Below the pieces are notes generated by a model. That model saw only the letters and a program-made list of their open reading frames with translations, searched no databases and was not told the origin of the DNA. From a virus: a DNA stretch of 64,000 bases. The position numbers were made by a program, and so were the translations under genes. Position 1 is the first letter of the stretch, and each line of letters begins with the position of its first letter. The stretch is taken from positions 18,908 to 82,907 of the IMG/VR virus record IMGVR_UViG_3300025162_000041. The stretch is one strand, 5' to 3'. Positions 1 through 64,000 of this stretch are shown here, one piece after another.

Positions 1-123
1 TTCCCTCGCCGTCCGTTATAATGGAACCTCCCCAAATGTATATGGAAGGCGCGTTTATGTCGATCCTTCGGGAGTCAAAACTACTTATTCATAAGGTTTT
101 AGGATATTTCATTCTATATTTAC

Positions 124-1387
124 ATTCTTGGAGTCAGAAAGCCCCTTCGGCTTTAGCCAAGGGGATGAATGACGACCATATTAAGGAAATAAAAATAAAA
201 TGACATTTTCCTTAAAGTCAATGATATGTATGTCCGTGAATGTAAAACGAAACTACAAGTTTAGGTTGTCTCCCAAAGGAGGAACGCTGACCCGTCTTGA
301 ACAGACGAGAGAAACTTGTCGCTACGTCTATAACCAACTCCTTGAGAAGCGAAACGACCACTATGAGAAAACCAAGAAGACACTCACTCATTTTGATTGT
401 TGTAAAGTGATTAAGGAGATGGAACTGAAAACTCCAGTCCATTCCCAAGTCCTCCAAAACGTATCTGCACGACTTGACCTTGCCTATCTTGGGTTCTTCC
501 GTAGGTTGAAGGATAAGACAGGTAAAGCAGGATTTCCACGATTTAAGTCCTATGACCGATATGACTCATTCACTTTTCCACAAACGGGTTTTAAGTTGAC
601 TCCAAAGAAACTTTGGATGTCCAAGATTGGTGATGTTCGGATTAACCTCCACCGCAAAATGGAAGGTAAGATTAAGACCCTGACCATTAAACGTGAAGGC
701 AATCATTGGTATGCTATTTTCTCATGTGAGGTTGAGATTAAACCAGAAGTTAAGAAGTGGAAACGAGCAGTTGGTATTGACGTTGGATGTATTGACTTTG
801 CCACTTGTTCCGATGGGACGATCATTTCTCATCCTCATTTCTTACGACAATCTTCCGAGAAACTTTCCAAAATCCAAGGTAAGTATTCCAAACTAAAAAA
901 GAAACCAAGGGATGATAAGCAGAAGATTAAGACCAAGAGAGCATTGGTATCGGTTCATTGCAAAATAAAGAACCAACGAAAAGATTTCCTACACAAGTTG
1001 AGCAAGAAGTTCGTAAGCGAATACTCTCATATTTGCGTGGAGGATATTAAACCAAGTCAGATGTTGAATGACAACTGGCGAAGTTTGAATAAGAGCATAT
1101 TGGACTCAGGATGGACTACGTTTAGACAAATGCTACATAGCAAAGCGGTAGATGCTGGTTGTGAAGTGAATGACGTAAATCCTGCCTATACGAGTCAGAT
1201 GTGTTCTGGTTGTGGCAACATTGAGATAAAGAAACTCTCTGATAGGCAACACAAATGTAATCTTTGTGGATTGGACATTGGAAGAGATTTGAATGCTGCA
1301 CGAAACATTTTAAGAGTCGGAATGGACTCTTTTGCTTCCAAAAGAAGCATGGAAGCCCCTATCCCTTTAGGGTAGGGGAGCATTCAC
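124..1387 (+). mobile_element. IS200/IS605-family element carrying tnpB only (no tnpA)
   Basis: Left end: TTAC target at 120-123, then AAAG guide and hairpin cccctt-cggctttagcc-aagggg. Right end: GAAG, hairpin cccctatccc-ttta-gggtagggg, then TCAC ending at 1387. The tnpB ORF lies between them. Confidence 0.9.
230..1375 (+). CDS. tnpB: TnpB RNA-guided endonuclease
   Basis: N-terminal YKFRL/RYVYN helix-turn-helix region; RuvC motifs GIDVG, VEDI and RDLNAA all intact; zinc finger CSGCG...CNLCG. ATG at 230 preferred over 200. Confidence 0.95.
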   Translation: MSVNVKRNYKFRLSPKGGTLTRLEQTRETCRYVYNQLLEKRNDHYEKTKKTLTHFDCCKVIKEMELKTPVHSQVLQNVSARLDLAYLGFFRRLKDKTGKAGFPRFKSYDRYDSFTFPQTGFKLTPKKLWMSKIGDVRINLHRKMEGKIKTLTIKREGNHWYAIFSCEVEIKPEVKKWKRAVGIDVGCIDFATCSDGTIISHPHFLRQSSEKLSKIQGKYSKLKKKPRDDKQKIKTKRALVSVHCKIKNQRKDFLHKLSKKFVSEYSHICVEDIKPSQMLNDNWRSLNKSILDSGWTTFRQMLHSKAVDAGCEVNDVNPAYTSQMCSGCGNIEIKKLSDRQHKCNLCGLDIGRDLNAARNILRVGMDSFASKRSMEAPIPLG

Positions 1388-1408
1388 TCATGTGAAAGGA
1401 AGAACGTT

Positions 1409-2053
1409 ATGTATAAAGGCAAGACAAACATAGAAATTGTAAAAAGTTATTTGGAAGGAGAAAAGTTATTTCCTGTATTCGGTTATACTGGCAAAGAATA
1501 CGTCAAACGAGCCATAGGAGAGCGTTGGATTGATAAATCGAATCAAGAGTGGGAGCAGAAGGCAGGTGGCCCTCAGAAGATCAATAGGGTGGCAAATATC
1601 GTGCGTGCGGCTATTGGCAATCAAAAATGCCGATGTGGTCAACAAATTCGGTGGGGTACTAAATTAGATAGATTATTTTTTAACAAAACTGGATTATGTG
1701 AAGGATGCCTCATTGATTATGAAACTAAATTACGTGTGTTGGGTATTTACAACGATTACGAGAAATACAAACTAGCTTCCAATGAACTTGGACATGTCAA
1801 GGACATGAAAACCAAAATCCGCGAGACAATTAAGTATTTCGAGTCCGATGACACCGACGTTAAGATGCTGTGTAATTCCGAAGGGTTCGTGGAGAGATGG
1901 AGGACAACCAATATCGAAGATATTCTTAAAGATGCCAGGAAAGATTTGAAGGAGGCTCATCAACGTATTGTTGCGCTAGTGAGAATTCGGGACGAACAAA
2001 AAGTAAAGTATATCGAGGCTTGCGCCAAATATAAATTGGAAACTATATGCTAG
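1409..2053 (+). CDS. hypothetical protein upstream of terminase (CxC...CxxC motif)
   Basis: 214-aa ORF with RBS-like aaggaag; overlaps the terminase start. Confidence 0.75.
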   Translation: MYKGKTNIEIVKSYLEGEKLFPVFGYTGKEYVKRAIGERWIDKSNQEWEQKAGGPQKINRVANIVRAAIGNQKCRCGQQIRWGTKLDRLFFNKTGLCEGCLIDYETKLRVLGIYNDYEKYKLASNELGHVKDMKTKIRETIKYFESDDTDVKMLCNSEGFVERWRTTNIEDILKDARKDLKEAHQRIVALVRIRDEQKVKYIEACAKYKLETIC

Positions 2054-4878
2054 ATGGAAAAATCTCCTATCAAGACCTAATCCGAGAGGAATATAAAAAG
2101 TGCTTAGAGTCACCAGTGTACTTTATGAAGCAGTATGTCAAAATCAAACACCCAATGCGGGGTACGATTCTTTTTGACTTGTTCAAATTCCAAGAGGAAA
2201 CTCTACAAGCTTTTCACGATTATAAGTTCAATATTATCCTCAAATCCCGACAAATGGGTATTTCAACCCTTGTTGCTTCGTATTCCTTATGGCTGATGAT
2301 TTTCCATAAGGATAAGACTGTTCTTTTGATTTCGTTAAAGCAAGATGATGCCAAAGATGTTTTGACTAAGGTTCGGGATGCTTATAAAGAACTTCCCAAC
2401 TGGCTCAAGATTCAATGTAGCGAAGATAATCGTCTGTCCATTCGGTTTTCCAATGGCTCGCGCATTCAAGCTGCCTCTACTACGAAAAAATCAGGTGTAG
2501 GTCAAGCCCTTTCTCTTCTGATTATTGATGAAGCTGCACTCATTGAAGATGCCGAAGACCTGTGGACATCTGCACAACCAACATTGTCAACCGGTGGAAA
2601 CGCCATCGTTCTTTCAACCCCCCGAGGAGTAGGAGGATGGTTTCATAAAATATGGCAGGGCGCATCCGATGATAACCAAGATGGCACCGTAGGGAGAAAT
2701 GGATTCCATCCTATTACTCTCCCGTGGCAGCTTCACCCCGAACGGGACGATGAATGGCGCAGAATTGAAGGCGAAAAACAAGGTAATCCTAAAAAGGCGT
2801 CACAAGAATATGACTGCAATTTCCTCTCATCTGGTGATAACGTCGTTGACCTCAATATCATTGAGTTCTATAAGAAAAATAAGGCGTGTGATCCTGTAGA
2901 ATGTCGGGGCATGGGTAAGAACCTATGGATTTGGGAGTATCCTGATAGAAGTCATGTCTATGTTGTATGTTTGCCATCTGGAGAATCGGTATTAACAGAA
3001 ATGGGGGTTAAAAGAATAGAAGATGTGACTTATGAGGATAAGCTCATTGATAAGGATGGTTATATTACAAATATCGAGGATATAAAGGTTAGACTATATA
3101 ACGGGAAAATATATGAAATAACTCCTTCCAATACATTTCGAACAACAAAATTTACAGATGAACATCCGATTTTTGTAAGTCAAACTTCCAAATTAAATAG
3201 GATGTATAAAAAGGATGATATAAATTATAGGTTTAATCAGAGATATTGGGAACATGATTTTAAGTTTGTAGATGCCAAAGATGTAAAGAAAAATGATTGG
3301 ATACGTTTTCCAAACATTTATACAAAAAATAAACTGGATAGTTTAAGTATAATGTGGAAAGAGTTTGAGAATATAGGAAGAATTGATTTTCAAATTAAAG
3401 ATAATCCATTTTTGAATGAGGATTTTTGGTGGTTTGTTGGTATTTGGTTGGCTGAGGGGTGGTGTTATACAGATAAAAGCGGAAATGTTACAATTCATAC
3501 GGCACATAACTCAAGCGAAACTATTATTATAAATAAATTGCGACGTATTGTTTTTGATCTGTTTGACAGAACTTTGCTTGTTATGCCAACAGAAAATAAT
3601 ACAACTGTATGTCAATTTGGATCTAAACAAATCGGGACGTTGTTAGAAAAATATTTTGGAAAGTATGCTGGAGGAAAGTTTATCTCGGAACGCATAAAAT
3701 ATATCTCTCAAAATGAGAAAATACAATTGATCAATGGATATATTGCCGGAGACGGATGTGTTTTAGCTAATAAGCGAGGAGCAAAATCTATAAAAATAAC
3801 ATCAATATCATTAAGATTACTAGAAGATATTCAAGATATGCTATTTTCATTAGGATGTGTTTCTTCTCTTAATTTATTGCGGGTAAAAAAACAAGCGAAG
3901 ATAAGAGAAAAAAATATAAACCAAAAACAAGCATATTCGTTAACTATTTCGGATTATGGATGTAAATGTTTAATATTAGGGCATTTGCCAAAATCTAAAT
4001 CTCAACGAACGGCGGATTGTTATTTAAGCCCGGATAATCAATATATTTATTTTCGTGTAAAAAAAGTAAAAGAGATGTTTTATTGTGGGGAGGTTCATAA
4101 TTTCACGACAAAATCTGGTACTTTTTTGTGTGAAAATATAACCACTCATAATTGTGCCGATGTAGCCCGTGGCGATGGCGCTGATTATTCGGCATGTCAT
4201 GTTTTAGACATCAGTAGAGAAAAACCAGTCCAAGTCGCCGAATACAAGGGTAAAATTAGTACTAAAGATTTTGGTGATTTTCTTGTAGCATTAGCAACTG
4301 AGTATAATAGCGGTTTGCTCGTGATTGAACGTGAAAATGTTGGATGGGGCACTATTCAAGAAGTTCTTGATCGGGGTTATCCAAATACTTTTTATAGTTC
4401 CGCAGACCTTAAGTATGTTGAAGTTCAACGTCAACTGAATAATAATTGGGCCGCCGAGGACAAAAAACTTGTCCCAGGATTCAGCACAAACGTCAGAACT
4501 CGTCCTCTCATAGTTGATAATATGGAGCATTACATGCGACATATGGCTGTTGAAATTCGCTCAAAACGCACCCTTGCAGAACTAGAGACCTTCGTTTGGA
4601 AGAATGGTAAACAAATCGCAATGGAGGGCTACAACGACGACTTAACGATGGCTCTCTGTATTGGTTTGTGGGTCCGTGATACAGCCCTTCGCTTACGTCA
4701 AGAAGGAGTCGAATTAACTAAGATTGCTGTAAGTGGAATGACTAAAGATAAAATGGATCAAACACCATTCTATAAAGTGAAACAAGCCCAGACAGGCCAT
4801 AATGCGTGGACAATGAATACGGGACGCCAAGGCTTCGGCAAACAAAATCAAGAGGATTTACGTTGGCTTATCGGCTAA
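2047..4878 (+). CDS. terL: terminase large subunit (T4 gp17-like), intein-containing
   Basis: Walker A-like KSRQMGIST, Walker B LLIIDEAA, coupling motif LSTPRG, nuclease motifs ADVARG, DYS and NDDL. Confidence 0.95.
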   Translation: MLDGKISYQDLIREEYKKCLESPVYFMKQYVKIKHPMRGTILFDLFKFQEETLQAFHDYKFNIILKSRQMGISTLVASYSLWLMIFHKDKTVLLISLKQDDAKDVLTKVRDAYKELPNWLKIQCSEDNRLSIRFSNGSRIQAASTTKKSGVGQALSLLIIDEAALIEDAEDLWTSAQPTLSTGGNAIVLSTPRGVGGWFHKIWQGASDDNQDGTVGRNGFHPITLPWQLHPERDDEWRRIEGEKQGNPKKASQEYDCNFLSSGDNVVDLNIIEFYKKNKACDPVECRGMGKNLWIWEYPDRSHVYVVCLPSGESVLTEMGVKRIEDVTYEDKLIDKDGYITNIEDIKVRLYNGKIYEITPSNTFRTTKFTDEHPIFVSQTSKLNRMYKKDDINYRFNQRYWEHDFKFVDAKDVKKNDWIRFPNIYTKNKLDSLSIMWKEFENIGRIDFQIKDNPFLNEDFWWFVGIWLAEGWCYTDKSGNVTIHTAHNSSETIIINKLRRIVFDLFDRTLLVMPTENNTTVCQFGSKQIGTLLEKYFGKYAGGKFISERIKYISQNEKIQLINGYIAGDGCVLANKRGAKSIKITSISLRLLEDIQDMLFSLGCVSSLNLLRVKKQAKIREKNINQKQAYSLTISDYGCKCLILGHLPKSKSQRTADCYLSPDNQYIYFRVKKVKEMFYCGEVHNFTTKSGTFLCENITTHNCADVARGDGADYSACHVLDISREKPVQVAEYKGKISTKDFGDFLVALATEYNSGLLVIERENVGWGTIQEVLDRGYPNTFYSSADLKYVEVQRQLNNNWAAEDKKLVPGFSTNVRTRPLIVDNMEHYMRHMAVEIRSKRTLAELETFVWKNGKQIAMEGYNDDLTMALCIGLWVRDTALRLRQEGVELTKIAVSGMTKDKMDQTPFYKVKQAQTGHNAWTMNTGRQGFGKQNQEDLRWLIG
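2968..4152 (+). mobile_element. intein with LAGLIDADG homing endonuclease in terminase (395 aa)
   Basis: Begins CLPSGESV and ends ITTHN|C; block B TDEHP; LAGLIDADG motifs GIWLAEG and GYIAGDG. Confidence 0.93.
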
Positions 4879-4886
4879 TCCGAACA

Positions 4887-4894
4887 TATTTATA
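4887..4894 (+). promoter_or_regulatory. putative late promoter TATTTATA upstream of portal (representative of about 16 gene-upstream copies)
   Basis: The same octamer occurs on the coding strand just upstream of many structural genes (see findings). Confidence 0.65.
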
Positions 4895-4936
4895 GAATAG
4901 GCCAATAATACATACACACTAATAGAAAGAAATATT

Positions 4937-7900
4937 ATGCCAACAAATACTAACATGTCGCTCAAGCCATTCGACGATGAAATACTCGATGTAAAAAAAC
5001 AGTCGCTATATGCAAGATTAAAAAGACTGTTTTCTACAGACGTTATCGTGCGTAACGTCGGCGGTAAACAACTGAAAATAAAAGATACCGATAGCATTAT
5101 GTATGCTACGGATAGAAATAGTCTACGAGACCGCTTTAATCGTATCCGTAGCACAGCCTATAATGCTTATACCCGTGACTTCGCCCTGTCATATCAAGCC
5201 GCAAGAATGGACTTGTTTCGTGACTACGATTGCGTAGGGCCAGATACAATTATTCCACTGCCAGATGGGTCAAGACCTACTATTAAGGAGTTAACAGAAA
5301 AATATAAAGATAAGCCGCAGGAACGATTTTATGTGTTTTCTTATGACCACGAAACCGATTCAATTAAACTTGGTCGTGCGTTTCATCCTAGAAAGAAAGG
5401 CGGCGGAACTAGAGAAGGATTTAAAGTAACTTTTGATGATGGACAATACGTTATTGGAAGTATTAAACATCCATTCTTAATGCGAAATGGCGAGTATAAG
5501 ATGATTTATGATCTTAAAGTTGGTGATTCAGTGATGCCGTTTTATCAAAAGGATTTTTATGGTCATGGTTATAGACATTTGTATAATTTTAGTAGGGGCT
5601 GGCAATCTGAACATAAAATTGTAGCAGAACAATTTGAAAGACCATTAAAAGAGAATGAGGTGGTTCACCATAGAAACTTTAATAAAACCAACAATTCCCC
5701 CGATAATCTTCAGATAATGATAGAGTCGGAACATAAAGCATATCATTGTAAAATCATTGCGGATAAATTGTGGTCACCAGAAAATAAGCAAAAAACTATA
5801 AACAAGGTTCAAGCATCAGAGGGATATAAGAATAGAAAATGTCATAAATGGAATGGTGAAAGACAAGGAGGAAATAATCCGTTTTATGGAAAAACTCATA
5901 CCGAAGAATCTAATGAAAAACGTTCAAAAACACTAAAAGAAGTGTTTGTAAATAGAGATCAAAACGGGAATAAAAATCCAAAATATAGAAAGGATTTAAC
6001 TATAGAAGTTCTGAGAATAAAAGCGAACGAATACTATAAAAAGAATGGTAAATTGACTTTATGGGGACTTATAAAGGATATAGGATGTGATTATACGACT
6101 ATTCAAAATAGGTTTAGATATTATAATTGTGATTGGGATACATTCAAAAATGATGTAGTTTCTACTTTGAATCATAAGATCAAATCTATTGAATCCATTG
6201 GTCAAATAGATGTATATGATGTTACAGTTGAACAGTTTGCGAACTTTGCTACTGATAGTGTTTTCGTAAAAAATACAATGGACATGGACCCGATCCTAAG
6301 TTGCCTATCTGGAGACACTTGCATATCGACGTTAAATGGGTTTGTTCCGATAAAAGAGTTGGCGGAGAAATATTCGGGAGATGAAACATTTAAAGTATGG
6401 TCGTGGGATAAAGATAGTCAAAAGTTGACAGTGGGAAATGCTCATCATCCCAGAAAAACAGGAACTAAAAGTGTAATAGAAGTACATTTGGATAATAGAG
6501 AGGTATTAAAATGTACTTCTGACCACAGAATAATGTTAGTTGATGGAACATATAAAGAAGCTGGCCAACTGATGAGCGGAGACTCATTGATGCCTTTTTA
6601 TCATAGGCAAAATCGAAATGGGTATCAAGAAATAAAATCTTTGGGAAAACGATTTAAATGTACACATCGTTACATTTTTGAAGATGTTCTAACCGAACAA
6701 GATTTGGTCGGCAGTAACATTCATCATAAAAATCATAATAAGTTAGATAACAGGTTGGAGAATTTGGAATTGATGACGGCGCTTGAACACATGAGGTTAC
6801 ACGGCATTTCTCCTATAACTAAAGGGAAAAAATCTATAAATTCAAAGGAGTGGTGGGAAAATTTAGAATATAGAACCAAATGTTCTGGTGCGTTAAAAAA
6901 ATATCAAGCATCTGACGAAGGGAAGAAAATGATGTCAGAACATACGTCGCTTATCAATACAGAACGATGGAAAAATGATTCCGATTATGCATTAAAAATG
7001 GCATCCATATTTTCCGAACATGCAAAGTCAATGTGGAGTGATCCTGTGTGGAAAGAATGGAAACGTAAAAAACACTCTGAGACAATGCGATTGAAATATG
7101 CGAATGATCCGATTTTTAGAGAACAAATAAAACGAGTGGGGCATGAAAATGGACGATACAAAGATTTAGTTACTACGGAATCTATTTTAATAGAGGGAAC
7201 AAAATATAACTCGTTAGTAGAATTTGCAAGAATCTTTGACTTCAACGGACTTGTATTTAAGAACGACCAATATAAATGCCAATTCATATCACGAAGATTG
7301 AAAGAAGCGGGGTATGATGGATGGACCGATTATAGAAATAAATTCGAATATTCTAATCACAAAGTAACGAAGATTGTCGATAACAATGAAGTTGTGGATG
7401 TATATGATTTGACGGTAGATATATACGAAAATTTCGCGATTAAACAAGGTATAATTTTGTCGAACAGTGCATTAGATATTTTTTCAGACGAATGCCTTAC
7501 GTATAATGAAGTAGGCAAGATGATTACTGTTCACTCGACCAACAACAATGTCAAGCGAATTCTTGAGAATTTATTTGATGAGATTCTCAATGTTCGGTTT
7601 AATTTATGGTCATGGACTCGCAACATGCCAGTGAAGTATGATTCTTATATTCCATTATTGTCGGGTGAAAATATAAGAATAGATGAGTTGTCTAAGAGAG
7701 TAAAATCCGGAGAGGAAATATGGGTATATTCTGTTCAAGATGGAACCAATCAAACTGTGCCTGGCAAAGTAATTTGGTGTGATAAAAATTATATATCGGA
7801 TAAAACAATAAAAGTAATATTTGACGATAACTCATATGTAGAAACTGCACCCGAACATCCTTTTATATTGCGAGATGGCCAAGAAAAACGAGCGGAGGAA

Positions 7901-10762
7901 CTTAAGGAAAATGACAGTTTAATGCCATTTTATAGAAAATTAAGTCCTGAAAAGGGTGGAATGAATAAATATGAAATGGTGTATAATCCACGGTCTAATA
8001 AACATGAATATACGCATCGGGTTGTTGCGGAATCCTGCGGAATAAAAACCGACAAAACGAATAGAATTTTACACCACAAAAATTTTAATAAATATGACAA
8101 TTCGCCCATAAACTTAGTTCCGATGGAGTTTTTTGAACACCGCAATCTTCATTCTGAACATTGTATTAAAACTCTACACACCCCAGAAGTCATTGAAAAA
8201 AGAAGAAAAAGTTTGGATAAATATCTTCGTTCAAATGATAGGAAAGAAAGACTTAGTAGAGAAATGAAGGGGGTAAAAGTAAAGTATTTTCAAGATTATA
8301 ATAACTCGGACTTACATGCTATCCATAACGAAATACGGTCAAAATTAAAAACTGAAATGTGGGCAGACCCGTCTCGTAGAGCGGTAGCAATCGGAAATAT
8401 GAAGATGGGGTGGACTCCTGAACGCCGAGAGTTAGCGAGTAAGAGAATGAAGGAATTTAGAAAAAATGGAGTTTTAACAAATCATAAAGTAAAATGTATT
8501 GAAATAATAAATGAAAATACTGATGTATACTGTATGACTGTCGTTGGTCCTGGTGGGGAACAGGATAGACACAATTTTGCTATATGCGGAAAGGATATGG
8601 AAGGAAACATAACCAAAACTAGTGGCGTATTTATTAAAAACTGTAAATATGGTGATTTTTTCTTAAAACTATATATTACACCCGAGTATGGTATTTACAT
8701 GGTCGAGCCAATTTCGGCTTACAATGTAGAACGGATTGAAAATTCTGATCCTACTAATAAGCGATATGTCAAGTTCCAACTTCGTCCTTCGGATACATCA
8801 CAGGCTGAAATTCTTGAAAATTATGAAGTAGCTCATTTTCGACTTATTTCCGATTCGAATTTTTTGCCCTACGGCAAGTCGATGATTGAAGGTGGAAGGA
8901 GGGTATGGAAGCAACTTTCACTCATGGAAGACGCTATGCTTATCAGTCGTATCATGCGTGCTCCTGAAAGACGTATTTTCTATACTGATATTGGCAATAT
9001 TCCGCCGAATGAAGTGGACGCTTACATGCAGAAAATGATGGATAAGATGAAGAAAGTGCCATATATTGATGAGCAAACGGGCGAATACAATCTTCGATTT
9101 AACCTTCAGAACATGATTGAGGATTATTATATTCCAGTTCGTGGTGGTGATAGTGGAACTAAGATTGATTCATTACCTGGAATGGAATGGACGGGTATTG
9201 ACGATCTTGAGTATATCAAGACGAAGATGATGGCAGCACTTAAGATTCCAAAAGCCTTTTTAGGATATGACGACGCAATAGCAGGTAAAGCTACTTTGGC
9301 TTGTGTTGTTCCCGAGACACGAGTACCTTTGCTCAACGGACTTACAAAAACAGTAAAAGAACTAATTGATGATTATAACAACGGTATAAAAAATTATGTT
9401 TATTCCATTGATGAAGAAACCAAAAACATTGTTCCGGGTGAAGTAGAATGGGCAGGATTCACTAGAATGGATACTGATGTTGTGCGAGTTTATTTGGATA
9501 ATACACAATATATTGATTGCACTTCTGACCATCGTTTTATGACGAGAGATGGCAATTGGCTGGAAGCCAAGGATTTAGTGGAAGGACAATCATTAATGCC
9601 ATTATATAGAAAAAATCAAATAATGCGTAAAAAACTGGATTATGAAATGGTTTATAATCCCTCTGCGGGGCGACCAAGGGCGGTTAAAAACCATAAAGTA
9701 ATAAAAATAGAACTATTATCCGAAAGAAGAGATACGTGTGACATAACAATAAAAAAGTATCATAACTTTGCAACTTCGGCGGGAGTTATTGTCCACAATT
9801 CGGAGGATGTGCGATTTGCTCGTACTATTCAACGTTTACAACGTATTATTACATCAGAACTTAGCAAGATTGCTATTGTTCATTTATATGCTCAAGGTTA
9901 CCGTGACGAATCGCTTGTTGATTTTGAACTTGAACTGACTAATCCATCGACCATTTTCGAGAAGGAGAAGCTTGAAATTTGGCAGGATAAAGTGAGTGTA
10001 TCCATTGATATGGTAGAGAACAAGTTTTTCTCTTATAAATGGATTTACAAGAATATATTCAATATGTCTGAAGACGACATTGAGCAAGTGCAAGAAGAAG
10101 TTGTTGAAGATGCCAAGCAGCGTTATCGTTTCACCAAGATTGAAGAGGATGGCGATGATCCAGCCAAACCATTCAAGAAGATAGGTGGAAAGGGTGACGG
10201 GGATGATAAAGATAAAGGTGGTCTTGGAGGTCTTGACATTGGTGGTGGAGGCGGTGGTGGAGGCGGTGGTGGAGGCGGTGGGCTTCCAGATCTAGATGAC
10301 CTTGGCGACATTAGCCCCGAAGGTGGGGAAGGAGAAGAAGGTGAGGAGGGAGAGGGCGAAAAAGAAGAAGAACTTCCCGACCTTACGAAAATTAAGGAAG
10401 TTGTAGAAGACACGCGTGATCGCAGTGATAGGGATCAAAGTGACCGAGATCAAAGTGACCGACACCAAGATGGTGAAAAGAAAGCTCCTAATACAACAGA
10501 AGATCCAATTGGTCGTCTTGAACGTTCTGCAACACCAAAGAAAAAGAGCGAGGGAAAGAGAGTTAGTGCCATTCAACATAATTACGAAGGTGGCACTCCA
10601 TTGCGCTTACGTGAGAGAGCATCTCCACCTATAGATAAGGGTATGATTAGTAGTCTTTCTGACTTCCTTAAAAAGACTCAGCCAGAGACCAAACAAGAAC
10701 TCTTGCGAGAGAATCAATTGACGAGAAGCAAGTCTATGTTAGATGAAACTCAATTGCTATAG
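4937..10762 (+). CDS. portal protein (T4 gp20-like) with four inteins
   Basis: Portal motifs EDAMLISRIMRAPERRIFYTDIGN, EDYYIPVRGG and EDVRFARTIQRLQ; about 700 aa after removing the inteins. Confidence 0.95.
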   Translation: MPTNTNMSLKPFDDEILDVKKQSLYARLKRLFSTDVIVRNVGGKQLKIKDTDSIMYATDRNSLRDRFNRIRSTAYNAYTRDFALSYQAARMDLFRDYDCVGPDTIIPLPDGSRPTIKELTEKYKDKPQERFYVFSYDHETDSIKLGRAFHPRKKGGGTREGFKVTFDDGQYVIGSIKHPFLMRNGEYKMIYDLKVGDSVMPFYQKDFYGHGYRHLYNFSRGWQSEHKIVAEQFERPLKENEVVHHRNFNKTNNSPDNLQIMIESEHKAYHCKIIADKLWSPENKQKTINKVQASEGYKNRKCHKWNGERQGGNNPFYGKTHTEESNEKRSKTLKEVFVNRDQNGNKNPKYRKDLTIEVLRIKANEYYKKNGKLTLWGLIKDIGCDYTTIQNRFRYYNCDWDTFKNDVVSTLNHKIKSIESIGQIDVYDVTVEQFANFATDSVFVKNTMDMDPILSCLSGDTCISTLNGFVPIKELAEKYSGDETFKVWSWDKDSQKLTVGNAHHPRKTGTKSVIEVHLDNREVLKCTSDHRIMLVDGTYKEAGQLMSGDSLMPFYHRQNRNGYQEIKSLGKRFKCTHRYIFEDVLTEQDLVGSNIHHKNHNKLDNRLENLELMTALEHMRLHGISPITKGKKSINSKEWWENLEYRTKCSGALKKYQASDEGKKMMSEHTSLINTERWKNDSDYALKMASIFSEHAKSMWSDPVWKEWKRKKHSETMRLKYANDPIFREQIKRVGHENGRYKDLVTTESILIEGTKYNSLVEFARIFDFNGLVFKNDQYKCQFISRRLKEAGYDGWTDYRNKFEYSNHKVTKIVDNNEVVDVYDLTVDIYENFAIKQGIILSNSALDIFSDECLTYNEVGKMITVHSTNNNVKRILENLFDEILNVRFNLWSWTRNMPVKYDSYIPLLSGENIRIDELSKRVKSGEEIWVYSVQDGTNQTVPGKVIWCDKNYISDKTIKVIFDDNSYVETAPEHPFILRDGQEKRAEELKENDSLMPFYRKLSPEKGGMNKYEMVYNPRSNKHEYTHRVVAESCGIKTDKTNRILHHKNFNKYDNSPINLVPMEFFEHRNLHSEHCIKTLHTPEVIEKRRKSLDKYLRSNDRKERLSREMKGVKVKYFQDYNNSDLHAIHNEIRSKLKTEMWADPSRRAVAIGNMKMGWTPERRELASKRMKEFRKNGVLTNHKVKCIEIINENTDVYCMTVVGPGGEQDRHNFAICGKDMEGNITKTSGVFIKNCKYGDFFLKLYITPEYGIYMVEPISAYNVERIENSDPTNKRYVKFQLRPSDTSQAEILENYEVAHFRLISDSNFLPYGKSMIEGGRRVWKQLSLMEDAMLISRIMRAPERRIFYTDIGNIPPNEVDAYMQKMMDKMKKVPYIDEQTGEYNLRFNLQNMIEDYYIPVRGGDSGTKIDSLPGMEWTGIDDLEYIKTKMMAALKIPKAFLGYDDAIAGKATLACVVPETRVPLLNGLTKTVKELIDDYNNGIKNYVYSIDEETKNIVPGEVEWAGFTRMDTDVVRVYLDNTQYIDCTSDHRFMTRDGNWLEAKDLVEGQSLMPLYRKNQIMRKKLDYEMVYNPSAGRPRAVKNHKVIKIELLSERRDTCDITIKKYHNFATSAGVIVHNSEDVRFARTIQRLQRIITSELSKIAIVHLYAQGYRDESLVDFELELTNPSTIFEKEKLEIWQDKVSVSIDMVENKFFSYKWIYKNIFNMSEDDIEQVQEEVVEDAKQRYRFTKIEEDGDDPAKPFKKIGGKGDGDDKDKGGLGGLDIGGGGGGGGGGGGGGLPDLDDLGDISPEGGEGEEGEEGEGEKEEELPDLTKIKEVVEDTRDRSDRDQSDRDQSDRHQDGEKKAPNTTEDPIGRLERSATPKKKSEGKRVSAIQHNYEGGTPLRLRERASPPIDKGMISSLSDFLKKTQPETKQELLRENQLTRSKSMLDETQLL
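5231..6274 (+). mobile_element. portal intein 1 (HNH + NUMOD3, 348 aa)
   Basis: CVGPDT...VYDVTV...VFVKN|T; HNH motif VHHRNFNKTNNSPDNL; NUMOD3-like NPFYGKTHTEES. Confidence 0.9.
6302..7465 (+). mobile_element. portal intein 2 (HNH, 388 aa)
   Basis: CLSGDT...TSDH...VYDLTV...ILSN|S; HNH motif IHHKNHNKLDNRLENL. Confidence 0.9.
7628..8641 (+). mobile_element. portal intein 3 (HNH, N-terminal Pro, 338 aa)
   Basis: Removing PVKYDS...VFIKN restores WSWTRNM|CKYGDFF; block B TAPEHP, block F VYCMTV, HNH motif LHHKNFNKYDNSPINL. Confidence 0.85.
9302..9799 (+). mobile_element. portal intein 4 (mini-intein, 166 aa)
   Basis: CVVPET...TSDH...IVHN|S; endonuclease deleted, with only a YEMVYNP remnant. Confidence 0.9.
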
Positions 10763-10846
10763 AAATATGGATATAATCCAACGGATATAATCTTAGATTT
10801 TGCCCGAACAAAGGTATATTTATAATATAGTTGAAGAGATTTGTCT

Positions 10847-11734
10847 ATGCAAAATCAAAAGAAAATGCGCCATTCCAAATTCCGTAATACTGGAATCTTG
10901 TTTGAGCTACTCACCAAACAGGTCACTGCCGATATTATTTCGGGCAGGGATACTTCCGCTGCGAAGGACTTGCTTCACAAGTATTTTCGGGAGACTACCG
11001 AACTTGGGCGTGAGTGGCAACTATATAGTACCCTGTTGAACGAAAAAATCAAAGATGAACCCCATGCTGAACGGTTCTTTTCTGTTATTTTGGAAGCCCG
11101 CAAGAAACTGAATGGTAGGAAACTTTCCCTTCTTAAATATGATTTAATCAAAGAGATTAAGGATGCATATCCCATTGAAGAAATGCTTAAAGCTCCTGTT
11201 CGGAATTATCGAGTTTTGGCCTCTATATATAAAGTCTTCGAAAATTCTGTATCCTCGGAATGTAAGTTTGATGTCAAAGAAGTATATCAATCAAAAAACT
11301 GTATAGTAGAACACATTGTTGACCGACCAAAAGTTATACATTCCGAAGATGAACTCATTAATTATTATAAAACTCAGACTGAGGATATACGTCTTCTTAC
11401 TTATAAACTTCTATGTGAAAAGTTCAATGACAAATATGCCACTTCATTGGACGATGACCAGAAAGCAGTTTTACGCGAATACATTTGCAACGTTGCCAAT
11501 ACAAATAATTTTGATGTTTTCGTGAAACAAAAGGTTACTAAAATTAAAAAGTCTTTGACTGAAGCAATTGACAAAATCAGAGATTCGGATGTAATGAGAA
11601 TTAAAATTCGTGAAATTGTCAATCAACTTGATAGAATTAATCCAGGTAAGATAGTCAAAGATAACCACGTCATGGTATTGATGCTATCCTATGAACTACT
11701 CAAGGAAGTACGCAAACAACTTAATGGAAAATAA
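10847..11734 (+). CDS. head-module hypothetical protein (possible prohead core component)
   Basis: Helical ORF between portal and protease, preceded by TATTTATA at 10817-10824. Confidence 0.6.
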   Translation: MQNQKKMRHSKFRNTGILFELLTKQVTADIISGRDTSAAKDLLHKYFRETTELGREWQLYSTLLNEKIKDEPHAERFFSVILEARKKLNGRKLSLLKYDLIKEIKDAYPIEEMLKAPVRNYRVLASIYKVFENSVSSECKFDVKEVYQSKNCIVEHIVDRPKVIHSEDELINYYKTQTEDIRLLTYKLLCEKFNDKYATSLDDDQKAVLREYICNVANTNNFDVFVKQKVTKIKKSLTEAIDKIRDSDVMRIKIREIVNQLDRINPGKIVKDNHVMVLMLSYELLKEVRKQLNGK

Positions 11735-11752
11735 ATATTAAAGGATATCGCA

Positions 11753-12991
11753 ATGATTATAGACATTAACATTCTTAAGAGACTCGGAGACCGTTTTGCT
11801 GTTTGTCCTGTTTCTTCTGCCCCTCCGCCACTTCAAGCTGCATTAAAGAAATCAGAAGCTATCTTTATCAAAGCCCCTGCAGGAGTTGAACCCTCAATTA
11901 CTGGTGGTGAATACCAATGGGATGACGAAATTAGTGGTTATCGTTTTGGTAACAATCAAAAGCTCTTTGTGGCCCCCGATGGAACTACCATATGGATATT
12001 TAAAGATGTTCTTCTTCGTATTCTTAAGCTTGACCGTGTTCAAAAATGGACTTCTGGAGATGCGGAATATCCAATGGGGAAAGCAAATGCCTTCTTTATT
12101 GTCTATGGAAAACTTACTGGACAGAATTTGGGTGAAGGCGAAACTGCGGGCGATGATGTTCCCGATGGCGAGACTGAACCAGGTGATGGTGGTGGATTAG
12201 CAGTTGCTGGTGACGAGAATGCCCCTCCATATTCAAAAGAAGAGGTTCAACAGATGTTGAAGGGGGAATTTCCTGCAGATATTCCTACGGGGCCAAAAGC
12301 ATCAATGGCTACGTCAATTCCTGGCGAAGAACCTGTGGGTGAAGAACCCGTGGAACCTTTGGCTCCAATGTCTGGACCGTCCCCATCAAGATTGGCAAAA
12401 GGAAATACTCCGGTTAATACAGGAGGCGAAGCTGACAGAATTATTAGGACACTTAAGAAGATGTCACATGTTGATCCTGACGTTAAGATGAATAAGCAAC
12501 AACCAGTTCGTATACATGGCGATGAAATTATTAAGTTATGGCATAAAGCTAATTCAATGCCACCAGAGGAAGGTAAAATATTACATGCGTTCCTTACGAG
12601 TGGAGATATTTTACCTTTGGAAGAAGGAAAAATTAGTAAGCATCAACTTAAACGTCTAGTTGAAAGAATTGTTGAAGGAATTGTTAGTGAAGTGGAAAAA
12701 TCCAAGAAAAAAAAGTGGACTGTAAAATTCCAAGGTAAAAAGGAAAACGAAGATATACAACTGGAGCAAACAACTACGTCTGGTGGTGTGGATTCTTCTC
12801 CTGGCACTCCCGGTTACATTACTCCCGGGGCATTCGGTAAGAAGATGTCTCATCGAAAAGACCATATTGAAGTTCTCGGGTATAAGATGACTCCCCAAGG
12901 AGAAAAAGAATATAATAAGTCTGCCGATGCGCTTTATGAATCTATCAAAAAGCAAGTGAAGACGACGATTCTACATCATAAGCGCAAGTAA
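11753..12991 (+). CDS. hypothetical protein, acidic/Pro-rich, possible internal head protein
   Basis: 412-aa ORF with RBS; internal LKRLVERIVE motif. Confidence 0.6.
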   Translation: MIIDINILKRLGDRFAVCPVSSAPPPLQAALKKSEAIFIKAPAGVEPSITGGEYQWDDEISGYRFGNNQKLFVAPDGTTIWIFKDVLLRILKLDRVQKWTSGDAEYPMGKANAFFIVYGKLTGQNLGEGETAGDDVPDGETEPGDGGGLAVAGDENAPPYSKEEVQQMLKGEFPADIPTGPKASMATSIPGEEPVGEEPVEPLAPMSGPSPSRLAKGNTPVNTGGEADRIIRTLKKMSHVDPDVKMNKQQPVRIHGDEIIKLWHKANSMPPEEGKILHAFLTSGDILPLEEGKISKHQLKRLVERIVEGIVSEVEKSKKKKWTVKFQGKKENEDIQLEQTTTSGGVDSSPGTPGYITPGAFGKKMSHRKDHIEVLGYKMTPQGEKEYNKSADALYESIKKQVKTTILHHKRK

Positions 12992-13004
12992 TATAAGGAA
13001 TTGT

Positions 13005-13883
13005 GTGATACCTTCTCTTAAACGAATTGTAGAGTCCTATGGAGCCGAGGGTCAGTATTATGACCTTGGTAAGGATTTTTCTGCATTTCGTAGAATGATT
13101 GATGGTGCTGATCAGCAAGTCAAGCAGCAATATGAGAAACAAATTGCGTCTAAACTTGTAGGGAAACGTGTTCGGGCAAATGCTTCGCGGGGGTATAAGC
13201 AGTTTATAAAAAGTTATGAGTTTGATGTTGTCCGAGTCACATTGGATGATTACTATGATAACTTTGTAGTAATAGCCTATGATAGTACGACTCCAAAACC
13301 AAAGGAATATTTTCTTAAGACGGGGTTCAAAATTCAGATTCTCGGACCTGCTACAGGGCAACCTTCTCCGCAAAAGGGAGGAGACCCTCGCTTCGAGAAG
13401 CCCAAACAGGTTGGTCCAATGCCCATTCAACCTGGACAGAATCCTAATGTAGCTCAATCACAGCCTATGGCATTAGCACCAGCGGGAGCAACTCCGAAAG
13501 AGACTCCGATGGAAGAAAATAAAGAGCAAGATGGACTTTATGATGCTTATGGAATGGATGAAATTTCTCAAGACATCAAAAGATGGATGCCAAAGCTGCT
13601 TAAGAAGCCAGAAACTCAACTACGTGAGTTTATTAAAGGGCTTGGATGGAAGAAGAATCTCGATAAAGGAACTACGGTGGCATTATTCGATTTAAGAATT
13701 CCTTCCATTATGGTTAAGCCTAACAATAATGAGCAAACCATTCGGGATATGCTTGCACAAGAGAGTGCGAACCCAAGGCCGGGGGAAAAGGCGGGAACAC
13801 GGTATGAATTGGTTAAATGTGAACCCGACCAAGAAAAAGGCGAATGGACTGTTCGCATAAAGAAAGTAATCTCACAAGTATGA
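13005..13883 (+). CDS. hypothetical protein
   Basis: GTG start with RBS aagga; N-terminus IPSLKRIVES; stop overlaps the protease ATG. Confidence 0.65.
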   Translation: MIPSLKRIVESYGAEGQYYDLGKDFSAFRRMIDGADQQVKQQYEKQIASKLVGKRVRANASRGYKQFIKSYEFDVVRVTLDDYYDNFVVIAYDSTTPKPKEYFLKTGFKIQILGPATGQPSPQKGGDPRFEKPKQVGPMPIQPGQNPNVAQSQPMALAPAGATPKETPMEENKEQDGLYDAYGMDEISQDIKRWMPKLLKKPETQLREFIKGLGWKKNLDKGTTVALFDLRIPSIMVKPNNNEQTIRDMLAQESANPRPGEKAGTRYELVKCEPDQEKGEWTVRIKKVISQV

Positions 13884-15619
13884 ATACACAAAAGAAACTC
13901 TTAATGGAATGCATTACGTTTGAAGCAAATCCACGAATGCTTCGAGAGTCAACATTGCATCCTAATCAGCCGTTTACGGTACAGGGGGTTCTGCAACGCA
14001 AAGGCAAAAAAAATCAAAACGGACGTATATATCCCGACGAGATTCTTATTCGTGAAGCCAATAAATATGCTCAGACGTTCATCCAAGACCATCGTGCTAT
14101 GGGGGAATTAGATCATCCAGAATGTTATCGGGTTGGTGCAGAAATATTTACGAATAGTGGATGGAAAGATTTACGAAATGTGGTTGTTGGTGAGTTAATA
14201 CCAACGTTGAATACGGTTACGAATACCATAGAATATAATCCAATTGAGCGAGTTATAAATGAACAATATAACGGTAAAATGGTATCTATTAAAGGAAAAA
14301 ATATAGATATTCTAGTTACTCCAAATCATAGATTTATTCTACAAACTAGATCAGATAGAGAACAACAAGTTATAGAAAAAACTGCCCAAGAAATATTGAA
14401 CATTTCTAAATTAACAAGAAATACACATTTATCCATTCCTATCGTAGCGGAAAATTGGAATGGATATAAGTATGATATCTATAAAATAGATGCTATTAAT
14501 ATTGAGGACATTGCCAATAATCAATCAAAAGATTATAATATTAAACAAACCACGGCACTTAATTTAGATGCCTCAGCATGGTTTTCGTTTCTTGGATTTT
14601 ATTTGGCAGAAGGACATTGTTCGGATAGAACAAATCGGAACGGTTATGAAATATTTATTACGCAAAATAAGGGAGAAATAGCAGATAAGTTTAGAGAAGT
14701 ATTGCATAATTTGAGTTCCGAATTAAAATGGAATGAGTGGGATAAAGGTGATAATGCAATTACGTTTAATACTTCTGATGCCCGTTTATGGACATATCTT
14801 TCCAAATTGGGAACTAAATATACTAAATATATTCCGCAAGATATAAAGAATGCTTCGTCTGAGTTATTGCAAAATTTGTATGATTGGTTTCTTAATGGAG
14901 ATGGTTCAGTGGTCGGAGATTATGAAAGGACATCTATATTTTCTGTATCTAAAAAACTGATGGAAGATTTTTATGATGTTATCCTTAAACTCGGAATGAC
15001 AGGTGTTATTAAAGAACAAATAACAACTGATGATTATATGTTTGCGGGACGATTGATTGAGGCAAAAAATAAATCTCCATTATATCGTTTATGGATTAAA
15101 GAATCAAAAGCAATTCATCTTGATTTCAGGTTTATAAAAATCGAAGAAGTGGATTATGATAGCACTGTTCATTGTGTTACTGTAAAAAATGGAACATTTT
15201 ATTGTCGGGATCATGGATTCCCTTTCTGGTCTGGAAATTCATCGGTTGTCAACCTGAAGAATGTATCCCATAATGTGCTCGAAATGCATTGGAATGGCGA
15301 TGATCTTATGGGAACTATTGAAATTCTTACGACTCCGAATGGCAACATTTTGCGTGAGCTATTTCGCAATGGTATTAAGCTTGGAATTTCAAGTCGTGGA
15401 CTTGGAACACTCAAGAAAATTTCTGAAAGTTCAGCCGTTGTTGGTGATGATTTTGAATTGATTGCGTTTGATTTTGTCTCAAATCCGAGCACTCAAGGAG
15501 CATTTATGTCTCCCGTAGGTCAAATTCCACTTTCCGAGGGTATTGTAAAAGACATGTTTACGGGGAAGTGGGCACGAACCGATGATATAGTAAGAAATAT
15601 CTTGTCCGAATTAAATTGA
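13880..15619 (+). CDS. prohead core protease (T4 gp21-like), intein-containing
   Basis: Motifs NQNGRIYP, GELDHP, LGISSRGLG and FDFVSNPS; ATG at 13880 overlaps the upstream stop (ATGA). Confidence 0.93.
   Translation: MNTQKKLLMECITFEANPRMLRESTLHPNQPFTVQGVLQRKGKKNQNGRIYPDEILIREANKYAQTFIQDHRAMGELDHPECYRVGAEIFTNSGWKDLRNVVVGELIPTLNTVTNTIEYNPIERVINEQYNGKMVSIKGKNIDILVTPNHRFILQTRSDREQQVIEKTAQEILNISKLTRNTHLSIPIVAENWNGYKYDIYKIDAINIEDIANNQSKDYNIKQTTALNLDASAWFSFLGFYLAEGHCSDRTNRNGYEIFITQNKGEIADKFREVLHNLSSELKWNEWDKGDNAITFNTSDARLWTYLSKLGTKYTKYIPQDIKNASSELLQNLYDWFLNGDGSVVGDYERTSIFSVSKKLMEDFYDVILKLGMTGVIKEQITTDDYMFAGRLIEAKNKSPLYRLWIKESKAIHLDFRFIKIEEVDYDSTVHCVTVKNGTFYCRDHGFPFWSGNSSVVNLKNVSHNVLEMHWNGDDLMGTIEILTTPNGNILRELFRNGIKLGISSRGLGTLKKISESSAVVGDDFELIAFDFVSNPSTQGAFMSPVGQIPLSEGIVKDMFTGKWARTDDIVRNILSELN
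14123..15238 (+). mobile_element. LAGLIDADG intein in prohead protease (372 aa)
   Basis: DHPE|CYRVGAE...TPNH...VHCVTV...WSGN|S; motifs GFYLAEG and FLNGDG. Confidence 0.92.
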
Positions 15620-15643
15620 CATTTTGACTTTGTTGCGATATAG
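15615..15643 (+). promoter_or_regulatory. sigma70-like promoter of endonuclease gene
   Basis: TTGACA-17 nt-TATAGT. Confidence 0.6.
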
Positions 15644-15665
15644 TATAAGCAATAAAGTCAAAATT

Positions 15666-17366
15666 ATGGATATAGAAAATTTAAAGCAATGGATAGCAAA
15701 TAATTTACAATATTCGCGTGGATTAATTTGTAAAAAGTGTAAGCGAGAATGGTTTGAGAAATATGGATTTATAGATCAGTGGGATCGGATTCATGTTGCT
15801 ACACAATTTCTAGATAATCTTTTGCCGACCTTTCCTCAGAGGGTATGGCACATTGTAAATGACAGTCTAACAGTTAAATGCAACAATCCTTCCTGTCAAA
15901 ATACGCCACAATTTTGGTCATTTAATGTTGGATATCTTCGGACATGTTCTAATTCGTGTGCTCAATATGACCCCAATACTATTAACAAAATACAGGCAAC
16001 TAATCTCAAAAAATATGGGTGCAAATATGGATTGGAGAACAGAGATATTATATTGAAGCGGGAAGTTACTATGGGTAAAAAATATGGAGTAGAGAATATT
16101 TCTCAAGTCGATGGAATATCCGAAAAAAAACAAGAGACTTGTTTAAAGAATTATGGATCGAAATGGTTTTTAGAAAGAAGTGATTTAATTAAAAAATGCA
16201 TTAATAATAAATATGGAGTGGATAATGTACAACAAGTAACGGAAATAGCAGATAAATCTTCCTGTACAAAAATGGATAATTTTTATGAGTTATTATTGGA
16301 ATCGACTCGGTTTGAAGGGAAGGTAACTCCATCTTTTTCGAAAGAAGAATACAATGGAACTTGCAGAAAATATAAATTTATATGTAATGTATGTAAATTG
16401 GAATTTGAGTATGAGTTGCGATGGGACAGGATTCCTCGGTGTCCAGTATGTTATAAAAGTTCATCAGTCTTTGAAAAAGATGTAAGCGAATATGTAAAAT
16501 CAATTTTGCCAACCGCAAGTGTTATAGAGAATACAAAGTCAGTGTTAGCAAACAATTATGAATTGGATATCTATATTCCGTCTAAAAATATTGCTATAGA
16601 ATGTAACGGATTATTTTGGCATGGAGAGGTTGGTGGGAACAAGAATAAGAATTATCATTTGTTAAAAACAATAGAATGTGAATCTAAAGGAATACATTTA
16701 ATTCATATATTTGAAGACGAATGGAACAATAAAAATCTTATTATAAAAGAAAAATTGAAATATATAATTGGAAATATTAAACCCATCTCGGTTTATGCGC
16801 GAAAATGTAAAATTATAAATGTATTTATTTCTGATAAAAAAGAATTTCTAAACCAAAATCATATACAGGGAAATGATACTTCCAAAATACATATAGGATT
16901 GGAATGGGAAAGCAAGTTGGTATCGGTAATGACATTTTCGTCTAAGCGATGTTTTATTGGATATAAGAATAAAACTAAGAACGATGAAGAATTTGAATTG
17001 TGTAGATATACATCATTGAGTGGACATAGTGTAATAGGAGGGGCGTCAAAATTACTATCATATTTTATAAAAACGTATTGTCCCAAGAAAATAATATCAT
17101 ATGCCGATAGAAGATGGACATATAGCAAAGACAATTTATATGAGAAAATAGGATTCGAGAAGGTATCGGACGGGACTCCTAATTATTGGTATTTCGGACG
17201 GGATGGAAATTATAGACGACTTCATAGATTTGGATTTAGAAAGAATGTTCTTTCCAAGAGGTTGGCGATATTTGATTCTAATCTGACAGAATGGGAAAAT
17301 ATGCAATTGAATGGATGGGATAGAATATGGGATTGCGGAAGTTTAAAATACGAAATGGCTGTTTAG
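15666..17366 (+). CDS. Hef-like free-standing homing endonuclease (repeats + Zn finger + Vsr/PD-(D/E)xK + GNAT-like C-terminus)
   Basis: KKYG repeats, ELDIYIP..NIAIECNG.FWH, IHIFEDEW, SYADRRW and RIWDCG. Confidence 0.75.
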   Translation: MDIENLKQWIANNLQYSRGLICKKCKREWFEKYGFIDQWDRIHVATQFLDNLLPTFPQRVWHIVNDSLTVKCNNPSCQNTPQFWSFNVGYLRTCSNSCAQYDPNTINKIQATNLKKYGCKYGLENRDIILKREVTMGKKYGVENISQVDGISEKKQETCLKNYGSKWFLERSDLIKKCINNKYGVDNVQQVTEIADKSSCTKMDNFYELLLESTRFEGKVTPSFSKEEYNGTCRKYKFICNVCKLEFEYELRWDRIPRCPVCYKSSSVFEKDVSEYVKSILPTASVIENTKSVLANNYELDIYIPSKNIAIECNGLFWHGEVGGNKNKNYHLLKTIECESKGIHLIHIFEDEWNNKNLIIKEKLKYIIGNIKPISVYARKCKIINVFISDKKEFLNQNHIQGNDTSKIHIGLEWESKLVSVMTFSSKRCFIGYKNKTKNDEEFELCRYTSLSGHSVIGGASKLLSYFIKTYCPKKIISYADRRWTYSKDNLYEKIGFEKVSDGTPNYWYFGRDGNYRRLHRFGFRKNVLSKRLAIFDSNLTEWENMQLNGWDRIWDCGSLKYEMAV

Positions 17367-17377
17367 AGCATATTTAT

Positions 17378-17666
17378 CTTTTAGGGAGCAGAAAACTCCT
17401 TGGTCTTCAGCCAAGGAGATGAATGCGACCCACAAATATAATTAGCTGACTTCTTCTGTGTCATAATATATATTGGTAATATGATTGAATAAGAGACGAT
17501 AACCAAGTCTCACAACACAATCGAAAAATAATTTTCTGGTTAAGAAACCAGATAACGGTCGGAACGACCGTATAAGCCGTCTGTCTTGACATAAGACTTT
17601 GTTAGAAATAACGAAGCAGTTGATTGGGTCGGAAACACCTACGTCTTTAGCGTAGGGGTAGTTCAT
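17378..17666 (+). mobile_element. ORF-less IS605 mini-element (promoter + omega-RNA-like scaffold)
   Basis: TTAT target, AAAA guide and left-end hairpin; CTGACT-17-TATATT promoter; acggtcggaacgaccgt hairpin; right end GAAA-hairpin-gtagtTCAT. Confidence 0.82.
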
Positions 17667-17673
17667 ATCCATA

Positions 17674-18501
17674 ATGAATAATATCAAAACATTTCTGAAA
17701 CAATGCATTGCAGAAGTATTGGTTGAGCCAGCAAAGCAATTCAATCGTCTGCAAGGAAAGAAAATGCGTTCACTGATAAAGCAGTGTATCGCAGAAGTTA
17801 TAATTGAGCCTGTTTCACGTAAGATGAAGGTATATGGAAATCCTAAGCGTCTTCAAATGGCTCACTTAATTAAAGAATGCGTAATGGAGGTTTTGAAAGA
17901 AAACCTATTGTCCGAAATTTTCGATCCTCAATCTCAAGGTCCAAATATGGTGGAAGAAAATCCGTATCCAGCGATGAATGCCAAGATGCGGATGATGGAC
18001 GAGCAAGAAAATAAGCCCAAAGAAGATGCGTGGACAAGATATGAAAAAGGATATGATGCTGGTCAAGTCCATAAGAGAAGTGGTATAAAGCCAGAAGGTC
18101 CGATGGATTCCGTAACTTCGGTTGGTTATCATGATGCACTCAAAGGAAAGGCTAAATCTTCTCCCGAAGTTGTTCGAAAGACTATTAAAGAAACCGAACC
18201 CCAGGGGCGTTACTCCAAACAAATAGGGGTAACTCCATCTCAGTCTTCTAGCGATACAAATATTGCGGAATATGAAAACTATCTCAAGGAAGCAAGTCGT
18301 ACACAATCTACCAGTATTCATTGGACTTGTCCGCATTGTGGAAAATTGACTAATATTGATGTTGAAATTGAATCTTCCTCTGATTATATTGCTTGTGCCG
18401 ACTGTGAGCATTGCGGCAAAGAAATCAATAGTCCAAAGTTAGATCAACAAATTTATAAAACCGTTGTCGATCATTGTTCTAGTCAACAACCCCTACCCTA
18501 A
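17674..18501 (+). CDS. hypothetical protein with 3x IKQCIAEV-type repeats and C-terminal Zn ribbon
   Basis: CPHCG...CEHCG; the last codons derive from the IS end at 18482. Confidence 0.7.
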   Translation: MNNIKTFLKQCIAEVLVEPAKQFNRLQGKKMRSLIKQCIAEVIIEPVSRKMKVYGNPKRLQMAHLIKECVMEVLKENLLSEIFDPQSQGPNMVEENPYPAMNAKMRMMDEQENKPKEDAWTRYEKGYDAGQVHKRSGIKPEGPMDSVTSVGYHDALKGKAKSSPEVVRKTIKETEPQGRYSKQIGVTPSQSSSDTNIAEYENYLKEASRTQSTSIHWTCPHCGKLTNIDVEIESSSDYIACADCEHCGKEINSPKLDQQIYKTVVDHCSSQQPLP

Positions 18502-18516
18502 AGGGATAGGGGCTTG
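18482..18516 (-). mobile_element. solo IS605 right end
   Basis: Minus strand reads CAAG-cccctatccctttagggtagggg-ttgtTGAC; the hairpin is identical to that at 1356-1378. Confidence 0.75.
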
Positions 18517-18598
18517 TAATACTTCTCTACTAAAGGCAGGATGCAATTATTTGATACTTGACTTCGTATCCACCTGTGTTATATTGGTGGCGAAAATC

Positions 18599-19765
18599 AT
18601 GGAATGGTTACATAAAAATCTTGTATATTTGACCGTGCATGGTAGTCGTGCATATGGTATGGCGAACGATATGTCTGATTTAGACGTTAAAGGTATTGTC
18701 GTCCCACCAAGGGAGGTCGAATATCATCTTTATAACAGGTTTGAGCAAGCCGAAAATAATGAGGAAATTAACGCTATAGTTTCTCACATGGCAAATCCAA
18801 AAAATCCAAAAATTGAAGGAACCGTGTATTCCCTTCGAAAATTTTTTGTGCTTGCAGCGGAAGTAAATCCGAATATCATAGAATTGTTATTTACAGATGA
18901 ATCCGACCATATTGTAATGGCTCCTACGATGAAGCAATTGATAAACCACCGGGAGTTATTTTTATCGAACAAAGCTCGTTATACTTTCAGTGGTTACAGT
19001 GCGGCGCAACTTAAAAAAATAGAACGACATCGTAAATGGATTATTCTCGGCGAAGTTCTGCCTCCTAAGCGTGAAGATTTTGGTCTGCCACCAATCCCCG
19101 AAAAGGGATTGGACGAGGTATTCGGGCACATCAAGTCCGTGGTCGAGTCGTGGAACCTTAATCAGTTCCTACTCGGAGAAATGGACCGTGCCGAACTCAA
19201 GAACGTTATTTGGGAACTGATGTCAAATGTGACCGAGAAAGAAATCTCGGTTTCCAATTGGCCTGACATTTATGCCGAGGCAGTCATACATAAAATGGCG
19301 AAAGAGTTCAATCTTAAAGATGAACTCGTTAAGTATATCTATGCCGAACGGTCCTACACGAAAGTAAAGCAAGTATATGATAGTTGGATTCTGTGGAAAA
19401 AAGAAAGAAATCCCGCACGAAGAGAGTTGGAAATAAAATCTGGGTATGACACAAAACACGCAGCAATGTTGGTTCGACTTCTACGAGTCGGGTATGAAAT
19501 TCTTACAACCGGAAAAGTTATTGTCAACCGACATGGACTTGACGCCGATGAACTACTTGCCGTTAAAAATGGTGCGTGGTCCTTCGAGAAAGTCATGGAA
19601 TTCAAGGACGAGATGGAAGGCAAATTAGAGGCTGAGTATCTTCGTCAGAAGAAACTCATTGCCGAAGGCAAGCCTACGCCTATCCCTCGTGAGGTGAATA
19701 AGGTAAAGTTGAATGAGTTATATCATCAACTCTACAATGAATATTGGAATAATCAAGAAAAATGA
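18599..19765 (+). CDS. DNA polymerase beta-superfamily nucleotidyltransferase (RlaP/YcgL-like)
   Basis: HGSRAYG..SDLDVKG, NPNIIELLF and GYDTKHAAMLVRLL; sigma70-like promoter TTGACT-16-TATATT upstream. Confidence 0.85.
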   Translation: MEWLHKNLVYLTVHGSRAYGMANDMSDLDVKGIVVPPREVEYHLYNRFEQAENNEEINAIVSHMANPKNPKIEGTVYSLRKFFVLAAEVNPNIIELLFTDESDHIVMAPTMKQLINHRELFLSNKARYTFSGYSAAQLKKIERHRKWIILGEVLPPKREDFGLPPIPEKGLDEVFGHIKSVVESWNLNQFLLGEMDRAELKNVIWELMSNVTEKEISVSNWPDIYAEAVIHKMAKEFNLKDELVKYIYAERSYTKVKQVYDSWILWKKERNPARRELEIKSGYDTKHAAMLVRLLRVGYEILTTGKVIVNRHGLDADELLAVKNGAWSFEKVMEFKDEMEGKLEAEYLRQKKLIAEGKPTPIPREVNKVKLNELYHQLYNEYWNNQEK

Positions 19766-19769
19766 TTTT

Positions 19770-20597
19770 ATGATCGGAGCCATTCTTGGGGATATTATCG
19801 GTTCACCTTATGAGGGAGGACATAGAACTTCTGTAACTACGACTGAATTTCCATTGTTCAGTCCTAATTCTAGATTCACAGATGATAGTGTTTTAACTTG
19901 CGCCACAGCACAGGCACTAATGCATCCATCATTCTTGCCATTTTCCCGTCGTTTTGCACAGCAATACAAACAGTGGGGAATGCGCTATTCTGATAGAGGA
20001 TATGGCAGCAAATTCAAAGAATGGATGGCCAATCCGAAATTTTCCGTAGTTAATAGCTATGCGAATGGTTGTATGATGCGATGTAGTCCAATTCCAATGA
20101 TGTATGATAGAATAACTTCATTGAAGAGAGCATTGCAAAGTATTGCTTATACTCATGCGTCCCCCGAATCTGCTCGTGGAGTTCAGTCTATTGTCGAAGC
20201 TATTTGGATGGCTAGGAACGGATCAAGTAAACACGAAATTAAAGCCCGAGTCCAAGAACAATACGGGCATATGCTTAATCTTACATTGAAAGAATTAAGA
20301 GCCAAGTGGTCACGGGATATTCGTTGCAATCTTACTGCTCCACAGGCATTAATATGCTTTATGGAATCCGACAATTATGAGTCAGCAGTCCGAAATGCCG
20401 TCTATACATTGGGAGATACTGATACTGTCGCCGCCATTGCAGGGTCAATTGCCGAGGCGTTCTATGGAGTTCAAACTATTCCTTTCTCCATGATTGACGA
20501 GGCGAAAATTCGTCTTACACCAGAGATGATTGAAACTGTCAATGCATTTTACAGTAAGTGCGGAGCGGATAAATTCGGGACAATCTTTACGTTGTGA
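19770..20597 (+). CDS. ADP-ribosylglycohydrolase (ARH/DraG family)
   Basis: GAILGDIIGS, FTDDS, NGCMMR.SP, TH and GDTDT.AAIAG. Confidence 0.92.
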   Translation: MIGAILGDIIGSPYEGGHRTSVTTTEFPLFSPNSRFTDDSVLTCATAQALMHPSFLPFSRRFAQQYKQWGMRYSDRGYGSKFKEWMANPKFSVVNSYANGCMMRCSPIPMMYDRITSLKRALQSIAYTHASPESARGVQSIVEAIWMARNGSSKHEIKARVQEQYGHMLNLTLKELRAKWSRDIRCNLTAPQALICFMESDNYESAVRNAVYTLGDTDTVAAIAGSIAEAFYGVQTIPFSMIDEAKIRLTPEMIETVNAFYSKCGADKFGTIFTL

Positions 20598-20601
20598 AAA
20601 G

Positions 20602-22230
20602 CTATGGATTAGTCCATTCATACTTCAAACTTCCACAGTCCCATATTCTATCCCATCCATTCAACTGCATATTTTCCCATTCAGTAAGTATCGGGTCAAA
20701 TGTTTGTAATTTTTTGGAAAGTTCTGTTTTTCTGAATGCAAATCTATGAAATCGTTTTTGATAATTGTGTTTATTTATATACCAATAATTTGGAACTCCA
20801 TCCGATACCTTTTGAAACCCAATTTTTTCATAGAGATTTCCTTTGCTCCATCGTCGGTCCGCATATGATACAATTTTGCGGGGGCTGTATTTTTTGATAA
20901 AATATGATAAGAGTTTTCCAGCTATTCCAACAACATTTTTTGATGTGGCAAATCGTATAAGTTCATATGTGTCATTGAAATGAGATTTTTTATATCCCAT
21001 AATTTTTCTTAATTTTCCAAAAGTCATTACCGAAACTAATTCGGAATTATAATATGCTCCGATATGAATGGATGATTTATCGGAGCCTTGAATATGATAC
21101 ATATTTAGAAATTGACATCCGTCGGGAAATGATATTTCTCGCAATGTACATTTTCTAGCATAAATCGAATTTTCTATAGATATATTGAGAATATGAGATA
21201 ATTTTCTTTTAACTATCTCCTTTTTATTTATCCATTCGTCTTCAAATATTTGAATTAGATAAATCCCTCTATCTTTACATTTTTCCGTTTTATTTAAATG
21301 ATATAATTTCGATTTTCCGCCAGCAATTTCGGAATGATAATAGTTCCCATTTAGTTCTATTGCTATTTTTTCCTTGGGCAAATAAATATCTATCTCAAAT
21401 TTATTATCAAATTCTTTCCTGCAATTAAATCTTATAATTCCATTGTATATCTTTTGTATGAATTCTTTTAATTCATTTTCTATTTGAGAACGAGGCATTG
21501 GATTACATTTATAGCACTGAACACCTATGTAATTATTCTCAAATTCGTTTCCGCATTTTGTACATTTAAACTGATACAATTTCCCTTTGTTGAATCCTAT
21601 GAATTCAGTTTGAGAAAATTGAGGAATAATTGATGTATTTTCAAGAAGTTTATCGTATATTTTTTTACACCAAGTCATAGATGTTTTTCGGGAAATTTCG
21701 GGCAACATCATTGGGTGTATTACTCCGTATTTCTTTACATTATTTTGATGGGTGTTATTTTTTACTGTTTCGGACGATTTACTATATTCCAATCCATATT
21801 TTATCAGATTGGTTTGTTTTATTTTTTCAATGATTGATGGCAGTCGAAAAACATTATCTACGCCGTATTTGTCCAAACATCCTTGTTTAGATCTCGTTTG
21901 TATCTCGGAAGATGACATTGCTTCGATAGTTCCAAATTTCTGAAGACATGTTTTTTGAACCCGCCTTCTTATTTCAGGAGATAATCCAGCGTTGGTTACC
22001 CCATAGGTTTTCATTGTTGAATTTTCCCGTTTTTTTACAATACATTTTTTGCCACAACACGTGTCAATTTCGGACTCGGAATTTCGACGAGCCATGAATA
22101 TTTTCTCCGAGGATTTTTCAAATATAATGCCACAGATGTCACACTTTGCTATAATAATTCGGCTGGAAAATTTCCCTGTGGAATTCGGGTCGATGTTGTA
22201 CTTTCGAATTGTTTCTTCGTGTAAAATCAT
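20602..22230 (-). CDS. Hef-like homing endonuclease
   Basis: Paralog of 15666: EIDIYLP, IAIELNG, IFEDEW, SYADRRWS and RIWDCG; own TTGACA-16-TATACT promoter. Confidence 0.75.
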   Translation of the reverse strand: MILHEETIRKYNIDPNSTGKFSSRIIIAKCDICGIIFEKSSEKIFMARRNSESEIDTCCGKKCIVKKRENSTMKTYGVTNAGLSPEIRRRVQKTCLQKFGTIEAMSSSEIQTRSKQGCLDKYGVDNVFRLPSIIEKIKQTNLIKYGLEYSKSSETVKNNTHQNNVKKYGVIHPMMLPEISRKTSMTWCKKIYDKLLENTSIIPQFSQTEFIGFNKGKLYQFKCTKCGNEFENNYIGVQCYKCNPMPRSQIENELKEFIQKIYNGIIRFNCRKEFDNKFEIDIYLPKEKIAIELNGNYYHSEIAGGKSKLYHLNKTEKCKDRGIYLIQIFEDEWINKKEIVKRKLSHILNISIENSIYARKCTLREISFPDGCQFLNMYHIQGSDKSSIHIGAYYNSELVSVMTFGKLRKIMGYKKSHFNDTYELIRFATSKNVVGIAGKLLSYFIKKYSPRKIVSYADRRWSKGNLYEKIGFQKVSDGVPNYWYINKHNYQKRFHRFAFRKTELSKKLQTFDPILTEWENMQLNGWDRIWDCGSLKYEWTNP

Positions 22231-22349
22231 AGATAATATCCTATATCATGATGTAGTATATCGGAAAAAAATAAAATGTCAACTTTTTAGAAAATTATTT
22301 CGTGCGGCAGTATTTCTAAGCGTTTTAAACCTTTAGGGTGTGGAGTATG

Positions 22350-22850
22350 TCAACGCTTTTTCTTAGATTCGTTCTGGAGGGGCTGAGGGCCGGGAACTTC
22401 CCGATGTTGTTGGTTATTGCCTTGGTTATCATTTAAATTATAGTACCGACCTAAAATATGACCGATGTCCTGGTAAGCTACACCAGCTTGTTGCATACGA
22501 GCATAAGTTTCTTGAACAATTTTCCGAAACTCGGAGGCTCGTTTTTTCAAATTTTGCATGTCTTTAGTAACAATGTCTTTCTGAAACCATTCTGTACATT
22601 CGTTGATCGCATAGGATTCCGCAAGTTCACAGAGTTCAGTAATACCTTTGGCAGAACTCATAAGGGCTTCTTCGTTTTTTAAACATTCTCCAAAGTTCTC
22701 ATACATGGCAGCAAGTTCCATTAGTTTCTTTTTTTTCTCAGGTGGCATTGGAGGTGGCGTCTCGCCAAAACCGTTATCGGGAAGAGTATTATTTTGCACT
22801 GCTTCTACAATGCGCTTCAAAGTTAGTTTAGTCGTCTTAGGAATGCTCAT
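22350..22850 (-). CDS. hypothetical protein (putative virion internal protein)
   Basis: N-terminus LTLKRIVEA; TATTTATA upstream at 22858-22865. Confidence 0.65.
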   Translation of the reverse strand: MSIPKTTKLTLKRIVEAVQNNTLPDNGFGETPPPMPPEKKKKLMELAAMYENFGECLKNEEALMSSAKGITELCELAESYAINECTEWFQKDIVTKDMQNLKKRASEFRKIVQETYARMQQAGVAYQDIGHILGRYYNLNDNQGNNQQHREVPGPQPLQNESKKKR

Positions 22851-22883
22851 ATTATCTTATAAATATCGGTGAAATAAGGATTG

Positions 22884-23207
22884 TCACATGTTTTTCTCAA
22901 GCTGAGGTTGTTTATAATTATCAAAATATTCGATGACATCATTAAAACATTTGAATCTTTTTGCGGGTTGCTTCGGTTCCTCAATATAAAAATAAGAAGT
23001 CTTTTTTCCAGACGCTTCATCAAGACTCGATTTCTTATAAATTGTCATCTTAGGAGGCTTTTCTGTTTGCATGTGATGGTCATCTTTGACTTTGAATCCC
23101 ATTGTTAAAAGGTGATCCACATCGGGCCATCTCAAATCATCTATTTTTATTAACCCCGATTCCTTTTCGTCGTTAGCGGAGTGTAAAAGTTCTGTGAGTT
23201 TTATCAT
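22884..23207 (-). CDS. hypothetical protein
   Basis: Starts MIKLTELL; TATTTATA 3 nt upstream. Confidence 0.65.
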   Translation of the reverse strand: MIKLTELLHSANDEKESGLIKIDDLRWPDVDHLLTMGFKVKDDHHMQTEKPPKMTIYKKSSLDEASGKKTSYFYIEEPKQPAKRFKCFNDVIEYFDNYKQPQLEKNM

Positions 23208-23239
23208 ACTTATAAATAGTTAAGTTTCCGACTACTCAT

Positions 23240-23935
23240 TTACTTCTCTTCTCCATCTTCGGCTCCTTCTGGTTGGCCTTCTTCTTCCGCCGATTCATAT
23301 TTAGAAAATGCGGTCCAGCAAAATTGATTTCCTTCTTTTACTTTCTTAATTACAGTAGTAGTGTTTTTTCCGAAGTCATCGGTCATTTCATATTTCAATA
23401 AGAACTTATCACTACTTGTAGGTTTCTCATGCGAAAGTCCAAGTTTAGCTAGAAACCTAATTAAAATATTAGCTCCTTCAGTTTCATTAATAAAGGTAAT
23501 GCTTTTTTGAATACGAATTTTGTCATCTATAGTTGTCTCATCATCCTCGGATGGTTCGTTGGCAGCAGTATTGGATGGAGTTGATTGCATTGGCTGAGCT
23601 GGTTGCATTGGCTGGGCTGTTTGGGCGGGAGGATATGATGCTAACTCGGTTACTAATGCCTGCCGTTCCTTCGGTGTCATTTCAATACCACGACATTGAT
23701 TTACATAGCTATCAAAATCTGCGTTGGTATCAAATGTCTTAGCAATTACGTTTGGTTGTGGACGAGAATCTCCGCCTGTAAATTCATTTTCGGATACTGA
23801 TAGATTTCCGCTTGCTGGAATATCAGTTTCTCCACCAATACATCCTTCTTTGAATTTTCGTAAGCCAACAAGAAGCTTACGCTTCTGATCTTCACTCATT
23901 TGTTCTTTTAATGCTCTCAGCCGCTTGATGTTCAT
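23240..23935 (-). CDS. hypothetical protein
   Basis: 231-aa ORF; its start codon abuts a mini-element left end. Confidence 0.65.
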   Translation of the reverse strand: MNIKRLRALKEQMSEDQKRKLLVGLRKFKEGCIGGETDIPASGNLSVSENEFTGGDSRPQPNVIAKTFDTNADFDSYVNQCRGIEMTPKERQALVTELASYPPAQTAQPMQPAQPMQSTPSNTAANEPSEDDETTIDDKIRIQKSITFINETEGANILIRFLAKLGLSHEKPTSSDKFLLKYEMTDDFGKNTTTVIKKVKEGNQFCWTAFSKYESAEEEGQPEGAEDGEEK

Positions 23936-24332
23936 GTTTTTCCTTTCGTTGCGGAAACCCCTATCCCTTTAGGGTAGGGGATGAGCAACGAAATATAATT
24001 GATAATTTCTGTTGACATGTTTCTTAGTTCCTGTTATATATATCACAGTTCTTTGGTATATAGTTTGGATAGCAGAAAATAATTGCTTCTATCCAGTAAA
24101 ATCAATCAAGCATCGTTTTTGTGAATAGACCAGAAGGCACTCCGCTTGCGGAGGAACCGTTATGTAGGGTCTTTGACTCACAATCAACATCCTCCTCGTT
24201 GCCCGTTAAGGGCAAGCTGGAAGGCAGGCCACGGTCAATTGGCCAATCGTCTGTAAATCTTTCTTGAATTATGTTAAGCATAAGCATTAGAGTCTGGCAA
24301 GCCCCGACCCTTCAGGGTCGCGGGTAGTTGAC
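23936..24332 (+). mobile_element. ORF-less IS605 mini-element encoding a structured omega-RNA-like ncRNA
   Basis: TCAT target; left-end GAAA and hairpin; TTGACA-17-TATATA promoter; right end CAAG-ccccgaccc ttca gggtcgcggg-tagtTGAC; homologous to 56401-56756. Confidence 0.82.
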
Positions 24333-24563
24333 AATCACTCTATAAGTATGACTGTCTAACTGCGGAATGCACATACAGACAGGAATTGCTCTTCGTGTAT
24401 ATAAATATCTGCGAATTTTTGTATCATTTTAATTTTCGATACTATTTATATTCTGTAATGCCGCAATCTTTTGCCGCTAATTGACCTACCAAGGTCTTCG
24501 TTTTAATAACCTTCATTAAAGCTTCAATAGCTTTAGATTCCAAAAATAAGGAAAAATATAATT

Positions 24564-26144
24564 ATGGACAGTAATCTTTTCAAAGAAGCTATTGCCGATG
24601 CCAAGGCAGTTCGCCAAACAGCACTCGCTAACGCAAAGGTAGCACTCGAAGAAGCATTTAACGATAGATACAAAATGATGTTCGCCGAGAAACTCAAAGA
24701 AGAAGCAGAGCAAGAAGAAACTGCGATGCCAGAAGAAGAAAACGGAATGCAACCGCAAGGCGCATCTTCCGTGTCGGAAACAGAAGTGGATGACCTCATC
24801 CGTGAACTGGAAGCCGAAGTAGGCGAAGAACCACATCCCGAACCCGAAGGCGATGAAGCGGGAGCAGTCCCACCACCGCCCGCAGGAGCAGGAGCACCGC
24901 CAATGGGTGGAGCACCAATGGGCGGAGCACCAATGGGTGAACCTCCAGTAGGCGGAGCACCAGAAGAAATGCCACCAATGGGTGGAGCACCGACAGTGTG
25001 TCCTCCAGGGACAATTCCATGTCCGGGCGCTCCGGGTGGACAGCCAATCCCACAATCAGGTGGAGCAGGCGCACCTCCAATGGGCGGAGCACCGCCAATG
25101 GGTGGAGCAGGCGCACCGCCAATGGGTGGAGCACCACCGATGGGTGGAGCAGGCGCACCGCCAATGGGTGGAGCGCCAGAAGGTCAAGAACCGCCTCCAT
25201 CAGACGTTCCCCCACCATCGGGAGAAGAAGAAGACGAGGAATTCGATTTGAATGAACTTTTGGAAAGCCTCAAAGCCGAAATCGGGGAGGAAGACGAAGA
25301 GGAAGAAGAAGAAGAAGAGGAAGAGGGCAAGAAACTTGATGAACAGACGAAGCTTACTTCATCTGGTATCGGCAGTGGCAAAGCAGGCGGGTCTCCAAAT
25401 AAGAAACCATCCTCAGCCGCAAGTTCTACCTCGAAAATTGAATCCGCTGCCAATGATGACGAAGGTTATCCAACAACGGACCAAGCGAAAGTCGTGGCTA
25501 GAGAAGCAACCCAAGCGAGTCGGCCAAATCAAGCGAAGAACGCAACGAAGACCAATCTGTCTACCCCATCAATGGGCGGAAGTAATGGTTCAGGTGGACA
25601 GTCCGATATCGGATATCCAAAGACCGACCAAGCCAAGGTAACATCCAGGGAAGCTTCTGGCGCAACTCGCCCTAACCAAGCGAAGAACGCAACGAAGACA
25701 AATCTTTCCACTCCTGGTGGAATGTTGCAAGAGAATTCGTTTCTCAAAAAACAACTTAACGAAGCGGAAGATGTAATTCGCTACGTCAAAGGACAACTTA
25801 ATGAGGTTAACTTGTTGAATGCTAAACTGCTTTACACGAACAAGCTGTTTAAACAATACAACATGAACAACGAACACAAAATGCGTATCGTTGAAATGTT
25901 TGACCTCGCCAAAAATGTTCGTGAAGTAAAGTTGACTTACGCCAACATTACCGAGTCATTGAATTTCGGTGGAACTGAAGTGAGAAGGAAGGTTCAAACT
26001 TCCTCAACAGTTCAGTCTATTACCGAAGGTCTCGCATCAGGCGCAGTCGCATCAACACGGCCCAAGGCTATCATAACCGAAGGCAAGTTCGCCAGCAGAA
26101 TGAAACAACTCGCAGGCATTCGTAGCGAACCAACAAAGAAATAA
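24564..26144 (+). CDS. prohead scaffolding/core protein
   Basis: Directly upstream of the major capsid gene; acidic and coiled-coil with Pro/Gly repeats; many (I/L)xE sites; C-terminus RMKQLAGI. Confidence 0.75.
   Translation: MDSNLFKEAIADAKAVRQTALANAKVALEEAFNDRYKMMFAEKLKEEAEQEETAMPEEENGMQPQGASSVSETEVDDLIRELEAEVGEEPHPEPEGDEAGAVPPPPAGAGAPPMGGAPMGGAPMGEPPVGGAPEEMPPMGGAPTVCPPGTIPCPGAPGGQPIPQSGGAGAPPMGGAPPMGGAGAPPMGGAPPMGGAGAPPMGGAPEGQEPPPSDVPPPSGEEEDEEFDLNELLESLKAEIGEEDEEEEEEEEEEGKKLDEQTKLTSSGIGSGKAGGSPNKKPSSAASSTSKIESAANDDEGYPTTDQAKVVAREATQASRPNQAKNATKTNLSTPSMGGSNGSGGQSDIGYPKTDQAKVTSREASGATRPNQAKNATKTNLSTPGGMLQENSFLKKQLNEAEDVIRYVKGQLNEVNLLNAKLLYTNKLFKQYNMNNEHKMRIVEMFDLAKNVREVKLTYANITESLNFGGTEVRRKVQTSSTVQSITEGLASGAVASTRPKAIITEGKFASRMKQLAGIRSEPTKK
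24884..25180 (+). repeat. GGAGAPPMGGAPPM-type tandem repeats in scaffold
   Basis: Repeated ccaatgggyggagcacc units. Confidence 0.85.
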
Positions 26145-26177
26145 TCTAATTGCGAGAGAAACTAAATAAATAATAAT

Positions 26178-27908
26178 ATGGAAAACGTAAAAGAACTGTT
26201 GACAAATGCGTTGAATCCTCAAGCACGCTTGATGGCCGAAACCCGTGGACTTGTGTCCAAATGGGAAAAGACCGGGCTGCTCGAAGGACTTCGTAACGAC
26301 ATTGAAAAATCAAATATGTCGGTGTTGCTTGAAAACCAAGCAAAACAACTGATCGAAGAATCATCCGTGACCGGAACTCAGAGCAATTCTGAGCAATGGG
26401 CAGGTGTGGCACTTCCATTGGTGCGCCGTGTATTCGCCGAAATCGCTGCTAAAGAATTCGTATCCGTCCAACCTATGAACCTTCCCTCGGGACTGGTGTT
26501 CTATCTGGATTTCAAATACGGAACTAACTCCAGTGTATTTAATGCTCAGCCATCTAGCCAAGATTCACTCTTCGGTGGTGTTTCGGGAAGTGATGACCTC
26601 TATAGCTCATGGAAGCTTGGATCAACCAATGCTCCTGTCGGTGGTCTCTATGGCCCAGGTCGCTATGCCTATACCATCAATGATACTGCAAGTGTTGTCT
26701 CTATTGCGGTCGATACTGCGTCTATTGCAGATATTAACTTCGATACTGGAAATAGCAACGACCCCGTTGCTGCAAGTATCTCTAGTTCCCTTGCCGCTGG
26801 TAATCTTTACACATTGACTACTCGGGGATTGACTGTAACGGCTTCTGCGGGTGGTTCCTACCCCGACCTGAACGCTGTTCGTTCATTCATGCCTATTAGT
26901 GCTCAAATCATTACTTGGTTCCCTGGCTTTTCTAAGTTCAATGGTCCAGAAGCCGTGTTCGTAGTTAGTGCATCCAAGACTGCTGCACCGTATCTTTCGC
27001 TTATAGGTACCTCTTCTATTAACTATAGCTTGCAACCGAAAGACACTAGCCGTGGTGACTTCGAAGATCGCCTTGGTAAGTGGCAAGGCACTGATTCTCT
27101 CGGAACAAGCACAGGCTTGAATCGTGATATCGGTATCCCAGAGGTGAACCTTGAATTGCGCTCGGAGCCAATTGTGGCTAAGACCCGCAAACTCAAAGCA
27201 GTGTGGACTCCAGAACTGGCACAAGACCTTAATGCCTACCACTCGGTAGATGCTGAGGCCGAATTGACCGCTCTGTTGTCTGAGTATGTCTCAATGGAAA
27301 TTGACCTCGAAATCCTTGACATGCTTATTAATAACGCCCCAGCAATCAATAAAGAACGCTGGTCGGCACGTCTCAACCGTGAAATCATCAAGACGGGACT
27401 TAACCAGTACCAAATTGTTGATCAAGTAACGGCTGGCGCAGGTGGATATTACACCAAGGCAACTTGGTATCAAACCCTTGGTAACAAGGTCCAGAAAGTA
27501 TCCAATAAGATTCACCAGCTCACGCTGCGTGGTGGTGCAAACTTCATGGTCGTTGGACCAGACGTTGCGACAATCCTTGAATCTATCCCAGGATTCGTTG
27601 TCAATACCGATGGCGATAGCGCCAAGTTCGCAATGGGTGTGAGCCGAGTTGGTTCATTCGCAAGCCGCTTCCAAGTATATAAGAATCCTTATATGCAAGA
27701 GAACCTTATCCTTATGGGATTCCGTGGAAATAATTTCCTCGAAACTGGAGCTGTGTATAGTCCGTACATCCCACTCATCCAGACGCCTTTGGTATATGAT
27801 CCCGTCAATTTCACACCGAGACGCGGTGTTATGACCCGCTACGCCAAAAAAATCGTTAGACCCGAATTTTATGGTCTAATCTATGTTTCCGATACTAATC
27901 AGGTATAA
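26178..27908 (+). CDS. major capsid protein (T4 gp23-like)
   Basis: LPLVRRVF, SVQPMNLPSGLVFY, AKTRKLKAVWTPELAQDL, GAVYSPYIPL and FTPRRGVMTRY. Confidence 0.97.
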   Translation: MENVKELLTNALNPQARLMAETRGLVSKWEKTGLLEGLRNDIEKSNMSVLLENQAKQLIEESSVTGTQSNSEQWAGVALPLVRRVFAEIAAKEFVSVQPMNLPSGLVFYLDFKYGTNSSVFNAQPSSQDSLFGGVSGSDDLYSSWKLGSTNAPVGGLYGPGRYAYTINDTASVVSIAVDTASIADINFDTGNSNDPVAASISSSLAAGNLYTLTTRGLTVTASAGGSYPDLNAVRSFMPISAQIITWFPGFSKFNGPEAVFVVSASKTAAPYLSLIGTSSINYSLQPKDTSRGDFEDRLGKWQGTDSLGTSTGLNRDIGIPEVNLELRSEPIVAKTRKLKAVWTPELAQDLNAYHSVDAEAELTALLSEYVSMEIDLEILDMLINNAPAINKERWSARLNREIIKTGLNQYQIVDQVTAGAGGYYTKATWYQTLGNKVQKVSNKIHQLTLRGGANFMVVGPDVATILESIPGFVVNTDGDSAKFAMGVSRVGSFASRFQVYKNPYMQENLILMGFRGNNFLETGAVYSPYIPLIQTPLVYDPVNFTPRRGVMTRYAKKIVRPEFYGLIYVSDTNQV

Positions 27909-27925
27909 CTAAACCCCTGTAATAC

Positions 27926-27955
27926 AAGGCGTTAGAGCAATCTAACGCCTTTTTT
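27926..27955 (+). terminator. rho-independent terminator
   Basis: aaggcgttaga-gcaa-tctaacgcctt followed by a T run, after the capsid gene. Confidence 0.85.
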
Positions 27956-28126
27956 GTTTATGTGGGTATGCAAACAAAGACATGTGCCTTTTTAGCATAT
28001 CCGCTTCATTATATTTATAAATATATTTTTGAATTTCTAATTTATTGTTTTTTAATGTTTCGGATATGCAAAAAAGAAAGAAATATTTCCTTGACTCTTT
28101 TTGGTATATCTGGTATAGTTATTGGC

Positions 28127-30127
28127 ATGAATGATAAAAAAAGAATTGTAATCAACAAACCAAAAAATAAAATGTGTGATATATGTGGTAATGAATTTTC
28201 GTTATATTCATTTTCGGGGCATATAAAACACATTCACAAACTAACTTCCGATGAATATGCCGTAAAATATAGTGAATTTCGGCAACCAAAGAGAGAGAAA
28301 TCGACTCGTAATATTAAACAATTGACATGTCAATTATGTAATACGTTAACACCATCCGTTGGAATGTTTACTCATTTAAGAGATAGTCATAATATGATAG
28401 TAGATGATTATACCAAACAATTCGGAGAATATAGGCCATCTAAATTAAGGCAATTGGAATATGTTACTAGATTGGATACTATTAAAGAAGAGGACAAGGA
28501 GGTATGTGTTATATGTAATGCGGAATTTGCATCGGGTATTTTACTTGGTTATCATATAAAAAATATACATAACTTAACAAAAAGAGATTATATTTTTAAA
28601 CATGTTTTTAAAGAAACACGACCGCTATGTAAATGTGGATGCCAAAAAGAAGTAAAACTATTAAATTATTATCCATATAAAGTGGATTATATTAGTGGGC
28701 ATAATAAACCTACGCTCGGGTTTAAGTTTTCCGACGAATCAAAAATAAAAATGTCATTAAGTGCAATTGATAGGATTAATACACAAACATTTAAAAAGAC
28801 AGATACCAAGCCAGAGTTGGAATTCAAAGTAATATTAGACATATTGCAGATTAAATATGAGCATCCGTACACGGTTAATTTAGGAAAGCGGTATGCGTCG
28901 GTAGATTTTTATTTATCCGATTACGATATGTTAGTTGAGGTAGATGGAGAATATTGGCATCCGCAAGAATTGAAAGAATTAAATTTTCATATATTGCCAA
29001 ATGTTATATCAGATGGGGACAGACGAGGATTGCAAAATTTATATAGGATACGGGAATTTGACATTGATAAATTTAAGAATTATGCTACAACCAAGGAATT
29101 GGCAATTGAGTATTTAAAAAATTCAATTGGAATTTTTAACCCAGAATTAAAATATAAGCAAGTTATTATAAGCAAAGAATATTTTAAAATGTGTTTGGAT
29201 ACTAAGGGAGCAAAATATCTTAAATCTTATAATTGGCTATTGAAAAAATTTATTCGTACATTTGTGCCAGTGTTACCGTATCCAGATTTAGAGGAAAATT
29301 TATTGGGTGTGATGGATAAGTTATCGACGATGGATATTGGCAAGGCATACAATAAAGAAACGAGAGAATTTTCGAATAACATATCTACGGTGGGTCATAA
29401 TTATTTGAAGCATCATTTCAAATCGTATTGGAAGAGTAAGTTCAATGGAAACCCGAGTCCTGTAGAGGCATGGTTAGACGATAAAATAATGCAAGAAGTT
29501 ATAGATTATCGGGTTGGGTGTAATAACAGTGGTGAGATATTTGATTTTAGTTTGCATCAATTAATACGGGGATTGAGTGCTAGAAGGATAACGGTATCTT
29601 TCTTTAAGCCATTGTTGGCTGCTGCTATTTATAGACATTATTTGGGAAATAATTCTGTGCCCGTTGTATTGGACCCTTGTAGTGGCTTCGGAGGAAGATT
29701 GTTGGGGTTTAAGGGAATATATCCGATGGGAAAATATATTGGATGTGAGCCTAATATGGATACATATAATGAACTAATAAAATTGAAAGAAAATGGTAAA
29801 TGGGAGGATACAGTGGAGATATATAATTGTAAGTTTGAAGATTTCATTAATTATAACAATTATAAATTCGATTTAATATTTACGAGCATTCCGTATTATG
29901 ATATTGAGATATATAGTAACAACACAGAATATAAATCATTTGACGAGTGGCAGAATACATTCATTAAATCAATAGAACGATATAGCAAAAATAATTGTTA
30001 CATTAACGTTCCCGCAGAGCTATGCAATAGGTTAGGGTGGAAGGATATAGATTCATATATTAGTTCCAACAGGAGTCACTTTGATAAGAAGGTTGGTAAA
30101 AAACTAGATCCTATTATTAAATTATAA
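28127..30127 (+). CDS. C2H2 Zn fingers + NUMOD3-like + Vsr-like endonuclease + SAM-dependent DNA methyltransferase-like fusion
   Basis: Three CxxC..HxxxxH fingers, TKPEL..DFYL..VEVDGEYWH, motif I VLDPCSGFGGR and motif IV FTSIPYY; promoter TTGACT-17-TATAGT. Confidence 0.75.
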   Translation: MNDKKRIVINKPKNKMCDICGNEFSLYSFSGHIKHIHKLTSDEYAVKYSEFRQPKREKSTRNIKQLTCQLCNTLTPSVGMFTHLRDSHNMIVDDYTKQFGEYRPSKLRQLEYVTRLDTIKEEDKEVCVICNAEFASGILLGYHIKNIHNLTKRDYIFKHVFKETRPLCKCGCQKEVKLLNYYPYKVDYISGHNKPTLGFKFSDESKIKMSLSAIDRINTQTFKKTDTKPELEFKVILDILQIKYEHPYTVNLGKRYASVDFYLSDYDMLVEVDGEYWHPQELKELNFHILPNVISDGDRRGLQNLYRIREFDIDKFKNYATTKELAIEYLKNSIGIFNPELKYKQVIISKEYFKMCLDTKGAKYLKSYNWLLKKFIRTFVPVLPYPDLEENLLGVMDKLSTMDIGKAYNKETREFSNNISTVGHNYLKHHFKSYWKSKFNGNPSPVEAWLDDKIMQEVIDYRVGCNNSGEIFDFSLHQLIRGLSARRITVSFFKPLLAAAIYRHYLGNNSVPVVLDPCSGFGGRLLGFKGIYPMGKYIGCEPNMDTYNELIKLKENGKWEDTVEIYNCKFEDFINYNNYKFDLIFTSIPYYDIEIYSNNTEYKSFDEWQNTFIKSIERYSKNNCYINVPAELCNRLGWKDIDSYISSNRSHFDKKVGKKLDPIIKL

Positions 30128-30171
30128 TTGCCAATGACATTACTATTTATACATGAAGGAGAAAAATTTAT

Positions 30172-30957
30172 ATGATTGAGCGAAAACTAGGATGGAAGAA
30201 GCAGAAGCCTGACAATCGGGATTTAACGATTCAGAATTTAAAAATGGCGAGTGTATTGCCGACAGTATTACCGCCTGCGGTAAATCTTCGTAAGTGGTGT
30301 TCACCTGTGGAGGATCAAAACGATTTGGGGTCATGCACTGCGAATGCATGGTCAGGGATTCTTGAATTTAATCAGAACAAGTATCCAATTAGTGGGAGTA
30401 GGTATTTTGATTTGAGTCGTTTGTTTATTTACTATAATGAGAGGGTTCTTGAGGATACTGTGAATGAGGATTCTGGGGCAGAGCTTAGGGATGGGGCGAG
30501 GGCAATAAACATATATGGGGTATGTCCTGAGTATAAATGGCCTTATATTACCAGTAAGTTTGCGGTTGAGCCGAGTTCAGATTGTTATGCGGCGGCATTG
30601 CCGAATCACATTCACAATTATTATGCACTCAATACGTTTAATGATTTAAAGACTTCTTTAGCGGGTGGTCATCCATTTGTATTTGGGATTGCGGTTTACG
30701 ATAGTTTTTTAAGTGATGCCGTTGCTAATACTGGTATAGTTCCCATGCCAAATCAAAAGACTGAGCGAATTCGGGGTGGGCACGCAATTATGTGTGTGGG
30801 ATATAATGATTATGAAGGTCGATTTCTTATTCGCAATTCATGGGGTAAGGATTGGGGGCTTAAGGGTACTAATGCGGGATATTGTACGTTACCTTATGAT
30901 TATTTAGCTAACTCACATCTTGCCAGTGATTTTTGGACTTCGGTCAAAGAAACTTGA
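30172..30957 (+). CDS. papain-like (C1A) cysteine protease
   Basis: DQ..LGSCTANA, GGHAI and IRNSWG. Confidence 0.92.
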   Translation: MIERKLGWKKQKPDNRDLTIQNLKMASVLPTVLPPAVNLRKWCSPVEDQNDLGSCTANAWSGILEFNQNKYPISGSRYFDLSRLFIYYNERVLEDTVNEDSGAELRDGARAINIYGVCPEYKWPYITSKFAVEPSSDCYAAALPNHIHNYYALNTFNDLKTSLAGGHPFVFGIAVYDSFLSDAVANTGIVPMPNQKTERIRGGHAIMCVGYNDYEGRFLIRNSWGKDWGLKGTNAGYCTLPYDYLANSHLASDFWTSVKET

Positions 30958-30972
30958 TTTGACATAATATTT

Positions 30973-31000
30973 GACCCCGTTTTGGCGGGGTCTTTTTTTT
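30973..31000 (+). terminator. rho-independent terminator
   Basis: gaccccg-ttttgg-cggggtc followed by T8. Confidence 0.85.
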
Positions 31001-31041
31001 GCACTTGACTCATTGTTAAAAGCATGTTATAGTTATAAGAT

Positions 31042-31878
31042 ATGATTAAGGTTCAATGGTTAGTTGAAAATTTTACACACGAGTCCAGTTATATTGACCT
31101 TGTGAAAGCCATTAAAGAGGAAGGGTATCCTGTTCGTGAAATCACCAACGATTTTGCTTTTGCTGATATAGATGAGTATGATGGCGAGTTGCCCGTGATG
31201 TTTTGTGGTTCTATAAAAATGACTGAGTTAGTTCAGTTGAAGCTGAGGCATTGTTTTCCTGTATCTTATTGTAATCAAGAAAATTACTTATGTTCGAAGT
31301 ATATGACTCATTTCGGGAAATATCTTTTCAACGATAGGTATGCTATTTTATCTCTTAACGAACTCCAGCGAAACAAATGGCTTTACTATGGGATTTTTGG
31401 TAAAGAAGCCCTAATTTTTATAAGACCTGACAGTGGGCAGAAACCATTTCAGGCTCAACTATTGGATCTACTTGATTTTGATCGTTTTGTTATGTCCAAT
31501 CAGATTATAGGGCATGATTTAGTAGTTGTTAGCAGTCCTAAAAAAATATTATGGGAGGGTAGGTTTGTTGTTAGTCGGGGCAAAGAAATCATTGCACATT
31601 CCACGTATAGATTTCAGGATCAAATCACAAAAATACCATCTGTGCCAGAGGGAGCTATGGTATTATGTGAAGAGTTATTGGAGGTTGGATATTATCCCGA
31701 TTCTGTTTTTTGCATGGACCTTTGTCAAGATGCAGATAATAACTACTGGTTATTGGAAATCAATTCTTTTTCTTCCGCAGGTTTGTATGAGTGCAACAAG
31801 CATCAAGTCGTACAAAAAGTGTCCGAAATAGCTGCGGACGAATGGGACCGATGGCATAAAAACTTTACTCACGCATAG
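31042..31878 (+). CDS. ATP-grasp domain protein (R2K/DUF4343-like)
   Basis: FIRPD..K.F, EGRFVV, MDL and LLEINSFSSAGLY; promoter TTGACT-17-TATAGT. Confidence 0.75.
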   Translation: MIKVQWLVENFTHESSYIDLVKAIKEEGYPVREITNDFAFADIDEYDGELPVMFCGSIKMTELVQLKLRHCFPVSYCNQENYLCSKYMTHFGKYLFNDRYAILSLNELQRNKWLYYGIFGKEALIFIRPDSGQKPFQAQLLDLLDFDRFVMSNQIIGHDLVVVSSPKKILWEGRFVVSRGKEIIAHSTYRFQDQITKIPSVPEGAMVLCEELLEVGYYPDSVFCMDLCQDADNNYWLLEINSFSSAGLYECNKHQVVQKVSEIAADEWDRWHKNFTHA

Positions 31879-31906
31879 TCCTTGTAGGTCATATTTATAT
31901 TATGAT

Positions 31907-32257
31907 ATGATTAAATTGCAACATTTGTTGTCGGAGGCTGTCGGAGTTTTTCTGCTTACCAAGGATGATGTACAGGAAGTAATGCATAAGCTTACTATTC
32001 TTCTAAATGAACCCGATCTTCAAGCGGATTACGGGGTGACGAGAGAGCAGGTTGAGGTGTTACTTAAAAGTATTCCGTTAAATGGTGGGCAGTGGCAAGT
32101 CACCAACGAAATGCTTTCAACACTTAAGGGAGAAATGCAGGATCATATCGTAGTATTACGAGATATTGCGACAGATGCTTTCAATGCAAACAAACGAGAA
32201 GAGGCTTTGCGTATAAATAAACAAGCGGATCGGTTTGAACGAATATTCGGATTGTGA
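31907..32257 (+). CDS. hypothetical protein
   Basis: MIKLQHLLSE N-terminus; TATTTATA at 31892-31899. Confidence 0.7.
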   Translation: MIKLQHLLSEAVGVFLLTKDDVQEVMHKLTILLNEPDLQADYGVTREQVEVLLKSIPLNGGQWQVTNEMLSTLKGEMQDHIVVLRDIATDAFNANKREEALRINKQADRFERIFGL

Positions 32258-32258
32258 T

Positions 32259-32999
32259 ATGATTTCATTTTTAAAAATATTGCGTCGGTTATTAACAGAA
32301 CGAATGAGTTTTCATGATCTTATTCGTGGGAGTGAAAGTGGACGAAAACAACGTGCTCGTACTGATGTCCGTGTGCGTCCTATACGAGTTACTACGATAA
32401 ATGGCAATGAAGCATGGACATTTTCATACAAAAGTTATCCTAGCACAACCGGAATTAGATGGAAAGGCTACATCAATTTCTTTAAAAAAGATGTTTCATC
32501 TAAAGACAATGCCGAAGACCTTGATTGTATGGTGGATTGTCAGTGTCCCGATTATCGTTACCGTTGGGCGTATCCAAATTCGGGGGCTGGAGTGGGAACA
32601 ACAGGCCCAGAATCGTGGAATAAAAACAATGGTCAACCTCCAAGACCAAGGTCTCAGGGTGGATTAGGGGTATATCCACCAGGGGCATGTAAACATTTAA
32701 TTGCGTTGGGCAAATATCTTGAAACTCAGATTTCTTCTAACGCTCCCGATCCAGAAAATGAAGTGCCACCGTCTGGGCCTCAGACCGTTGATGCACCATA
32801 CCCATATAATGATACCTATACGGATGATCGCTCCGGTTCAGATACATTACAAGAAAGAAATCAAGATGTTCGGGAAATATATAGAAATTTCAAAGATAAA
32901 ATGTCCTCTACAAATAAATTGTCATTATATGAACGGATAGACAATTTTGTCAAATCACATCCTGAATTTGATGTAGAGTATTATGAGGATGAGGATTAG
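32259..32999 (+). CDS. SWIM-like Zn-finger protein
   Basis: CQCPD...CKH motif; N-terminus LRRLLTE. Confidence 0.65.
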   Translation: MISFLKILRRLLTERMSFHDLIRGSESGRKQRARTDVRVRPIRVTTINGNEAWTFSYKSYPSTTGIRWKGYINFFKKDVSSKDNAEDLDCMVDCQCPDYRYRWAYPNSGAGVGTTGPESWNKNNGQPPRPRSQGGLGVYPPGACKHLIALGKYLETQISSNAPDPENEVPPSGPQTVDAPYPYNDTYTDDRSGSDTLQERNQDVREIYRNFKDKMSSTNKLSLYERIDNFVKSHPEFDVEYYEDED

Positions 33000-33828
33000 G
33001 GAATTTATTGCTTTTTCGGATATTGTCATCTCTCCATAAAGGTTGATAATTTGTATAATGGCACGCTTTCAGAAATTGTTCTCGGTCTTCCAAATTGAAG
33101 ATGGATATGGGAATGATATGGTCTAAGTGCCAGTTGCCATAGTTATTCCATGACATTCCATCTTGAAATTTAGATGCGATGTAATTTTTGAACATATCAA
33201 GTGAACATCCCAAATCTTTAACTGCGGATCCTACTTTTTGATTCCTGCGAATAGCCTTTGTTAATCTGGTTCTTAAGTTTCCAGCTAATCTGAATTTAAT
33301 GTCTATCATTCGTCTCTTATTACAATAATTAGTATGATATTTTATTATATCTGTTTTGTTTAGAGTGTAGTATTGTTTGTTATAGTTATCTATTCGAAAT
33401 TTATTTTTGGTGCGATATTGTTTTCTTGGAACTTTATTATTATGATAATACTTTATTGCCAATGACTTTAAGTTTTCTTTATTCTTTCTATAATAATCCT
33501 TGTTATAGTTCGGATTCTTTAAATAATAATTTTGTCCAAATTCTTTGCGTTTATTGGGATTTTTTAAATAATAATTTTTTTGAATTTGCTTAATTTTGTC
33601 CGGATATTTTAAGCGGTATGTGTTGCTTTGTTTGTTATGTAGTAACCTTCGCCTTTCTTTTTCCCCAATATCGTTGCATAGACTTAGCATTGAGTCTGGC
33701 TTTGTGTCGTTGGTAATAACGCTTTGCACGAAGTCGTTGTTGTCCGAGCAATTCGTCTTGTGTTCGGTTAAGTCTTTTTCTTCCCATATAATTTCCTTTT
33801 CGTTTAAGGTTAACAAAGTGTTGTTCAT
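32950..33828 (-). CDS. HNH endonuclease (start uncertain)
   Basis: WHLDHIIP...CHYTNYQPLW..DN..KSNK, preceded by Lys/Tyr-rich helical repeats. Confidence 0.8.
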   Translation of the reverse strand: MNNTLLTLNEKEIIWEEKDLTEHKTNCSDNNDFVQSVITNDTKPDSMLSLCNDIGEKERRRLLHNKQSNTYRLKYPDKIKQIQKNYYLKNPNKRKEFGQNYYLKNPNYNKDYYRKNKENLKSLAIKYYHNNKVPRKQYRTKNKFRIDNYNKQYYTLNKTDIIKYHTNYCNKRRMIDIKFRLAGNLRTRLTKAIRRNQKVGSAVKDLGCSLDMFKNYIASKFQDGMSWNNYGNWHLDHIIPISIFNLEDREQFLKACHYTNYQPLWRDDNIRKSNKFPNPHPHNTLHQIQDVI

Positions 33829-33919
33829 GTGGTATAAATAGTACATCATAGAATAAAACGTCAGAAAAAAAAACGAAAATATTTTGGGAATGCCGTCTTG
33901 TCTTCATATTTATATGTGA

Positions 33920-34675
33920 ATGAAAATAATTAAACTACAATCTCTCATTAAAGAATCTCTTTCCGAAGCCCATCAACAGGGGCATTGGTGGATCGACAAT
34001 GGTGGTGATTTGCAACAATCAGGTGGTGAAAAAGAGATGAAGACTGAGAAATGGAAGCATATGAAGGCTTCTGCGGATAAGATTGAAATCACCACGTGGG
34101 AACTTACTGCTCAAGACCTTGGTATTATTCTTCAAGGAATCAAAAAAATCATGGGTGCTGAAGAAACTGAAAAAGATCCTGATGCCGACGTTGGAAAAGA
34201 TGGTTATACTGGTCCTCGGGTGGATATTATTCTCAAGAAGAAAGACAAATCTTTTAAGAATGTTCCACTTGGTATTTTGAAAACATGTTTACCTTCTCAT
34301 ATGAAGAACTATGAGAAGGGTAAAGACTCAGACCTTGCTGGACCAGTAACTGAGGAATTTCATCATTTACATAAGGATTATCGACTCTACGAGGGTGACG
34401 ATAGAATTACGGCTATTTTTGAGGATAATAGCAAGTTGGTTTTTGAGGTTCATTTCCATAATAACCACGGAGAAGATCGAGATAAATGGCGTCGTCAAGC
34501 GTTTTCCAAATGGAAATCTGCGGCCAATGAAATTTACAGAGATGTTCAACTAACCGAAGCAGGAAATCCAATACAACGAAGTTGGAAAGAATGCTTTCAA
34601 GAAGCTCTTAAGCATCCCAAGCTTAAGGATTATATTCGTCAGCCTCATCATCAACCTGTCTTCGAGAAGAATTAA
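33920..34675 (+). CDS. hypothetical protein
   Basis: IIKLQSLIKE N-terminus; TATTTATA at 33907-33914. Confidence 0.7.
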   Translation: MKIIKLQSLIKESLSEAHQQGHWWIDNGGDLQQSGGEKEMKTEKWKHMKASADKIEITTWELTAQDLGIILQGIKKIMGAEETEKDPDADVGKDGYTGPRVDIILKKKDKSFKNVPLGILKTCLPSHMKNYEKGKDSDLAGPVTEEFHHLHKDYRLYEGDDRITAIFEDNSKLVFEVHFHNNHGEDRDKWRRQAFSKWKSAANEIYRDVQLTEAGNPIQRSWKECFQEALKHPKLKDYIRQPHHQPVFEKN

Positions 34676-35358
34676 GTTACTCTTACTCGTTTGGCAATAA
34701 GATATGATCCCTGAAATACTGTAACCGTATCATTATTGTTTGAAACTGCGACTGCAATAGAAATAGTAGTTGTAGTAGATGGGTTAACGATACAAAGTTG
34801 TATTTGATCTGGTCCTGGTGTATTTATTTGAGTATGTACAAGTGTTGCCATCTTTGTATTTACAGCCGTTAATCTCTGGCGTGACGGAGTAGTAATAGCA
34901 TTTAATTCTGTCATGACCCATCCTTCAACATCTCCTATAGTACCAGCCGAAGATGATATTGCATAAACCATTCCACGATTGTTACTGCACTGAGTACTGA
35001 GATATGCTTCACATGTCCATGTCTCTCCTGCTTGCATGGTGAATGATAACGGTGTTGCTGTTACTGCAATTTGGTCACCTGTGTGGGTAAAATTCGATCC
35101 AGATATTGCGGCAACCACAAAATCATTCAGATAACTTGCTGTTGTAGCATATGAGGCGCTTTCTGCTATTGAGGAAGAAACTGCTGAATGGACGCTTCCC
35201 GTGCCAGCAATAAAGGAGGCGGTATCTACCATTGCCAAATTGCCAAAGGCATCGGACACTATGATACTATTCGGCTGGACGTGAAGGGGGGCTTCCTCAA
35301 ACGTCTGGTTCGCCGTTCGTCTTTCCAAGAAAATGTCTTTAGTACTATATTGGCTCAT
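34672..35358 (-). CDS. putative virion fibre/decoration protein
   Basis: N-terminus resembles that of 52603; SASYATTASY repeat; beta-rich C-terminus. Confidence 0.55.
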   Translation of the reverse strand: MSQYSTKDIFLERRTANQTFEEAPLHVQPNSIIVSDAFGNLAMVDTASFIAGTGSVHSAVSSSIAESASYATTASYLNDFVVAAISGSNFTHTGDQIAVTATPLSFTMQAGETWTCEAYLSTQCSNNRGMVYAISSSAGTIGDVEGWVMTELNAITTPSRQRLTAVNTKMATLVHTQINTPGPDQIQLCIVNPSTTTTISIAVAVSNNNDTVTVFQGSYLIAKRVRVT

Positions 35359-35413
35359 TTGATTATTTCCTATACACTGTTTCCAAAAAATTCCACATTA
35401 TAATGTAATTCCA

Positions 35414-36889
35414 TTACACTAGAGTTGCCGAAAGCGTATTTATTCCTTCTGGTGGGTATCCATCTACTGGGCCTCTATCTGCACAGCTAGTTGCAGGAAT
35501 TTTATCAAATGTTGCAATCGCCACTCGTCTCCATTCTTCACTGGTATAAATATAAAAATATTGGGCATCATACATTATGTCACCTTGATTTCCGTCATTC
35601 GAGAAATTAAATTCGGCAATGGCTACTTTTCGCCAATTGCCTTTAGTATAAATATAGAAGAACAATGTATTATACGCAACAGAACCTGGAGTTCCATATA
35701 AAGGAACATTATCTTCGCAAACAGGCGTAAATTCTGCAATAGCGACCCGACGCCATTTATGTTCGGTGTGTAGATAAAAATACTCAGCGTCATAAGACAT
35801 ATCTCCGTCTTGTCCGCCAGCGGCTTGTTGCATTGGAACTGGTACAATACGCAAGAATAATGGAGAATTATCCACTTTAATGCCTACATGAGGTCCAGCA
35901 TCGAGGATGCTATTATCCGTTATGCTTGTATCCATAGTCAGACCTGGAGATGGAATAATGGTATCGTAACGAAGATTTGGGTAATTTTTGTTTCTCCATT
36001 TTTCAGCATTAGCAGTTATTTTGGATAGTTCAAAGTCGGTCTTTACCACTTCAAGACCCATAACAAATTTTTTCGGGGTCATTCGTTTTTGGGTTGTCAT
36101 CTTGTGACGGTCTAAATAGGTCACGGAATCGGGGAGGATATAACCATGAGTTCTTAAGTCAAATTCAGTTTTGACTGACCGTTCATCGCCAGCTTGTATT
36201 TCCACATTGTGGGTATAACCACCCTCGACATTAACACGAAATCGAAATCCTTTTCTGCTGCCCCAATAGTCTTGTGTGTTATAAATAATCGTCTGCATGA
36301 TTTGATTCATTTGCTCAACAAGAGCAGTCCATACAATACAGTGATAAGTAAGAATCATATGCTTTGGAACTAGCACATTGAAAATTTCATTGACGGGAGC
36401 ATTCTGACCTGTAAGCGCACCAAATTTGGTGTATTTGTTCTTCTCCGAATATAATTTCATCACTGGCGTGTCGAGATAACGATTAAAAAACAATAATGAC
36501 TGGTCATTCTCGGAGTTAGACCGTTTAAGAATCATAGCGGGTTGCATGATCTTACCTTGTTTATCACGGAGATATCCGTCTCGGGCCGAACTCACCCACC
36601 GTTCGGGGGGACCATAGAAAATAGGAACTTTGACTTGTTTGCCTACGTCGGTAATTTGAATTTGAAGTTGTTCAAGTTGAGTAAGAATGGTTTCATCAAT
36701 ATCATAAAATGTAATGGTAAAATCTTTCTGTCCATCCTTATCCCTGCGAATTTCTTCTGCGCGATTATTACTAACAAAGGCAGCGGGATCATTGTTAGTA
36801 ATAAACTTTTCTGCACGATCAATAGGTTCTCTGATCATGTTAGGTGCAGGATTTGATTTATCCCCATGCCAAGACATCGAATTACCCAT
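35414..36889 (-). CDS. tail terminator/sheath stabilizer (gp15-like) with C-terminal repeats
   Basis: KVPIFYGPPERW motif; three G..SYD..YFY....WRRVAIAEF-type repeats. Confidence 0.65.
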   Translation of the reverse strand: MGNSMSWHGDKSNPAPNMIREPIDRAEKFITNNDPAAFVSNNRAEEIRRDKDGQKDFTITFYDIDETILTQLEQLQIQITDVGKQVKVPIFYGPPERWVSSARDGYLRDKQGKIMQPAMILKRSNSENDQSLLFFNRYLDTPVMKLYSEKNKYTKFGALTGQNAPVNEIFNVLVPKHMILTYHCIVWTALVEQMNQIMQTIIYNTQDYWGSRKGFRFRVNVEGGYTHNVEIQAGDERSVKTEFDLRTHGYILPDSVTYLDRHKMTTQKRMTPKKFVMGLEVVKTDFELSKITANAEKWRNKNYPNLRYDTIIPSPGLTMDTSITDNSILDAGPHVGIKVDNSPLFLRIVPVPMQQAAGGQDGDMSYDAEYFYLHTEHKWRRVAIAEFTPVCEDNVPLYGTPGSVAYNTLFFYIYTKGNWRKVAIAEFNFSNDGNQGDIMYDAQYFYIYTSEEWRRVAIATFDKIPATSCADRGPVDGYPPEGINTLSATLV

Positions 36890-36936
36890 TCCTTTCTACA
36901 ACATTCTTAAAATTAGAGTAAACATCTACCATATGC

Positions 36937-39900
36937 TTAAACCATGCTTGAACTCATCCAAGTTGTTCCTGTATAAATGTATAGACATTTATTACCTACA
37001 TTCACATATGCTGACCCTGTAAGAGTGATTGGAGTTAATACGGATGTTGATGATGAATATGGAAGTTGGAACATATTGGTTACAGTTATTTTGGATGCTT
37101 CAACTCTTCCTGTATTGAAATATATATCGTTTCCAGAAGTTGACCATATTTCAACATCATATGTTCCATAAAGTTGTCCCTTATCACTTCGAATTTTATA
37201 ATTAACTATGCTAGATGAGAGTGTTATACTTGGATTCTTTAACCAATTTATATTGCTTGGCCATGTTACATTATAATATGTATTTGGAACTGTTTGTACA
37301 GTCCGTATATTAATTTCTTCGTTTCTGGGAATTATGTTTTGTCCAATAGTATTGTTGACATCAGCATATGTCCCAACAATATAACTTCCAGTATTACTGA
37401 AATTTAAGATACATAAATTATCATCTAGATTTATTATATGATTTTTTATATTGAAGTTTATGGATGCGGTCGGATAATACTCAAATATTGAAACTTTAGA
37501 AAAAGTACCGGTTGATGTTCCAGGCGCAATACTTCGACTGAATTCCATTGAAAAACTACCAGTTGGATTGATTAAACTTCCATTGGTTGTAAAATATATT
37601 CTGTGGTCACCGCCAGTATTGTGAATTGCATTATTCCATGTGAATAATGGAACACCTCCTATTTTAACTTTGGCATCTGTCAATGCAGGAGAAAATACAA
37701 TGGGTGCCGAATTACCTTCCTGACTAAACATATAATTAAAAATATATGTTTTGTTTGGCTGAAGTTGATTCGTAAAACTAGACGAGTATTGTACTAGCGA
37801 TGCGGAATAATTGAAAGATAACATTCCATTGTATCCTGCCGAATCATTATGCCAAATTGATCCGATATAAGCGAGTGCAGGATTTGAAAGAATATTCTTG
37901 CTAATATCAATATATGGAGTAATGATTGAATTTCTTTCCAATACCAAATTATTTTTACTATAATTTGGAATGTTATAAAACCCATCTCTATAACTGTGAA
38001 GTGACGCGGGAAGTAACCATACTAGAGGAGTTGGCGTTCCAGCATCATCATAATTGTTTTCAATACAATATGAGCTTACTAAGTCTGTATATTTGGTCAA
38101 ATCAACTTGATGCTCCGAAGATGTATTGTATATATCACTATCTGTTTGAAATATAATTGGAATATTATTAAACCAATTCGCATAAGCATCTTGAAGCTCA
38201 TTCGCGTTATAGTTATAATTAAATCCTTTGCGTTTTGAACTGTTGAAATTTATAAAAGTATTTCCCTCAATAGTTAAATGTGATGCGGATGTATAAGTTG
38301 AAATCGATTTAAACACAATACCATTACATCGTTGTGTATTACTGTTTTTATACTGTGCATAATAATAAGGATTATCAATTGTTCGTTGGAATATATTATG
38401 AATCTTATCAAAAAATGCAGACCCAACTGCTACGCAATTAGAATACGCCTCTCCAGAAAATTGGGAAAATGACCTATTATATGATCCAGAAAAATATGCG
38501 TTATATATCACCATACTGGATACATTACTACCATAAATAGTAACTCCACATGCATCGGAAATACTGGCAGGTATTAAACATTTAAATGTTGTTGTGGTTG
38601 GAACCTCAAGTATTGATACTCCTGGCAATTCGTCATAAGAAGGAGCGGTGTTTAAATATGAATATGGCGGTATAGAGTTGGCTATATGCACAGTAATTGA
38701 TCCTGCCAGTTCATGTGCGGTAGAAGACGTAAAAGATGCAGTAATATATCCGTTTGTACGTGTCGATAGAGATGCGGTTATTATTGATATATTTGCGATA
38801 TTATGACCTATAATATTACCATTTATAGACCCGAGAAAATTTTGTAATTCCCACGGTGCATTTACTCCGACGGTTGCATTTATGCTTGGATAATATTCTT
38901 GCGTATATCTACTGGATGCCGCTGGAATTCTAATTGTATTATTTTGTATTACAATTTCTCCGCTCTTATGTTTATGGAGAATGTCTGTACTTTGGTTTGA
39001 GCCAACTATTATTGCATTTAATGTACCTTGGTTGCCATATAAATCATCCGATAAATCTCTATCTAGTATTTGAATATAATTATTGCTAATAATATATTTA
39101 TCCATAGAGCAAATGGCAGAACCTCCGTACGCAGGTATACAGTTTGCTACATCAATAAATGAATTTCCGTCAATAATCCTACTAAATTGCCATGTATCTT
39201 GACCAATACACGAATCCATCCCAGCAGCATAATTATTTTTTGTTACTGAAGCACCACCAAAAAAAGCGGCATATTCAAATAATCCAGATTTCATCTCCCA
39301 CCTACCGTATGGGGTGCCATCATTAATTTTTTTCATCCTACCGCCAACAATTCTATTATCTGGCAAATAACGTATGTTGACTATCGCCCATTGGCCAATA
39401 GATCCAGTTTTATATCCATTGCCGGGAATAATTCCGTCCGATGAACCCGTCAAACTTTCATAAGTACAACTCGAACTTACAAATATCGATAAAATTGATC
39501 CATTCCACACACTTGCTGTGGATGGACATCTTGGATATAGATATGCAATAGTACAATTTTCTACACTTGATAACAGTTCTACAGTTGATTCGCCAACTGG
39601 ATTTCCATCTATATCTGTGACCGCAAGCATTGGAGAAATAGCAAATACAGTTTGGTTAGTACTAGGATTTTGATAATCTGGATTGCCAGGATTTGTAGCG
39701 ATGCAATTTAACGCCCGATTTGGTTTAAATGTAGTTTGTGCAGTTACTGGCCACGGAAAAGTAGTGGTGTCTCTAAAACTACTAACATAAGGACACTTTT
39801 CAACTCCATGAGATACATCATACTGTAACCCTGGACTAAGCCCAGCACCAAAAATAAATCCTTCTATATATGAGCCGCCAATATCTGGAACGTTAATACT

Positions 39901-41022
39901 CGATGACAATTCTCCGTGGCTCACACCACACCCAAATCCTCTGGCTTCAATATGATCAAAAATTATATTTTCTCCAGCCAAATTAAATAAATTAATAGTA
40001 CTTCTTACTTTATTCGCATATTGAGGAAGATAATATCCCCAACTGTCAATGCTACCACTACTATTTGAATCTTTCGCCCAACCTTTCCAATTAAAACTAC
40101 TATGTTTGGCTTGATTATCAAAATTACCATCAATAGTCATGTCGCAAAAGAGAACATTTCTTCTCATACTTGGTATTCCGCCCCAAGGAAAAGCACAAAG
40201 TTCTAACCAATCCGAATCAATAATAGAACTCTGCGAGTTTGCATTCATGACCCATCTATTATTTCCTGGATTAATTTGAGTTTGATTGCCAAAACCGTCA
40301 AGTCCATCAAATTTTGAATAGTCAGTACTTCCCGAACCACATTCGGTTCCAATAGGTATAAAATTAGAACCAGACCCAGGCAACCAACGAATATTGTCTG
40401 GTAACAATGCAATGCCAAACATTGAAAAATAATGGCTATAACCATAGGGAGAGTTATCCATTATTTTTAATGTAGTTCTTCCCATTCCCTTCCCCTTGAA
40501 TGTAGTATTAGAAGGAACTGGTAACATTCCTCTTACAGCATATGTTTTGGCATCAAATTCAATGACGCTATGACTCAGAGTACAGTTTTTAATAGCAATC
40601 CAATCGTCTGTAACACCATCACCAACGGCACCATACATTTCTGGGCGTCCAATGCTTGGAAATGCATTAACGGCATTTGAAGCATAACTCGACGAAATAG
40701 ACGCAGAGGCCCACGAAGCAGAAATATTATATGAACCACCACTTACAACACCAGTGCCACCGCCATTTACAACATTTATTGCCCAAGAAGAAGTTCCGAA
40801 CAATGATGAGGTATAATTTATTAAGTTTTTCCACTGCGAGGATGTAACGCCCGGTAAATTATTAAGGTTATTATCAGTTAAACTCGAATAAATATAACCA
40901 TTATAATGAGTTATATCATTAATATTATAGGAATAAGTCCCCGCCCAGTCAGGTAACGAGTTAATTTTGGATCGAATGCTTAATCCGAGTTCGCCATTAG
41001 AAAATGTTTGTGTTCTTGCCAT
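36937..41022 (-). CDS. tail spike / polysaccharide depolymerase (pectate-lyase-like beta helix)
   Basis: YGAVGDGVTDD motif, Asn/Ile-rich beta-helix repeats, N-terminal carbohydrate-binding-like segment W...Y...D...YNG. Confidence 0.75.
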   Translation of the reverse strand: MARTQTFSNGELGLSIRSKINSLPDWAGTYSYNINDITHYNGYIYSSLTDNNLNNLPGVTSSQWKNLINYTSSLFGTSSWAINVVNGGGTGVVSGGSYNISASWASASISSSYASNAVNAFPSIGRPEMYGAVGDGVTDDWIAIKNCTLSHSVIEFDAKTYAVRGMLPVPSNTTFKGKGMGRTTLKIMDNSPYGYSHYFSMFGIALLPDNIRWLPGSGSNFIPIGTECGSGSTDYSKFDGLDGFGNQTQINPGNNRWVMNANSQSSIIDSDWLELCAFPWGGIPSMRRNVLFCDMTIDGNFDNQAKHSSFNWKGWAKDSNSSGSIDSWGYYLPQYANKVRSTINLFNLAGENIIFDHIEARGFGCGVSHGELSSSINVPDIGGSYIEGFIFGAGLSPGLQYDVSHGVEKCPYVSSFRDTTTFPWPVTAQTTFKPNRALNCIATNPGNPDYQNPSTNQTVFAISPMLAVTDIDGNPVGESTVELLSSVENCTIAYLYPRCPSTASVWNGSILSIFVSSSCTYESLTGSSDGIIPGNGYKTGSIGQWAIVNIRYLPDNRIVGGRMKKINDGTPYGRWEMKSGLFEYAAFFGGASVTKNNYAAGMDSCIGQDTWQFSRIIDGNSFIDVANCIPAYGGSAICSMDKYIISNNYIQILDRDLSDDLYGNQGTLNAIIVGSNQSTDILHKHKSGEIVIQNNTIRIPAASSRYTQEYYPSINATVGVNAPWELQNFLGSINGNIIGHNIANISIITASLSTRTNGYITASFTSSTAHELAGSITVHIANSIPPYSYLNTAPSYDELPGVSILEVPTTTTFKCLIPASISDACGVTIYGSNVSSMVIYNAYFSGSYNRSFSQFSGEAYSNCVAVGSAFFDKIHNIFQRTIDNPYYYAQYKNSNTQRCNGIVFKSISTYTSASHLTIEGNTFINFNSSKRKGFNYNYNANELQDAYANWFNNIPIIFQTDSDIYNTSSEHQVDLTKYTDLVSSYCIENNYDDAGTPTPLVWLLPASLHSYRDGFYNIPNYSKNNLVLERNSIITPYIDISKNILSNPALAYIGSIWHNDSAGYNGMLSFNYSASLVQYSSSFTNQLQPNKTYIFNYMFSQEGNSAPIVFSPALTDAKVKIGGVPLFTWNNAIHNTGGDHRIYFTTNGSLINPTGSFSMEFSRSIAPGTSTGTFSKVSIFEYYPTASINFNIKNHIINLDDNLCILNFSNTGSYIVGTYADVNNTIGQNIIPRNEEINIRTVQTVPNTYYNVTWPSNINWLKNPSITLSSSIVNYKIRSDKGQLYGTYDVEIWSTSGNDIYFNTGRVEASKITVTNMFQLPYSSSTSVLTPITLTGSAYVNVGNKCLYIYTGTTWMSSSMV

Positions 41023-41098
41023 AGGTTATATTTTGATTTGAAGTTATAGTTATAAATATCGGGTCATAAGGAATATCTTAATTCCAAATGGAAAGTTG

Positions 41099-41587
41099 TT
41101 ATGATTGACGCTCAACTAAGTCAATTTTAGATAAGCTTGTATAATGTGTATTTACAATTATGGATAGGGATTTTGTTGGCTGACCTCCCAGAAATTGCTC
41201 TTGCACTACATCATCAATTTCGTGATAACGATCATTGAAATGTATCAGATCGCCCGTTTGTGGAAAGAAATTGAGTGTCCGCAAATCTTTCTCCATAAAC
41301 TTGAAGGCGACATTCTGTTTACGGTCAGGGCCGAAGTCATCGGCGTCTGTAGTAATGTCGGCTCGATCAACCAAACAAACTATATCAATACCTGGAAAAT
41401 ATTGCTTACCTGCCTTTGGACTGCTTTCACCATAAATATTGGTTTGAGTAACATCGGCGCACATTTTAAAAAGACGTACTTCCGTTTGTATTATATCTCC
41501 CAATAATTCCTGGTTGATCCCGTCAATAAATGAGATGTCCCGCTCCGAAAAATATCTTCCTGGAAGTTCCATTGCATTATTACCCAT
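41099..41587 (-). CDS. neck/head-closure protein (gp14-like)
   Basis: NIYGE and P..GDLI.F...Y.EI motifs; position near the gp13-like gene. Confidence 0.65.
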   Translation of the reverse strand: MGNNAMELPGRYFSERDISFIDGINQELLGDIIQTEVRLFKMCADVTQTNIYGESSPKAGKQYFPGIDIVCLVDRADITTDADDFGPDRKQNVAFKFMEKDLRTLNFFPQTGDLIHFNDRYHEIDDVVQEQFLGGQPTKSLSIIVNTHYTSLSKIDLVERQS

Positions 41588-42062
41588 GTATTTTCAAAAG
41601 CTCAAGGGCACGTGCTTCAATTACTTCTAATGCCATGTTCATATTATGTAATTCAGTATCCATCAGTTTGCCTTTTGATGACAGTGATCTTACTAATTTT
41701 GCCGCTTGAATAATTTCTTTTGCTATTTTAATTTCTCGCTTTTCATTTGGGTCGGATATATCTGTTTCGCCAGGCATGTCTGATTTATCAAAATACTGCT
41801 GATCCTCATCATCCTTATAACCATATTCTTTGGCCAACATTCTAGCCTCTTGAATAGCAGTTTTCTTGGCTTCTTCTACACTCTTAATATAGCCAAGCCC
41901 AACCCCTTGCAGTTTCTTATATGAAAGTCGTTTGTCTCCTGCACCAAAGACCTTCTTTAAACCTTCCCGAACAAGCTTTGCCTTGGGATTAACTTCATCA
42001 ATACTCTCAGTTATGAGTTTGAATTGATTTCCACCGATATTTTCGAATAGTTTTTGTTTCAT
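41580..42062 (-). CDS. hypothetical protein
   Basis: MKQKLFEN...LITES; TATTTATA at 42086-42093. Confidence 0.6.
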   Translation of the reverse strand: MKQKLFENIGGNQFKLITESIDEVNPKAKLVREGLKKVFGAGDKRLSYKKLQGVGLGYIKSVEEAKKTAIQEARMLAKEYGYKDDEDQQYFDKSDMPGETDISDPNEKREIKIAKEIIQAAKLVRSLSSKGKLMDTELHNMNMALEVIEARALELLKIHG

Positions 42063-42168
42063 ATACCTTAAAAATTTGTCTATCCTATAAATATAAATTG
42101 CCGCTATCAATCGGCAATAATAAAATAACTTGATGTTTTATTGTTTTTGACTTATATTGAAAGGTAAT

Positions 42169-43941
42169 ATGCGAAAACCCAATACGGATGAACTTATTAG
42201 TATTATATATCAGAATAAATGTCATTACAGGTCAATAATCAAATCTAAGTTTCCAGAATTACATCTGTTTATAGAAACTGAATATTATGGGAATTCGTTC
42301 GGGGAAAAGTTATATAGATGGATACACGAAAACTCGGCGGGGGGTGTGTGTAAAGTTTGTCAATCTTCAACCAGGTTCAAAAGTATTTTTGATGGATTCC
42401 AAACATATTGCTCATCGAGGTGTTCCAATGGAGATATTATAGTTAAACAACTCAAAGAAGATTCTTATTTGAAGAATTGGGGGGTTAAAAATCCATCTCA
42501 AGCAGAAAAAATTAAAGGGAAGAAAAAACAAACTTGCGAGAAACACTTTGGAGTTGATTGCAATTTGAAATTGGGTTCGTGTAAATTACAAATCAAAGAA
42601 ACAAATCGACAAAAATATGGAGTTGATTATCCTCTTCAAAATCAAAGTATATTAGAAAAACAACAGGATACCAATCTGCAACGATATGGGAAACGATCTG
42701 TCGGTCAAGTAGAAGAATTTAAAACGAAAGCAATTCAAACAAACCTGAGTAAATTCGGAGTAGAGCATCCGATTCAAAACAAAGAAATACACGCAAAACT
42801 AGAAGAAACAAATCTAAAACGGTTCGGAGTTAGGCATATGGCCCAAAGTGATAAATATAGAATTGAAAGGCGAAGAAGATTTTTTGAAACATTATTGCAT
42901 TCCGATAGGTTAAAATCCAGAGTTACTCCGATGTTTGTCTTAGCGGATTTTATCGACTGTAATACTAAAAATAAGTATGATTTCAAATGCAATACATGTG
43001 CAAATGTGTTTCAAGATCATTTGGACAATGGACGAATTCCAAGGTGTTATAAATGTTATCCGCTGCTTTATCAGTCTTTTGCCGAAAGAGAAATAGCCGA
43101 TTTTATACGCAATTCTATAGCCGATAAAATAGTTGAAAACGATAGGTCTGCGCTTGGAAATTTGGAATTGGATATTTATATTCCGTCCAGAAATTTGGCA
43201 ATAGAATTCAACGGATTATATTGGCACAGTGAATTGGGAGGTAATAAAAATAAAGATTATCATCTCAATAAAACTGTAAGATGTCAATCGAAAGGAATAA
43301 GACTTATTCAGATATTTGAAGATGAATGGTTACAAAAACAAGACATAGTAAAAAAACGACTTGCTCATTTGTTGGAACTGGACATGTCCAGAATATATGC
43401 CAGAAACTGCGTTATTATTCCCATTCCTAACGTTCTTTGTGCCGAGTTCTTAGAGAAAAATCATTTGCAAGGAAAAGATAATTCTACTATAAAATTAGGA
43501 GCATATTATAATAGCGAATTGGTTTCGCTTATGACATTCGGCAAACATAGATTTTCAAAGAATAAAGATGTTTGGGAAATGTATCGTTTTTGTTCGTCTA
43601 AAAATGTGGTTGGAATAGGAGGAAAATTGTTTAAATATTTTGTGAAAAATTATAATCCCAACCAGGTTATTTCCTATGCCGATAGAAGATGGTCGTCGAA
43701 TATTGCGTTTTATGAAAAAATTGGATTTCAATCCGAAGGAATGACTCGGCAAGGTTATTATTATATGGACGACTATCGGAATCGATATTATAGATTTAAC
43801 TTTAGAAAATCAGTATTATCTAAAAAATTAAAAGTATATGATTCTAATTTAACCGAATGGGAGAATATGCAATTAAATGGATACGACCGAATATGGGATT
43901 GCGGAAATTTGAGATATAAATGGACTCCACATAACTTTTAA
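42169..43941 (+). CDS. Hef-like homing endonuclease
   Basis: Paralog of 15666 and 20602: ELDIYIP, LAIEFNG, SYADRRWS and RIWDCG; promoter TTGATG-17-TATATT. Confidence 0.75.
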   Translation: MRKPNTDELISIIYQNKCHYRSIIKSKFPELHLFIETEYYGNSFGEKLYRWIHENSAGGVCKVCQSSTRFKSIFDGFQTYCSSRCSNGDIIVKQLKEDSYLKNWGVKNPSQAEKIKGKKKQTCEKHFGVDCNLKLGSCKLQIKETNRQKYGVDYPLQNQSILEKQQDTNLQRYGKRSVGQVEEFKTKAIQTNLSKFGVEHPIQNKEIHAKLEETNLKRFGVRHMAQSDKYRIERRRRFFETLLHSDRLKSRVTPMFVLADFIDCNTKNKYDFKCNTCANVFQDHLDNGRIPRCYKCYPLLYQSFAEREIADFIRNSIADKIVENDRSALGNLELDIYIPSRNLAIEFNGLYWHSELGGNKNKDYHLNKTVRCQSKGIRLIQIFEDEWLQKQDIVKKRLAHLLELDMSRIYARNCVIIPIPNVLCAEFLEKNHLQGKDNSTIKLGAYYNSELVSLMTFGKHRFSKNKDVWEMYRFCSSKNVVGIGGKLFKYFVKNYNPNQVISYADRRWSSNIAFYEKIGFQSEGMTRQGYYYMDDYRNRYYRFNFRKSVLSKKLKVYDSNLTEWENMQLNGYDRIWDCGNLRYKWTPHNF

Positions 43942-43955
43942 CATCTTCGTGGCAA

Positions 43956-44004
43956 GAAATCCCACTTGCTTTAGCGGGTCTCCTTTAGGGGATGGGTAGT
44001 TCAT
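43956..44004 (+). mobile_element. solo IS605 right end (double hairpin)
   Basis: GAAA-tccca[cttgc ttta gcggg][tctcc ttta gggga]tggg-tagtTCAT. Confidence 0.65.
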
Positions 44005-45203
44005 AACATGAATAGCAACCCAAACATCCAAAGACCAATATATATATATAAGGGAACTCCCTTCAAAGTATTTTGGAGTTGTTCGGACATTTGGGCCTGC
44101 TTCTCAAGTTGATTGAATCTTCCTGCCGCCTCCAATTGTTCTTTCAAAGTATCCAAAAGTCGTTCTTTTGACTGTTGCGCCTCTGCCCGAAGTTCTGCTC
44201 CATCCAATGTTATCTCTCCCCCAGGAATCGGTATTACTTGATGCTTTTGACGAATTGCGCCAAGGATTTCTTTACAGTTAGCGAGGAAATAATCACGAAT
44301 CCATTGTTTACCTGGGTCATTAATAGTCATGTATGGATGATTTACATACGGAATATCAGCAAAGTCGGAGGAAACCTGCCCCGCAGACCCCGAAGGTGAA
44401 AGACTGCTTGCTTCGTAGCGATCTTGTTCATTAATGTATTCGAGCCATAGTTTGAAACTGGTGGTTGGAATAGGCATGAGCCGAAGGCGGTTGTTTGCCA
44501 TTTCAAACGAATAGGCCGACTTGCGAACTAAGTCATTGAACTGAATGGCCTGACCACGAAGTAAATCCTCAAAGATTGGTGTCATTAAGAATTGAACGGC
44601 GGGGCTATAAGCTCCAAATCCAAGTTCTTGTAAAACATTACTATATGACATTCCCGTCATGGAGAATGGGTCATATATACGCGCAAATGCTGGAGGTCGG
44701 TAATGGAACACTCGTTTTACTTCAATGCGGTCACAGTTTTCCAATGTGTTACCAATTAATGCTTGGAGGTCATAATCTTGTTGCATTGGGTTGACTTGGA
44801 TATTTACCTTTTTCCAGTCAAGTTTTCCACCTGTTCCTGCTTCGGAGCCATAATCTTTAGCAATGTTGATAAGTTGCGGGAGGCCAGACCCTTGGATTAC
44901 TCGTCCAGTGATAGTTGTATTTCGGTTAAGTCCTTGGAGCGCCAGCATGTTATTGATCATGTTGTACTCGTTGACTTTGGCATTATAAACATTACAAGCT
45001 TCTTCGAATGCAGCATAGAATTGAATATCGATCATTTCTATAGCAATTGAGGGCCATCCGAGTCGTTTTGTAGCCCACTGCATAGCGTTATAACAATCTC
45101 GTTGGAAGATAGGATCAGAATCATACATTCCAAACGGAGTATTATTTTGGACTGCCGACCCACTGCCTGGGTATCGTATTAAAGCTTGATTTGAGATTGA
45201 CAT
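44001..45203 (-). CDS. neck protein (gp13-like head-tail adaptor)
   Basis: RLGWP..IE, WIRDY.LA..KE.LG..R.K and IPGG...LDG motifs. Confidence 0.8.
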   Translation of the reverse strand: MSISNQALIRYPGSGSAVQNNTPFGMYDSDPIFQRDCYNAMQWATKRLGWPSIAIEMIDIQFYAAFEEACNVYNAKVNEYNMINNMLALQGLNRNTTITGRVIQGSGLPQLINIAKDYGSEAGTGGKLDWKKVNIQVNPMQQDYDLQALIGNTLENCDRIEVKRVFHYRPPAFARIYDPFSMTGMSYSNVLQELGFGAYSPAVQFLMTPIFEDLLRGQAIQFNDLVRKSAYSFEMANNRLRLMPIPTTSFKLWLEYINEQDRYEASSLSPSGSAGQVSSDFADIPYVNHPYMTINDPGKQWIRDYFLANCKEILGAIRQKHQVIPIPGGEITLDGAELRAEAQQSKERLLDTLKEQLEAAGRFNQLEKQAQMSEQLQNTLKGVPLYIYIGLWMFGLLFML

Positions 45204-46093
45204 TTTTTGTATTTTTTTATAGGAAATGGCAATGATTTGTCACGTTTCCATTGGTTCCAATCACTTTCCCATATATAATAAATATCATATCCCATTTCCT
45301 TTAACTTAATAAACTTATTTGTTGTAGATTGGTACAGATTGCCGAAGGAAGTTTTATTGGAATTATTCGTTTCCTCGGGCAAAAATATTTTCGGATTCCC
45401 GTGCCAATAATCTCCCAAGAATTCAAATATTTTATTTTTACTTATACCATCGACTTTATATGGTCTGATATATTTTTGTCTATGTTCGGGGGTAGAAGGA
45501 ATGTTTAGATAATCCAAAAATTCTATTTCGGGCATGGAGATATTATTTCGGGCAAAACAAGAGGGGCACTTTGGAATTTTGCCATCTTCTATATTAGAAT
45601 TAAAATGTGTGTGGCAAGTTGTGCATTCAAATAGGTATAAATCATTTACCGTTTTAAAGTCGTGCGGGTCAAACATAGGTTTGAGTGAAAAATTCAACCG
45701 AGACCCGTTGAATAATCGTTCAACAAATTGTTTGGTTCTTGTGTTCAAAATCTTCAATTGAACATTTTTGTTCTGAATAGGATGCTCTGCTCCATAGTGT
45801 TGTAAACATGTTTTATTGGCCAAAATTCGATTGTTATAGTTTGAGTTATTGTATTTTTGTAATTTTGTTAATTTACTTTTTTCTTTTACGGAATTGAGTT
45901 TGAATGGATTATCGACTCCATGTTTTTCTAGACATGTTTTTTTGGTTTTTTCGGCCCTGGCTTTTAATCGGTCGGGAGTCCAAAAAGATTTCATTTTATC
46001 CGAAAACGCTGTTGTTTTGGAATAATGATTAACGCCATATTTTTCCATACAGGTCTTTTCTTTTTTGGACAGCATTTCGGTTATATTTTCCAT
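45179..46093 (-). CDS. Vsr-like/PD-(D/E)xK endonuclease, putative homing endonuclease
   Basis: KYG repeats, Zn finger, VDG...FEFLGDYWHG...IWESDW; promoter TTGATT-17-TATAAT. Confidence 0.7.
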   Translation of the reverse strand: MENITEMLSKKEKTCMEKYGVNHYSKTTAFSDKMKSFWTPDRLKARAEKTKKTCLEKHGVDNPFKLNSVKEKSKLTKLQKYNNSNYNNRILANKTCLQHYGAEHPIQNKNVQLKILNTRTKQFVERLFNGSRLNFSLKPMFDPHDFKTVNDLYLFECTTCHTHFNSNIEDGKIPKCPSCFARNNISMPEIEFLDYLNIPSTPEHRQKYIRPYKVDGISKNKIFEFLGDYWHGNPKIFLPEETNNSNKTSFGNLYQSTTNKFIKLKEMGYDIYYIWESDWNQWKRDKSLPFPIKKYKKCQSQIKL

Positions 46094-46219
46094 AATATCT
46101 CTAATTATAATTATGATCAACCAAATAATCAATTATTTTTAATTTGAGTGGATATATTTAAATTTTATATTTATACTCGTCTAGTGTCCTGTATATGATG
46201 AGGATACGTATCAATTCAA

Positions 46220-46762
46220 ATGAATAAAAAGAACAATTTATTAATACGAGAGATATTGAGTGAGATAGGCATCAACCGAGAAGTTGATCATTTATCACAG
46301 GTAAGAGATATTACTACTAAGGTACAGACATATCAATTTGTGGTAAATGAGATAAAGTATATAATTCAATTTGGATTAGATATAGTTGGGGAGGATACTA
46401 TTTTGGATATATCTTTTAGGAATTTGACAGCGATTGAGAAATTGAAGTCAAAGAAGAATAGTTCTGTTGATGATTTTTATTCTGATTTAGATCAGGCCAA
46501 GTTTGGATTAACGAAGACAGGAAGTTCTATATTTATTTTCAATGAAATTTACAATGTAGTTATAAAATATATAGAAAACAAGATGCCGAGATATATAAAA
46601 TATGAGGCAGTGGAAGACAATAGGAAGAAGCTTTACTCTGCTTTAATTAAAAGAGCAGAAACGGAGACTGCATTAAAGTTTGAAAGAATATTTATGGATC
46701 CGATTACAAATGTTAAGTTAACAGATACCAGTCAAGTATTTGTATATAAAATTAGCTATTAA
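46220..46762 (+). CDS. hypothetical protein
   Basis: LLIREILSE N-terminus; TATTTATA at 46168-46175. Confidence 0.65.
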   Translation: MNKKNNLLIREILSEIGINREVDHLSQVRDITTKVQTYQFVVNEIKYIIQFGLDIVGEDTILDISFRNLTAIEKLKSKKNSSVDDFYSDLDQAKFGLTKTGSSIFIFNEIYNVVIKYIENKMPRYIKYEAVEDNRKKLYSALIKRAETETALKFERIFMDPITNVKLTDTSQVFVYKISY

Positions 46763-46783
46763 ATAAATAGTCCGCCGATTAAG

Positions 46784-49675
46784 ATGAAACCATTGACTGC
46801 TAAATTATCTCAAGAAGTAAATACCGATCAACCGTCCATACAAAAAGAGTATTGGGATACTGGTCTTGGTGCTGCGGGATGTATTTTTGTGGCTAGAGAT
46901 ACTGGAAAAATTCTACTTGCTCATAGAAATCCAAACAAAGATCCTGAACGAGGTCGTGTCGAAGAATCAAACACATGGGCTACTTGGGGAGGAGCAATTA
47001 ATGATGGTGAGACTCCTAAAGAGGCAGTTATGAGAGAGGTCGATGAAGAAACGGGTTACGACGGAGAATATAAACTCGCTTTTCTGTGGACTTATGAGGA
47101 CGAAGAAGAAGGATTTCAATATCACAATTATTTGGCTGTAGTAGATTCCGAGTTTCTTCCGAAACATTCTTGGGAGAATGACATGGGAAAATGGGTAGAG
47201 TGGGGAGAGTGGCCGCATCCCATGCATTGGGGATTAAAAGCATTACTTGATAATGCGGGCGAAAAAATTCATCGAGTTATTACCTTGATTAAGCGGAAGA
47301 AGGCTGGTATAGTTGAAGGAATGACCGCACCACCAGCAATTGTGCAACATGTAGCAAAAAATGCTACTGCGAACTACAATATTACAAATACCTATATTGC
47401 AGCCACTACTTTGTGGGGAGAAGCCCGCGAGAATGGAAGGCAGGGAATGCAAGCTGTGATGAATGTTATTATGAATCGGGCCAATGGAGACTTCAGCAAG
47501 GCAAAGGATATTGTATTGGCTCACAATCAATTTTCGGTATGGAATAATGTTACTAATGCCGAACAAACGGCATTTACTGCTGCCAGTCAATATCGTAATG
47601 ATGAAGAATGGCAACGGGCTATTCGTATTGTGGATTTAGCTGCTAGGGGACATCTTCCTGATATTACAGGCGGAGCAACACACTATTTCAATCCAAAGAA
47701 ACCAGAGAAAACATGGGTAGAGACGGAAATTAAAAAAGTTGGTAAAAAAGTTGGTATAAAAATGTTAGCTCCAGATTGGGCACATAGTATGAATTGTACT
47801 ATCGTTATCAAAAAGCATATATTTCTTAAACTGGCACCAATTGTTAAGAGTCATGCATCTCATAAACCATCGTCACCACCACCAATTATCAAGAAAAAGA
47901 AAATAAAAAAAGGGAAGGCTCATGGTGCTATTCGTGAAATGACGGATGCTCAAGACTCCAACGAAATTGTTCCCGTCAAGAAAGGGATTGTGGGAGATGG
48001 AATATGGGAATACGAATTGAAGTCCTCCCATTCATATTTGCGTTATAGATATGAGCCAGATACAAAGATATTTTATCTTGATAATATTGGCACTCCTAAG
48101 CCAGAGGATAAAAACAAAGGCTATGCTAAGGCTCTTCTCGAAACCTTTTTTCGGCTTATTGCGAAGCAAAATGGGGCATTGGACAGTGGACCATTTACAG
48201 TTTCAGGTACAGCATATATAAAACATGTTGTCAAGCGATTTGCACAAAAATACAATATAAATTTAGTCCAGGGGCGAGACGAAGTGAATGAAGCAGTGCA
48301 ACGTGCTTCATCAAACATTACAGAATCTAAACTTGATTTTTCGGTGGAAGGAAAGAATATACCGCCTGAGGAAGTAAAAAAAGCTATACAGCTTCTTTAT
48401 CGCTTTTTTAAAGAACGAGACACTATGGTATGGCTTATGTCTCATAAGTGGTTTTTGGTTTCTGCAAAGACTGATCGTACTTGGATAGACGGAGAACGGT
48501 ATGAGTTTGATTACATTCCAGTCAAGGGAAAAGAAGTGACGAGAAAGCCGTTTGATGGATTGGACTACACCCGAAAGATGAAGATGTTTCGCACGCCGAA
48601 AGACGCCATTGACTACATGACAGCCAATGAAAAGAAACATGAAGGTCATTATGCCTTCCGTGGGATGAACATGGCCGAATGGGTAGATGCCCAAAAGCAA
48701 GGATACATCAAGTCCAAGGCCGAATACAATTTAGGTGGAGTTTTGCAGACATATTACGGGTCGAATTGGAGCACTGCTCATAGTTATGCAGGAGGATTTG
48801 CCCCGTTTGACAAGGAACCTACGAGGTCTTTGCCCGGAGTCATTATCGCCGTTCCATTTGAGTCAACTAAAGATGCCAAAGCAACGACGGGAATGGGAAC
48901 TCATGGTGATGGTGAACGAGTAGCAGAAAAAATACCTCTCGATCAAGTAAAGGGGGTGTGGTATATTGTTCCGACTGAAGTGGGTAGAGGGTCCATAGAA
49001 TTAGTCTTAAAAGATGGAAATTTGGACAGAGGCTCTGCTTGTCCTCCATCGGCGAAGTTTGTTATTGTCCCGAAGGAAGGTATTTCCAGAGAGTTGAACG
49101 AGGCATATGGTGATCAAGGAGACCATGTGATATTTGGTGGAGTGTTTTATCCTGACCGAGTTGTGGCAAATATAGTTAAGAGTCATGATAATTATTTTGG
49201 GCATACACATGAGCATGGGCCGACTCGTTGGGTGTATTATCAGGGAATGAAGACTGTATTCTGGCATCAGTATCCGCCTGCGATACCAGAGTGGGAAGTG
49301 ATTGTGAAAGATTGGCTGGAAAAACATGGTTATGAAGTAGAAAGACAGACCGACAAAGAACAATATTATAAAATGATGTCATGGTTTCAGAAGAAGGGTC
49401 TGTTAAAAGAGATGGAAGATGCTGCTGTGATTTTAGGCGCACTTAACAAAGATGGATCGAATATGCAGCCTGTGCGTAGTGCTAATCAATTGGATAATCA
49501 TCCGCCACATATGAAGGTGACAGATGTACGATGGCGTTATTATCCAGAACTTCAACAATTGGATTGGCAAGGCAAACCGACACCAGAAGAACATGAGGGC
49601 ACAAAAGAATTTCTAGCGCAGCGAGGATTAATTGTACGCCGAGTCCATTATCTCGCAGGGATGCCGAAAAGATAG
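46784..49675 (+). CDS. multidomain protein: NUDIX hydrolase + SleB-like cell wall hydrolase + GNAT + ART-like + 2 small repeats
   Basis: Nudix box GGAINDGETPKEAVMREVDEETGY; GEARE..GMQAV.NVIMNR..QFSVWN..GATHY; KNKGYAKALL; YAFRGM. Confidence 0.8.
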   Translation: MKPLTAKLSQEVNTDQPSIQKEYWDTGLGAAGCIFVARDTGKILLAHRNPNKDPERGRVEESNTWATWGGAINDGETPKEAVMREVDEETGYDGEYKLAFLWTYEDEEEGFQYHNYLAVVDSEFLPKHSWENDMGKWVEWGEWPHPMHWGLKALLDNAGEKIHRVITLIKRKKAGIVEGMTAPPAIVQHVAKNATANYNITNTYIAATTLWGEARENGRQGMQAVMNVIMNRANGDFSKAKDIVLAHNQFSVWNNVTNAEQTAFTAASQYRNDEEWQRAIRIVDLAARGHLPDITGGATHYFNPKKPEKTWVETEIKKVGKKVGIKMLAPDWAHSMNCTIVIKKHIFLKLAPIVKSHASHKPSSPPPIIKKKKIKKGKAHGAIREMTDAQDSNEIVPVKKGIVGDGIWEYELKSSHSYLRYRYEPDTKIFYLDNIGTPKPEDKNKGYAKALLETFFRLIAKQNGALDSGPFTVSGTAYIKHVVKRFAQKYNINLVQGRDEVNEAVQRASSNITESKLDFSVEGKNIPPEEVKKAIQLLYRFFKERDTMVWLMSHKWFLVSAKTDRTWIDGERYEFDYIPVKGKEVTRKPFDGLDYTRKMKMFRTPKDAIDYMTANEKKHEGHYAFRGMNMAEWVDAQKQGYIKSKAEYNLGGVLQTYYGSNWSTAHSYAGGFAPFDKEPTRSLPGVIIAVPFESTKDAKATTGMGTHGDGERVAEKIPLDQVKGVWYIVPTEVGRGSIELVLKDGNLDRGSACPPSAKFVIVPKEGISRELNEAYGDQGDHVIFGGVFYPDRVVANIVKSHDNYFGHTHEHGPTRWVYYQGMKTVFWHQYPPAIPEWEVIVKDWLEKHGYEVERQTDKEQYYKMMSWFQKKGLLKEMEDAAVILGALNKDGSNMQPVRSANQLDNHPPHMKVTDVRWRYYPELQQLDWQGKPTPEEHEGTKEFLAQRGLIVRRVHYLAGMPKR

Positions 49676-49676
49676 A

Positions 49677-50372
49677 TCATTTTGTCTTAAGGGTCGGTTT
49701 AAGCCATATACCTTTGCTTTCAATTACTTCCCATAAAAAGGGATGAGATTGTAGAATCCATATAGCCTTTCTCCAGTTTGCACTGAATGCTTTACAGAGT
49801 TCAATTTGCATCATTTCTTTTGTAACTGGGATAAAATCTTCAATGGTGCGAAATTCATCAATCGCATCGTGTATTTCCTGGCTAATGGAAAATCCAAGTT
49901 GGCATGAAAATCTGATAGCGCGACAAATCCGAAGTCGGTCTTCTTTGAATCGGTCAATGGCGTTTCCTACCGACTGAATGGATTTAGCAGCAATATCATA
50001 TTGTCCATTGAATGGGTCAATAAGTATCAAAGACCCAACTTCCCGGGCAATGGCGTTCAGTCTGAAATCTCTTCTGGCGAGGTCATCTTCTATTGTTAGG
50101 GCGGGTGTTACACTATCTGGATGGCGAGCATCGGTGTAGAATGCTTCTTTGCGAGCAAGTGTAAAATCAACTGCCCCAAGAACGGGATGTTTAGCACGGA
50201 TGGATACAAATTGGGGGCGCTCTTGATAAAATGTACATCCAATGTCTAATAGATGTTGCCGCATTGTCTCATAATCTGGAGAAATTACGGCAAAATCTCT
50301 GTCACTCGGAGGTCGTCCCATCAATTCATTTCGAATGGAGCCACCGACTTCAAATATTCGGATATTAGTCAT
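49677..50372 (-). CDS. tRNA nucleotidyltransferase / poly(A) polymerase (CCA-adding family)
   Basis: VGGSIRN..DRDF, DLARRDF and EDRLR..RAIRF; promoter TTGACA-16-TATATT. Confidence 0.9.
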   Translation of the reverse strand: MTNIRIFEVGGSIRNELMGRPPSDRDFAVISPDYETMRQHLLDIGCTFYQERPQFVSIRAKHPVLGAVDFTLARKEAFYTDARHPDSVTPALTIEDDLARRDFRLNAIAREVGSLILIDPFNGQYDIAAKSIQSVGNAIDRFKEDRLRICRAIRFSCQLGFSISQEIHDAIDEFRTIEDFIPVTKEMMQIELCKAFSANWRKAIWILQSHPFLWEVIESKGIWLKPTLKTK

Positions 50373-50467
50373 TACAACCAATATATCACGTTTATTTGAA
50401 ATGTCAATGGGGGGTTTCAGTTTTATTGGGTTCATCATAATGTCCGAAAGGTTTATATTTATATCAA

Positions 50468-51175
50468 ATGGCTATGATAAAACTAAAAACACTTATAATG
50501 GAAGAAAGCTCCGATAGTATTGATTTGCAAGAAATCGCGAATTTACTTGAGCGAGGATATGGGGTTGTATTCGATACCAATGAAGTTCATGCCCGACCAG
50601 TGGGGCATTCGATTGAGATAATATTTAGATATCTCGACCATCCATATAAAAAATTCGAACATAATACTGGAAGGTATAAAATTATAATTGATATTCGGTC
50701 ATCATTATATCATGGAAAATATCCGTCGGCTATATTAAAACAAAACATACCAGATATAGAATATTTTGTAAGTTTCGAGGAGGAATCTCATTTCAAATCT
50801 ACAAGCCAAAAATCTTCGTCGGAAGACTCTGACGATTCGTGGGAAGATCAAGGAGAACTTTCAGGTGATTCATGGAAAGGCACGGAGCCAGAAGAACTTC
50901 CCGACGATTCGTGGAAAGATACCACTCACGGGAAAATTATACAACATATAGGAAATTGGATGAAAGATTTCAGGGACCGTGATATATGGCAAATTTTATA
51001 TCTTCGTATGCAAGAACCGGATTGGAAAGAAAGCATAAACAAAATCACTTTTGCGGGAGAAAATTGGTCATTATATAAAATAGTTTTATTATCAAAAGAA
51101 ATTATTGATAACAACCTTGAATATTTTAATGGAGACGTAAAGCATGTAAACAAAAGGTATCCTAGAAAAATGTGA
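50468..51175 (+). CDS. hypothetical protein
   Basis: MIKLKTLIMEE N-terminus; TATTTATA at 50456-50463; DDSWK-type repeats. Confidence 0.7.
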   Translation: MAMIKLKTLIMEESSDSIDLQEIANLLERGYGVVFDTNEVHARPVGHSIEIIFRYLDHPYKKFEHNTGRYKIIIDIRSSLYHGKYPSAILKQNIPDIEYFVSFEEESHFKSTSQKSSSEDSDDSWEDQGELSGDSWKGTEPEELPDDSWKDTTHGKIIQHIGNWMKDFRDRDIWQILYLRMQEPDWKESINKITFAGENWSLYKIVLLSKEIIDNNLEYFNGDVKHVNKRYPRKM

Positions 51176-51177
51176 GT

Positions 51178-51682
51178 ATGGTGAATGCTCCCAACCTCTA
51201 AAGAGATTGGGCTTCTATGGTTCTTTAACGAGTACCAATGGAGTCCATCCCGAATCCAAACTCAAATTGTATGACATTGCTTGAAACATTATTCCGTATG
51301 GAAAGGTTAATTAGACCTTCGTCAGCATCTTCCGCTTTGCGATTGGTTTCTCCCAATGTTGTCCATCATAATATATGATTGAGAAACAGAAAGCAACTTA
51401 TTATATTCGTGGGTCGCCATTCATCCCAAGGTCTAAAGACGCTTGGGTTTTCTGGCGACACGGAGATAAAACTGAAAGCATTACTGGAAGGAACGGGGAT
51501 ATCGGTGGTTGTTTGTCACGGAAAAACGTCCACACGATATTGAGGGTTATGGAGATTATATATATAAAATTTATATTAAGAACGCCGTGTGTATTCTCGA
51601 TGATCCGTATGGTGCCAATGATATTGCATATGCATATGTGTATCACATAAGCAATCCGCCAAAATGGGAATCGTATGATTAA
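51178..51682 (+). pseudogene. disrupted gene MIKLKALLEGTGISVVVCHG...
   Basis: ATG at 51178-51180 joins ATAAAACTGAAAGCATTACTGGAA at 51466 once the element is removed; the downstream part (YGDYIYKIYIKN...WESYD*) is in another frame. Confidence 0.6.
51181..51465 (-). mobile_element. ORF-less IS605 mini-element, omega-RNA cognate to the tnpB at 230-1375
   Basis: Minus strand: TTAT target, AAAA and left-end hairpin, TTGCTT-17-TATTAT promoter, gcaaagcggaagatgctg (cf. tnpB 1140-1157), gatggactc...GAAG-hairpin-agcatTCAC. Confidence 0.87.
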
Positions 51683-52436
51683 ATTACGTTTACTGTTGTT
51701 GGAGAGTCGCCTTGAGAAACTATACAAGGAACTCAATGACAATGCCCGCAACTATAACATTGCCAAAGTAGCGGGGGACGATTGGCAAATGAAAAATAGC
51801 AAAAAGAATATCTTGTTGCTGGCGGCTGAAATTAAGCGAGAGAAAGCAAAGAGTCCAGAAGAATTGGATAGAGATGCTTTCCTTCGTCATCATTACACGG
51901 GTTATATATCATCAGATGCTTATGGTCAGTATAAAAAAGAGGGTGGGCTATCGTGGTTGGGAGATAAATCAAAGTATCCTATTCTTCTACACGGGGGGAA
52001 ATATGGTCCGTTTGATGTAGAATTTCGACAGACTGGGCAAGTAAATAGATATACGAAAACAGATTCTAATGGCGATATTGTTCGGGATGCAAACGGAATA
52101 GCAATGGATATGACTCCTGAAGAGATAAAGTCGGATGGTCTTGCCGAGTATGATGAAACTGTTGTTGCCTTTGTTGGCAATAAGCCTGTAGGATTTGCAA
52201 GCAATGAATTTGGTGCAGTTGGAGTGTGGGTTGAGGAGGCGTTTCAGAAAGTTGGCATTGGAACCGACTTAATGGATATGCATATTGAATTAAGGCCAAG
52301 AGTAAAAACTGGCAAGTCAAAAATTGGTCAGGCTACCAATGCTGGAATTTCTTTGATGAAAGCTTATCATCGCAAAATGAGCAGAAAGCACGGCACGGGA
52401 TGGTTCGGACAATTAAAAGTATCCAAAAATGATTAA
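51675..52436 (+). CDS. protein with C-terminal GNAT acetyltransferase-like domain
   Basis: MIKLRLLLLES N-terminus; VWVEEAFQKVGIGTDL motif A. Confidence 0.7.
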   Translation: MIKLRLLLLESRLEKLYKELNDNARNYNIAKVAGDDWQMKNSKKNILLLAAEIKREKAKSPEELDRDAFLRHHYTGYISSDAYGQYKKEGGLSWLGDKSKYPILLHGGKYGPFDVEFRQTGQVNRYTKTDSNGDIVRDANGIAMDMTPEEIKSDGLAEYDETVVAFVGNKPVGFASNEFGAVGVWVEEAFQKVGIGTDLMDMHIELRPRVKTGKSKIGQATNAGISLMKAYHRKMSRKHGTGWFGQLKVSKND

Positions 52437-52602
52437 AATACATTCTATGATTCTATTCCCGCAAAGTATTTGAACTCATAGAACACGAGTAAAGAACTAC
52501 TTATAGTTATGAGAATTTCAGTCATTCCCGAGTTCACACAAAAGATAATGGAATTACACGAAGACAAATCGCAAAAGATTCTTCGGAGGGAGTTATTATA
52601 AA

Positions 52603-55600
52603 ATGAGCTTTGATAACACTCCAAACCGCCTCGAATCCATACATATCCAACGGGATACTACTAATGGTTGGGCTGAAGAAATCCATATTAGTGGAAGCAA
52701 TCTTGTCATCTACCATGACGAAGCGGGTCTTCTCACGGCGGATAAAGTAAGTGTTTGGGCGATAAAATATGGTATTGGGAGTGGTGGAGGCATAATTCCT
52801 GGCGGTTCATATAATATTTCTGCATCATATGCTTCCGGGTCCACTTCTTCGTCGTATGCTCTTACCGCGTCATATTCGTTGAATGGTGGTGGGACTGGCA
52901 TTGTAGATGGTGGTTCGTATAATATAAGTGCGTCGTGGGCATCTGCCTCAATCAGTGCTTCAATTGCTTCTACGGCATCATATGTCTCATCCAGTAATAT
53001 AATTGGGAGTATTACCGCTTTAAGTGCATCATGGGCGTCGGCAAGTATATCTAGTTCCTATGCTCTTACCGCGTCATATTCTTTGAATAGTGGTGGGACT
53101 GGCATTGTAGATGGTGGCTCATACAATATTTCTGCATCTTGGGCAAGCGCATCATTTCAATCTTATTATGCTACCCAATCCCTTTATGCCACGCAATCCA
53201 TTTCGGCGTCTTATGTATCGGCATCAAATGTTAGTGGAACGGTGACGAGCGCCTCGTATGCGTTGAGTGCATCATGGGCACCCGATATTGAGTTTGCATC
53301 TGCATCATGGGCATCTAGTTCTATTTCTTCTAGTTATGCGGTGTCTTCTTCTTATGGATTAAGTTCGTCGTATGGATTGTCTTCTTCTTATAGTTTATAT
53401 ACTACAAGTGCTTCATACAGTCTAAGTGCATCGTGGGTAAGCGACTTAACATTTATTACATTATCACAAACTGCTTCGTATATTTCTTCTTCAGCAATAT
53501 TTGATAATAAAGTATATAATCTTACATCATCAAATGCATTAACTGCTTCATATATTTCATCCAGCAATATTATTGGGATAGTGACTGCATTATCAGCATC
53601 ATGGGCATCTTCAAGTATATCTTCCAGCTATGCTACATGGACATATACAAATATAATAACAAAGGAACCTAGTGGATTTCCTAACAGGACTAATACAACT
53701 TTAAGTTATGATAGTAGTTCGCATAAATTGATGATTTCTGGTTCCAATTGGAAAGTATATTGTAATGGGCAGGAGTTTATTAAAAATAATGAAGATATTG
53801 TTTTGAATACTCCGACTAAAGGTAATCTGTATTACATTTATTATGATACCGCCGGTGTTATTCAACAATCTTTAACCGAATGGACATTCCAAATTGGTGT
53901 TGCTCCAATCTGTACAGTGTATCTTGGAAATGGTGCGGGCAATGGATTTTTAAGTGACGAGCGGCACGGTATTTTAATGGATGGTGCCACACATGAATAT
54001 TTGCATGATACTATTGGTCCTCGGTATGGTAGTGGATTTACTTGGAGTACTACTACTGCATCATTAGGCAAATATACTATTAGTGCTGGTGAATGGTATG
54101 ATGATGATAATGCGTATACGATTAATTATATTCAGAGTAGTAGTTTAATGGCATATTATAGTCAATCAATGGTTGTATCTACTGTTGAAACTAGTTCTGT
54201 GTGGAATGGTGGCGTTCCAAAATATAATAATACAACTTTAGGAACACTTGTTAATGTTACTGGCGGAAATGCAGTATGTTATTTTGTATATGCTATTAAT
54301 GGAAATAGTAATACTTTATTGTCAATATATGGACAACGAGTTGATACTTCTGTAGCAAATGCCAGAACAAATAATACGCCTGATACATTGATATTTGGTA
54401 ATTTCCCATTCAGAGAAGCCAAGTTATTATATCGTGTTATTGTAACCACGGCTGGTATATCAGAGACAACTGATTATAGGACTGCTCAATATGCTGGAAG
54501 TACTTTTACACCAACTTCTCATGGGTCATTGACAGGTTTAACAAGTGATGATCATCCTCAGTATTTATTATTGGCTGGGCGAAGTGGGCAAACAATTACA
54601 GATCAAGTTACAATTACTGGAGTTACGTCTTCTTTATATGGTACTGCATCGTGGGCTACAAATGCATTAACTGCTTCTTATGTTTCTTCCAGTAATATTA
54701 TTGGTAACATTACATCTTTAAGTGCATCGTGGGCAAGTGCATCGATATCATCAAGTTATACATTAACTGCTTCCTTTGCTTCTACGCCGTGGATGAGTGC
54801 GGGTGGAAATATATATTATTTATCTGGCAATGTTGGAATTGGAATTATATCCCCTATAAATAAACTAGATGTAGTGGGTAATATTTCTTGTTCTGTTATT
54901 ACTGCTTCATTGTTTTATGGTACTGCCAGTTATATTTCATTTGCTCCATTTGCTACATCAGCTTCATGGGCATCGTCATCAATTAATGCAATAACATCAA
55001 TTACTGCTACTCAATCATTATATTCTACACAATCATTATATGCCACAAGTGCTTCGTGGGTAAGTGCATCTGCGTTTATTACGTTATCACAGACAGCGAG
55101 TTACATTTCATCGTCAGCAATATTTGATAAAACTACATATAATCACACAGCATCGTGGGCTATAATTGCAGTTACTTCATTGACGAGTACTCAATCACTG
55201 TATGCAACAAGTTCGATTTATGCTATATCTGCATCATGGGTTAGTGCTTCTGTATTTATCACCACTGCACAAACTGCGTCGTATATTACCTCAAGCAACA
55301 TTGTTGGTTATGTTACCGCTTTAAGTTCCTCTTGGGCAAGTGCATCATTAAGTTCGAGTTGGTTGAGTGTATTAAGTGTAAGTGACAATAATCCGTACAA
55401 TATTATATTAAGTTCGGGAACTAGTACGCAACATGCTATTGCTGGGGGGACAACTTCACAAATATCTTTTAATCCTGGGACAAGTGTATTTAATGTAGGA
55501 ACTAGTATTACTTCAACTAGTATTACTTCAAGTTTATGTGGTACTGCATCATGGGCGCAGAGTGCATCATATGCTATAACGGCTTCATATGTTTCGTCCA

Positions 55601-56013
55601 GTAATATTATTGGTTATATAACAGCATATAGTAGTTCGTGGGCTAGTGCTTCAATCAGTGCTTCCTATGCTTTAACTTCTTCAGTATCGGTAAGTTCTTC
55701 CATTGCTAACACCGCAAGTTATGTTCAGGGAGGAAATGTCATGGGAACCGTGGTATCTGCAAGTTATGCAAAAAATGCACAACTTATCATCGATATGGAT
55801 TGGCATTTGATGCGAAATAGCAATACAAGTTTACAAACCACGCATAATTTTGTACCAGGCACAATACTTTTGGCACGCAATGGAATACTTTGTACTTCGG
55901 ATTATATTACTACTGAATATGATTATTTTGAATCGGGCAGTAATTATATACAACTTCATTTTTCGATGTCGGGAGATACGAAAATGATGGTGGTTTACGT
56001 ATTATCGCCATGA
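52603..56013 (+). CDS. Ser/Ala-rich tail fibre-like protein
   Basis: SASWASASISSSYA repeats, GNVGIG and HGSLTGL.SDDHPQY motifs. Confidence 0.75.
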   Translation: MSFDNTPNRLESIHIQRDTTNGWAEEIHISGSNLVIYHDEAGLLTADKVSVWAIKYGIGSGGGIIPGGSYNISASYASGSTSSSYALTASYSLNGGGTGIVDGGSYNISASWASASISASIASTASYVSSSNIIGSITALSASWASASISSSYALTASYSLNSGGTGIVDGGSYNISASWASASFQSYYATQSLYATQSISASYVSASNVSGTVTSASYALSASWAPDIEFASASWASSSISSSYAVSSSYGLSSSYGLSSSYSLYTTSASYSLSASWVSDLTFITLSQTASYISSSAIFDNKVYNLTSSNALTASYISSSNIIGIVTALSASWASSSISSSYATWTYTNIITKEPSGFPNRTNTTLSYDSSSHKLMISGSNWKVYCNGQEFIKNNEDIVLNTPTKGNLYYIYYDTAGVIQQSLTEWTFQIGVAPICTVYLGNGAGNGFLSDERHGILMDGATHEYLHDTIGPRYGSGFTWSTTTASLGKYTISAGEWYDDDNAYTINYIQSSSLMAYYSQSMVVSTVETSSVWNGGVPKYNNTTLGTLVNVTGGNAVCYFVYAINGNSNTLLSIYGQRVDTSVANARTNNTPDTLIFGNFPFREAKLLYRVIVTTAGISETTDYRTAQYAGSTFTPTSHGSLTGLTSDDHPQYLLLAGRSGQTITDQVTITGVTSSLYGTASWATNALTASYVSSSNIIGNITSLSASWASASISSSYTLTASFASTPWMSAGGNIYYLSGNVGIGIISPINKLDVVGNISCSVITASLFYGTASYISFAPFATSASWASSSINAITSITATQSLYSTQSLYATSASWVSASAFITLSQTASYISSSAIFDKTTYNHTASWAIIAVTSLTSTQSLYATSSIYAISASWVSASVFITTAQTASYITSSNIVGYVTALSSSWASASLSSSWLSVLSVSDNNPYNIILSSGTSTQHAIAGGTTSQISFNPGTSVFNVGTSITSTSITSSLCGTASWAQSASYAITASYVSSSNIIGYITAYSSSWASASISASYALTSSVSVSSSIANTASYVQGGNVMGTVVSASYAKNAQLIIDMDWHLMRNSNTSLQTTHNFVPGTILLARNGILCTSDYITTEYDYFESGSNYIQLHFSMSGDTKMMVVYVLSP

Positions 56014-56051
56014 AACAATCTAATACTTATGATTTAGAAAAAATATAATAT

Positions 56052-56372
56052 ATGAAAACTACATCTATTTTAAATGATTTTAAGGATATTTTAATATCTG
56101 AAGAAGGAGCTACGGGCGACATGGAATGTGTCACCGTGACCAATGGCACAGAAATATGGCAGGGGTGGCGATGGCAATATAATAAGGGAACTTCTGTTGG
56201 ATGCTTAGGCAATCCACCGGCCAAAGGTTTTGACTGGGATGGAATAAAGTGGAAGGTGCTTAAAGAAAAGAAAAAACCTAAGTTTCGTAAGAAGAAGTGC
56301 AATACCATCGTATATCGTCCCAGCGCAGCAATTATGCAATTTCCGTCATTCATTTTAGATGGTAAGAACTGA
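56052..56372 (+). CDS. hypothetical protein
   Basis: 106-aa ORF between the fibre genes. Confidence 0.55.
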   Translation: MKTTSILNDFKDILISEEGATGDMECVTVTNGTEIWQGWRWQYNKGTSVGCLGNPPAKGFDWDGIKWKVLKEKKKPKFRKKKCNTIVYRPSAAIMQFPSFILDGKN

Positions 56373-56400
56373 ACAATCACTTATATTTATACTTATATGC

Positions 56401-56756
56401 GTCAACTACCCACGACCCTAAAGGGTCGGGGCTTGCCAGAGTTTAGGTCCGACGATTGGCTTGTTGACGGTAGCCTGTCCAAAGAGTGCCTTACGGCACG
56501 AATTGGAGTGTTATCTTGTGTCATTGAAATACGCTCGGGGGGGAGCAAACTAATTGAATAGCGTTGTATTTCTCGACAAGAAACGATGCTTAATTGATTT
56601 TACTGGATAGAAGCAATTATTTTCTGCTATCCAAACCATATACCAAAGAACTATGTATAATATAGCGGAAACCGAGAAAGATGTCAATGGAAATTATTAA
56701 TTATATTTCGTTGCTCCTACCCTAAAGGGATAGAGGTTTCTGCAACGAGAAAATAT
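56401..56756 (-). mobile_element. ORF-less IS605 mini-element encoding a structured omega-RNA-like ncRNA
   Basis: Reverse complement is homologous to 23936-24332; TTGACA-17-TATATT promoter; right end CAAG-hairpin-tagtTGAC; TCAT target at 56757-56760. Confidence 0.82.
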
Positions 56757-56839
56757 ATGAAATTATTTTCAAAAGAAATTCTGGCGGTATGATGCCGTTA
56801 AGAAACAATGCAAGAATGCTTTAGAGAGGATATAAAAAA

Positions 56840-59800
56840 ATGCCAGGCCTTACGTATATCGAGAATGAACAACTTTTGCACAGTGGAAGTTTTTTTACTT
56901 CCAGTGGTGGACACATAACTATTACGCCGTATGAGGCACCACTTGGAAGCACTATTACGATTGGAGTAGTGGGTGGATATTCTATTCCATCGGTGTATCA
57001 GGTATCATTGATTGGAAGCCAGAGTATGTATGCTACCCAATCATTATTTGCTACATCTTCAATTTCGGCTAGTTATGCATCAACGGCTTCATATATTTCG
57101 TCCAGTAATATTATTGGTTATGTTACCGCTTTAAGTGCTTCATGGGCTAGTGCATCGATATCATCGAGTTATGCGATGCAAGCATTAAGTTCGTCGTATT
57201 CATCTGCATCTTTGAGTTCTTCATATGCATTAACTGCTTCATATGCTTACACCGCTTCTTTTGCGTTGAATTCCTCCGCCGCATTTTTTAGTACTCAAAC
57301 TCTATTTAGTACTCAATCATTATACACAACCCAATCATTATATGCTACACAGTCATTATATGCCACTCAAAGTACATATGCTACTCAATCGTTGTTTGCG
57401 AGTCAGTCTATTAATGCCTATAGTGCATCATGGGTTTCCGCATCAGTAACGATTAACTCCGCATTAGCAGCAACTCAATCATTATTTGCAACACAATCTC
57501 TGTTTAGTACACAGTCACTGTATGCAAGTCAATCTATCAATGCTTATTCTGCATCGTGGGTAAGTGCTTCTGCATTTATTACAACCGCTCAAACGGCAAG
57601 TTATATATCTTCTTCGGCGATATTTGATAAAACGATTTATAATCATACTGCTTCTAATGCTACCAGTGCTTCATATTCATTAAGTTCCAGTTATGCAATA
57701 AGTGCATCATATGGATTATCTTCTTCTTATAGTTTAAATGCGACGACTGCTTCTTATGTATCATCCAGTAATATTATTGGTTATGTTACCGCTTTAAGTG
57801 CTTCATGGGCATCGGCAAGTATATCAGCATCATTTGCGAATACTTCTTCATATCCTTGGTTTCAGACAGGTGGTAATATAGCTTATGTCGGTGGCAACGT
57901 CGGCATCGGGACGACGAGTCCCTTAACTTTATTGGAAATTCCTGGAAGTACAGCAAATAGTTCGTTGAAAGTCGGTTCATTTGAGGTTCAAGGTTATGCT
58001 GTCAATAACTCTTTGATTGGAGAAAATACTTATTTTGACGGTGTAGTAGCCAGAGCAAGATCCACAGGATATGGAAATTTAATTCAACTCAATTCTGGAG
58101 ATATTCAATTTAGAACAGCCCCTTCTGTTAGCGCTGGTTCTATTCAAACTTTTGCAACTCCGATGATTATTAAAAACGGTGGCAACGTCGGCATTGGTAC
58201 ACCAACTCCCGTTAATAAGTTAGATGTAGCAGGTAATATTTCTTGTTCCGTTATTACCGCTTCATTATTATTAGGAACAGCAACAAATGCATTAACAGCA
58301 TCTAGTGCCGATTATTTTCGCGTTAGAAATGATATAATTATTGACGGTGTATTGATTGCATCTCAATTAAGTTCCAGCAATATTTATATAACTTCCAGTT
58401 ATCTTATTGCGACGGACAATATATTATTATTAAATGCACAAACGCCGCATTTAAGATATGCTGGAATTGAAGTTTACGATTCCGGGTCAACCTTGCAATT
58501 AGCATCATTACTGTGGGATGGAATGAATAACTATTTCTTTTTATCCAGTTCAGATGGTGGGTGGAGTAGAAAAATTGTAATGGGTCCAGTAAATGAAACT
58601 GACCTTACACCGAATTATGTTCCAATAGCCGATAGTTTTACCAGCTTGAAAAATAGCGTCATTTATCAATCTGCTAGTAATGTCGGCATCGGGACGACGG
58701 CACCCAGTCAGAAGCTTGAAGTACTGGGTAATATATCTGCTTCTGGTTATATTATTTCTACCACCGATGGTTCAAAAATAACTGGTTCATTGTTAGGTAC
58801 TGCTTCTAATGCCACGAATGCAAATACTTCTTCTTATCCTTGGTTCCAAACTGGGAGTAATATCGCTTATGTCGGAGGAAATGTCGGCATCGGGACAGCA
58901 AATCCACGGGCAAAATTAGCAATCGAATCATCTACACCGACTGCTGGTGATGCTACAATTCGTTTGCAAACTTCTGCGGGTAATATTACAGTGGGAACTA
59001 TAATTGGTGATATAGAATATTATACTCAAGATGCATCTGTTAATGGAACTGGATTAGTAGCAAGAATGAGGGCTGTGTCTGAGGGGTTATTTATAGGCGC
59101 GGGTGTAAATAAATCGGCATTAAGTTTTTGGACTACTGATGTTACTGCGAATGCGGGAAGTATAATAGAAAGAATGCGAATTAATAGCGCTGGTAAAGTT
59201 GGAATAGGTACAACATCACCAACTAATTCATTAGACGTAGATGGGAATATATCCTGTTCAGTAATAACGGCATCATTATTATTAGGAACAGCAACAAATG
59301 CATTAACCGCAAGTTATGTAAGTAAATCCGTAATGGGGGATGGAGTATATAACATTGTATATCTTAATAGTGCAAGTTATGCATCACTTAATCCACCGTC
59401 GGCATCAACTCTCTATGCGGTAATGGCGGAAGATTTTAGAGTAACAGAAATTGATGATTTAAGAATTACCGAAGATGGATATTCCAGAATTACTCAATTA
59501 GGAAAATTGACATTATATTTGGGATTAAATCCAATAACAACTGATACAGCAAGTTATGCCACAACTTCATCCTATGCAATAAATGGATTTCAATCAATAT
59601 TTGCTACTCAATCAATTTACGCCAATAGTGCGTCGTGGATAAGTGCTTCGGTGTTTATAACTCTTTCCCAAACTGCGTCATATATTTCTTCTTCAGCAAT
59701 ATTTGATAAAACGATATATAATCTAACTTCGTCTTGGACTAATAATGCAATTACATCACTGACTGCTACGCAATCGTTGTTTGCTACACAGAGTATATAT

Positions 59801-61465
59801 GCCGCGAGTGCTTCATGGGTTAGTGCCTCAGTATTTATAACAACTGCACAAACTGCCTCATATATTTCTTCCTCGGCAATATTTGATAATAAAGTATATA
59901 ATCATACTGCATCTTGGACTAATAATGCAATTACTTCATTTACTAGTACTCAGTCATTATTTGCTACACAGAGTATATATGCCGCGAGTGCTTCGTGGGT
60001 AAGTGCATCTGCATTTATAACTACCGCTCAGACAGCATCATATATTTCTTCTTCGGCAATATTTGATAAAACTATATATAATCTAACATCGTCATATACA
60101 TTGACTGCTTCCTATGCACCAGTGGAACCCGCATATAGTGCGAGTGCGGCATCTTTGATTGGAACAAAACAACCACTATTAATTACTGGAAATACTTATA
60201 CAATTACATCATCGTGGGCAAATAGTTCAATATTTAGTATTAGTAATACATCATCTTCTTATGCATCTGCATCTACCAGTGCTTCTTATTCACCAGTAGA
60301 ACCTGCATATTCCGCTTCCGTCTCAATTATTTTTGGCACCAAGCAACCAAATTTGATTACTGGGAATACTTATACAATTACTGCAAGCTGGAGTAATAAT
60401 TCTTTAACCGCTTCTTATATATCTTCCAGTAATATTATTGGTTATGTTACCGCTTTAAGTTCTTCATGGGCTAGTGCATCAATATCATCTAGTTATGGAT
60501 TAAGTGCTTCATATGCAACGACAACAGGAACGGCAAATGCAATTTCATTTGTGCCCGCAACTGCTACTTCTGCATCGTGGGTTAGTGCCTCGGCATTTAT
60601 TACGTTATCACAAACTGCGTCATACATTTCTTCTTCGGCAGTATTTGATAATAAAATATATAATCATACTGCATCATGGGCTATTGTTTCATTAACTTCA
60701 TTGACAAGTACTCAGTCATTATTTGCTACTCAAAGTATTTATGCTACTTCTGCTTCATGGGTTAGTGCCTCGGTATTTATAACTTTAGCTCAAACTGCTT
60801 CGTATATTTCTTCTTCGGCAATATTTGATAATAAAGTATATAATCACACTGCATCGTGGGCAATAAATGCAATAACAGCCAGTTATTTAAGCAGTTCGGT
60901 AATGGGCAATGGGGTATATAACATAGTATATTTAAACAGTGCAAGTTATGCATCACTTAATCCACCATCATCATCAACACTGTATGTAGTGATGGCGGAA
61001 GATTTTAGAGTTACAGAAATTGATGATTTACGACTTACCGAAGATGGTTATTTAAGAATTACTCAATTAGGAAAATTGACATTATATCTTGGATTAAATC
61101 CAATAATAACCGATACAGCAAGTTATGCTACAACTTCATCGTATGCAATAAATGGATTTCAATCAACATATTTTACCGCTGCTGTTGCAAATATTCTATA
61201 CCCAGTAATCGTAACACCAACAGGTTCTTATACAAATGCTTGGTTTGATTATGGCGTAAATAGTGGAAGTAATAATAGATGTGGAACAATATTTGGTTGT
61301 TGGAATGGGAGTAATGTATCTTATGCAGAATATGCTAATGTGGATATTGGCGATACTTCTCAGGTCACAATTAGTATGGATATTAGTGCCTCAAACTTAA
61401 GATTGTTATCAACGGCAACAAATACAAATAATTGGAATATTAAAGTATCACCAAGATATTTATAA
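56840..61465 (+). CDS. long tail fibre-like protein
   Basis: Several GNVGIGT repeats, TASYISSSAIFD and ATQSLF repeats, a duplicated ~300-bp module. Confidence 0.8.
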   Translation: MPGLTYIENEQLLHSGSFFTSSGGHITITPYEAPLGSTITIGVVGGYSIPSVYQVSLIGSQSMYATQSLFATSSISASYASTASYISSSNIIGYVTALSASWASASISSSYAMQALSSSYSSASLSSSYALTASYAYTASFALNSSAAFFSTQTLFSTQSLYTTQSLYATQSLYATQSTYATQSLFASQSINAYSASWVSASVTINSALAATQSLFATQSLFSTQSLYASQSINAYSASWVSASAFITTAQTASYISSSAIFDKTIYNHTASNATSASYSLSSSYAISASYGLSSSYSLNATTASYVSSSNIIGYVTALSASWASASISASFANTSSYPWFQTGGNIAYVGGNVGIGTTSPLTLLEIPGSTANSSLKVGSFEVQGYAVNNSLIGENTYFDGVVARARSTGYGNLIQLNSGDIQFRTAPSVSAGSIQTFATPMIIKNGGNVGIGTPTPVNKLDVAGNISCSVITASLLLGTATNALTASSADYFRVRNDIIIDGVLIASQLSSSNIYITSSYLIATDNILLLNAQTPHLRYAGIEVYDSGSTLQLASLLWDGMNNYFFLSSSDGGWSRKIVMGPVNETDLTPNYVPIADSFTSLKNSVIYQSASNVGIGTTAPSQKLEVLGNISASGYIISTTDGSKITGSLLGTASNATNANTSSYPWFQTGSNIAYVGGNVGIGTANPRAKLAIESSTPTAGDATIRLQTSAGNITVGTIIGDIEYYTQDASVNGTGLVARMRAVSEGLFIGAGVNKSALSFWTTDVTANAGSIIERMRINSAGKVGIGTTSPTNSLDVDGNISCSVITASLLLGTATNALTASYVSKSVMGDGVYNIVYLNSASYASLNPPSASTLYAVMAEDFRVTEIDDLRITEDGYSRITQLGKLTLYLGLNPITTDTASYATTSSYAINGFQSIFATQSIYANSASWISASVFITLSQTASYISSSAIFDKTIYNLTSSWTNNAITSLTATQSLFATQSIYAASASWVSASVFITTAQTASYISSSAIFDNKVYNHTASWTNNAITSFTSTQSLFATQSIYAASASWVSASAFITTAQTASYISSSAIFDKTIYNLTSSYTLTASYAPVEPAYSASAASLIGTKQPLLITGNTYTITSSWANSSIFSISNTSSSYASASTSASYSPVEPAYSASVSIIFGTKQPNLITGNTYTITASWSNNSLTASYISSSNIIGYVTALSSSWASASISSSYGLSASYATTTGTANAISFVPATATSASWVSASAFITLSQTASYISSSAVFDNKIYNHTASWAIVSLTSLTSTQSLFATQSIYATSASWVSASVFITLAQTASYISSSAIFDNKVYNHTASWAINAITASYLSSSVMGNGVYNIVYLNSASYASLNPPSSSTLYVVMAEDFRVTEIDDLRLTEDGYLRITQLGKLTLYLGLNPIITDTASYATTSSYAINGFQSTYFTAAVANILYPVIVTPTGSYTNAWFDYGVNSGSNNRCGTIFGCWNGSNVSYAEYANVDIGDTSQVTISMDISASNLRLLSTATNTNNWNIKVSPRYL
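59297..61166 (+). repeat. ~300-bp internal duplication (59297-59597 and 60865-61166)
   Basis: Both encode VMG.GVYNIVYLNSASYASLNPPS.STLY.VMAEDFRVTEIDDLR.TEDGY.RITQLGKLTLYLGLNPI.TDTASYATTSSYAINGFQS. Confidence 0.9.
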
Positions 61466-61470
61466 GCATC

Positions 61471-62862
61471 ATGTCAACTAACACAAGAATAAGCAAATTG
61501 AACGAAGCTGGACCGATTACAGGAGCGGAATTGATTGAATTAGTGCAAGGAGGTTCATCTGTATATTCCACCGTCAGTAATATTTCTGTCACCGCCAGTG
61601 TATTGGGCACTGGTCCAAATGATTGGTATAATAAAAATGATAGTGAGATACCAGCTTTCGCTACCACTAACTCCCAATCAATGGCTGTTAGTACAGATTT
61701 ATTGATTTATGTAAATAATAAAGCGTATACTTTTACCAGCGGTAGTTCAGTCACTATGCCCGCTCTAATGCTCGCTGGTAATGATTACGGTATCTATGCC
61801 ACCACTTCTAGTAATCTAATCGCTACCTATACCAACACCAGTTCTATCGCTATGGGTGGCTATACACCGCCTTCTGGTTATGATAATACCAATTCCAGAT
61901 TGATAGGTGGCTTCTATTTCGCCCATTCAGGTAGTTCACCGCTCTCAATTCTTGGTAGAGACTGTTCTGGAGTCGGCAGTGCCTCAATCTCTATGAGTAG
62001 TGCCGCCCACGGATTAGTAACTGGTGATTATATAGATGTTATCCTAATGACTGATTATACCTACAATACCATAAATATCCCAATCACCGCAAGCGGAACC
62101 ACCACTATTACTTTTCCTCTTACTCACGGAGCAGAAGCATATACTGCTGATACCGCTGGTAAAATATACAAAATCAATAACACAGGTATAATAAATCAAT
62201 ATAGTATCTGGGACTTAAAGTTTAAGCCAAAATGTCCAGACCCCCGTGGTATGATACTAATAAATGACTCCTTCTGGGTCGATATCTGGATGACTAATGT
62301 ACAGTATCTTACAAAAGGAACTAGTAGAAAAGGCGAAAGAATTGCTGATGGAGAAGGTGGGGCTTCACTTCCGCTAATTTCGACGAAAATGGGAGGCAAT
62401 GGTACATCTGCTTATGGTAATTGTGACTGGTTTACATCAAATGAAGTATTATCTCATTGGGGCAAGAAACTTCTGAGTTATGCAGATTTTTGTGTAGCAG
62501 CGTTTAATGGAACTACAGAGAACGGGTCATATGGCGCTGATAATCAATATACGTGTAGGCCGAATGGGGCGCAGTGGTTGAGCAAGTGGGGGATGGAGCA
62601 ATCTTATGGGGTAATGTATATTTGGGGAGCAGATTTGAATTTTTATCACGGAGCAGATGTAAGTTACGGCTGGAGGAATGTTACTGGAGGCAGAGGTTAT
62701 ATTTACACGACACCTGACGGTATGGTAGCAGGTTTGTACGGTGGCTATTGGTCTGTTGGTTCCATTGCTGGTTCTCGTGCTTCGTATTGGTATAGTTTCG
62801 TTTGGAATAGTAACTACCTTGTTGGGTTGCGTGGCCGCTGTGAACATATTGTTGTTCCGTAG
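61471..62862 (+). CDS. Mtd-like receptor-binding protein with C-type-lectin/FGE fold (DGR target)
   Basis: INQYSIWDLKF.P.C.DPRGM...FWVDI; C-terminus GLYGGYWSVGSIAGSRASYWYSFVWNSNYLVGLRGRCEH parallels Bordetella phage Mtd. Confidence 0.87.
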   Translation: MSTNTRISKLNEAGPITGAELIELVQGGSSVYSTVSNISVTASVLGTGPNDWYNKNDSEIPAFATTNSQSMAVSTDLLIYVNNKAYTFTSGSSVTMPALMLAGNDYGIYATTSSNLIATYTNTSSIAMGGYTPPSGYDNTNSRLIGGFYFAHSGSSPLSILGRDCSGVGSASISMSSAAHGLVTGDYIDVILMTDYTYNTINIPITASGTTTITFPLTHGAEAYTADTAGKIYKINNTGIINQYSIWDLKFKPKCPDPRGMILINDSFWVDIWMTNVQYLTKGTSRKGERIADGEGGASLPLISTKMGGNGTSAYGNCDWFTSNEVLSHWGKKLLSYADFCVAAFNGTTENGSYGADNQYTCRPNGAQWLSKWGMEQSYGVMYIWGADLNFYHGADVSYGWRNVTGGRGYIYTTPDGMVAGLYGGYWSVGSIAGSRASYWYSFVWNSNYLVGLRGRCEHIVVP

Positions 62863-62879
62863 CGGAGCGGAAGCGAAGT
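62728..62879 (+). other. putative DGR variable region + IMH + downstream hairpin
   Basis: Inferred variable codons are all NNY; GC-rich gggttgcgtggccgctgtga; gcggagc-ggaa-gcgaagt after the stop. Confidence 0.75.
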
Positions 62880-63017
62880 GGAGGAGCAACACACTTTAAC
62901 TTTGTATTGATGATGAGAAAAATTGAATTTGGTATATTGATTATGATAGAAAAGAAGCAAGTTCGGTGCATAGAAAATAATATTTGGTATATAAAAAAGA
63001 AATAAATAAAAAAACAT

Positions 63018-64000
63018 ATGGCAACAAAAAAGATAAGTGAATTAAGTGTAGCTGGAGCGATAGGTGGTACAGAGATGGTAGAATTAGTACAAGCGGGATT
63101 ATCGGTACGTTCTACTGTCAGCAATGTATCTGCTACGGCCAGTATAGTTGGTGGTATACCGAATACTTTTTTTATAAAGGATAATTTAACGATACCAGCA
63201 TTTGCTACTACCAACTTACAATCAATGGCGGTAAACAGTAATTTATTGATTTATGTTAATAATAAACCATATACTTTTACCAGCGGTAGTACTATTACTA
63301 TGCCTGCAATAATGTTGGCAGGTAATGATTACGGTATCTATGCTACAACAAATAATACTCTAATCGCTACCTATACCAATACTGGCTCTACTCCATTAGC
63401 AGGTTATACTCCACCCGCAGGATATGATAGTACTAATTCAAGATTGGTAGGTGGCTTCTATTTCGCCCATTCAGGTAGTTCACCGCTCTCAATTCTTGGT
63501 AGAACTTGCTCTGGTACAAGTGCTTCAATATCTATGAGTAGCGTATCTCATGGTCTAGTTACAGGAGATTACGTTGATGTAATCCTAATAACTGATTATA
63601 CCTACAATACCACAAATATTCCTGTAACTGCAAGTGGTGCCACTATCACTTTTCCTCTTACTCACGGAGCAGAAGCATATACAGCAGATACCGCTGGTAA
63701 AATATACAAAATCAATAACACGGGTATAATAAATCAATATAGTATCTGGGACTTAAAGTTTAAGCCAAAGTGTCCAGACCCAAGAGGTATGATACTAGTA
63801 AATGACTCCTTCTGGGTCGATATCTGGATGACTGGAACGAATTATTTGACTAATGGCACAAGTAGGAAGGGACAGAGAATTGCTGATGGAGAAGGTGGGG
63901 CTTCACTTCCGCTAATTTCGACGAAAATGGGAGGCAATGGTACATCTGCTTATGGTAATTGTGACTGGTTTACATCAAATGAAGTATTATCTCATTGGGG
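63018..64000 (+). CDS. second Mtd-like paralog (partial, runs off the window)
   Basis: ATG at 63018 MATKKISELSVAG...; near-identical to 61471, e.g. 63880-63999 vs 62341-62460. Absent from the ORF track because it has no stop in the window. Confidence 0.85.
   Translation, partial: MATKKISELSVAGAIGGTEMVELVQAGLSVRSTVSNVSATASIVGGIPNTFFIKDNLTIPAFATTNLQSMAVNSNLLIYVNNKPYTFTSGSTITMPAIMLAGNDYGIYATTNNTLIATYTNTGSTPLAGYTPPAGYDSTNSRLVGGFYFAHSGSSPLSILGRTCSGTSASISMSSVSHGLVTGDYVDVILITDYTYNTTNIPVTASGATITFPLTHGAEAYTADTAGKIYKINNTGIINQYSIWDLKFKPKCPDPRGMILVNDSFWVDIWMTGTNYLTNGTSRKGQRIADGEGGASLPLISTKMGGNGTSAYGNCDWFTSNEVLSHW

Follow-up and report, generated by a model that had tools for sequence, protein, structure and literature searches.

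Protein-less derivatives of IS200/IS605 insertion sequences, termed PATEs, have been described from haloarchaea and Geobacillus stearothermophilus in a preprint by Meers et al. (PMC10055086). According to its Discussion, PATEs "often encode omega-RNAs" that are used in trans by TnpB from other elements, and orphan omega-RNA PATEs that need TnpB in trans are already known in that form. The gene-less cassettes that we found in a phage genome have in common with PATEs, as the preprint presents them, the absence of a protein gene, the IS200/IS605 ends, the presence of several copies and the need for TnpA in trans (PMC10055086). PATEs are found in cellular chromosomes, whereas the cassettes reside in a T4-like huge phage and fall into three scaffold lineages within one 64-kb stretch. 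Unlike PATEs, each cassette also has a match to a sigma-70-like promoter, and several lie at gene starts or ends. A description of orphan omega-RNA cassettes in phage genomes was not found in the literature searched, and supplements such as the extended data to the Meers et al. preprint could hold one. The related idea of homing between co-infecting phages is already published as theory (PMC13565253).

The host of the elements is a T4-like freshwater phage with a genome of roughly 360 kb, of which about 23% (CheckV) is represented by an 82.9-kb contig. In the 64-kb stretch of this contig that was analysed as a whole (the window), we found one intact tnpB element, four gene-less cassettes (c17, c23, c51 and c56) and a truncated remnant at 18482-18590. 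A preliminary description had listed the tnpB element and four ORF-less elements; its placement of all five and its assignment of IS200/IS605-type ends to the cassettes hold, and it had missed the sixth, truncated locus on the minus strand. The same contig carries, outside the window, a second tnpB (tnpB2), a tnpB-tip element and another c23-type copy; with its families repeated in the contig, the set is more than chance. Megablast of positions 1-12000 of the window against GenBank phages returned no match. As their sequences indicate, the four cassettes and the remnant are non-autonomous elements of the IS200/IS605 family, similar to PATEs and MITEs. They lack a protein gene, their ends are common to full-length elements (those of L240, L243 and G005), and their copies occur at different sites. 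The elements are selfish first, and a benefit to the phage, if any, is secondary. The phage also has other homing elements: its genes for terminase, portal and prohead protease contain inteins that carry LAGLIDADG or HNH domains.

The elements resemble IS608 and ISDra2 in their subterminal hairpins, in tetranucleotide insertion without duplication, in covarying 4-nt guides and in the RuvC-motif stretches of TnpB1. They differ in that the contig lacks tnpA and the cassettes also lack tnpB; the closest autonomous element was seen in the related phage G005. Both ends of all five elements have a subterminal imperfect hairpin in which a T is bulged and the loop is of the CTTTAG type; the stems covary across homologues, and there are no terminal inverted repeats. 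The guide/cleavage rule of IS608, which had been claimed for every end, is obeyed at 10 of 10 ends and also at the right end of the remnant. At the left end the tnpB1 element pairs TTAC with AAAG, c17 and c51 pair TTAT with AAAA, and c23 and c56 pair TCAT with GAAA. At the right end the pairs are GAAG with TCAC (tnpB1 element, c51), GAAA with TCAT (c17) and CAAG with TGAC (c23, c56), and the ends of tnpB2 have GAAT/TCAA, as in IS608, and CAAT/TGAA. Left-end covariation was complete among the 15 distinct left ends whose guide and site letters were not fixed by the search patterns: AAAG occurred with TTAC (7) and AAAA with TTAT (8). All five predicted 12-nt guides correspond to the true 3' flanks.

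The tnpB1 element (124-1387, plus strand) is a non-autonomous IS200/IS605 element with an intact tnpB ORF at 200-1375. It was inserted after TTAC (120-123), has the right end GAAG..TCAC and is followed by the 3' flank TCATGTGAAAGG. The ORF encodes a TnpB with the Pfam domains HTH_OrfB_IS605, OrfB_IS605 and Cas12f1-like_TNB, and it matches the TnpB of ISDra2 (8H1J) at E 8e-50. In this alignment the GIDVG, VEDIKP and GRDLNAARNI stretches, which we take to be the site of the D-E-D catalytic triad, and both CxxC pairs are kept. Homologues with 80-99% identity and the same right end are found at other flanks in other viral contigs, and a search for close relatives of TnpB1 in cellular genome contigs found none.

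The five elements are inserted 3' of TTAT, TTAC or TCAT without target duplication, and they are multi-copy with different flanks, which speaks for mobility. Empty alleles, which the preliminary description had suggested looking for, were seen in relatives for the tnpB1 element (L086, where the orthologous site has no tnpB), for c17 (L004, L301 and L302) and for c23 (L084). The TTAT or TCAT of the site is retained in the closest relative. Logan contigs from four DNA runs of four studies break at the elements between 5400 and 25399, with loose ends at 17666 (the right end of c17), 18481 and 18516 (the remnant locus) and 24333 (c23), and their summed depth at the elements is about 3-4 times the flank depth. 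None of the contigs from the four runs is joined cleanly across c17 or c23; each simply ends at a repeat. Two joints, 23962>24304 and 23974>24299, were rejected as empty sites or mini-elements, as they link similar left-end and right-end hairpins and their interior is not known.

In characterised TnpB systems, the omega-RNA scaffold is formed by the 3' end of tnpB and the right end region. Three covariance models of this part (R1, R2 and R3) were built from tnpB-bearing elements of other viral contigs with the cassettes excluded, R3 from nine such elements. Stems of the parent families contain covarying pairs, 17 out of 35 for A3 and 12 out of 20 for A5. The R1 model gives 204.8 bits at 1188-1387 on the tnpB1 element, and outside the elements none of the three models matches the window at E<1e-3. 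Each cassette keeps the left end, with its 4-nt guide and the hairpin recognised by TnpA, and next to this a promoter-like stretch. It also keeps the final 95-155 nt up to the right end, which in the parent elements are the 3' end of tnpB and the scaffold region. The cassettes have homology to this region with conserved structure, c51 only partially. The stems of this region are kept in the cassettes, with compensatory changes. At the gathering score, Rfam had no match in the whole window, including its IS605- and IscB-linked RNA families. Membership in HEARO was rejected, as the matches at TGAC-type right ends are antisense and reach 20-30 bits against a gathering score of 83. Sub-threshold matches to RUF1 and TCL6_2 were put down to chance, and a group I intron or IStron reading was rejected because no intron family matched.

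c17 (17378-17666, plus strand) is an ORF-less, PATE-like element inserted after TTAT (17374-17377), 7 nt ahead of the ATG of gene 17674-18501. Its site is empty in all three relatives examined, where TTTATATTTAT is directly followed by AAACAATATG, and there is no duplication at the c17 junction. A copy with 93% identity lies at another flank in L219, and further family members are found in L255, L272 and L285, in which the promoter is not clearly conserved. The scaffold at 17512-17666 matches the full R3 model with 101.1 bits (E 2e-24), a score that, like all those given here, is in part not RNA-specific because the right-end hairpin, also needed by TnpA, lies inside the models. R3 was needed as a third model because R2 failed to cover c17 (8.2 bits, E 2.4). 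Compensatory changes occur between c17 and L240. The minus-strand remnant (18482-18590) consists of a truncated scaffold and the right end CAAG..TGAC; a left end was not found for it, and the locus looks decayed. It matches R2 with 30.7 bits (E 3e-7), its final ~45 nt are also found at the right end of the L243 TnpB element, and its last 20 nt are the last codons and stop of gene 17674-18501. In L301 and L302 the remnant is absent downstream of the homologue of this gene.

c23 (23936-24332, plus strand), which is also ORF-less and PATE-like, was inserted after TCAT (23932-23935), which contains the start codon of the minus-strand gene 23240-23935. The empty site in L084 has ACTTCAT followed by GAGTATAAATATG (given as ACTTCAT and GAGTATAAAT in the comparison of insertion sites), and the c23 junction has no duplication. 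Copies with 93-94% identity occur at other flanks in L087, L088 and L089, and against these the hairpin at 24195-24211 has compensatory changes from GC/CG to AU/UA. The scaffold at 24207-24332 matches the full R2 model (55.8 bits, E 8e-15), and the promoter-like site is TTGACA-17-TATATA. c56 (56401-56756, minus strand) is the second copy of this family in the window, inserted after TCAT (the reverse complement of 56757-56760). It has a scaffold at 56401-56495 (R2, 57.7 bits, E 2e-15) and the promoter-like site TTGACA-17-TATATT at 56687-56659, with 11/12 consensus positions. In an alignment of c23 with c56 the left ~200 nt are about 88% identical, the middle has diverged and the right end is 95% identical.

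c51 (51181-51465, minus strand) is ORF-less and belongs to the lineage of TnpB1, whose element is inserted after TTAC, whereas c51 follows TTAT (the reverse complement of 51466-51469). It splits an ATG (51178-51180) from the remainder of a 26-codon MIKL-type ORF. The scaffold at 51181-51299 keeps three 3' stems and matches R1 with 60.3 bits (E 3e-15), a partial match in which model positions 26-111 are deleted. c51 carries a degenerate remnant of the TnpB C-terminus (..GMDS..), and an identical 98-nt right end occurs at another flank in L219/L230. For c51 and c56, neither flank proteins compared with G001 and five large relatives nor a viral scan revealed an orthologous site; in G001 and these relatives the flank proteins gave no match or matches to repeat domains only.

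The cassettes had been said to contain sigma-70-like promoters and no credible ORF. Consensus matches to promoters are indeed present, but they are consensus matches only and hardly enriched, with region-wide counts barely above those in shuffles (31 versus 25.1 and 42 versus 29.4). Among 10 listed sequencing runs there was no RNA run. Most simply, the promoter-like stretch of a cassette is the old tnpB promoter. Four overlapping ORFs have no Pfam match; ORFs of at least 60 aa do overlap c17, c23 and c51, whereas none is listed inside c56 and none is conserved between c23 and c56.

No match to the Y1 transposase TnpA (PF01797) was found in the 82.9-kb contig, so the elements are non-autonomous. 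The recommended search beyond the window turned up the second tnpB, but neither a tnpA nor a TnpB cognate to c17, c23 or c56 in this contig. From the three right-end types, more tnpB genes and a tnpA had been expected elsewhere, and the related phage contigs agree with this. A TCAT-type TnpB is encoded in L240 and TGAC-type TnpBs in L242, L243 and L245, and G002, G003 and G005 have cognate TnpBs plus cassette copies. When G002 and G003 are compared with the 82.9-kb contig, only the elements match. TnpA was found in one of five related phage records, the complete 353.8-kb phage G005, together with TnpB in one element that has a c23-type left end, a TGAC right end, an inverted tnpA and extra small ORFs.

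The cassettes are internal-deletion derivatives of tnpB-bearing insertion sequences, for which an omega-RNA function is proposed by analogy. We somewhat favor the view that TnpA moves them as non-autonomous elements and that their omega-RNAs would be used in trans by the cognate TnpB. The steps are modeled on work with IS608, ISDra2 and Geobacillus. A Y1 TnpA encoded at another place in the phage genome, or supplied by the host, would act in trans to excise and insert the elements in single-stranded form. Transcripts that start at the left-end promoter would cross the scaffold and extend into the flank, yielding an omega-RNA with the 3' flank as its guide. The cognate TnpB, made by a full-length element, would load this RNA and cut the element-free site, consisting of target motif and flank, which may arise by excision or be present in a co-infecting phage without the insertion. 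Recombinational repair would then copy the element back into the cut site. The proposed outcome is that of the T-even homing endonucleases, both free-standing and carried by introns or inteins (Seg, Mob and I-TevI), where the element-free allele of a co-infecting phage is cut and repaired from the element-bearing genome (PMC13565253, sections 3.2 and 6.1). The cassettes would differ from these in recognition by an RNA guide and a 4-nt motif, and in a nuclease encoded at another locus.

A wider form of this view can be offered only tentatively. Huge T4-like phages may host a complete IS200/IS605 ecosystem, made up of a TnpA encoded by the phage, as many as 15 tnpB genes in one genome and orphan cassettes of promoter and omega-RNA. 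Cognate TnpBs of the phage would load the orphans in trans in the course of infection, and the orphans would then act as RNA-guided homing or marker-exclusion elements, by which insertion-free alleles of co-infecting relatives are cut at several structural-gene junctions.

The cassettes may instead be inert relics, which we consider rather unlikely. Their intact ends would let TnpA move them, their RNAs would not be made or not used, and the scaffold would be present only since the deletions are recent and the right end is obligatory. With 93-100% identity among the copies of a family, there has been little time for decay, so that much of the scaffold retention could reflect recent descent and not selection. 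TnpA requires roughly a 40-nt hairpin region at the right end, yet independent short derivatives (L203, L212, L255, L272, L285 and the tip element of L003) keep far more than this. The clear truncation of locus 18482-18590 and the loss of more than 80 model positions from c51 speak for relics, as do the absence from the contig of a cognate TnpB for three of the four cassettes and the statistical weakness of the promoter matches. Against them, the scaffold stems of c23 and c56 are conserved with compensatory pairs while the middle has diverged. The c23-family promoter has been sequenced in three versions (c23, c56 and the copy at the contig start), and all of them have TTGACA, while c23 and c56 disagree at 6 of the 17 positions of the spacer.

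The preliminary description had proposed one TnpB with a set of guides, in which every cassette loads the TnpB at 200-1375 in trans and the set serves the phage as a dispersed multi-guide weapon against co-infecting relatives, like a scattered CRISPR array. We regard this as improbable. To judge from ends and scaffolds, there are three TnpB lineages, namely TnpB1/TCAC (c51), TCAT (c17) and TGAC (c23, c56 and the remnant), instead of a single TnpB served by many guides. The right-end type and the three 3' stems of TnpB1, which does look catalytically intact, are shared by c51 alone. c17, c23 and c56 match other scaffold models, with R1 detecting only their end hairpins at no more than 17 bits; the TnpBs of their parent elements have just 25-34% identity to TnpB1, and the second tnpB lies in the same contig. 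Several short guides for a Cas12-like nuclease are possible both here and in CRISPR arrays, including those of huge phages. The likeness is nevertheless loose, an analogy and not membership, since the cassettes have no direct repeats, no acquired spacers and no sign of guide turnover. They are separated by 5-27 kb and vary in family as well as in orientation. Each locus has a single guide, which is set by the insertion site and could recognise only the empty form of that site. Their guide logic is that of published TnpB homing and not of immunity. The abundance of LAGLIDADG and HNH inteins in the genome does suggest that homing during co-infection is frequent in this lineage, and homing into co-infected phages has been proposed in theory (PMC13565253, section 6.1).

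Domesticated regulatory modules, in which the insertions would bring promoters or ribosome-binding sites to neighbours or a TnpB-RNA complex would repress genes without homing, are very improbable: left ends of the c23 family do lie exactly upstream of an opposite-strand ATG, reading AAAGGAAAAAC-ATG (also in the contig-start copy), c17 ends just ahead of a start codon and the flanks of c23 and c56 adjoin TATAAATA/TATAAGTA motifs, but TCAT is the reverse complement of ATGA, so that the choice of target by itself accounts for insertion beside start codons, mini-ORFs are all that adjoins the insertions of c56 and G005, and self-regulation by the guide is not expected because an inserted element separates the target motif from the flank. 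TldR proteins lack the catalytic motifs, are nuclease-dead and target promoters of host genes, whereas TnpB1 keeps the aligned catalytic-motif stretches and the guides of the cassettes match only their own empty sites. Use of a guide RNA away from a mobile tnpB, as proposed for the cassettes, would be what they have in common with TldR and other domesticated TnpBs with orphan guide RNAs (10.1101/2023.11.30.569447).

As deletion derivatives whose RNAs may be used in trans, the cassettes are natural deletion experiments, in which 95-155 nt of three omega-RNA scaffolds survive the loss of tnpB; these lengths are useful for trimming the guide RNAs of compact editors. IS605 derivatives also bear on annotation: they break up phage assemblies from metagenomes and can mimic "inverted terminal repeats", as in G002. 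If the wider ecosystem reading were true, it would provide a natural case of "non-restorative transposon homing", which until now is a theoretical proposal only. If the RNAs are used, RNA-guided homing would operate beside protein-guided intein and HNH homing in the same genome, and TnpB homing between co-infecting genomes, an idea published only as theory (PMC13565253), would have a natural test system in this phage lineage. As selfish elements the cassettes are of a known kind; their setting is less familiar, and in it they could drive copying between co-infecting phages.

The window contains one intact TnpB element, tnpB1 (124..1387, +), whose ORF (200-1375) encodes a TnpB that aligns with ISDra2 TnpB (8H1J) with an E value of 8e-50. 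In this alignment, TnpB1 keeps both CxxC pairs and the GIDVG, VEDIKP and GRDLNAARNI stretches, which we take to hold the catalytic D-E-D. The four ORF-less elements (cassettes) of the preliminary description, c17 (17378..17666, +), c23 (23936..24332, +), c51 (51181..51465, -) and c56 (56401..56756, -), were all found at these coordinates. The hairpin at each end is bulged, has a CTTTAG-type loop and is immediately preceded on its 5' side by a 4-nt guide. The left and right guide/cleavage pairs are AAAG/TTAC and GAAG/TCAC in tnpB1, AAAA/TTAT and GAAA/TCAT in c17, GAAA/TCAT and CAAG/TGAC in c23 and c56, and AAAA/TTAT and GAAG/TCAC in c51. The IS608 guide/cleavage rule is therefore obeyed, as claimed, at both ends of all five elements. 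The IS608 pair GAAT/TCAA also occurs in a second tnpB outside the window (352 aa, unrelated to the first; G000:C1 about 2990-4090, L002), which adds CAAT/TGAA. Among pattern-unconstrained left ends at distinct loci, 15 of 15 obey the pairing (AAAG-TTAC 7, AAAA-TTAT 8). The element boundaries were set independently, some by the empty sites of relatives and others by loose contig ends (17666 and 24333), and the five predicted guides are all true 3' flanks.

The elements tnpB1, c17 and c23 are insertions. Empty alleles were sought in related phages and found for all three in the closest relative, G001, a 120.8-kb contig with flank proteins 52-76% identical. There the genes homologous to the neighbours of tnpB1 have no tnpB between them, and the c17 site (stop-TTTATATTTAT|AAACAATATG) and the c23 site (..ACTTCAT|GAGTATAAATATG) are empty. 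c17 is also absent from two further, more distant relatives. An orthologous locus for c51 and c56 was sought in the relatives and none was found.

Covariance models of the 3' regions were built from elements that carry tnpB in other viral contigs, for three lineages named by their right-end tetranucleotide, with the cassettes excluded from all of them: R1 (TCAC; 16 sequences, compensatory change in 17/35 pairs), which additionally includes tnpB1, R2 (TGAC; 13 sequences, 12/20 pairs) and R3 (TCAT; 9 sequences). c17 matches the full R3 model with 101.1 bits, and c56 and c23 match the full R2 model with 57.7 and 55.8 bits. c51 matches R1 (60.3 bits, E 3e-15), retaining the three 3' stems with model positions 26-111 lost, and holds a degenerate remnant of a TnpB C-terminus. 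A truncated TGAC-lineage locus (18482..18590, -) gives 30.7 bits against R2. The end hairpins by themselves reach <=17 bits, and nowhere else in the 64-kb window does any of the three models match at E<1e-3. Compensatory differences separate c17 from the L240 element of the related record G003 (CGGTCG/CGACCG versus CAGTCG/CGACTG; GTTA/TAAC versus ATTG/CAAT) and c23 from L087-L089 (GC/CG versus AU/UA). The covariance-model matches, together with these compensatory changes, indicate that the cassettes retain the region encoding the omega-RNA scaffold in characterised TnpB systems, and we infer that this region would yield RNA in the phage. We consider it very probable that the cassettes are non-autonomous IS200/IS605 derivatives retaining omega-RNA scaffolds of three lineages. 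Sub-threshold matches (20-30 bits) to Rfam HEARO, an IscB-associated RNA, are located on the strand opposite the TGAC-type right ends (56401-56494, +; 18482-18600, +; 24253-24332, -) and probably reflect end features common to IS200/IS605.

The proposal that the cassettes form a CRISPR-like set served by a single TnpB is not supported, as they match three scaffold models and a TnpB of cognate lineage is present in the window for c51 only. For this pair the target motif is TTAT in c51 versus TTAC in TnpB1; TTAT is used by TnpB1 homologues of 80% identity (L217/L229). A search for tnpA and tnpB genes with matching ends located a TCAT-lineage TnpB in G003 (L240; ends TTAT/AAAA and GAAA/TCAT) and TGAC-lineage TnpBs in the related records G002, G003 and G005. 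In the complete 353.8-kb phage G005, one element combines a Y1 TnpA and a 379-aa TnpB with an R2-type scaffold; its left end is of the c23 type and its right end is CAAG..TGAC. TNB-domain matches number 15 in G006 (model matches: R2 8, R3 6, R1 4) and 11 in G004 (R2 6, R3 5, R1 3), and several of these RNA-model matches are, by position, without an adjoining tnpB. The related huge phages bear a heavy load of TnpB elements.

The phage's own 82.9-kb contig also carries an extra c23-type copy at the contig start, a tnpB-tip element and the truncated locus at 18482-18590, for a total of 2 tnpB genes and 7 tnpB-less loci. In the 200-bp tnpB-tip element (G000:C1 about 9660-9860, L003, outside the window; R1 84.7 bits), the left-end hairpin runs straight into the final ~45 codons of a tnpB, followed by the right end (..GTTTTCAC). 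Copies with different flanks occur in G002 (two c23-like, one c17-like, one c51-like), G003 has one c23-like copy, and further members of the c17-type family are in L255, L272 and L285. Logan contigs from 4 runs break at the elements, where the summed depth is ~3-4x that of the flanks. The "inverted terminal repeats" of G002 in IMG/VR consist of one c51-like right end that is present at either end of the contig (L219 1-98, L230 10725-10822), which suggests a break of the assembly within a repeat rather than a genome terminus.

As for the sigma70-like promoters ascribed to the cassettes, consensus matches exist but their overall counts are scarcely above those of shuffles. The c56 site is the best of its region (11/12 consensus match). 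TTGACA is unchanged in the c23 family, yet c23 and c56 differ from each other at 6/17 positions of the spacer; in the c17 family the L219 copy has TTGACT-16-TATATT and more distant members are different. The report by Nety et al. would fit a left-end promoter driving a cassette transcript.

Insertion in the c23 family follows TCAT. As this reads ATGA on the complementary strand, the elements land immediately upstream of opposite-strand start codons (23925-23950; contig bases 190-205, outside the window; 56750-56765). The left end there reads AAAGGAAAAAC-ATG, with a ribosome-binding-site-like AAGGA; at the c56 and G005 insertions the abutting ATG begins just a mini-ORF. c51 (51178-51545) is interposed between the ATG and ATAAAACTG.. 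of a 26-codon ORF starting MIKLKALLE, and the gene following the site (51675) starts MIKLRLLLLE. The motifs TATAAGTA/TATAAATA, presumably the T4 late-promoter consensus, adjoin the right ends of c23 and c56 (24333-24350, 56385-56400) and also occur at the relative's empty c23 site (L084 1248-1262).

The DNA runs containing the phage come from freshwater or lake metagenomes of 4 studies. Since CheckV puts the 82.9-kb IMG/VR record, in which the window spans bases 18908-82907, at about 23% completeness, the genome would be roughly 360 kb. T4-like genes are present (Gp23 capsid protein, Gp20 portal, T4-type terminase, prohead protease), and protein-guided homing elements are heavily represented beside the RNA-guided ones: the terminase (2047-4878) and prohead protease (13844-15619) genes bear intein, LAGLIDADG or HNH signatures, and the portal gene (4937-10762, 1941 aa) has four intein-splicing stretches and HNH. 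Contigs of two runs (X2 and X4, from two studies) skip 1020 bases at 7621-8642, with 6 other letters between. The skipped stretch coincides with an intein in the portal gene, so the population seems to carry an intein-free portal allele too.

PATE-like elements have been reported by Meers et al. (preprint PMC10055086), who state that PATEs "often encode omega-RNAs" and that TnpB is required in trans. In the main-text literature that we searched, orphan omega-RNA cassettes were not described for phages. TnpB homing into co-infected phages appears as a theoretical proposal in section 6.1 and Table 1 of a 2026 review (PMC13565253). We tentatively suggest, at slightly less than even likelihood, that the cassettes may yield RNAs which, once loaded in trans, would drive homing.

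What the first reader, a model, noticed from the sequence alone, without database searches (positions are those of the whole stretch)
17371..17680. Mini-element splits the putative late promoter, and its guide covers the gene start
Seen: removing 17378-17666 yields gagcaTATTTAT|Atccata-ATG, restoring the TATTTATA motif 6 nt before gene 17674. The elements at 23936 and 56401 likewise sit between the motif and an ATG; their empty sites read caTACTTATAgagtgatt-ATGA and TATTTATActtatatgc-ATGA. The tnpB element follows tatatttac. Inference: TTAT/TCAT targets bias insertion to promoter/start-codon junctions, so most guides are directed at promoter/start regions. The element could also rewire the downstream gene from late to sigma70-type expression, reversibly through precise TnpA excision.
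Basis: partly seen in the sequence, partly recalled or inferred. Interest (0 to 1): 0.7.

Follow-up and report, generated by a model that had tools for sequence, protein, structure and literature searches.

The report
Gene-less IS605 mini-transposon in phage promoter
A 289-base protein-free jumping element of a known kind (IS200/IS605, keeping only its two ends, a promoter and a TnpB guide-RNA scaffold) sits inside a likely late-gene promoter box just before a head-module gene of an uncultured lake-water giant phage, which is a tidy example of a known phenomenon and not a new system.

Summary
Window 17378-17666 is a non-autonomous IS200/IS605 (PATE-like) element. It lies 3' of TTTAT, and removing it on paper gives TATTTATA, 6 nt, then the ATG of gene 17674.

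TATTTATA is a real, strand-specific upstream signal: 17 of 17 intergenic or gene-end copies point at a gene, among them portal and tail genes. "Late promoter" is still an inference.

The right 114 nt of E1 matches (80%, 7 compensatory pairs) the 3' end of a full tnpB element in related phage contigs, so it is an omega-RNA module. Its guide is simply the flank and covers the ATG for that reason.

Promoter and start-codon landing is largely explained by the 5-nt targets. TTTAY lies inside the motif, TTCAT is the antisense of ATGAA, and only intergenic insertions survive. Extra preference is suggestive only: 7 of 14 sites against a 25% baseline (P 0.04-0.07), and 6 of 7 in the E1 subfamily (post hoc).

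Rewiring to the element's own sigma70-like promoter is plausible but untested. Reversible excision is unsupported: I found no TnpA, no cognate TnpB, no empty site and no excision joint.

This scan has already reported similar mini-elements at phage late promoters on other DNA. It is a new member of a known kind.

The parts
17371..17377 (+). TATTTAT: the first 7 of 8 bases of the recurrent TATTTATA upstream motif. Its last 5 bases (TTTAT, 17373-17377) are the transposon target (and the expected TAM).
   Evidence: sequence. (motif statistics). (14 of 14 TTAY-class insertions lie behind TTTAY).
17378..17666 (+). E1, a 289-nt non-autonomous IS200/IS605 (PATE-like) element.
   Evidence: multi-copy, unrelated flanks, sharp boundaries. 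No long ORF on its own strand.
17392..17418 (+). Left-end module: guide tetranucleotide AAAA (17392-17395) and hairpin CTCCTTGGTCTTCAGCCAAGGAG (17396-17418), followed by GATGAATGCGACCC as in the left end of the tnpB element.
   Evidence: Similar to the left end of the tnpB element (83% over 48 nt).
17446..17474 (+). Internal sigma70-like promoter CTGACT-17-TATATT pointing at the right end and gene 17674. Sister copies read TTGACT.
   Evidence: 9 of 12 matches. (sister copies). (C>T at 17446 in all contigs laid there).
17553..17666 (+). Omega-RNA-like scaffold and right end: guide tetranucleotide GAAA 17632-17635, hairpin 17638-17656, terminal TCAT 17663-17666.
   Evidence: 80% identity to the 3' end of a full tnpB element. 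7 compensatory pairs. Fold z = -4.5. No Rfam family.
17667..17686 (+). Predicted guide template and target: the right flank, including A17667 (eighth base of the motif) and ATG 17674-17676.
   Evidence: Position follows from how TnpB elements are built (passages of PMC10055086). The only exact match in six contigs is this site.
17674..18501 (+). Downstream gene (275 aa), a head-module protein of unknown function. Its start codon is conserved in relatives.
   Evidence: homologues at 66-68% identity start MN.. directly after the prohead protease gene.
15624..17366 (+). DUF7487 homing-endonuclease-like gene, absent at this place in relatives. Its stop lies 4 nt before TATTTAT (17371), 7 nt before the TTTAT target.
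   Evidence: relatives jump from about 15546 to 17671. (own TTGACA-17-TATAGT upstream).
124..1387 (+). Full tnpB element behind TATATTTAC. TnpB at 200-1375 is an ISDra2 homologue.
23936..24332 (+). E2 mini-element. Its TTCAT target is the antisense of the ATGAAC start of gene 23935(-). Its left end supplies AAAGGAAAAAC before the ATG.
   Evidence: Relative L025 has TATTTATAcac directly before ATGAAC.
56401..56756 (-). E3 mini-element, same lineage as E2. Its right flank is the antisense of TATTTATA 56384-56391.
51181..51465 (-). E4 mini-element, with ends like those of the resident tnpB element. Its target is TTTAT.

Best explanation
E1 (17378-17666) is a non-autonomous, protein-free IS200/IS605 element (a PATE-like mini-transposon). 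It derives from a tnpB-carrying element of the type found intact in related phage contigs (L011 type).

It keeps five features:
- the left-end hairpin;
- a sigma70-like internal promoter;
- about 110-180 nt of TnpB omega-RNA scaffold;
- the right-end hairpin;
- the two tetranucleotide 'guides' that tell a Y1 transposase where to cut.

It was pasted as single-stranded DNA 3' of TTTAT. Here those five bases are positions 3-7 of the phage's TATTTATA upstream box, most likely a T4-style late promoter, 6 nt before the ATG of a head-module gene.

An omega-RNA reads out of the right end, so its guide is necessarily the next 16-20 nt, which include the ATG. With a cognate TnpB, that RNA would cut only element-free copies of the site (TTTAT plus the same 20 nt). 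That favours retention or homing of the element and does not regulate the gene.

Insertions cluster at promoters and start codons mainly for three reasons. The targets (TTTAY, TTCAT) are embedded in TATTTATA and in the antisense of ATGAA. About 92-95% of the DNA is coding. Insertions survive only in very short spacers.

Shown: anatomy, boundaries, family, motif statistics, homology of the RNA module. Inferred: promoter identity, RNA expression, TnpB use, effect on gene 17674.
For: Anatomy and ends.

Multi-copy with unrelated flanks:
- 9 exact right-end hits in viral contigs.
- 3 stretches holding left-end hits.
- Only the element part of 16800-18400 matches in five related contigs.
- Loose ends sit exactly at 17666 and at 17370-17388 in four runs.

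Full-length relative: TTTAT target, a 400-aa TnpB and the same right end. E1 positions 176-289 are 80% identical to its 3' end. 7 of 37 predicted pairs carry compensatory changes. Fold z = -4.5.

Target: 14 of 14 independent TTAY-class sites read TTTAY, and 4 of 4 TCAT-class sites read TTCAT.

Motif: 35 occurrences, of which 17 are intergenic or at a gene end, and 17 of 17 are sense-oriented. The motif stands upstream of portal and tail genes and 113 nt upstream of 24564, the first gene of the block that holds the major head protein gene 26178. A relative keeps TATTTATAcac-ATGAAC.

Baselines: 23 of 64 and 7 of 21; 158 of 639.

Relatives lacking the intein, the endonuclease gene and E1 show this spacer is a recent construct.

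Guides match only their own flank in 455 kb.

PATEs that encode omega-RNAs used in trans are described in passages of PMC10055086.
Against: - No empty site for E1 could be retrieved. The insertion is therefore inferred from family behaviour and not seen directly.
- No Y1 transposase in six contigs.
- No cognate TnpB in the contig. The contig is only about 23% of the genome by CheckV.
- No Rfam family matches the RNA module.
- The covariation rests on two sequence groups only.
- E1-like copies sit behind ATATTTAT in 6 of 7 cases (P about 0.001). A purely compositional account does not predict this.
- There is no transcript evidence at all: no RNA run is listed.
Confidence: 0.8

Rival explanations
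1. Active promoter targeting. The E1-like subfamily really prefers the 8-nt promoter core ATATTTAT and not merely TTTAT. Possible causes: the melted non-template strand of a busy late promoter offers the single-stranded target; recognition extends beyond 5 nt; or only insertions at that exact point leave the downstream gene expressed, because the element brings its own promoter.
For: 6 of 7 independent E1-like left ends follow ATATTTAT, with unrelated sequence further out. P about 0.001 against per-contig baselines. All 3 sites in contig G003 follow the motif, against an 18% baseline. Earlier notes of this scan report the same on other phages (these are leads only).
Against: - The subfamily was picked after seeing the data.
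- Across all TTAY-class sites the count is 7 of 14, P = 0.036 to 0.071.
- Full-length and micro-elements of the same family sit behind CATTTTAT, TCATTTAT, TTTTTTAT and GGATTTAT.
- One E1-like copy follows a tRNA 3' end (CCAATTTAT).
- My gene calls are crude (longest-ORF heuristic).
Confidence: 0.3
2. Exapted regulatory cassette. The element is kept because its sigma70-like promoter switches gene 17674 from late to early or host-polymerase expression, or because its RNA guides a TnpB to the promoter and start region as a repressor or as a weapon against sister phages.
For: - The internal promoter is conserved in position in E1, E2, E3 and sister copies.
- No terminator-like site on the + strand between it and the ATG.
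- The resident TnpB has intact D/E/D motifs by alignment to ISDra2 TnpB.
Against: - The E1 -35 box is the weakest of the family (CTGACT).
- No cognate TnpB in the contig.
- The guide has no second target. The occupied site is preceded by GTTCAT and not by TTTAT, so the phage's own copy is not a target.
- No expression data.
- Relatives express the gene with no promoter of its own, directly behind the protease gene.
Confidence: 0.12
3. The ATATTTAT box is part of the element: the element carries its own late promoter at its left edge. Nothing was split.
For: BLAST identity between E1 and two sister copies begins at 17370 and not at 17378. Three copies with a different first 11 nt still share GATATTTAT.
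Against: - One copy shares only ATTTAT, and relatives of the family share only TTTAT.
- The left-end guide AAAA predicts cutting after TTAT.
- In this family the target stays outside the mobile segment (established for IS608; recalled).
Confidence: 0.05

Closest known systems
PATE-like minimal IS200/IS605 elements that encode omega-RNAs (Geobacillus stearothermophilus; Meers et al., PMC10055086, passages read)
   Same: - Left and right ends with hairpins.
- No protein gene.
- Retained guide-RNA scaffold at the right end.
- Several copies per genome.
- Depends on TnpA and TnpB supplied in trans.
- Sits 3' of a short fixed motif without a target duplication.
   Different: - It lives in an uncultured giant phage from lake water, not in a bacterial chromosome.
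- It carries a sigma70-like promoter in place of the tnpB ORF.
- Its 5-nt target is embedded in the phage's own upstream box.
- No TnpA and no cognate TnpB are visible in the 23% of the genome available.
ISDra2 / IS608 (IS200/IS605 family with Y1 TnpA and TnpB; structures 8H1J, 8EXA)
   Same: - The resident TnpB aligns to ISDra2 TnpB over residues 19-375 (E = 8e-50).
- Pentanucleotide target next to the left end.
- Cleavage sites are predictable from tetranucleotides 5' of the hairpins (this rule for IS608 is recalled).
   Different: - E1 has no genes.
- Its cognate TnpB (L011 type) is only 31% identical to the resident one.
- The target is TTTAT and not TTGAT or TTAC (the latter two are recalled).
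T4-type late promoters (TATAAATA, no -35 box; recalled)
   Same: - An 8-bp A+T-only box without a -35 element.
- Strictly oriented.
- Stands in front of portal, head, tail and other structural genes.
   Different: - The sense strand reads TATTTATA.
- In 6 cases, and at the reconstructed E1 site, it stands only 3-7 nt from the ATG. That would imply leaderless or near-leaderless mRNAs.
- No transcript start has been mapped.

Membership tests
IS200/IS605 non-autonomous element (PATE-like) | Subterminal hairpins at both ends, with no terminal inverted repeats | tested here: met
   Hairpins at 17396-17418 and 17638-17656, of the same design as the ends of the tnpB element.
IS200/IS605 non-autonomous element (PATE-like) | Insertion 3' of a fixed 4-5-nt motif without a target-site duplication | tested here: met
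   TTTAT lies before the left end. The right flank ATCCATA is not a repeat of it. 14 of 14 sites in the family read TTTAY.
IS200/IS605 non-autonomous element (PATE-like) | Cleavage sites specified by a tetranucleotide 5' of each hairpin | tested here: met
   AAAA predicts TTAT and GAAA predicts TCAT for E1. The same rule fits the tnpB element, E2, E4 and E6 by my reading. The offset of 0-3 nt to the stem leaves some freedom.
IS200/IS605 non-autonomous element (PATE-like) | Several copies with unrelated flanks (mobility) | tested here: met
IS200/IS605 non-autonomous element (PATE-like) | An element-free allele of the same site | tested here: inconclusive
   Relatives at 72-78% nucleotide identity lack the whole spacer. 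Flank patterns found nothing in the viral and metagenome collections. No joint in the contigs of 4 runs.
IS200/IS605 non-autonomous element (PATE-like) | A Y1 TnpA available in trans | tested here: not met
   PF01797 found in 0 of 1 (own contig) and 0 of 5 related contigs. All are fragments (12-34% complete). The host genome is unknown. The hairpin was found once among the bacterial species representatives, inside an apparently unrelated region with no transposon-end features beside it.
TnpB omega-RNA | Scaffold homologous to the 3' end of a tnpB gene and ending at the right end | tested here: met
   E1 positions 176-289 against L011/L004/L009/L010: 80% over 114 nt. The tnpB ORF runs into the hairpin.
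TnpB omega-RNA | Conserved secondary structure | tested here: met
   37 predicted pairs, 7 with changes on both sides, but from only two sequence groups. Minimum free energy z = -4.5.
TnpB omega-RNA | Cognate TnpB in the same genome | tested here: not met
   Only two TnpBs in the contig, each 30-31% identical to the L011 type. 77% of the genome is unseen.
TnpB omega-RNA | Transcribed and bound by TnpB | not testable with these tools
   No RNA run is listed.
T4-type late promoter | Oriented box upstream of late (structural) genes | tested here: met
   17 of 17 intergenic or gene-end copies are sense-oriented. The box stands before portal, tail and peptidase genes and before the block holding the major head protein gene.
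T4-type late promoter | Transcript starts a few nt downstream, and a phage late sigma factor | not tested
   No RNA data. I did not search for a gp55-like factor.

The most novel reading that the evidence does not exclude
A lineage of promoter-carrying, protein-free omega-RNA cassettes in giant phages homes preferentially into the melted core of late promoters (ATATTTAT). Each cassette (a) is read through by late transcription, (b) re-drives the downstream gene from its own host-type promoter, and (c) arms a trans-encoded TnpB against element-free sister phages at an essential gene start. This would be an RNA-guided analogue of the homing-endonuclease marker exclusion seen in T4.
Probability: 0.15. 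Interest if true: 0.65.

Novelty: new member of a known kind. Interest (0 to 1): 0.36.

Why it matters
The finding shows, with exact coordinates, how a 5-nt transposon target that happens to be part of a phage's promoter box funnels selfish RNA-guided elements to gene starts. In a phage, nearly every other insertion would be lethal. If the modest excess at ATATTTAT holds up, it would give a testable case of promoter-directed single-strand transposition. It would also be a case of RNA-guided homing between co-infecting phages. As it stands, it is a well-documented example of a described element type, and this scan has already reported similar cases in other large phages.

Tried and rejected
- Rfam: 0 matches at gathering thresholds on the whole window. 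With permissive E-values on 17300-17750, only two chance-level hits (E = 2 and 8.9).
- INPHARED phages, blastn with E1: no match.
- Empty site: relatives of gene 17674 gave 3 loci, all lacking the whole spacer. Left-flank and right-flank patterns found 0 stretches in metagenome contigs and 0 in viral contigs.
- Relatives of gene 50468, to check the E4 site: none confirmed.
- Excision: 4 runs laid, all Logan contigs, no joint. No piece spans the whole stretch, and the assemblies break inside the repeat. Raw reads were not available.
- RNA: no RNA holder listed.
- Host or TnpA source: the 19-nt hairpin occurs once in the bacterial species representatives, in an Abditibacteriaceae MAG, with no transposon-end features beside it. 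I judged it a chance match.
- Trans targets of the guides: none with 2 or fewer mismatches plus a TAM in six contigs.
- Literature: 'IS605 + late promoter + bacteriophage + insertion' gave 0 papers. 'TATTTATA + promoter + phage' gave 204 papers, and none of the 12 I saw listed was relevant. 'TnpB + jumbo phage' gave 10 papers (9 listed); I read passages of one. I read passages of a cyanophage tnpB preprint. Supplements were closed and not consulted. Lists of PATEs or insertion sites in them could bear on the novelty claim.
- Rejected reading: that E2 and E3 lie in the same orientation as the genes they precede. End similarity puts E2 on + and E3 on -, antisense to the ATGAA they abut.
Full report
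**Setting**

The window is bases 18908-82907 of an 82.9-kb IMG/VR viral contig that CheckV rates 23% complete. It is therefore a fragment of a phage genome of roughly 360 kb.

The stretch around the finding is held by 11 freshwater and lake-water metagenome runs from 5 studies, 9 of them with at least half of the sampled words.

The window covers the structural module:
- terminase large subunit, 2047-4878;
- portal with HNH/intein-like inserts, 4937-10762;
- prohead protease with an intein, 13844-15619;
- major head protein, 26178-27908;
- a tail protein, 61471-62862.

**The observation**

One search shows the stop of gene 15624-17366 at 17364-17366, followed by agcaTATTTAT (TATTTAT = 17371-17377). 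Next comes a 289-nt block, 17378-17666, that begins CTTTTAGGGAGCAGAAAACTCCTTGG and ends CCTACGTCTTTAGCGTAGGGGTAGTTCAT. After it comes A-tccata-ATG (ATG at 17674).

The start codon is the true one: homologues in three related contigs begin MN.. at the same aligned position.

**What the block is**

Its two ends have the design of the ends of the tnpB element at 124-1387, whose TnpB has the Pfam domains PF12323, PF01385 and PF07282.
- Left: a hairpin followed by GATGAATG.CGACC.
- Right: a hairpin followed by GGG(G)(T)AG..T.A(C/T).

The tetranucleotides just 5' of the stems (AAAA at 17392-17395, GAAA at 17632-17635) predict cleavage after TTAT and TCAT. The rule is guide N1-A-A-N4 gives site T-comp(N1)-A-comp(N4). 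That a tetranucleotide 5' of the hairpin specifies the cut site is established for IS608; I recall this and did not read it here. Both predictions match the observed junctions.

The block is multi-copy and mobile:
- The last 29 nt occur exactly in 9 stretches of other viral contigs.
- The left hairpin occurs in 3 stretches.
- When 16800-18400 is searched in five of those contigs, only the element part matches.
- In four metagenome runs, contigs that cover the element run on into unrelated sequence exactly behind 17666 and before 17370-17388 (table 7).

Sister copies are 93-98% identical. The element's own strand carries no long ORF. E1 is therefore a non-autonomous IS200/IS605 element of the PATE type.

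**The RNA module**

In contigs L004, L009, L010 and L011 the same right end closes a 1.4-kb element. That element has TTTAT before its left end and a 400-aa TnpB whose ORF runs into the right hairpin.

E1 positions 176-289 (window 17553-17666) are 80% identical to that 3' end. An alignment of two E1-type and two full-length sequences folds into one consensus structure with 37 pairs, 7 of which changed on both sides. These are only two independent sequence groups, so the support is modest. E1's last 200 nt fold with z = -4.5 against shuffles. No Rfam family matches.

I read this as an omega-RNA scaffold inherited from a tnpB element.

The cognate TnpB is not in the contig. The resident TnpB (200-1375) is 31% identical to the L011 type, and a second one upstream of the window is 30% identical. 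The resident TnpB is a clear ISDra2 homologue (E = 8e-50 over residues 19-375), with GIDVG, CVEDI and GRDLNAA aligned to the ISDra2 motifs that I recall as the RuvC D/E/D.

E4 (51181-51465) and an element upstream of the window carry right ends like the resident tnpB element (74-76%). E2, E3 and a copy at the contig start form a third lineage.

**The motif**

TATTTATA occurs 35 times on both strands of the contig. Sixteen copies lie wholly in non-coding DNA (5-8% of the contig, depending on which ORFs are counted) and one overlaps the end of a gene. All 17 are on the sense strand upstream of a gene, 3-113 nt from the ATG once elements are discounted.

The motif precedes the portal, a tail protein, a peptidase and the gene block that holds the major head protein.

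A relative whose product is 42% identical has TATTTATAcac directly before the ATGAAC of the homologue of gene 23935.

By contrast, the three DUF7487 endonuclease-like genes and a few others are preceded by TTGAC(A/T)-16/17-TATAnT.

A T4-style late promoter is the most economical reading. The T4 consensus TATAAATA is recalled. No transcript start is known here. In six cases, and at the reconstructed E1 site, the box stands only 3-7 nt from the ATG. That would mean leaderless or near-leaderless mRNAs, and I cannot check it.

**History of the spacer**

Three relatives at 72-78% nucleotide identity lack three things: the protease intein (14122-15238), the endonuclease-like gene 15624-17366, and E1. 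In them the protease stop abuts or overlaps the start of the 17674 homologue (TAAttATG, TAATG).

The 18-nt spacer that carries TATTTATA is thus itself recent. It arose with or after the endonuclease gene, and E1 is a later layer.

I could not retrieve an element-free allele of this exact site.

**Why promoters and start codons**

The target is 5 nt.
- All 14 independent TTAY-class insertions I could read follow TTTAY: 4 in this contig, 9 in five related contigs and 1 in a metagenome contig.
- All 4 TCAT-class insertions follow TTCAT.

TTTAT is positions 3-7 of TATTTATA, and TTCAT is the antisense of ATGAA.

In this contig, 691 of 769 TTTAY sites are coding and 64 have an intergenic junction. 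23 of those 64 lie in TATTTAY. Of the 21 intergenic TTCAT sites, 7 are ATGAA gene starts.

Observed counts in this contig are 2 of 4 and 2 of 3, which is no excess.

Pooling six contigs gives 7 of 14 against a baseline of 158 of 639 (24.7%). That is P = 0.036 with the pooled baseline and P = 0.071 with per-contig baselines.

The E1-like left ends alone give 6 of 7 behind ATATTTAT, with unrelated sequence further out (P about 0.001). I picked that subgroup after seeing the data, and my gene calls are a longest-ORF heuristic.

The eighth base A is restored in 1 of 4 readable right flanks (A, G, T, T).

My verdict is that composition plus survival in tiny spacers explains most of the pattern, and a real extra preference of the E1 subfamily remains possible.

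**The guide**

An omega-RNA runs out of the right end, so its guide is the flank (passages of PMC10055086). For E1 that is 17667-17686, which contains the ATG.

The other guides:
- tnpB element: the leader of gene 1409.
- E6: the ATG at -9030.
- E2 and E3: the antisense of TACTTATA and TATTTATA.
- E4: a stop codon and an ATG.

With spacers this short, any guide would land on such signals.

None of the seven guides has a second match with a TAM in 455 kb. The occupied E1 site is preceded by GTTCAT and not by TTTAT, so the phage's own copy would not be cut. This is the standard retention and homing logic of TnpB elements and is not a regulatory design.

**Rewiring and reversibility**

E1 carries CTGACT-17-TATATT at 17446-17474, pointing at the gene. 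Sister copies read TTGACT, and every contig laid at 17446 reads T. E2 and E3 carry TTGACA-17-TATATA at the equivalent place.

The + strand has no terminator-like site between this promoter and the ATG. The - strand has three.

Read-out into gene 17674 is therefore plausible, as is read-through from upstream. Neither is tested.

After insertion the box reads TATTTATC, and whether that still works is unknown.

For reversibility I found no Y1 transposase in the own contig or in five related contigs. All are fragments, so absence from the virus is not shown. I found no excision joint and no bacterial source of the hairpin.

**Comparison and novelty**

PATE-like IS200/IS605 elements that encode omega-RNAs used in trans are described (PMC10055086, passages). 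TnpB genes in phages are reported (PMC12607003 and a cyanophage preprint, passages).

A search for IS605 plus late promoter plus bacteriophage plus insertion returned no paper.

Earlier follow-ups of this scan describe similar mini-elements at late promoters of other large phages. I treat these as leads, but they show the pattern is recurrent.

I file E1 as a new member of a known kind.

Noticed in passing
window 18482-18520 (- strand): A solo right-end-like hairpin (26 nt identical to the right end of the tnpB element, ending GTTGAC) overlaps the stop codon of gene 17674-18501 and replaces its last codons. Relatives L001 and L003 carry about 2.7 kb of extra genes at this junction, so a deletion next to an old insertion is likely.
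   Followed up: partly
window 43942-44004: A short right-end-like remnant (double hairpin ending GGGTAGTTCAT) lies directly after the stop of the third DUF7487 endonuclease-like gene and overlaps the stop of gene 44001-45203(-).
   Followed up: no
window 23925-23945; contig start (window -18726 to -18704): Two E2-type elements abut an ATGAA(C/T) start in antisense. Their left ends read AAAGGAAAAA(C/T) directly before the ATG, so each supplies a ribosome-binding-like site to the gene it displaced from its leader.
   Followed up: partly
window 51178-51480: E4 sits (antisense) directly after an ATG. Without it, the frame would read MIKLKALLEG.., an N-terminus shared by several genes here, but it stops after 27 codons. 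This is probably a disrupted small gene.
   Followed up: partly
window 14122-15238; 15624-17366, 20602-22230(-), 42157-43941: The prohead protease carries an intein with a LAGLIDADG domain that relatives lack. Three paralogous DUF7487 endonuclease-like genes each have their own sigma70-like promoter. The portal gene carries several HNH-like inserts. The structural module is crowded with selfish elements.
   Followed up: partly
L006 7640-7700, L008, L012 (related contigs G001, G002): 55-nt micro-elements: TTTAT, about 20 nt of left end, one hairpin, then the right-end tail GGTAGTTCAT. A single hairpin serves as both ends.
   Followed up: no
L007 4560-6108 (contig G003): Two E1-family copies bracket a tRNA cluster (Leu-CAA, Gly-TCC, Gly-CCC). 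One variant joins the E1 left half to a different right module that ends TTTTTCAC. The inverted terminal repeats that IMG/VR records for G002 and G003 end at, or consist of, these elements and may be assembly artefacts.
   Followed up: partly
contig bases 2927-4102 (window -15980 to -14805): A second tnpB element (352-aa TnpB, 30% identical to the first) with different end guides (TTGAA at the left, TCAA at the right).
   Followed up: partly

Follow-up and report, generated by a model that had tools for sequence, protein, structure and literature searches.

The window analyzed here, a stretch of 64,000 nucleotides (positions 18,908 to 82,907 of the virus record IMGVR_UViG_3300025162_000041), exhibits two inverted copies of one element, of about 360-400 bp each: copy A at positions 23936-24332 on the plus strand and copy B at positions 56401-56756 on the minus strand. 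These intervals, as delineated in the original prediction, are the exact limits of the element, running from the first base past a TTCAT sequence to the last base of a terminal GTAGTTGAC. Pairwise alignment and a repeat finder reveal three blocks common to A and B, of 144 nt (23975-24118 and 56581-56724, 88% identity), 45 nt (24288-24332 and 56401-56445, 91%) and 33 nt (23946-23978 and 56716-56748, 94%). The original prediction had described two copies with an almost exact 5' block of about 70 nt, a common 3' motif (CAGGCnACnGTCAAnnnGCCAATCGTC) and right end, and divergent middles with conserved hairpins. All of this is confirmed: two positions differ between A and B from AGTTCTTTG to CATCGTTT, the alignment recovers the motif and the right end, and the middles are unalignable while the hairpins proposed by RNAalifold match in position, within enclosing UUG...CAA arms. 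Altogether we identified 13 distinct copies: three in this record (the third lying at the beginning of the 83-kb IMG/VR sequence), four in IMG/VR, five in metagenomes and one on a MAG contig. The 10 further copies reside on other freshwater phage or metagenome contigs, with different flanks in each. With 13 copies at hand, the similarity between A and B is not due to chance. The host is a giant, T4-like freshwater phage (gp23-type capsid), of whose genome this record represents about 23% by CheckV. Copy A had no match in the phage GenBank collection by distant-mode blastn. Among bacterial genomes, a match came only from one contig of 2.2 kb, assigned to a Candidatus Buchananbacteria MAG and too short for naming a host.

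The copies share a common anatomy: a TTCAT target, a left end (LE) hairpin, a TTGACA-N16/17-TATAnn promoter, a structured RNA of 250-290 nt, a right end (RE) hairpin ending in GTAGTTGAC, and then the flank predicted to act as guide. No protein gene lies inside the element. In copy A the only ORF encodes 61 aa on the bottom strand, the A and B types have no ORF in common, and A-type copies differ from each other by 1-nt indels. The LE (32 nt, 75-91% identity) and the 3' 117-134 nt of the mini element match two full-length TnpB elements, L128 and L129, in the same relative orientation, and the RE hairpin with GTAGTTGAC also matches their ends. As each copy holds a whole mini transposon (LE, promoter, RNA and RE), it is more than an RNA gene alone; judged from these features, each copy is a complete, PATE-like mini IS200/IS605 element free of tnpB and of any protein. 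Plain remnants are also present in the record, namely the 3' tip of a tnpB gene (record positions 9650-9870) and an RE stub (window positions 18482-18562).

In copy A, the target (or TAM) TTCAT at 23931-23935 (plus strand) lies directly 5' of the LE (23936-23992), which contains a subterminal hairpin (23946-23990) and corresponds to the LE of L128 and L129. On the minus strand TTCAT reads ATGAA, the start of a 231-aa ORF (23935 to 23240), and the first 11 nt of the LE read AAAGGAAAAAC, a Shine-Dalgarno sequence for the abutting gene. In copy B (minus strand; TTCAT at 56757-56761, LE with hairpin at 56700-56756), the ATGAA opens an ORF of 11 codons only, and the Shine-Dalgarno complement is degenerate (GAGAAAATAT). 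TTCAT adjoins the LE in all nine copies examined, as well as in the copy L146 and in both full-length TnpB elements. The abutting ATG opens an ORF of at least 61 aa in seven of the nine copies; over the whole record, this holds for 71 of 323 TTCAT sites (binomial P = 6e-4). A purine-rich AAAG(G/A)AAAA Shine-Dalgarno sequence is kept in those seven copies (as AAAGGAAAA in six) and lost in the other two. Copies B and L132 keep the RNA though no gene is served. Since the element forms the leader of the abutting gene in seven of nine copies, the bottom strand must be transcribed too. The downstream genes on the bottom strand, which encode proteins of 231 and 269 aa and one resembling a tail protein, are mutually unrelated. 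The neighboring ORFs of copies A and C are not homologous (BLASTP E = 2.2), and on this ground we rejected a larger duplication comprising both gene and RNA. Neighboring proteins of 231, 107, 166 and 117 aa exhibit no match in Pfam or PHROGs, and the 231-aa gene is absent from the phage fragments G001 and G002.

Downstream of the LE, a promoter can be read from the sequence of copy A at 24012-24040 (plus strand), with TTGACA at 24012-24017, a 17-nt spacer and TATATA at 24035-24040. The corresponding segment of copy B (56659-56687, minus strand) presents TTGACA, a 17-nt spacer and TATATT, with 11 of 12 matches. TTGACA is invariant and the -10 hexamer is TATAnn in 13 of 13 copies, while the spacers diverge. 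A promoter scan overlooked copy A because its rule demands T at position 6. A conserved, consensus-like sigma70-type promoter is thus predicted to belong to the element itself.

The RNA scaffold of copy A spans 286 nt (24047-24332, plus strand) from a predicted start at A24047; that of copy B spans 252 nt (56401-56652, minus strand), with a B-type middle and a 3' core at 56401-56479. The scaffold of copy A begins with a 5' hairpin (24052-24110), which is near-invariant among the copies and has no counterpart outside the minis. It is followed by a variable middle domain (24119-24183), in which an outer helix UUGUGA/UCACAA surrounds AGACC/GGUCU, itself surrounding CUCCGC/GCGGAG. This domain exists in three versions (A type, B type and L146 type). 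An nhmmer search with the 5' 175 nt yielded no match in about 130 non-mini loci or in the rest of the record, and the middle of the minis has no similarity to full-length elements. The 5' part of about 125-175 nt, a hairpin plus a variable structured domain, is therefore without detectable counterpart in full-length elements, and is no relaxed copy of tnpB. For the mini-specific part, covariation was assessed in two sets of 6 and 4 close relatives, the same sequences having served to predict the structures; L130 was misaligned in one alignment (A2) and omitted from the two others (A3 and A4). The 5' hairpin is nearly without variation and so receives no support from covariation; in copy L011 it exhibits one A.C, equivalent to G.U on the opposite strand. 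The segment AGTTCTTTG is invariant in 11 aligned copies, and also in copies C and L146. Its likeness to a boxA antitermination element, which the original prediction placed at the start of the RNA, found no support: RNAalifold predicts that CUUUGR within AGTTCTTTG pairs with AUCAAG at the base of the 5' hairpin, and no other nut-site-like feature was found.

Hairpin 3 of copy A (24191-24224, plus strand) consists of a lower stem, an internal loop and an upper stem with a tetraloop; it exhibits compensatory changes, and its counterpart lies within the coding region of full-length elements. It stands directly 5' of a pseudoknot hairpin, GGCCA-CGGUCAAU-UGGCC (24227-24244), whose loop GUCAAU (24234-24239) pairs with GUUGAC at the very end of the element (24327-24332). 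Helix H5 (24249-24298), in which GUC (24249-24251) pairs with GGC (24296-24298), closes a variable hairpin. The RE (24302-24332) comprises a hairpin (24302-24324) and then UAGUUGAC, with 24332 as the final element base. Roughly the last 110-135 nt of the mini RNA share homology with the omegaRNA that full-length TnpB genes contain at the 3' end of their coding sequence, GGCAGGCCACGGTCAATTGGCCAATCGTCTGTAAATCTT of copy A aligning with the codons for the C-terminal GQATVNSPIVCKSS of TnpB in L128 and L129. This homology indicates that the 3' core of the mini RNA is derived from a TnpB omegaRNA. The idea that the RNA had been freed from the tnpB coding constraint suits hairpin 3 and the core, and does not extend to the 5' 125-175 nt or so, which have no counterpart in full-length elements.

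We aligned 22 of 23 cores (alignment A5: nine from minis, 10 from 3' ends of TnpB matches and three unassigned), omitting L068 as a near-duplicate of L048; two rows, L034 and L125, have a stem shift of one column and were counted as unpaired. Over 14 pairs, 96.1% of the cells are paired, versus at most 48.9% in slid controls. The covariation score is 0.309 versus 0.126 in shuffles, and 34 cells changed on both sides versus 10.8 in shuffles; none of 500 shuffles reached either value. Four pair types occur at each of two stem pairs, and an H5 pair exhibits three Watson-Crick types plus G.U. The pseudoknot of the divergent L130 is altered on both strands together. The 3' core thus shows clear covariation, the guide-adjacent pseudoknot included. 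Compensatory changes in further copies of the minis also preserve the pairing of the hairpins, in support of the structured RNA of the original prediction. A model of the RNA (R1) was searched against the window and the sources L013-L111 (100 of 147 sources). It scored 44-61 bits on 3' ends of TnpB matches outside its training set; the scores of the minis (78-91 bits; 90.8 on 24223-24332 of copy A and 78.2 for copy B, both being rows in the model) arise by construction. Single-sequence folding gave modest z-scores of -2.56 (A) and -4.40 (B), the other strand being little worse (-2.25 and -2.94).

Several observations concern the strand of the RNA and its relation to TnpB. RE motifs were surveyed at 115 de-duplicated loci, which were assigned with four TnpB queries and one IscB query. 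At 38 loci the motif closely follows the end of a TnpB gene on the same strand, and at 16 it lies upstream of an IscB gene on the opposite strand; 59 loci were unassigned, 29 of them with less than 1500 nt upstream. On the strand originally proposed, the loops of hairpin 3 are GUAA, GCAA and UUCG, cells with G.U outnumber those with A.C by 39 to 4, 35 to 3 and 26 to 3, and the alifold energy is lower in three of three alignments. L128 and L129 encode TnpB-family proteins according to Pfam. In an alignment of L129 with 8hr5_A, the RuvC-like motifs IGVDLG, VLENL and HADINAA, which mark the catalytic positions of TnpB/Cas12f, read as intact. The related mini-bearing phage fragments G001 and G002 each exhibit a full-length TnpB of the matching clade. 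No TnpB of this clade is present in the 83-kb record, itself about 23% of the genome by CheckV, and the record's own two TnpB genes belong to other families. A Y1 TnpA (PF01797) is absent from G000, G001 and G002, but since all three are fragments (12-23% complete), this says little. Both the strand and the TnpB origin of the original prediction are upheld by the match of the core with the omegaRNA over the C-terminal GQATVNSPIVCKSS codons.

The mini RNA resembles the omegaRNA (reRNA) of full-length IS605/IS1341-type elements such as L128 and L129 in its position at the RE, its 3' guide, its guide-adjacent pseudoknot and the same covarying core. It differs from this RNA in lying outside a tnpB ORF, with its own predicted start and new 5' domains. 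ISDra2 is the studied model of the TnpB omegaRNA, reported on by Karvelis in 2021 and by Sasnauskas and Nakagawa in 2023; the reRNA is reportedly cut out of the tnpB mRNA by processing (Nety 2023).

The predicted guides are the 3' flanks, following the rule for TnpB that the guide is taken from the flank 3' of the RE, as given by Meers et al. (PMC10055086). The putative guide of copy A (24333-24352, plus strand) reads, on the opposite strand, as the native signal upstream of the 231-aa gene, and that of copy B (56381-56400, minus strand) contains the phage TATAAATA/TATTTATA promoter-like motif. The flanks differ in all copies, and neither guide is nearly matched beside a TTCAT elsewhere in the record. 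In contigs of three of four freshwater DNA runs, pieces of the element exceed the flanks several-fold in depth and continue into a number of distinct flanking sequences. No precise TTCAT/guide joint occurs in the contigs of the four runs; three joints that were seen join look-alike LE and RE hairpins, with sides of 20-28 nt. Seven related loci (42-69% protein identity) are too distant for comparison; at the start, L139 and L144 present ATGAA and L142 and L143 ATGAT, the element being absent there. The flanks of the copies match no other collected locus, and none of these loci presents an uninterrupted allele. The occurrence at several insertion sites with different flanks suggests that the element is mobile.

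These observations are probably best explained by a PATE-type, protein-less mini IS200/IS605 element of the TTCAT TnpB family, which would express an omegaRNA from its own promoter, take the guide from its flank, depend on TnpB in trans and, at start codons, donate a ribosome-binding site from its LE. The anatomy, the homology, the covariation, the multiple insertion sites and the presence of the TnpB clade beside minis in two related fragments are all observed. As to transcription, TnpB loading, cleavage and homing, we propose the following. Both transposon ends are kept, and the LE-proximal sigma70-type promoter would let the host RNA polymerase transcribe directly a stand-alone omegaRNA. 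This would carry, in order, the mini-specific 5' hairpin, the variable domain, hairpin 3, the pseudoknot hairpin, H5 with its variable hairpin, the RE hairpin, UAGUUGAC and the flank guide. A TnpB of the L128/L129 clade, supplied by a full-length element at another site of the phage genome, would load the RNA in trans, and the complex would cut TTCAT plus guide, that is, the uninterrupted ("empty") allele arising from excision or brought by a co-infecting relative. Recombinational repair would then restore or spread the mini element. Insertions at the ATGAA (TTCAT) of a start codon may survive because the LE gives the displaced gene a new ribosome-binding site.

The same association with start codons may be read in another way, the element being mainly a domesticated mobile regulatory cassette (ribosome-binding site, early promoter, structured leader or antisense timing) and its omegaRNA scaffold a relic. 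Such a cassette would be expected exactly before an ATG, as in seven of nine copies, with a purine-rich Shine-Dalgarno sequence kept beside a gene and degenerate where there is none; the guides correspond, in reverse complement, to native Shine-Dalgarno or TATTTATA-like signals, so that transcription from the native promoter now has to cross about 390 nt of element, and the top- and bottom-strand transcripts would be wholly complementary. However, the pseudoknot, H5 and hairpin 3 covary as in TnpB-linked omegaRNAs, which is needless for a ribosome-binding site or a promoter, copies B and L132 retain the RNA while serving no gene, and selection against insertions at any other place would account equally well for the start-codon bias. 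We consider this reading unlikely as the main account, though it and the preferred explanation can hold together. That the copies are merely what deletion has left of TnpB elements, functionless, in decay and hitch-hiking in phage genomes, appears highly improbable. The 13 copies, from several metagenome studies, retain the promoter hexamers and a near-invariant 5' hairpin; four helices exhibit paired changes, whereas drift affects the spacers, the middle domain and the loops, where the indels also lie; and two or three scaffold types persist in different phages. What speaks for decay is the presence of the plain remnants in the record, together with a cognate TnpB not seen there and a TnpA not seen in G000, G001 and G002.

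A further alternative concerns the opposite strand. At gathering thresholds, Rfam gives no match over the entire window, group I introns included. In a permissive search the only family to appear is HEARO (RF02033), on the other strand, with 30.0 bits (E = 2e-4) at 56401-56494 (plus) and 19.9 bits at 24253-24332 (minus). An IscB/IsrB-type (HEARO) omegaRNA with a 5' guide could then act as the leader of the gene that follows; transcription of the bottom strand is required in any case, and the RE motif lies upstream of opposite-strand IscB genes in 16 of 115 loci. Yet the HEARO scores (19.9, 24.5 and 30.0 bits) all fall far below the gathering score of 83, with 122-144 of 211 model positions skipped in the 30.0- and 19.9-bit matches. 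The record contains no RRXRR/IscB gene, the downstream ORFs have no such domains and are mutually unrelated, the promoter of the element points the opposite way, and G.U pairs would turn into A.C mismatches. The first 35 nt or so of HEARO are the reverse complement of the mini RE (GUCAACUACCC-hairpin-GGGGCUUG). This likeness is expected, both using the same kind of transposon right end: IscB omegaRNAs begin at that right end according to Meers et al. (PMC10055086), which accounts for the sub-threshold matches. The minis differ from HEARO in strand, in their sub-threshold scores, in the lack of an IscB gene and in their other internal architecture. A HEARO leader of the 231-aa ORF was rejected, as the internal motif matches the TnpB coding strand and IscB loci carry the RE reversed. 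The IscB reading is already largely refuted and seems to us scarcely credible.

The preferred explanation, an element of PATE type, has published precedents. PATEs "often encode omegaRNAs" on which TnpB must act in trans, according to Meers et al. (PMC10055086), and omegaRNA expressed in trans has been shown experimentally to arm CboIStron TnpB (10.1101/2023.11.20.567912). The minis resemble the PATEs of Geobacillus stearothermophilus (PMC10055086) in having TnpB-family LE and RE, in lacking an ORF, in placing an omegaRNA with a flank guide at the RE, and in their presumed dependence on TnpB and TnpA in trans. Compared with those PATEs, they reside in a giant T4-like freshwater phage, possess their own conserved sigma70 promoter, add a 5' RNA part of 125-175 nt in two or three scaffold versions, and lie exactly at start codons, where they donate a ribosome-binding site; the extended data of that paper may narrow this contrast. 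The PATE with IStron ends (10.1101/2023.11.20.567912) is likewise a protein-less derivative of a TnpB element. Unlike the IStrons described there, which splice out a group I intron, the minis are intron-less and would avoid harm by donating a ribosome-binding site. Among the papers listed by a full-text literature search, none treats protein-less omegaRNA elements in phages, although the extended data of Meers et al. may hold closer precedents. PATEs bearing omegaRNAs are already published, and the minis are an unusually well-preserved phage form of a known kind of element.

If the preferred explanation is true, the minis represent a natural TnpB guide RNA wholly uncoupled from its nuclease gene, self-promoted and multiplied over a viral genome. 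Such an uncoupled guide RNA resembles the proposed path from transposon nucleases to a CRISPR-like "one effector, many guides" arrangement. In a bolder version, which we offer as a tentative possibility with the odds against it, promoter-driven omegaRNA cassettes of at least three TnpB families would be distributed over the genome (five cassettes in 83 kb), acting as a multi-locus gene drive or exclusion system in co-infection, with the 5' hairpin as a new functional module. One or a few TnpB genes would then gain many guides, each matching the uninterrupted allele of a relative, and the 5' hairpin would be needed for loading TnpB in trans, or for timing via the antisense leader of the neighboring late gene. 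The occurrence of the same scaffold inside and outside codons separates the parts of the omegaRNA held by structure from those held by the protein code, and the comparison also exposes a conserved extra 5' module in the minis. Short self-promoted RNAs, together with a compact TnpB clade without zinc-finger cysteines, may interest tool builders. Finally, the donation of ribosome-binding sites at start codons would show how such elements colonize gene-dense phage genomes without killing them.

The two stretches at 23936-24332 (+; copy A) and 56401-56756 (-; copy B), originally predicted to be two copies of one structured RNA, proved to be a single element present twice in inverted orientation, and the predicted coordinates coincide exactly with the element limits. 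A repeat finder identified common blocks of 144 nt (88%), 45 nt (91%) and 33 nt (94%). Pairwise alignment confirmed the near-identical 5' block (AGTTCTTTG to CATCGTTT), the common 3' motif and the common right end; the middles, described as diverged, could not be aligned. A third, minus-strand copy (copy C) is truncated by the contig end where the record begins. Exact-word scans of IMG/VR returned 10 matches, of which 4 are true copies: L004 and L010 share one 78-kb contig, L008 and L011 one 42-kb contig. Nine matches in metagenome contigs comprise 5 new copies and 4 recurring IMG/VR contigs, and one more copy was found in a 2.2-kb MAG contig (L146). The 13 distinct copies have different flanks in each case. 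Their middle domains are of the A type in seven (A, C, L004, L008, L010, L132, L136) and of the B type in four (B, L011, L135, L138); L130 is a short form and L146 exhibits a third type. Two contigs start inside a copy and a third carries copies near both ends, which suggests that the assemblies broke on the repeat.

All complete main-form copies exhibit the same order: the target motif TTCAT, a left-end hairpin, TTGACA, 16-17 nt, TATAnn, a gap of 6-7 nt, the invariant AGTTCTTTG, about 250-290 hairpin-rich nucleotides, and a 3' terminus composed of an AAGCCCC-hairpin-GGG followed by (T/C)AGTTGAC. Two related phage fragments each contain one full-length element encoding a protein assigned to the TnpB family by Pfam (L128, 393-400 aa; L129, 398 aa). 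These elements exhibit the TTCAT, the left-end hairpin type and the right end of the protein-less elements ("minis"), with similarity confined to the left end plus the final 117-134 nt. The 3' motif corresponds to the stretch coding GQATVNSPIVCKSS in TnpB genes, on their coding strand, so that the predicted strand and TnpB origin of the RNA are borne out. The minis are therefore protein-less derivatives of the L128/L129 family of TnpB transposons. Like a TnpB omegaRNA, the predicted mini RNA has the orientation of tnpB and continues past the right end into flanking DNA.

Of 23 distinct sequences collected for the 3' part ("core"), 22 were aligned: 9 from minis, 10 from the 3' ends of TnpB matches and 3 unassigned. 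The core model consists of a 5-bp hairpin (GGCNN / NNGCC), a 3-bp helix (H5) closing a variable hairpin, and a pseudoknot formed between the hairpin loop GUCAAY and the terminal GUUGAC. In this alignment 96.1% of 307 cells are paired, against at most 48.9% in slid controls, and cells with both sides changed number 34, compared with 10.8 in shuffles. The covariation score of 0.309 (0.126 in shuffles) was reached by none of 500 shuffles. Each of the two inner stem pairs occurs in four types. Among the pseudoknot pairs, one is found as U.G (14 sequences) or C-G (8), and an H5 pair is either U-A (12) or U.G (10). The divergent L130 is altered on both sides of the pseudoknot with pairing retained. 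The helix order is the same in folds of four full-length elements, in which the coding region contains a two-tier hairpin immediately 5' of the pseudoknot hairpin. A covariance model of the core (R1) scores copies A and B at 90.8 and 78.2 bits by construction, both being in the model, and 3' ends of TnpB matches left out of it at 44-61 bits.

The original prediction held that the RNA had been freed from the tnpB coding constraint. This applies to hairpin 3 of the minis, the equivalent of the two-tier hairpin, where the sequence varies freely with pairing kept (loops GUAA, GCAA, UUCG, GUUA and GUCA). It does not apply to the first ~125-175 nt of the RNA, for which neither the full-length elements nor about 130 other loci contained a counterpart. 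RNAalifold predicts a long hairpin for this 5' part, nearly invariant though promoters, spacers and ends have diverged, and for that reason without evidence of covariation. The following domain is closed by UUG...CAA arms, and its contents depend on the type (A, B or L146). Changes on both sides affect 7 of 86 predicted pairs across six A-type sequences and 5 of 73 across four B-type sequences, each set being small and made up of close relatives. Folded singly, copy A has a z-score of -2.56 on the named strand and -2.25 on the other, copy B -4.40 and -2.94. Alifold energies are better on the named strand in all three alignments, and G.U cells exceed A.C cells about tenfold in structures that had been predicted on that same strand. 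No test made lent support to the suggested boxA element.

An Rfam search returned only HEARO, on the opposite strand, with scores (19.9 and 30.0 bits) far below the gathering score of 83 and most of the model skipped. The identification of the minis as HEARO RNAs was rejected; the sub-threshold matches arise because the same transposon right end, in reverse orientation, forms the start of IscB omegaRNAs. Meers et al. (PMC10055086) describe a right end bounding the region upstream of iscB. A gapped right-end pattern matched at least 116 IMG/VR stretches. Among the matches listed, representing 115 distinct loci, a same-strand TnpB gene ends just upstream of the motif in 38, an opposite-strand TnpB match occurs in 2 and an opposite-strand IscB gene in 16 (RRXRR and HNH domains in both of two checked); 59 lack a TnpB/IscB assignment, 29 of them having too little upstream DNA. 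One right-end motif (AAGCCCC-hairpin-GGTAGTTGAC; L013-L126) is used in both orientations, by TnpB elements on one strand and by IscB elements on the opposite strand. About 17 of the matches listed exhibit a near-identical hairpin (CGCC/CACC-TCT-A/T-T/C-AGG-C/T-GGTGGG), and the five of these loci that were opened have an IscB start on the opposite strand. IscB-linked right ends score about 31-35 bits with R1. No RRXRR protein was found in the record.

TTGACA is present in all 13 copies and the -10 element is always TATAnn, while the spacers drift; those of L130 and L132 have almost nothing in common with that of copy A. A promoter scan predicted a promoter in copy B (11 of 12 matches) and missed the TATATA of copy A solely through its position-6 rule. 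A terminator-like hairpin lies 150 nt past copy A. On the bottom strand TTCAT reads ATGAA, and the abutting ATG opens an ORF of 61-269 aa in 7 of the 9 copies with known left flank (11 and 23 codons only in the other two). Of the 323 TTCAT sites in the record, 71 would open such an ORF (binomial P = 6e-4, the copies being not fully independent). One abutting ORF starts MKKILVTGGAGYIGS, a start typical of Rossmann-fold epimerases. In those seven copies the first bases of the element form a purine-rich Shine-Dalgarno sequence (AAAGGAAAA in six, AAAGAAAAA in L011), which is degenerate in the two copies without a gene. The guide flanks beyond the right end exhibit, on the bottom strand, a native Shine-Dalgarno or TATTTATA-like promoter motif; the element therefore separates a gene's native signals from its ATG. 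The 231-aa gene abutting copy A occurs without the element in distant relatives, where it starts with ATGAA in L139 and L144 and with ATGAT in L142 and L143 (four starts read). Motifs resembling TATAAATA or TATTTATA, which we take to be similar to T4-type late promoters, occur about 8-20 nt before start codons: at 24399-24406, at 56385-56392 (-; inside the copy B guide flank) and ahead of several ATGs at related loci.

Other TnpB-type elements occur nearby. A full-length element of a different family at 124-1387 (+; left-end hairpin at about 130-175, right end finishing in GGGGAGCATTCAC at 1387) carries a tnpB at 200-1375 (+) with OrfB_IS605, Cas12f1-like TNB and HTH domains. A mini of that family at 51181-51475 (-) exhibits the same left-end hairpin type, a right end finishing in GGGAGCATTCAC and the last ~70 nt of the family's omegaRNA region. 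A mini of a third family lies at 17378-17666 (+); its right end finishes in GGGTAGTTCAT, as does that of the TnpB element L127 from a related phage fragment. An L129-type right-end stub at 18482-18562 (-; ending GGGGTTGTTGAC) retains about 50 nt of omegaRNA core (40.3 bits with R1) and also gives a 24.5-bit HEARO match on the plus strand. Outside the window, the same record (C1) contains a deletion derivative (C1:9650-9870) composed of a left-end hairpin, the last ~25 tnpB codons and a right end (finishing in GGGAGTTTTCAC), and an intact TnpB gene of a fourth family (C1:2987-4054, 355 aa, right end finishing in GGGAGCGTCAAT).

The IMG/VR record is 82,907 bp long (window, bases 18908-82907), and its CheckV completeness of 23% implies a genome of several hundred kb. 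The window encodes a gp23-type major capsid protein and a prohead core protease (Peptidase_S77; 13844-15619, +) split by an intein with a LAGLIDADG domain. It also contains several DUF7487/HNH homing endonucleases, including four DUF7487 paralogues linked by DNA-level repeats: 15624-17366 (+), 20602-22230 (-; matching homing/HNH endonuclease families in PHROGs, the only paralogue scanned), 42157-43941 (+) and 45179-46132 (-). Tandem Mtd-like genes (Mtd second domain; 61471-62862 and 63018-64000, +), with blocks 72-95% identical, are the type of target used by diversity-generating retroelements. DNA runs containing the stretch are from freshwater and lake metagenomes (6 studies). The contig of L146 (CAIPBY010000069.1, 2224 bp), in a Candidatus Buchananbacteria MAG bin, holds a complete mini with the third middle-domain version; it represents either phage DNA binned in error or a pointer to the host.

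The best-supported reading of these comparisons is that the mini RNA would serve as a stand-alone omegaRNA, supplied in trans to a TnpB from the L128/L129 clade. Aligned to the PDB chain 8hr5_A, L129 exhibits three RuvC-like motifs that look intact, which we take to be the catalytic triad, and lacks the cysteines of the corresponding stretch of that chain, presumably a zinc finger; the same picture holds for the clade of L128, L129 and L055. Together with the mini RNA, such a TnpB would cleave the empty allele (TTCAT plus guide), following the homing model that Meers et al. describe. According to that paper (PMC10055086), PATEs often encode omegaRNAs that need TnpB in trans, and a study of an IStron system (10.1101/2023.11.20.567912) reports that trans supply of omegaRNA works experimentally. 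Against this reading, no TnpB of the matching clade was found in the 83-kb record, whose two TnpB genes belong to other families, no TnpA in any of the three phage fragments, no empty site among the orthologous loci, flank matches and metagenome contigs examined, and no second target of the guides in the record.

Protein-less IS200/IS605 derivatives carrying omegaRNAs (PATEs) are already in print, and the kind of element is known. A full-text literature search found no paper describing such elements in phages, which is weak evidence of absence, supplements being outside the search. Compared with published PATEs, the minis described here would be new in residing in a giant phage, with cassettes of at least three TnpB families in one 83-kb piece (the A/B pair, 17378-17666 and 51181-51475). 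They would also differ in possessing a conserved putative promoter of their own and a conserved extra 5' module, in keeping alternative scaffold versions across phages, and in their habit of inserting at start codons and donating a ribosome-binding site.
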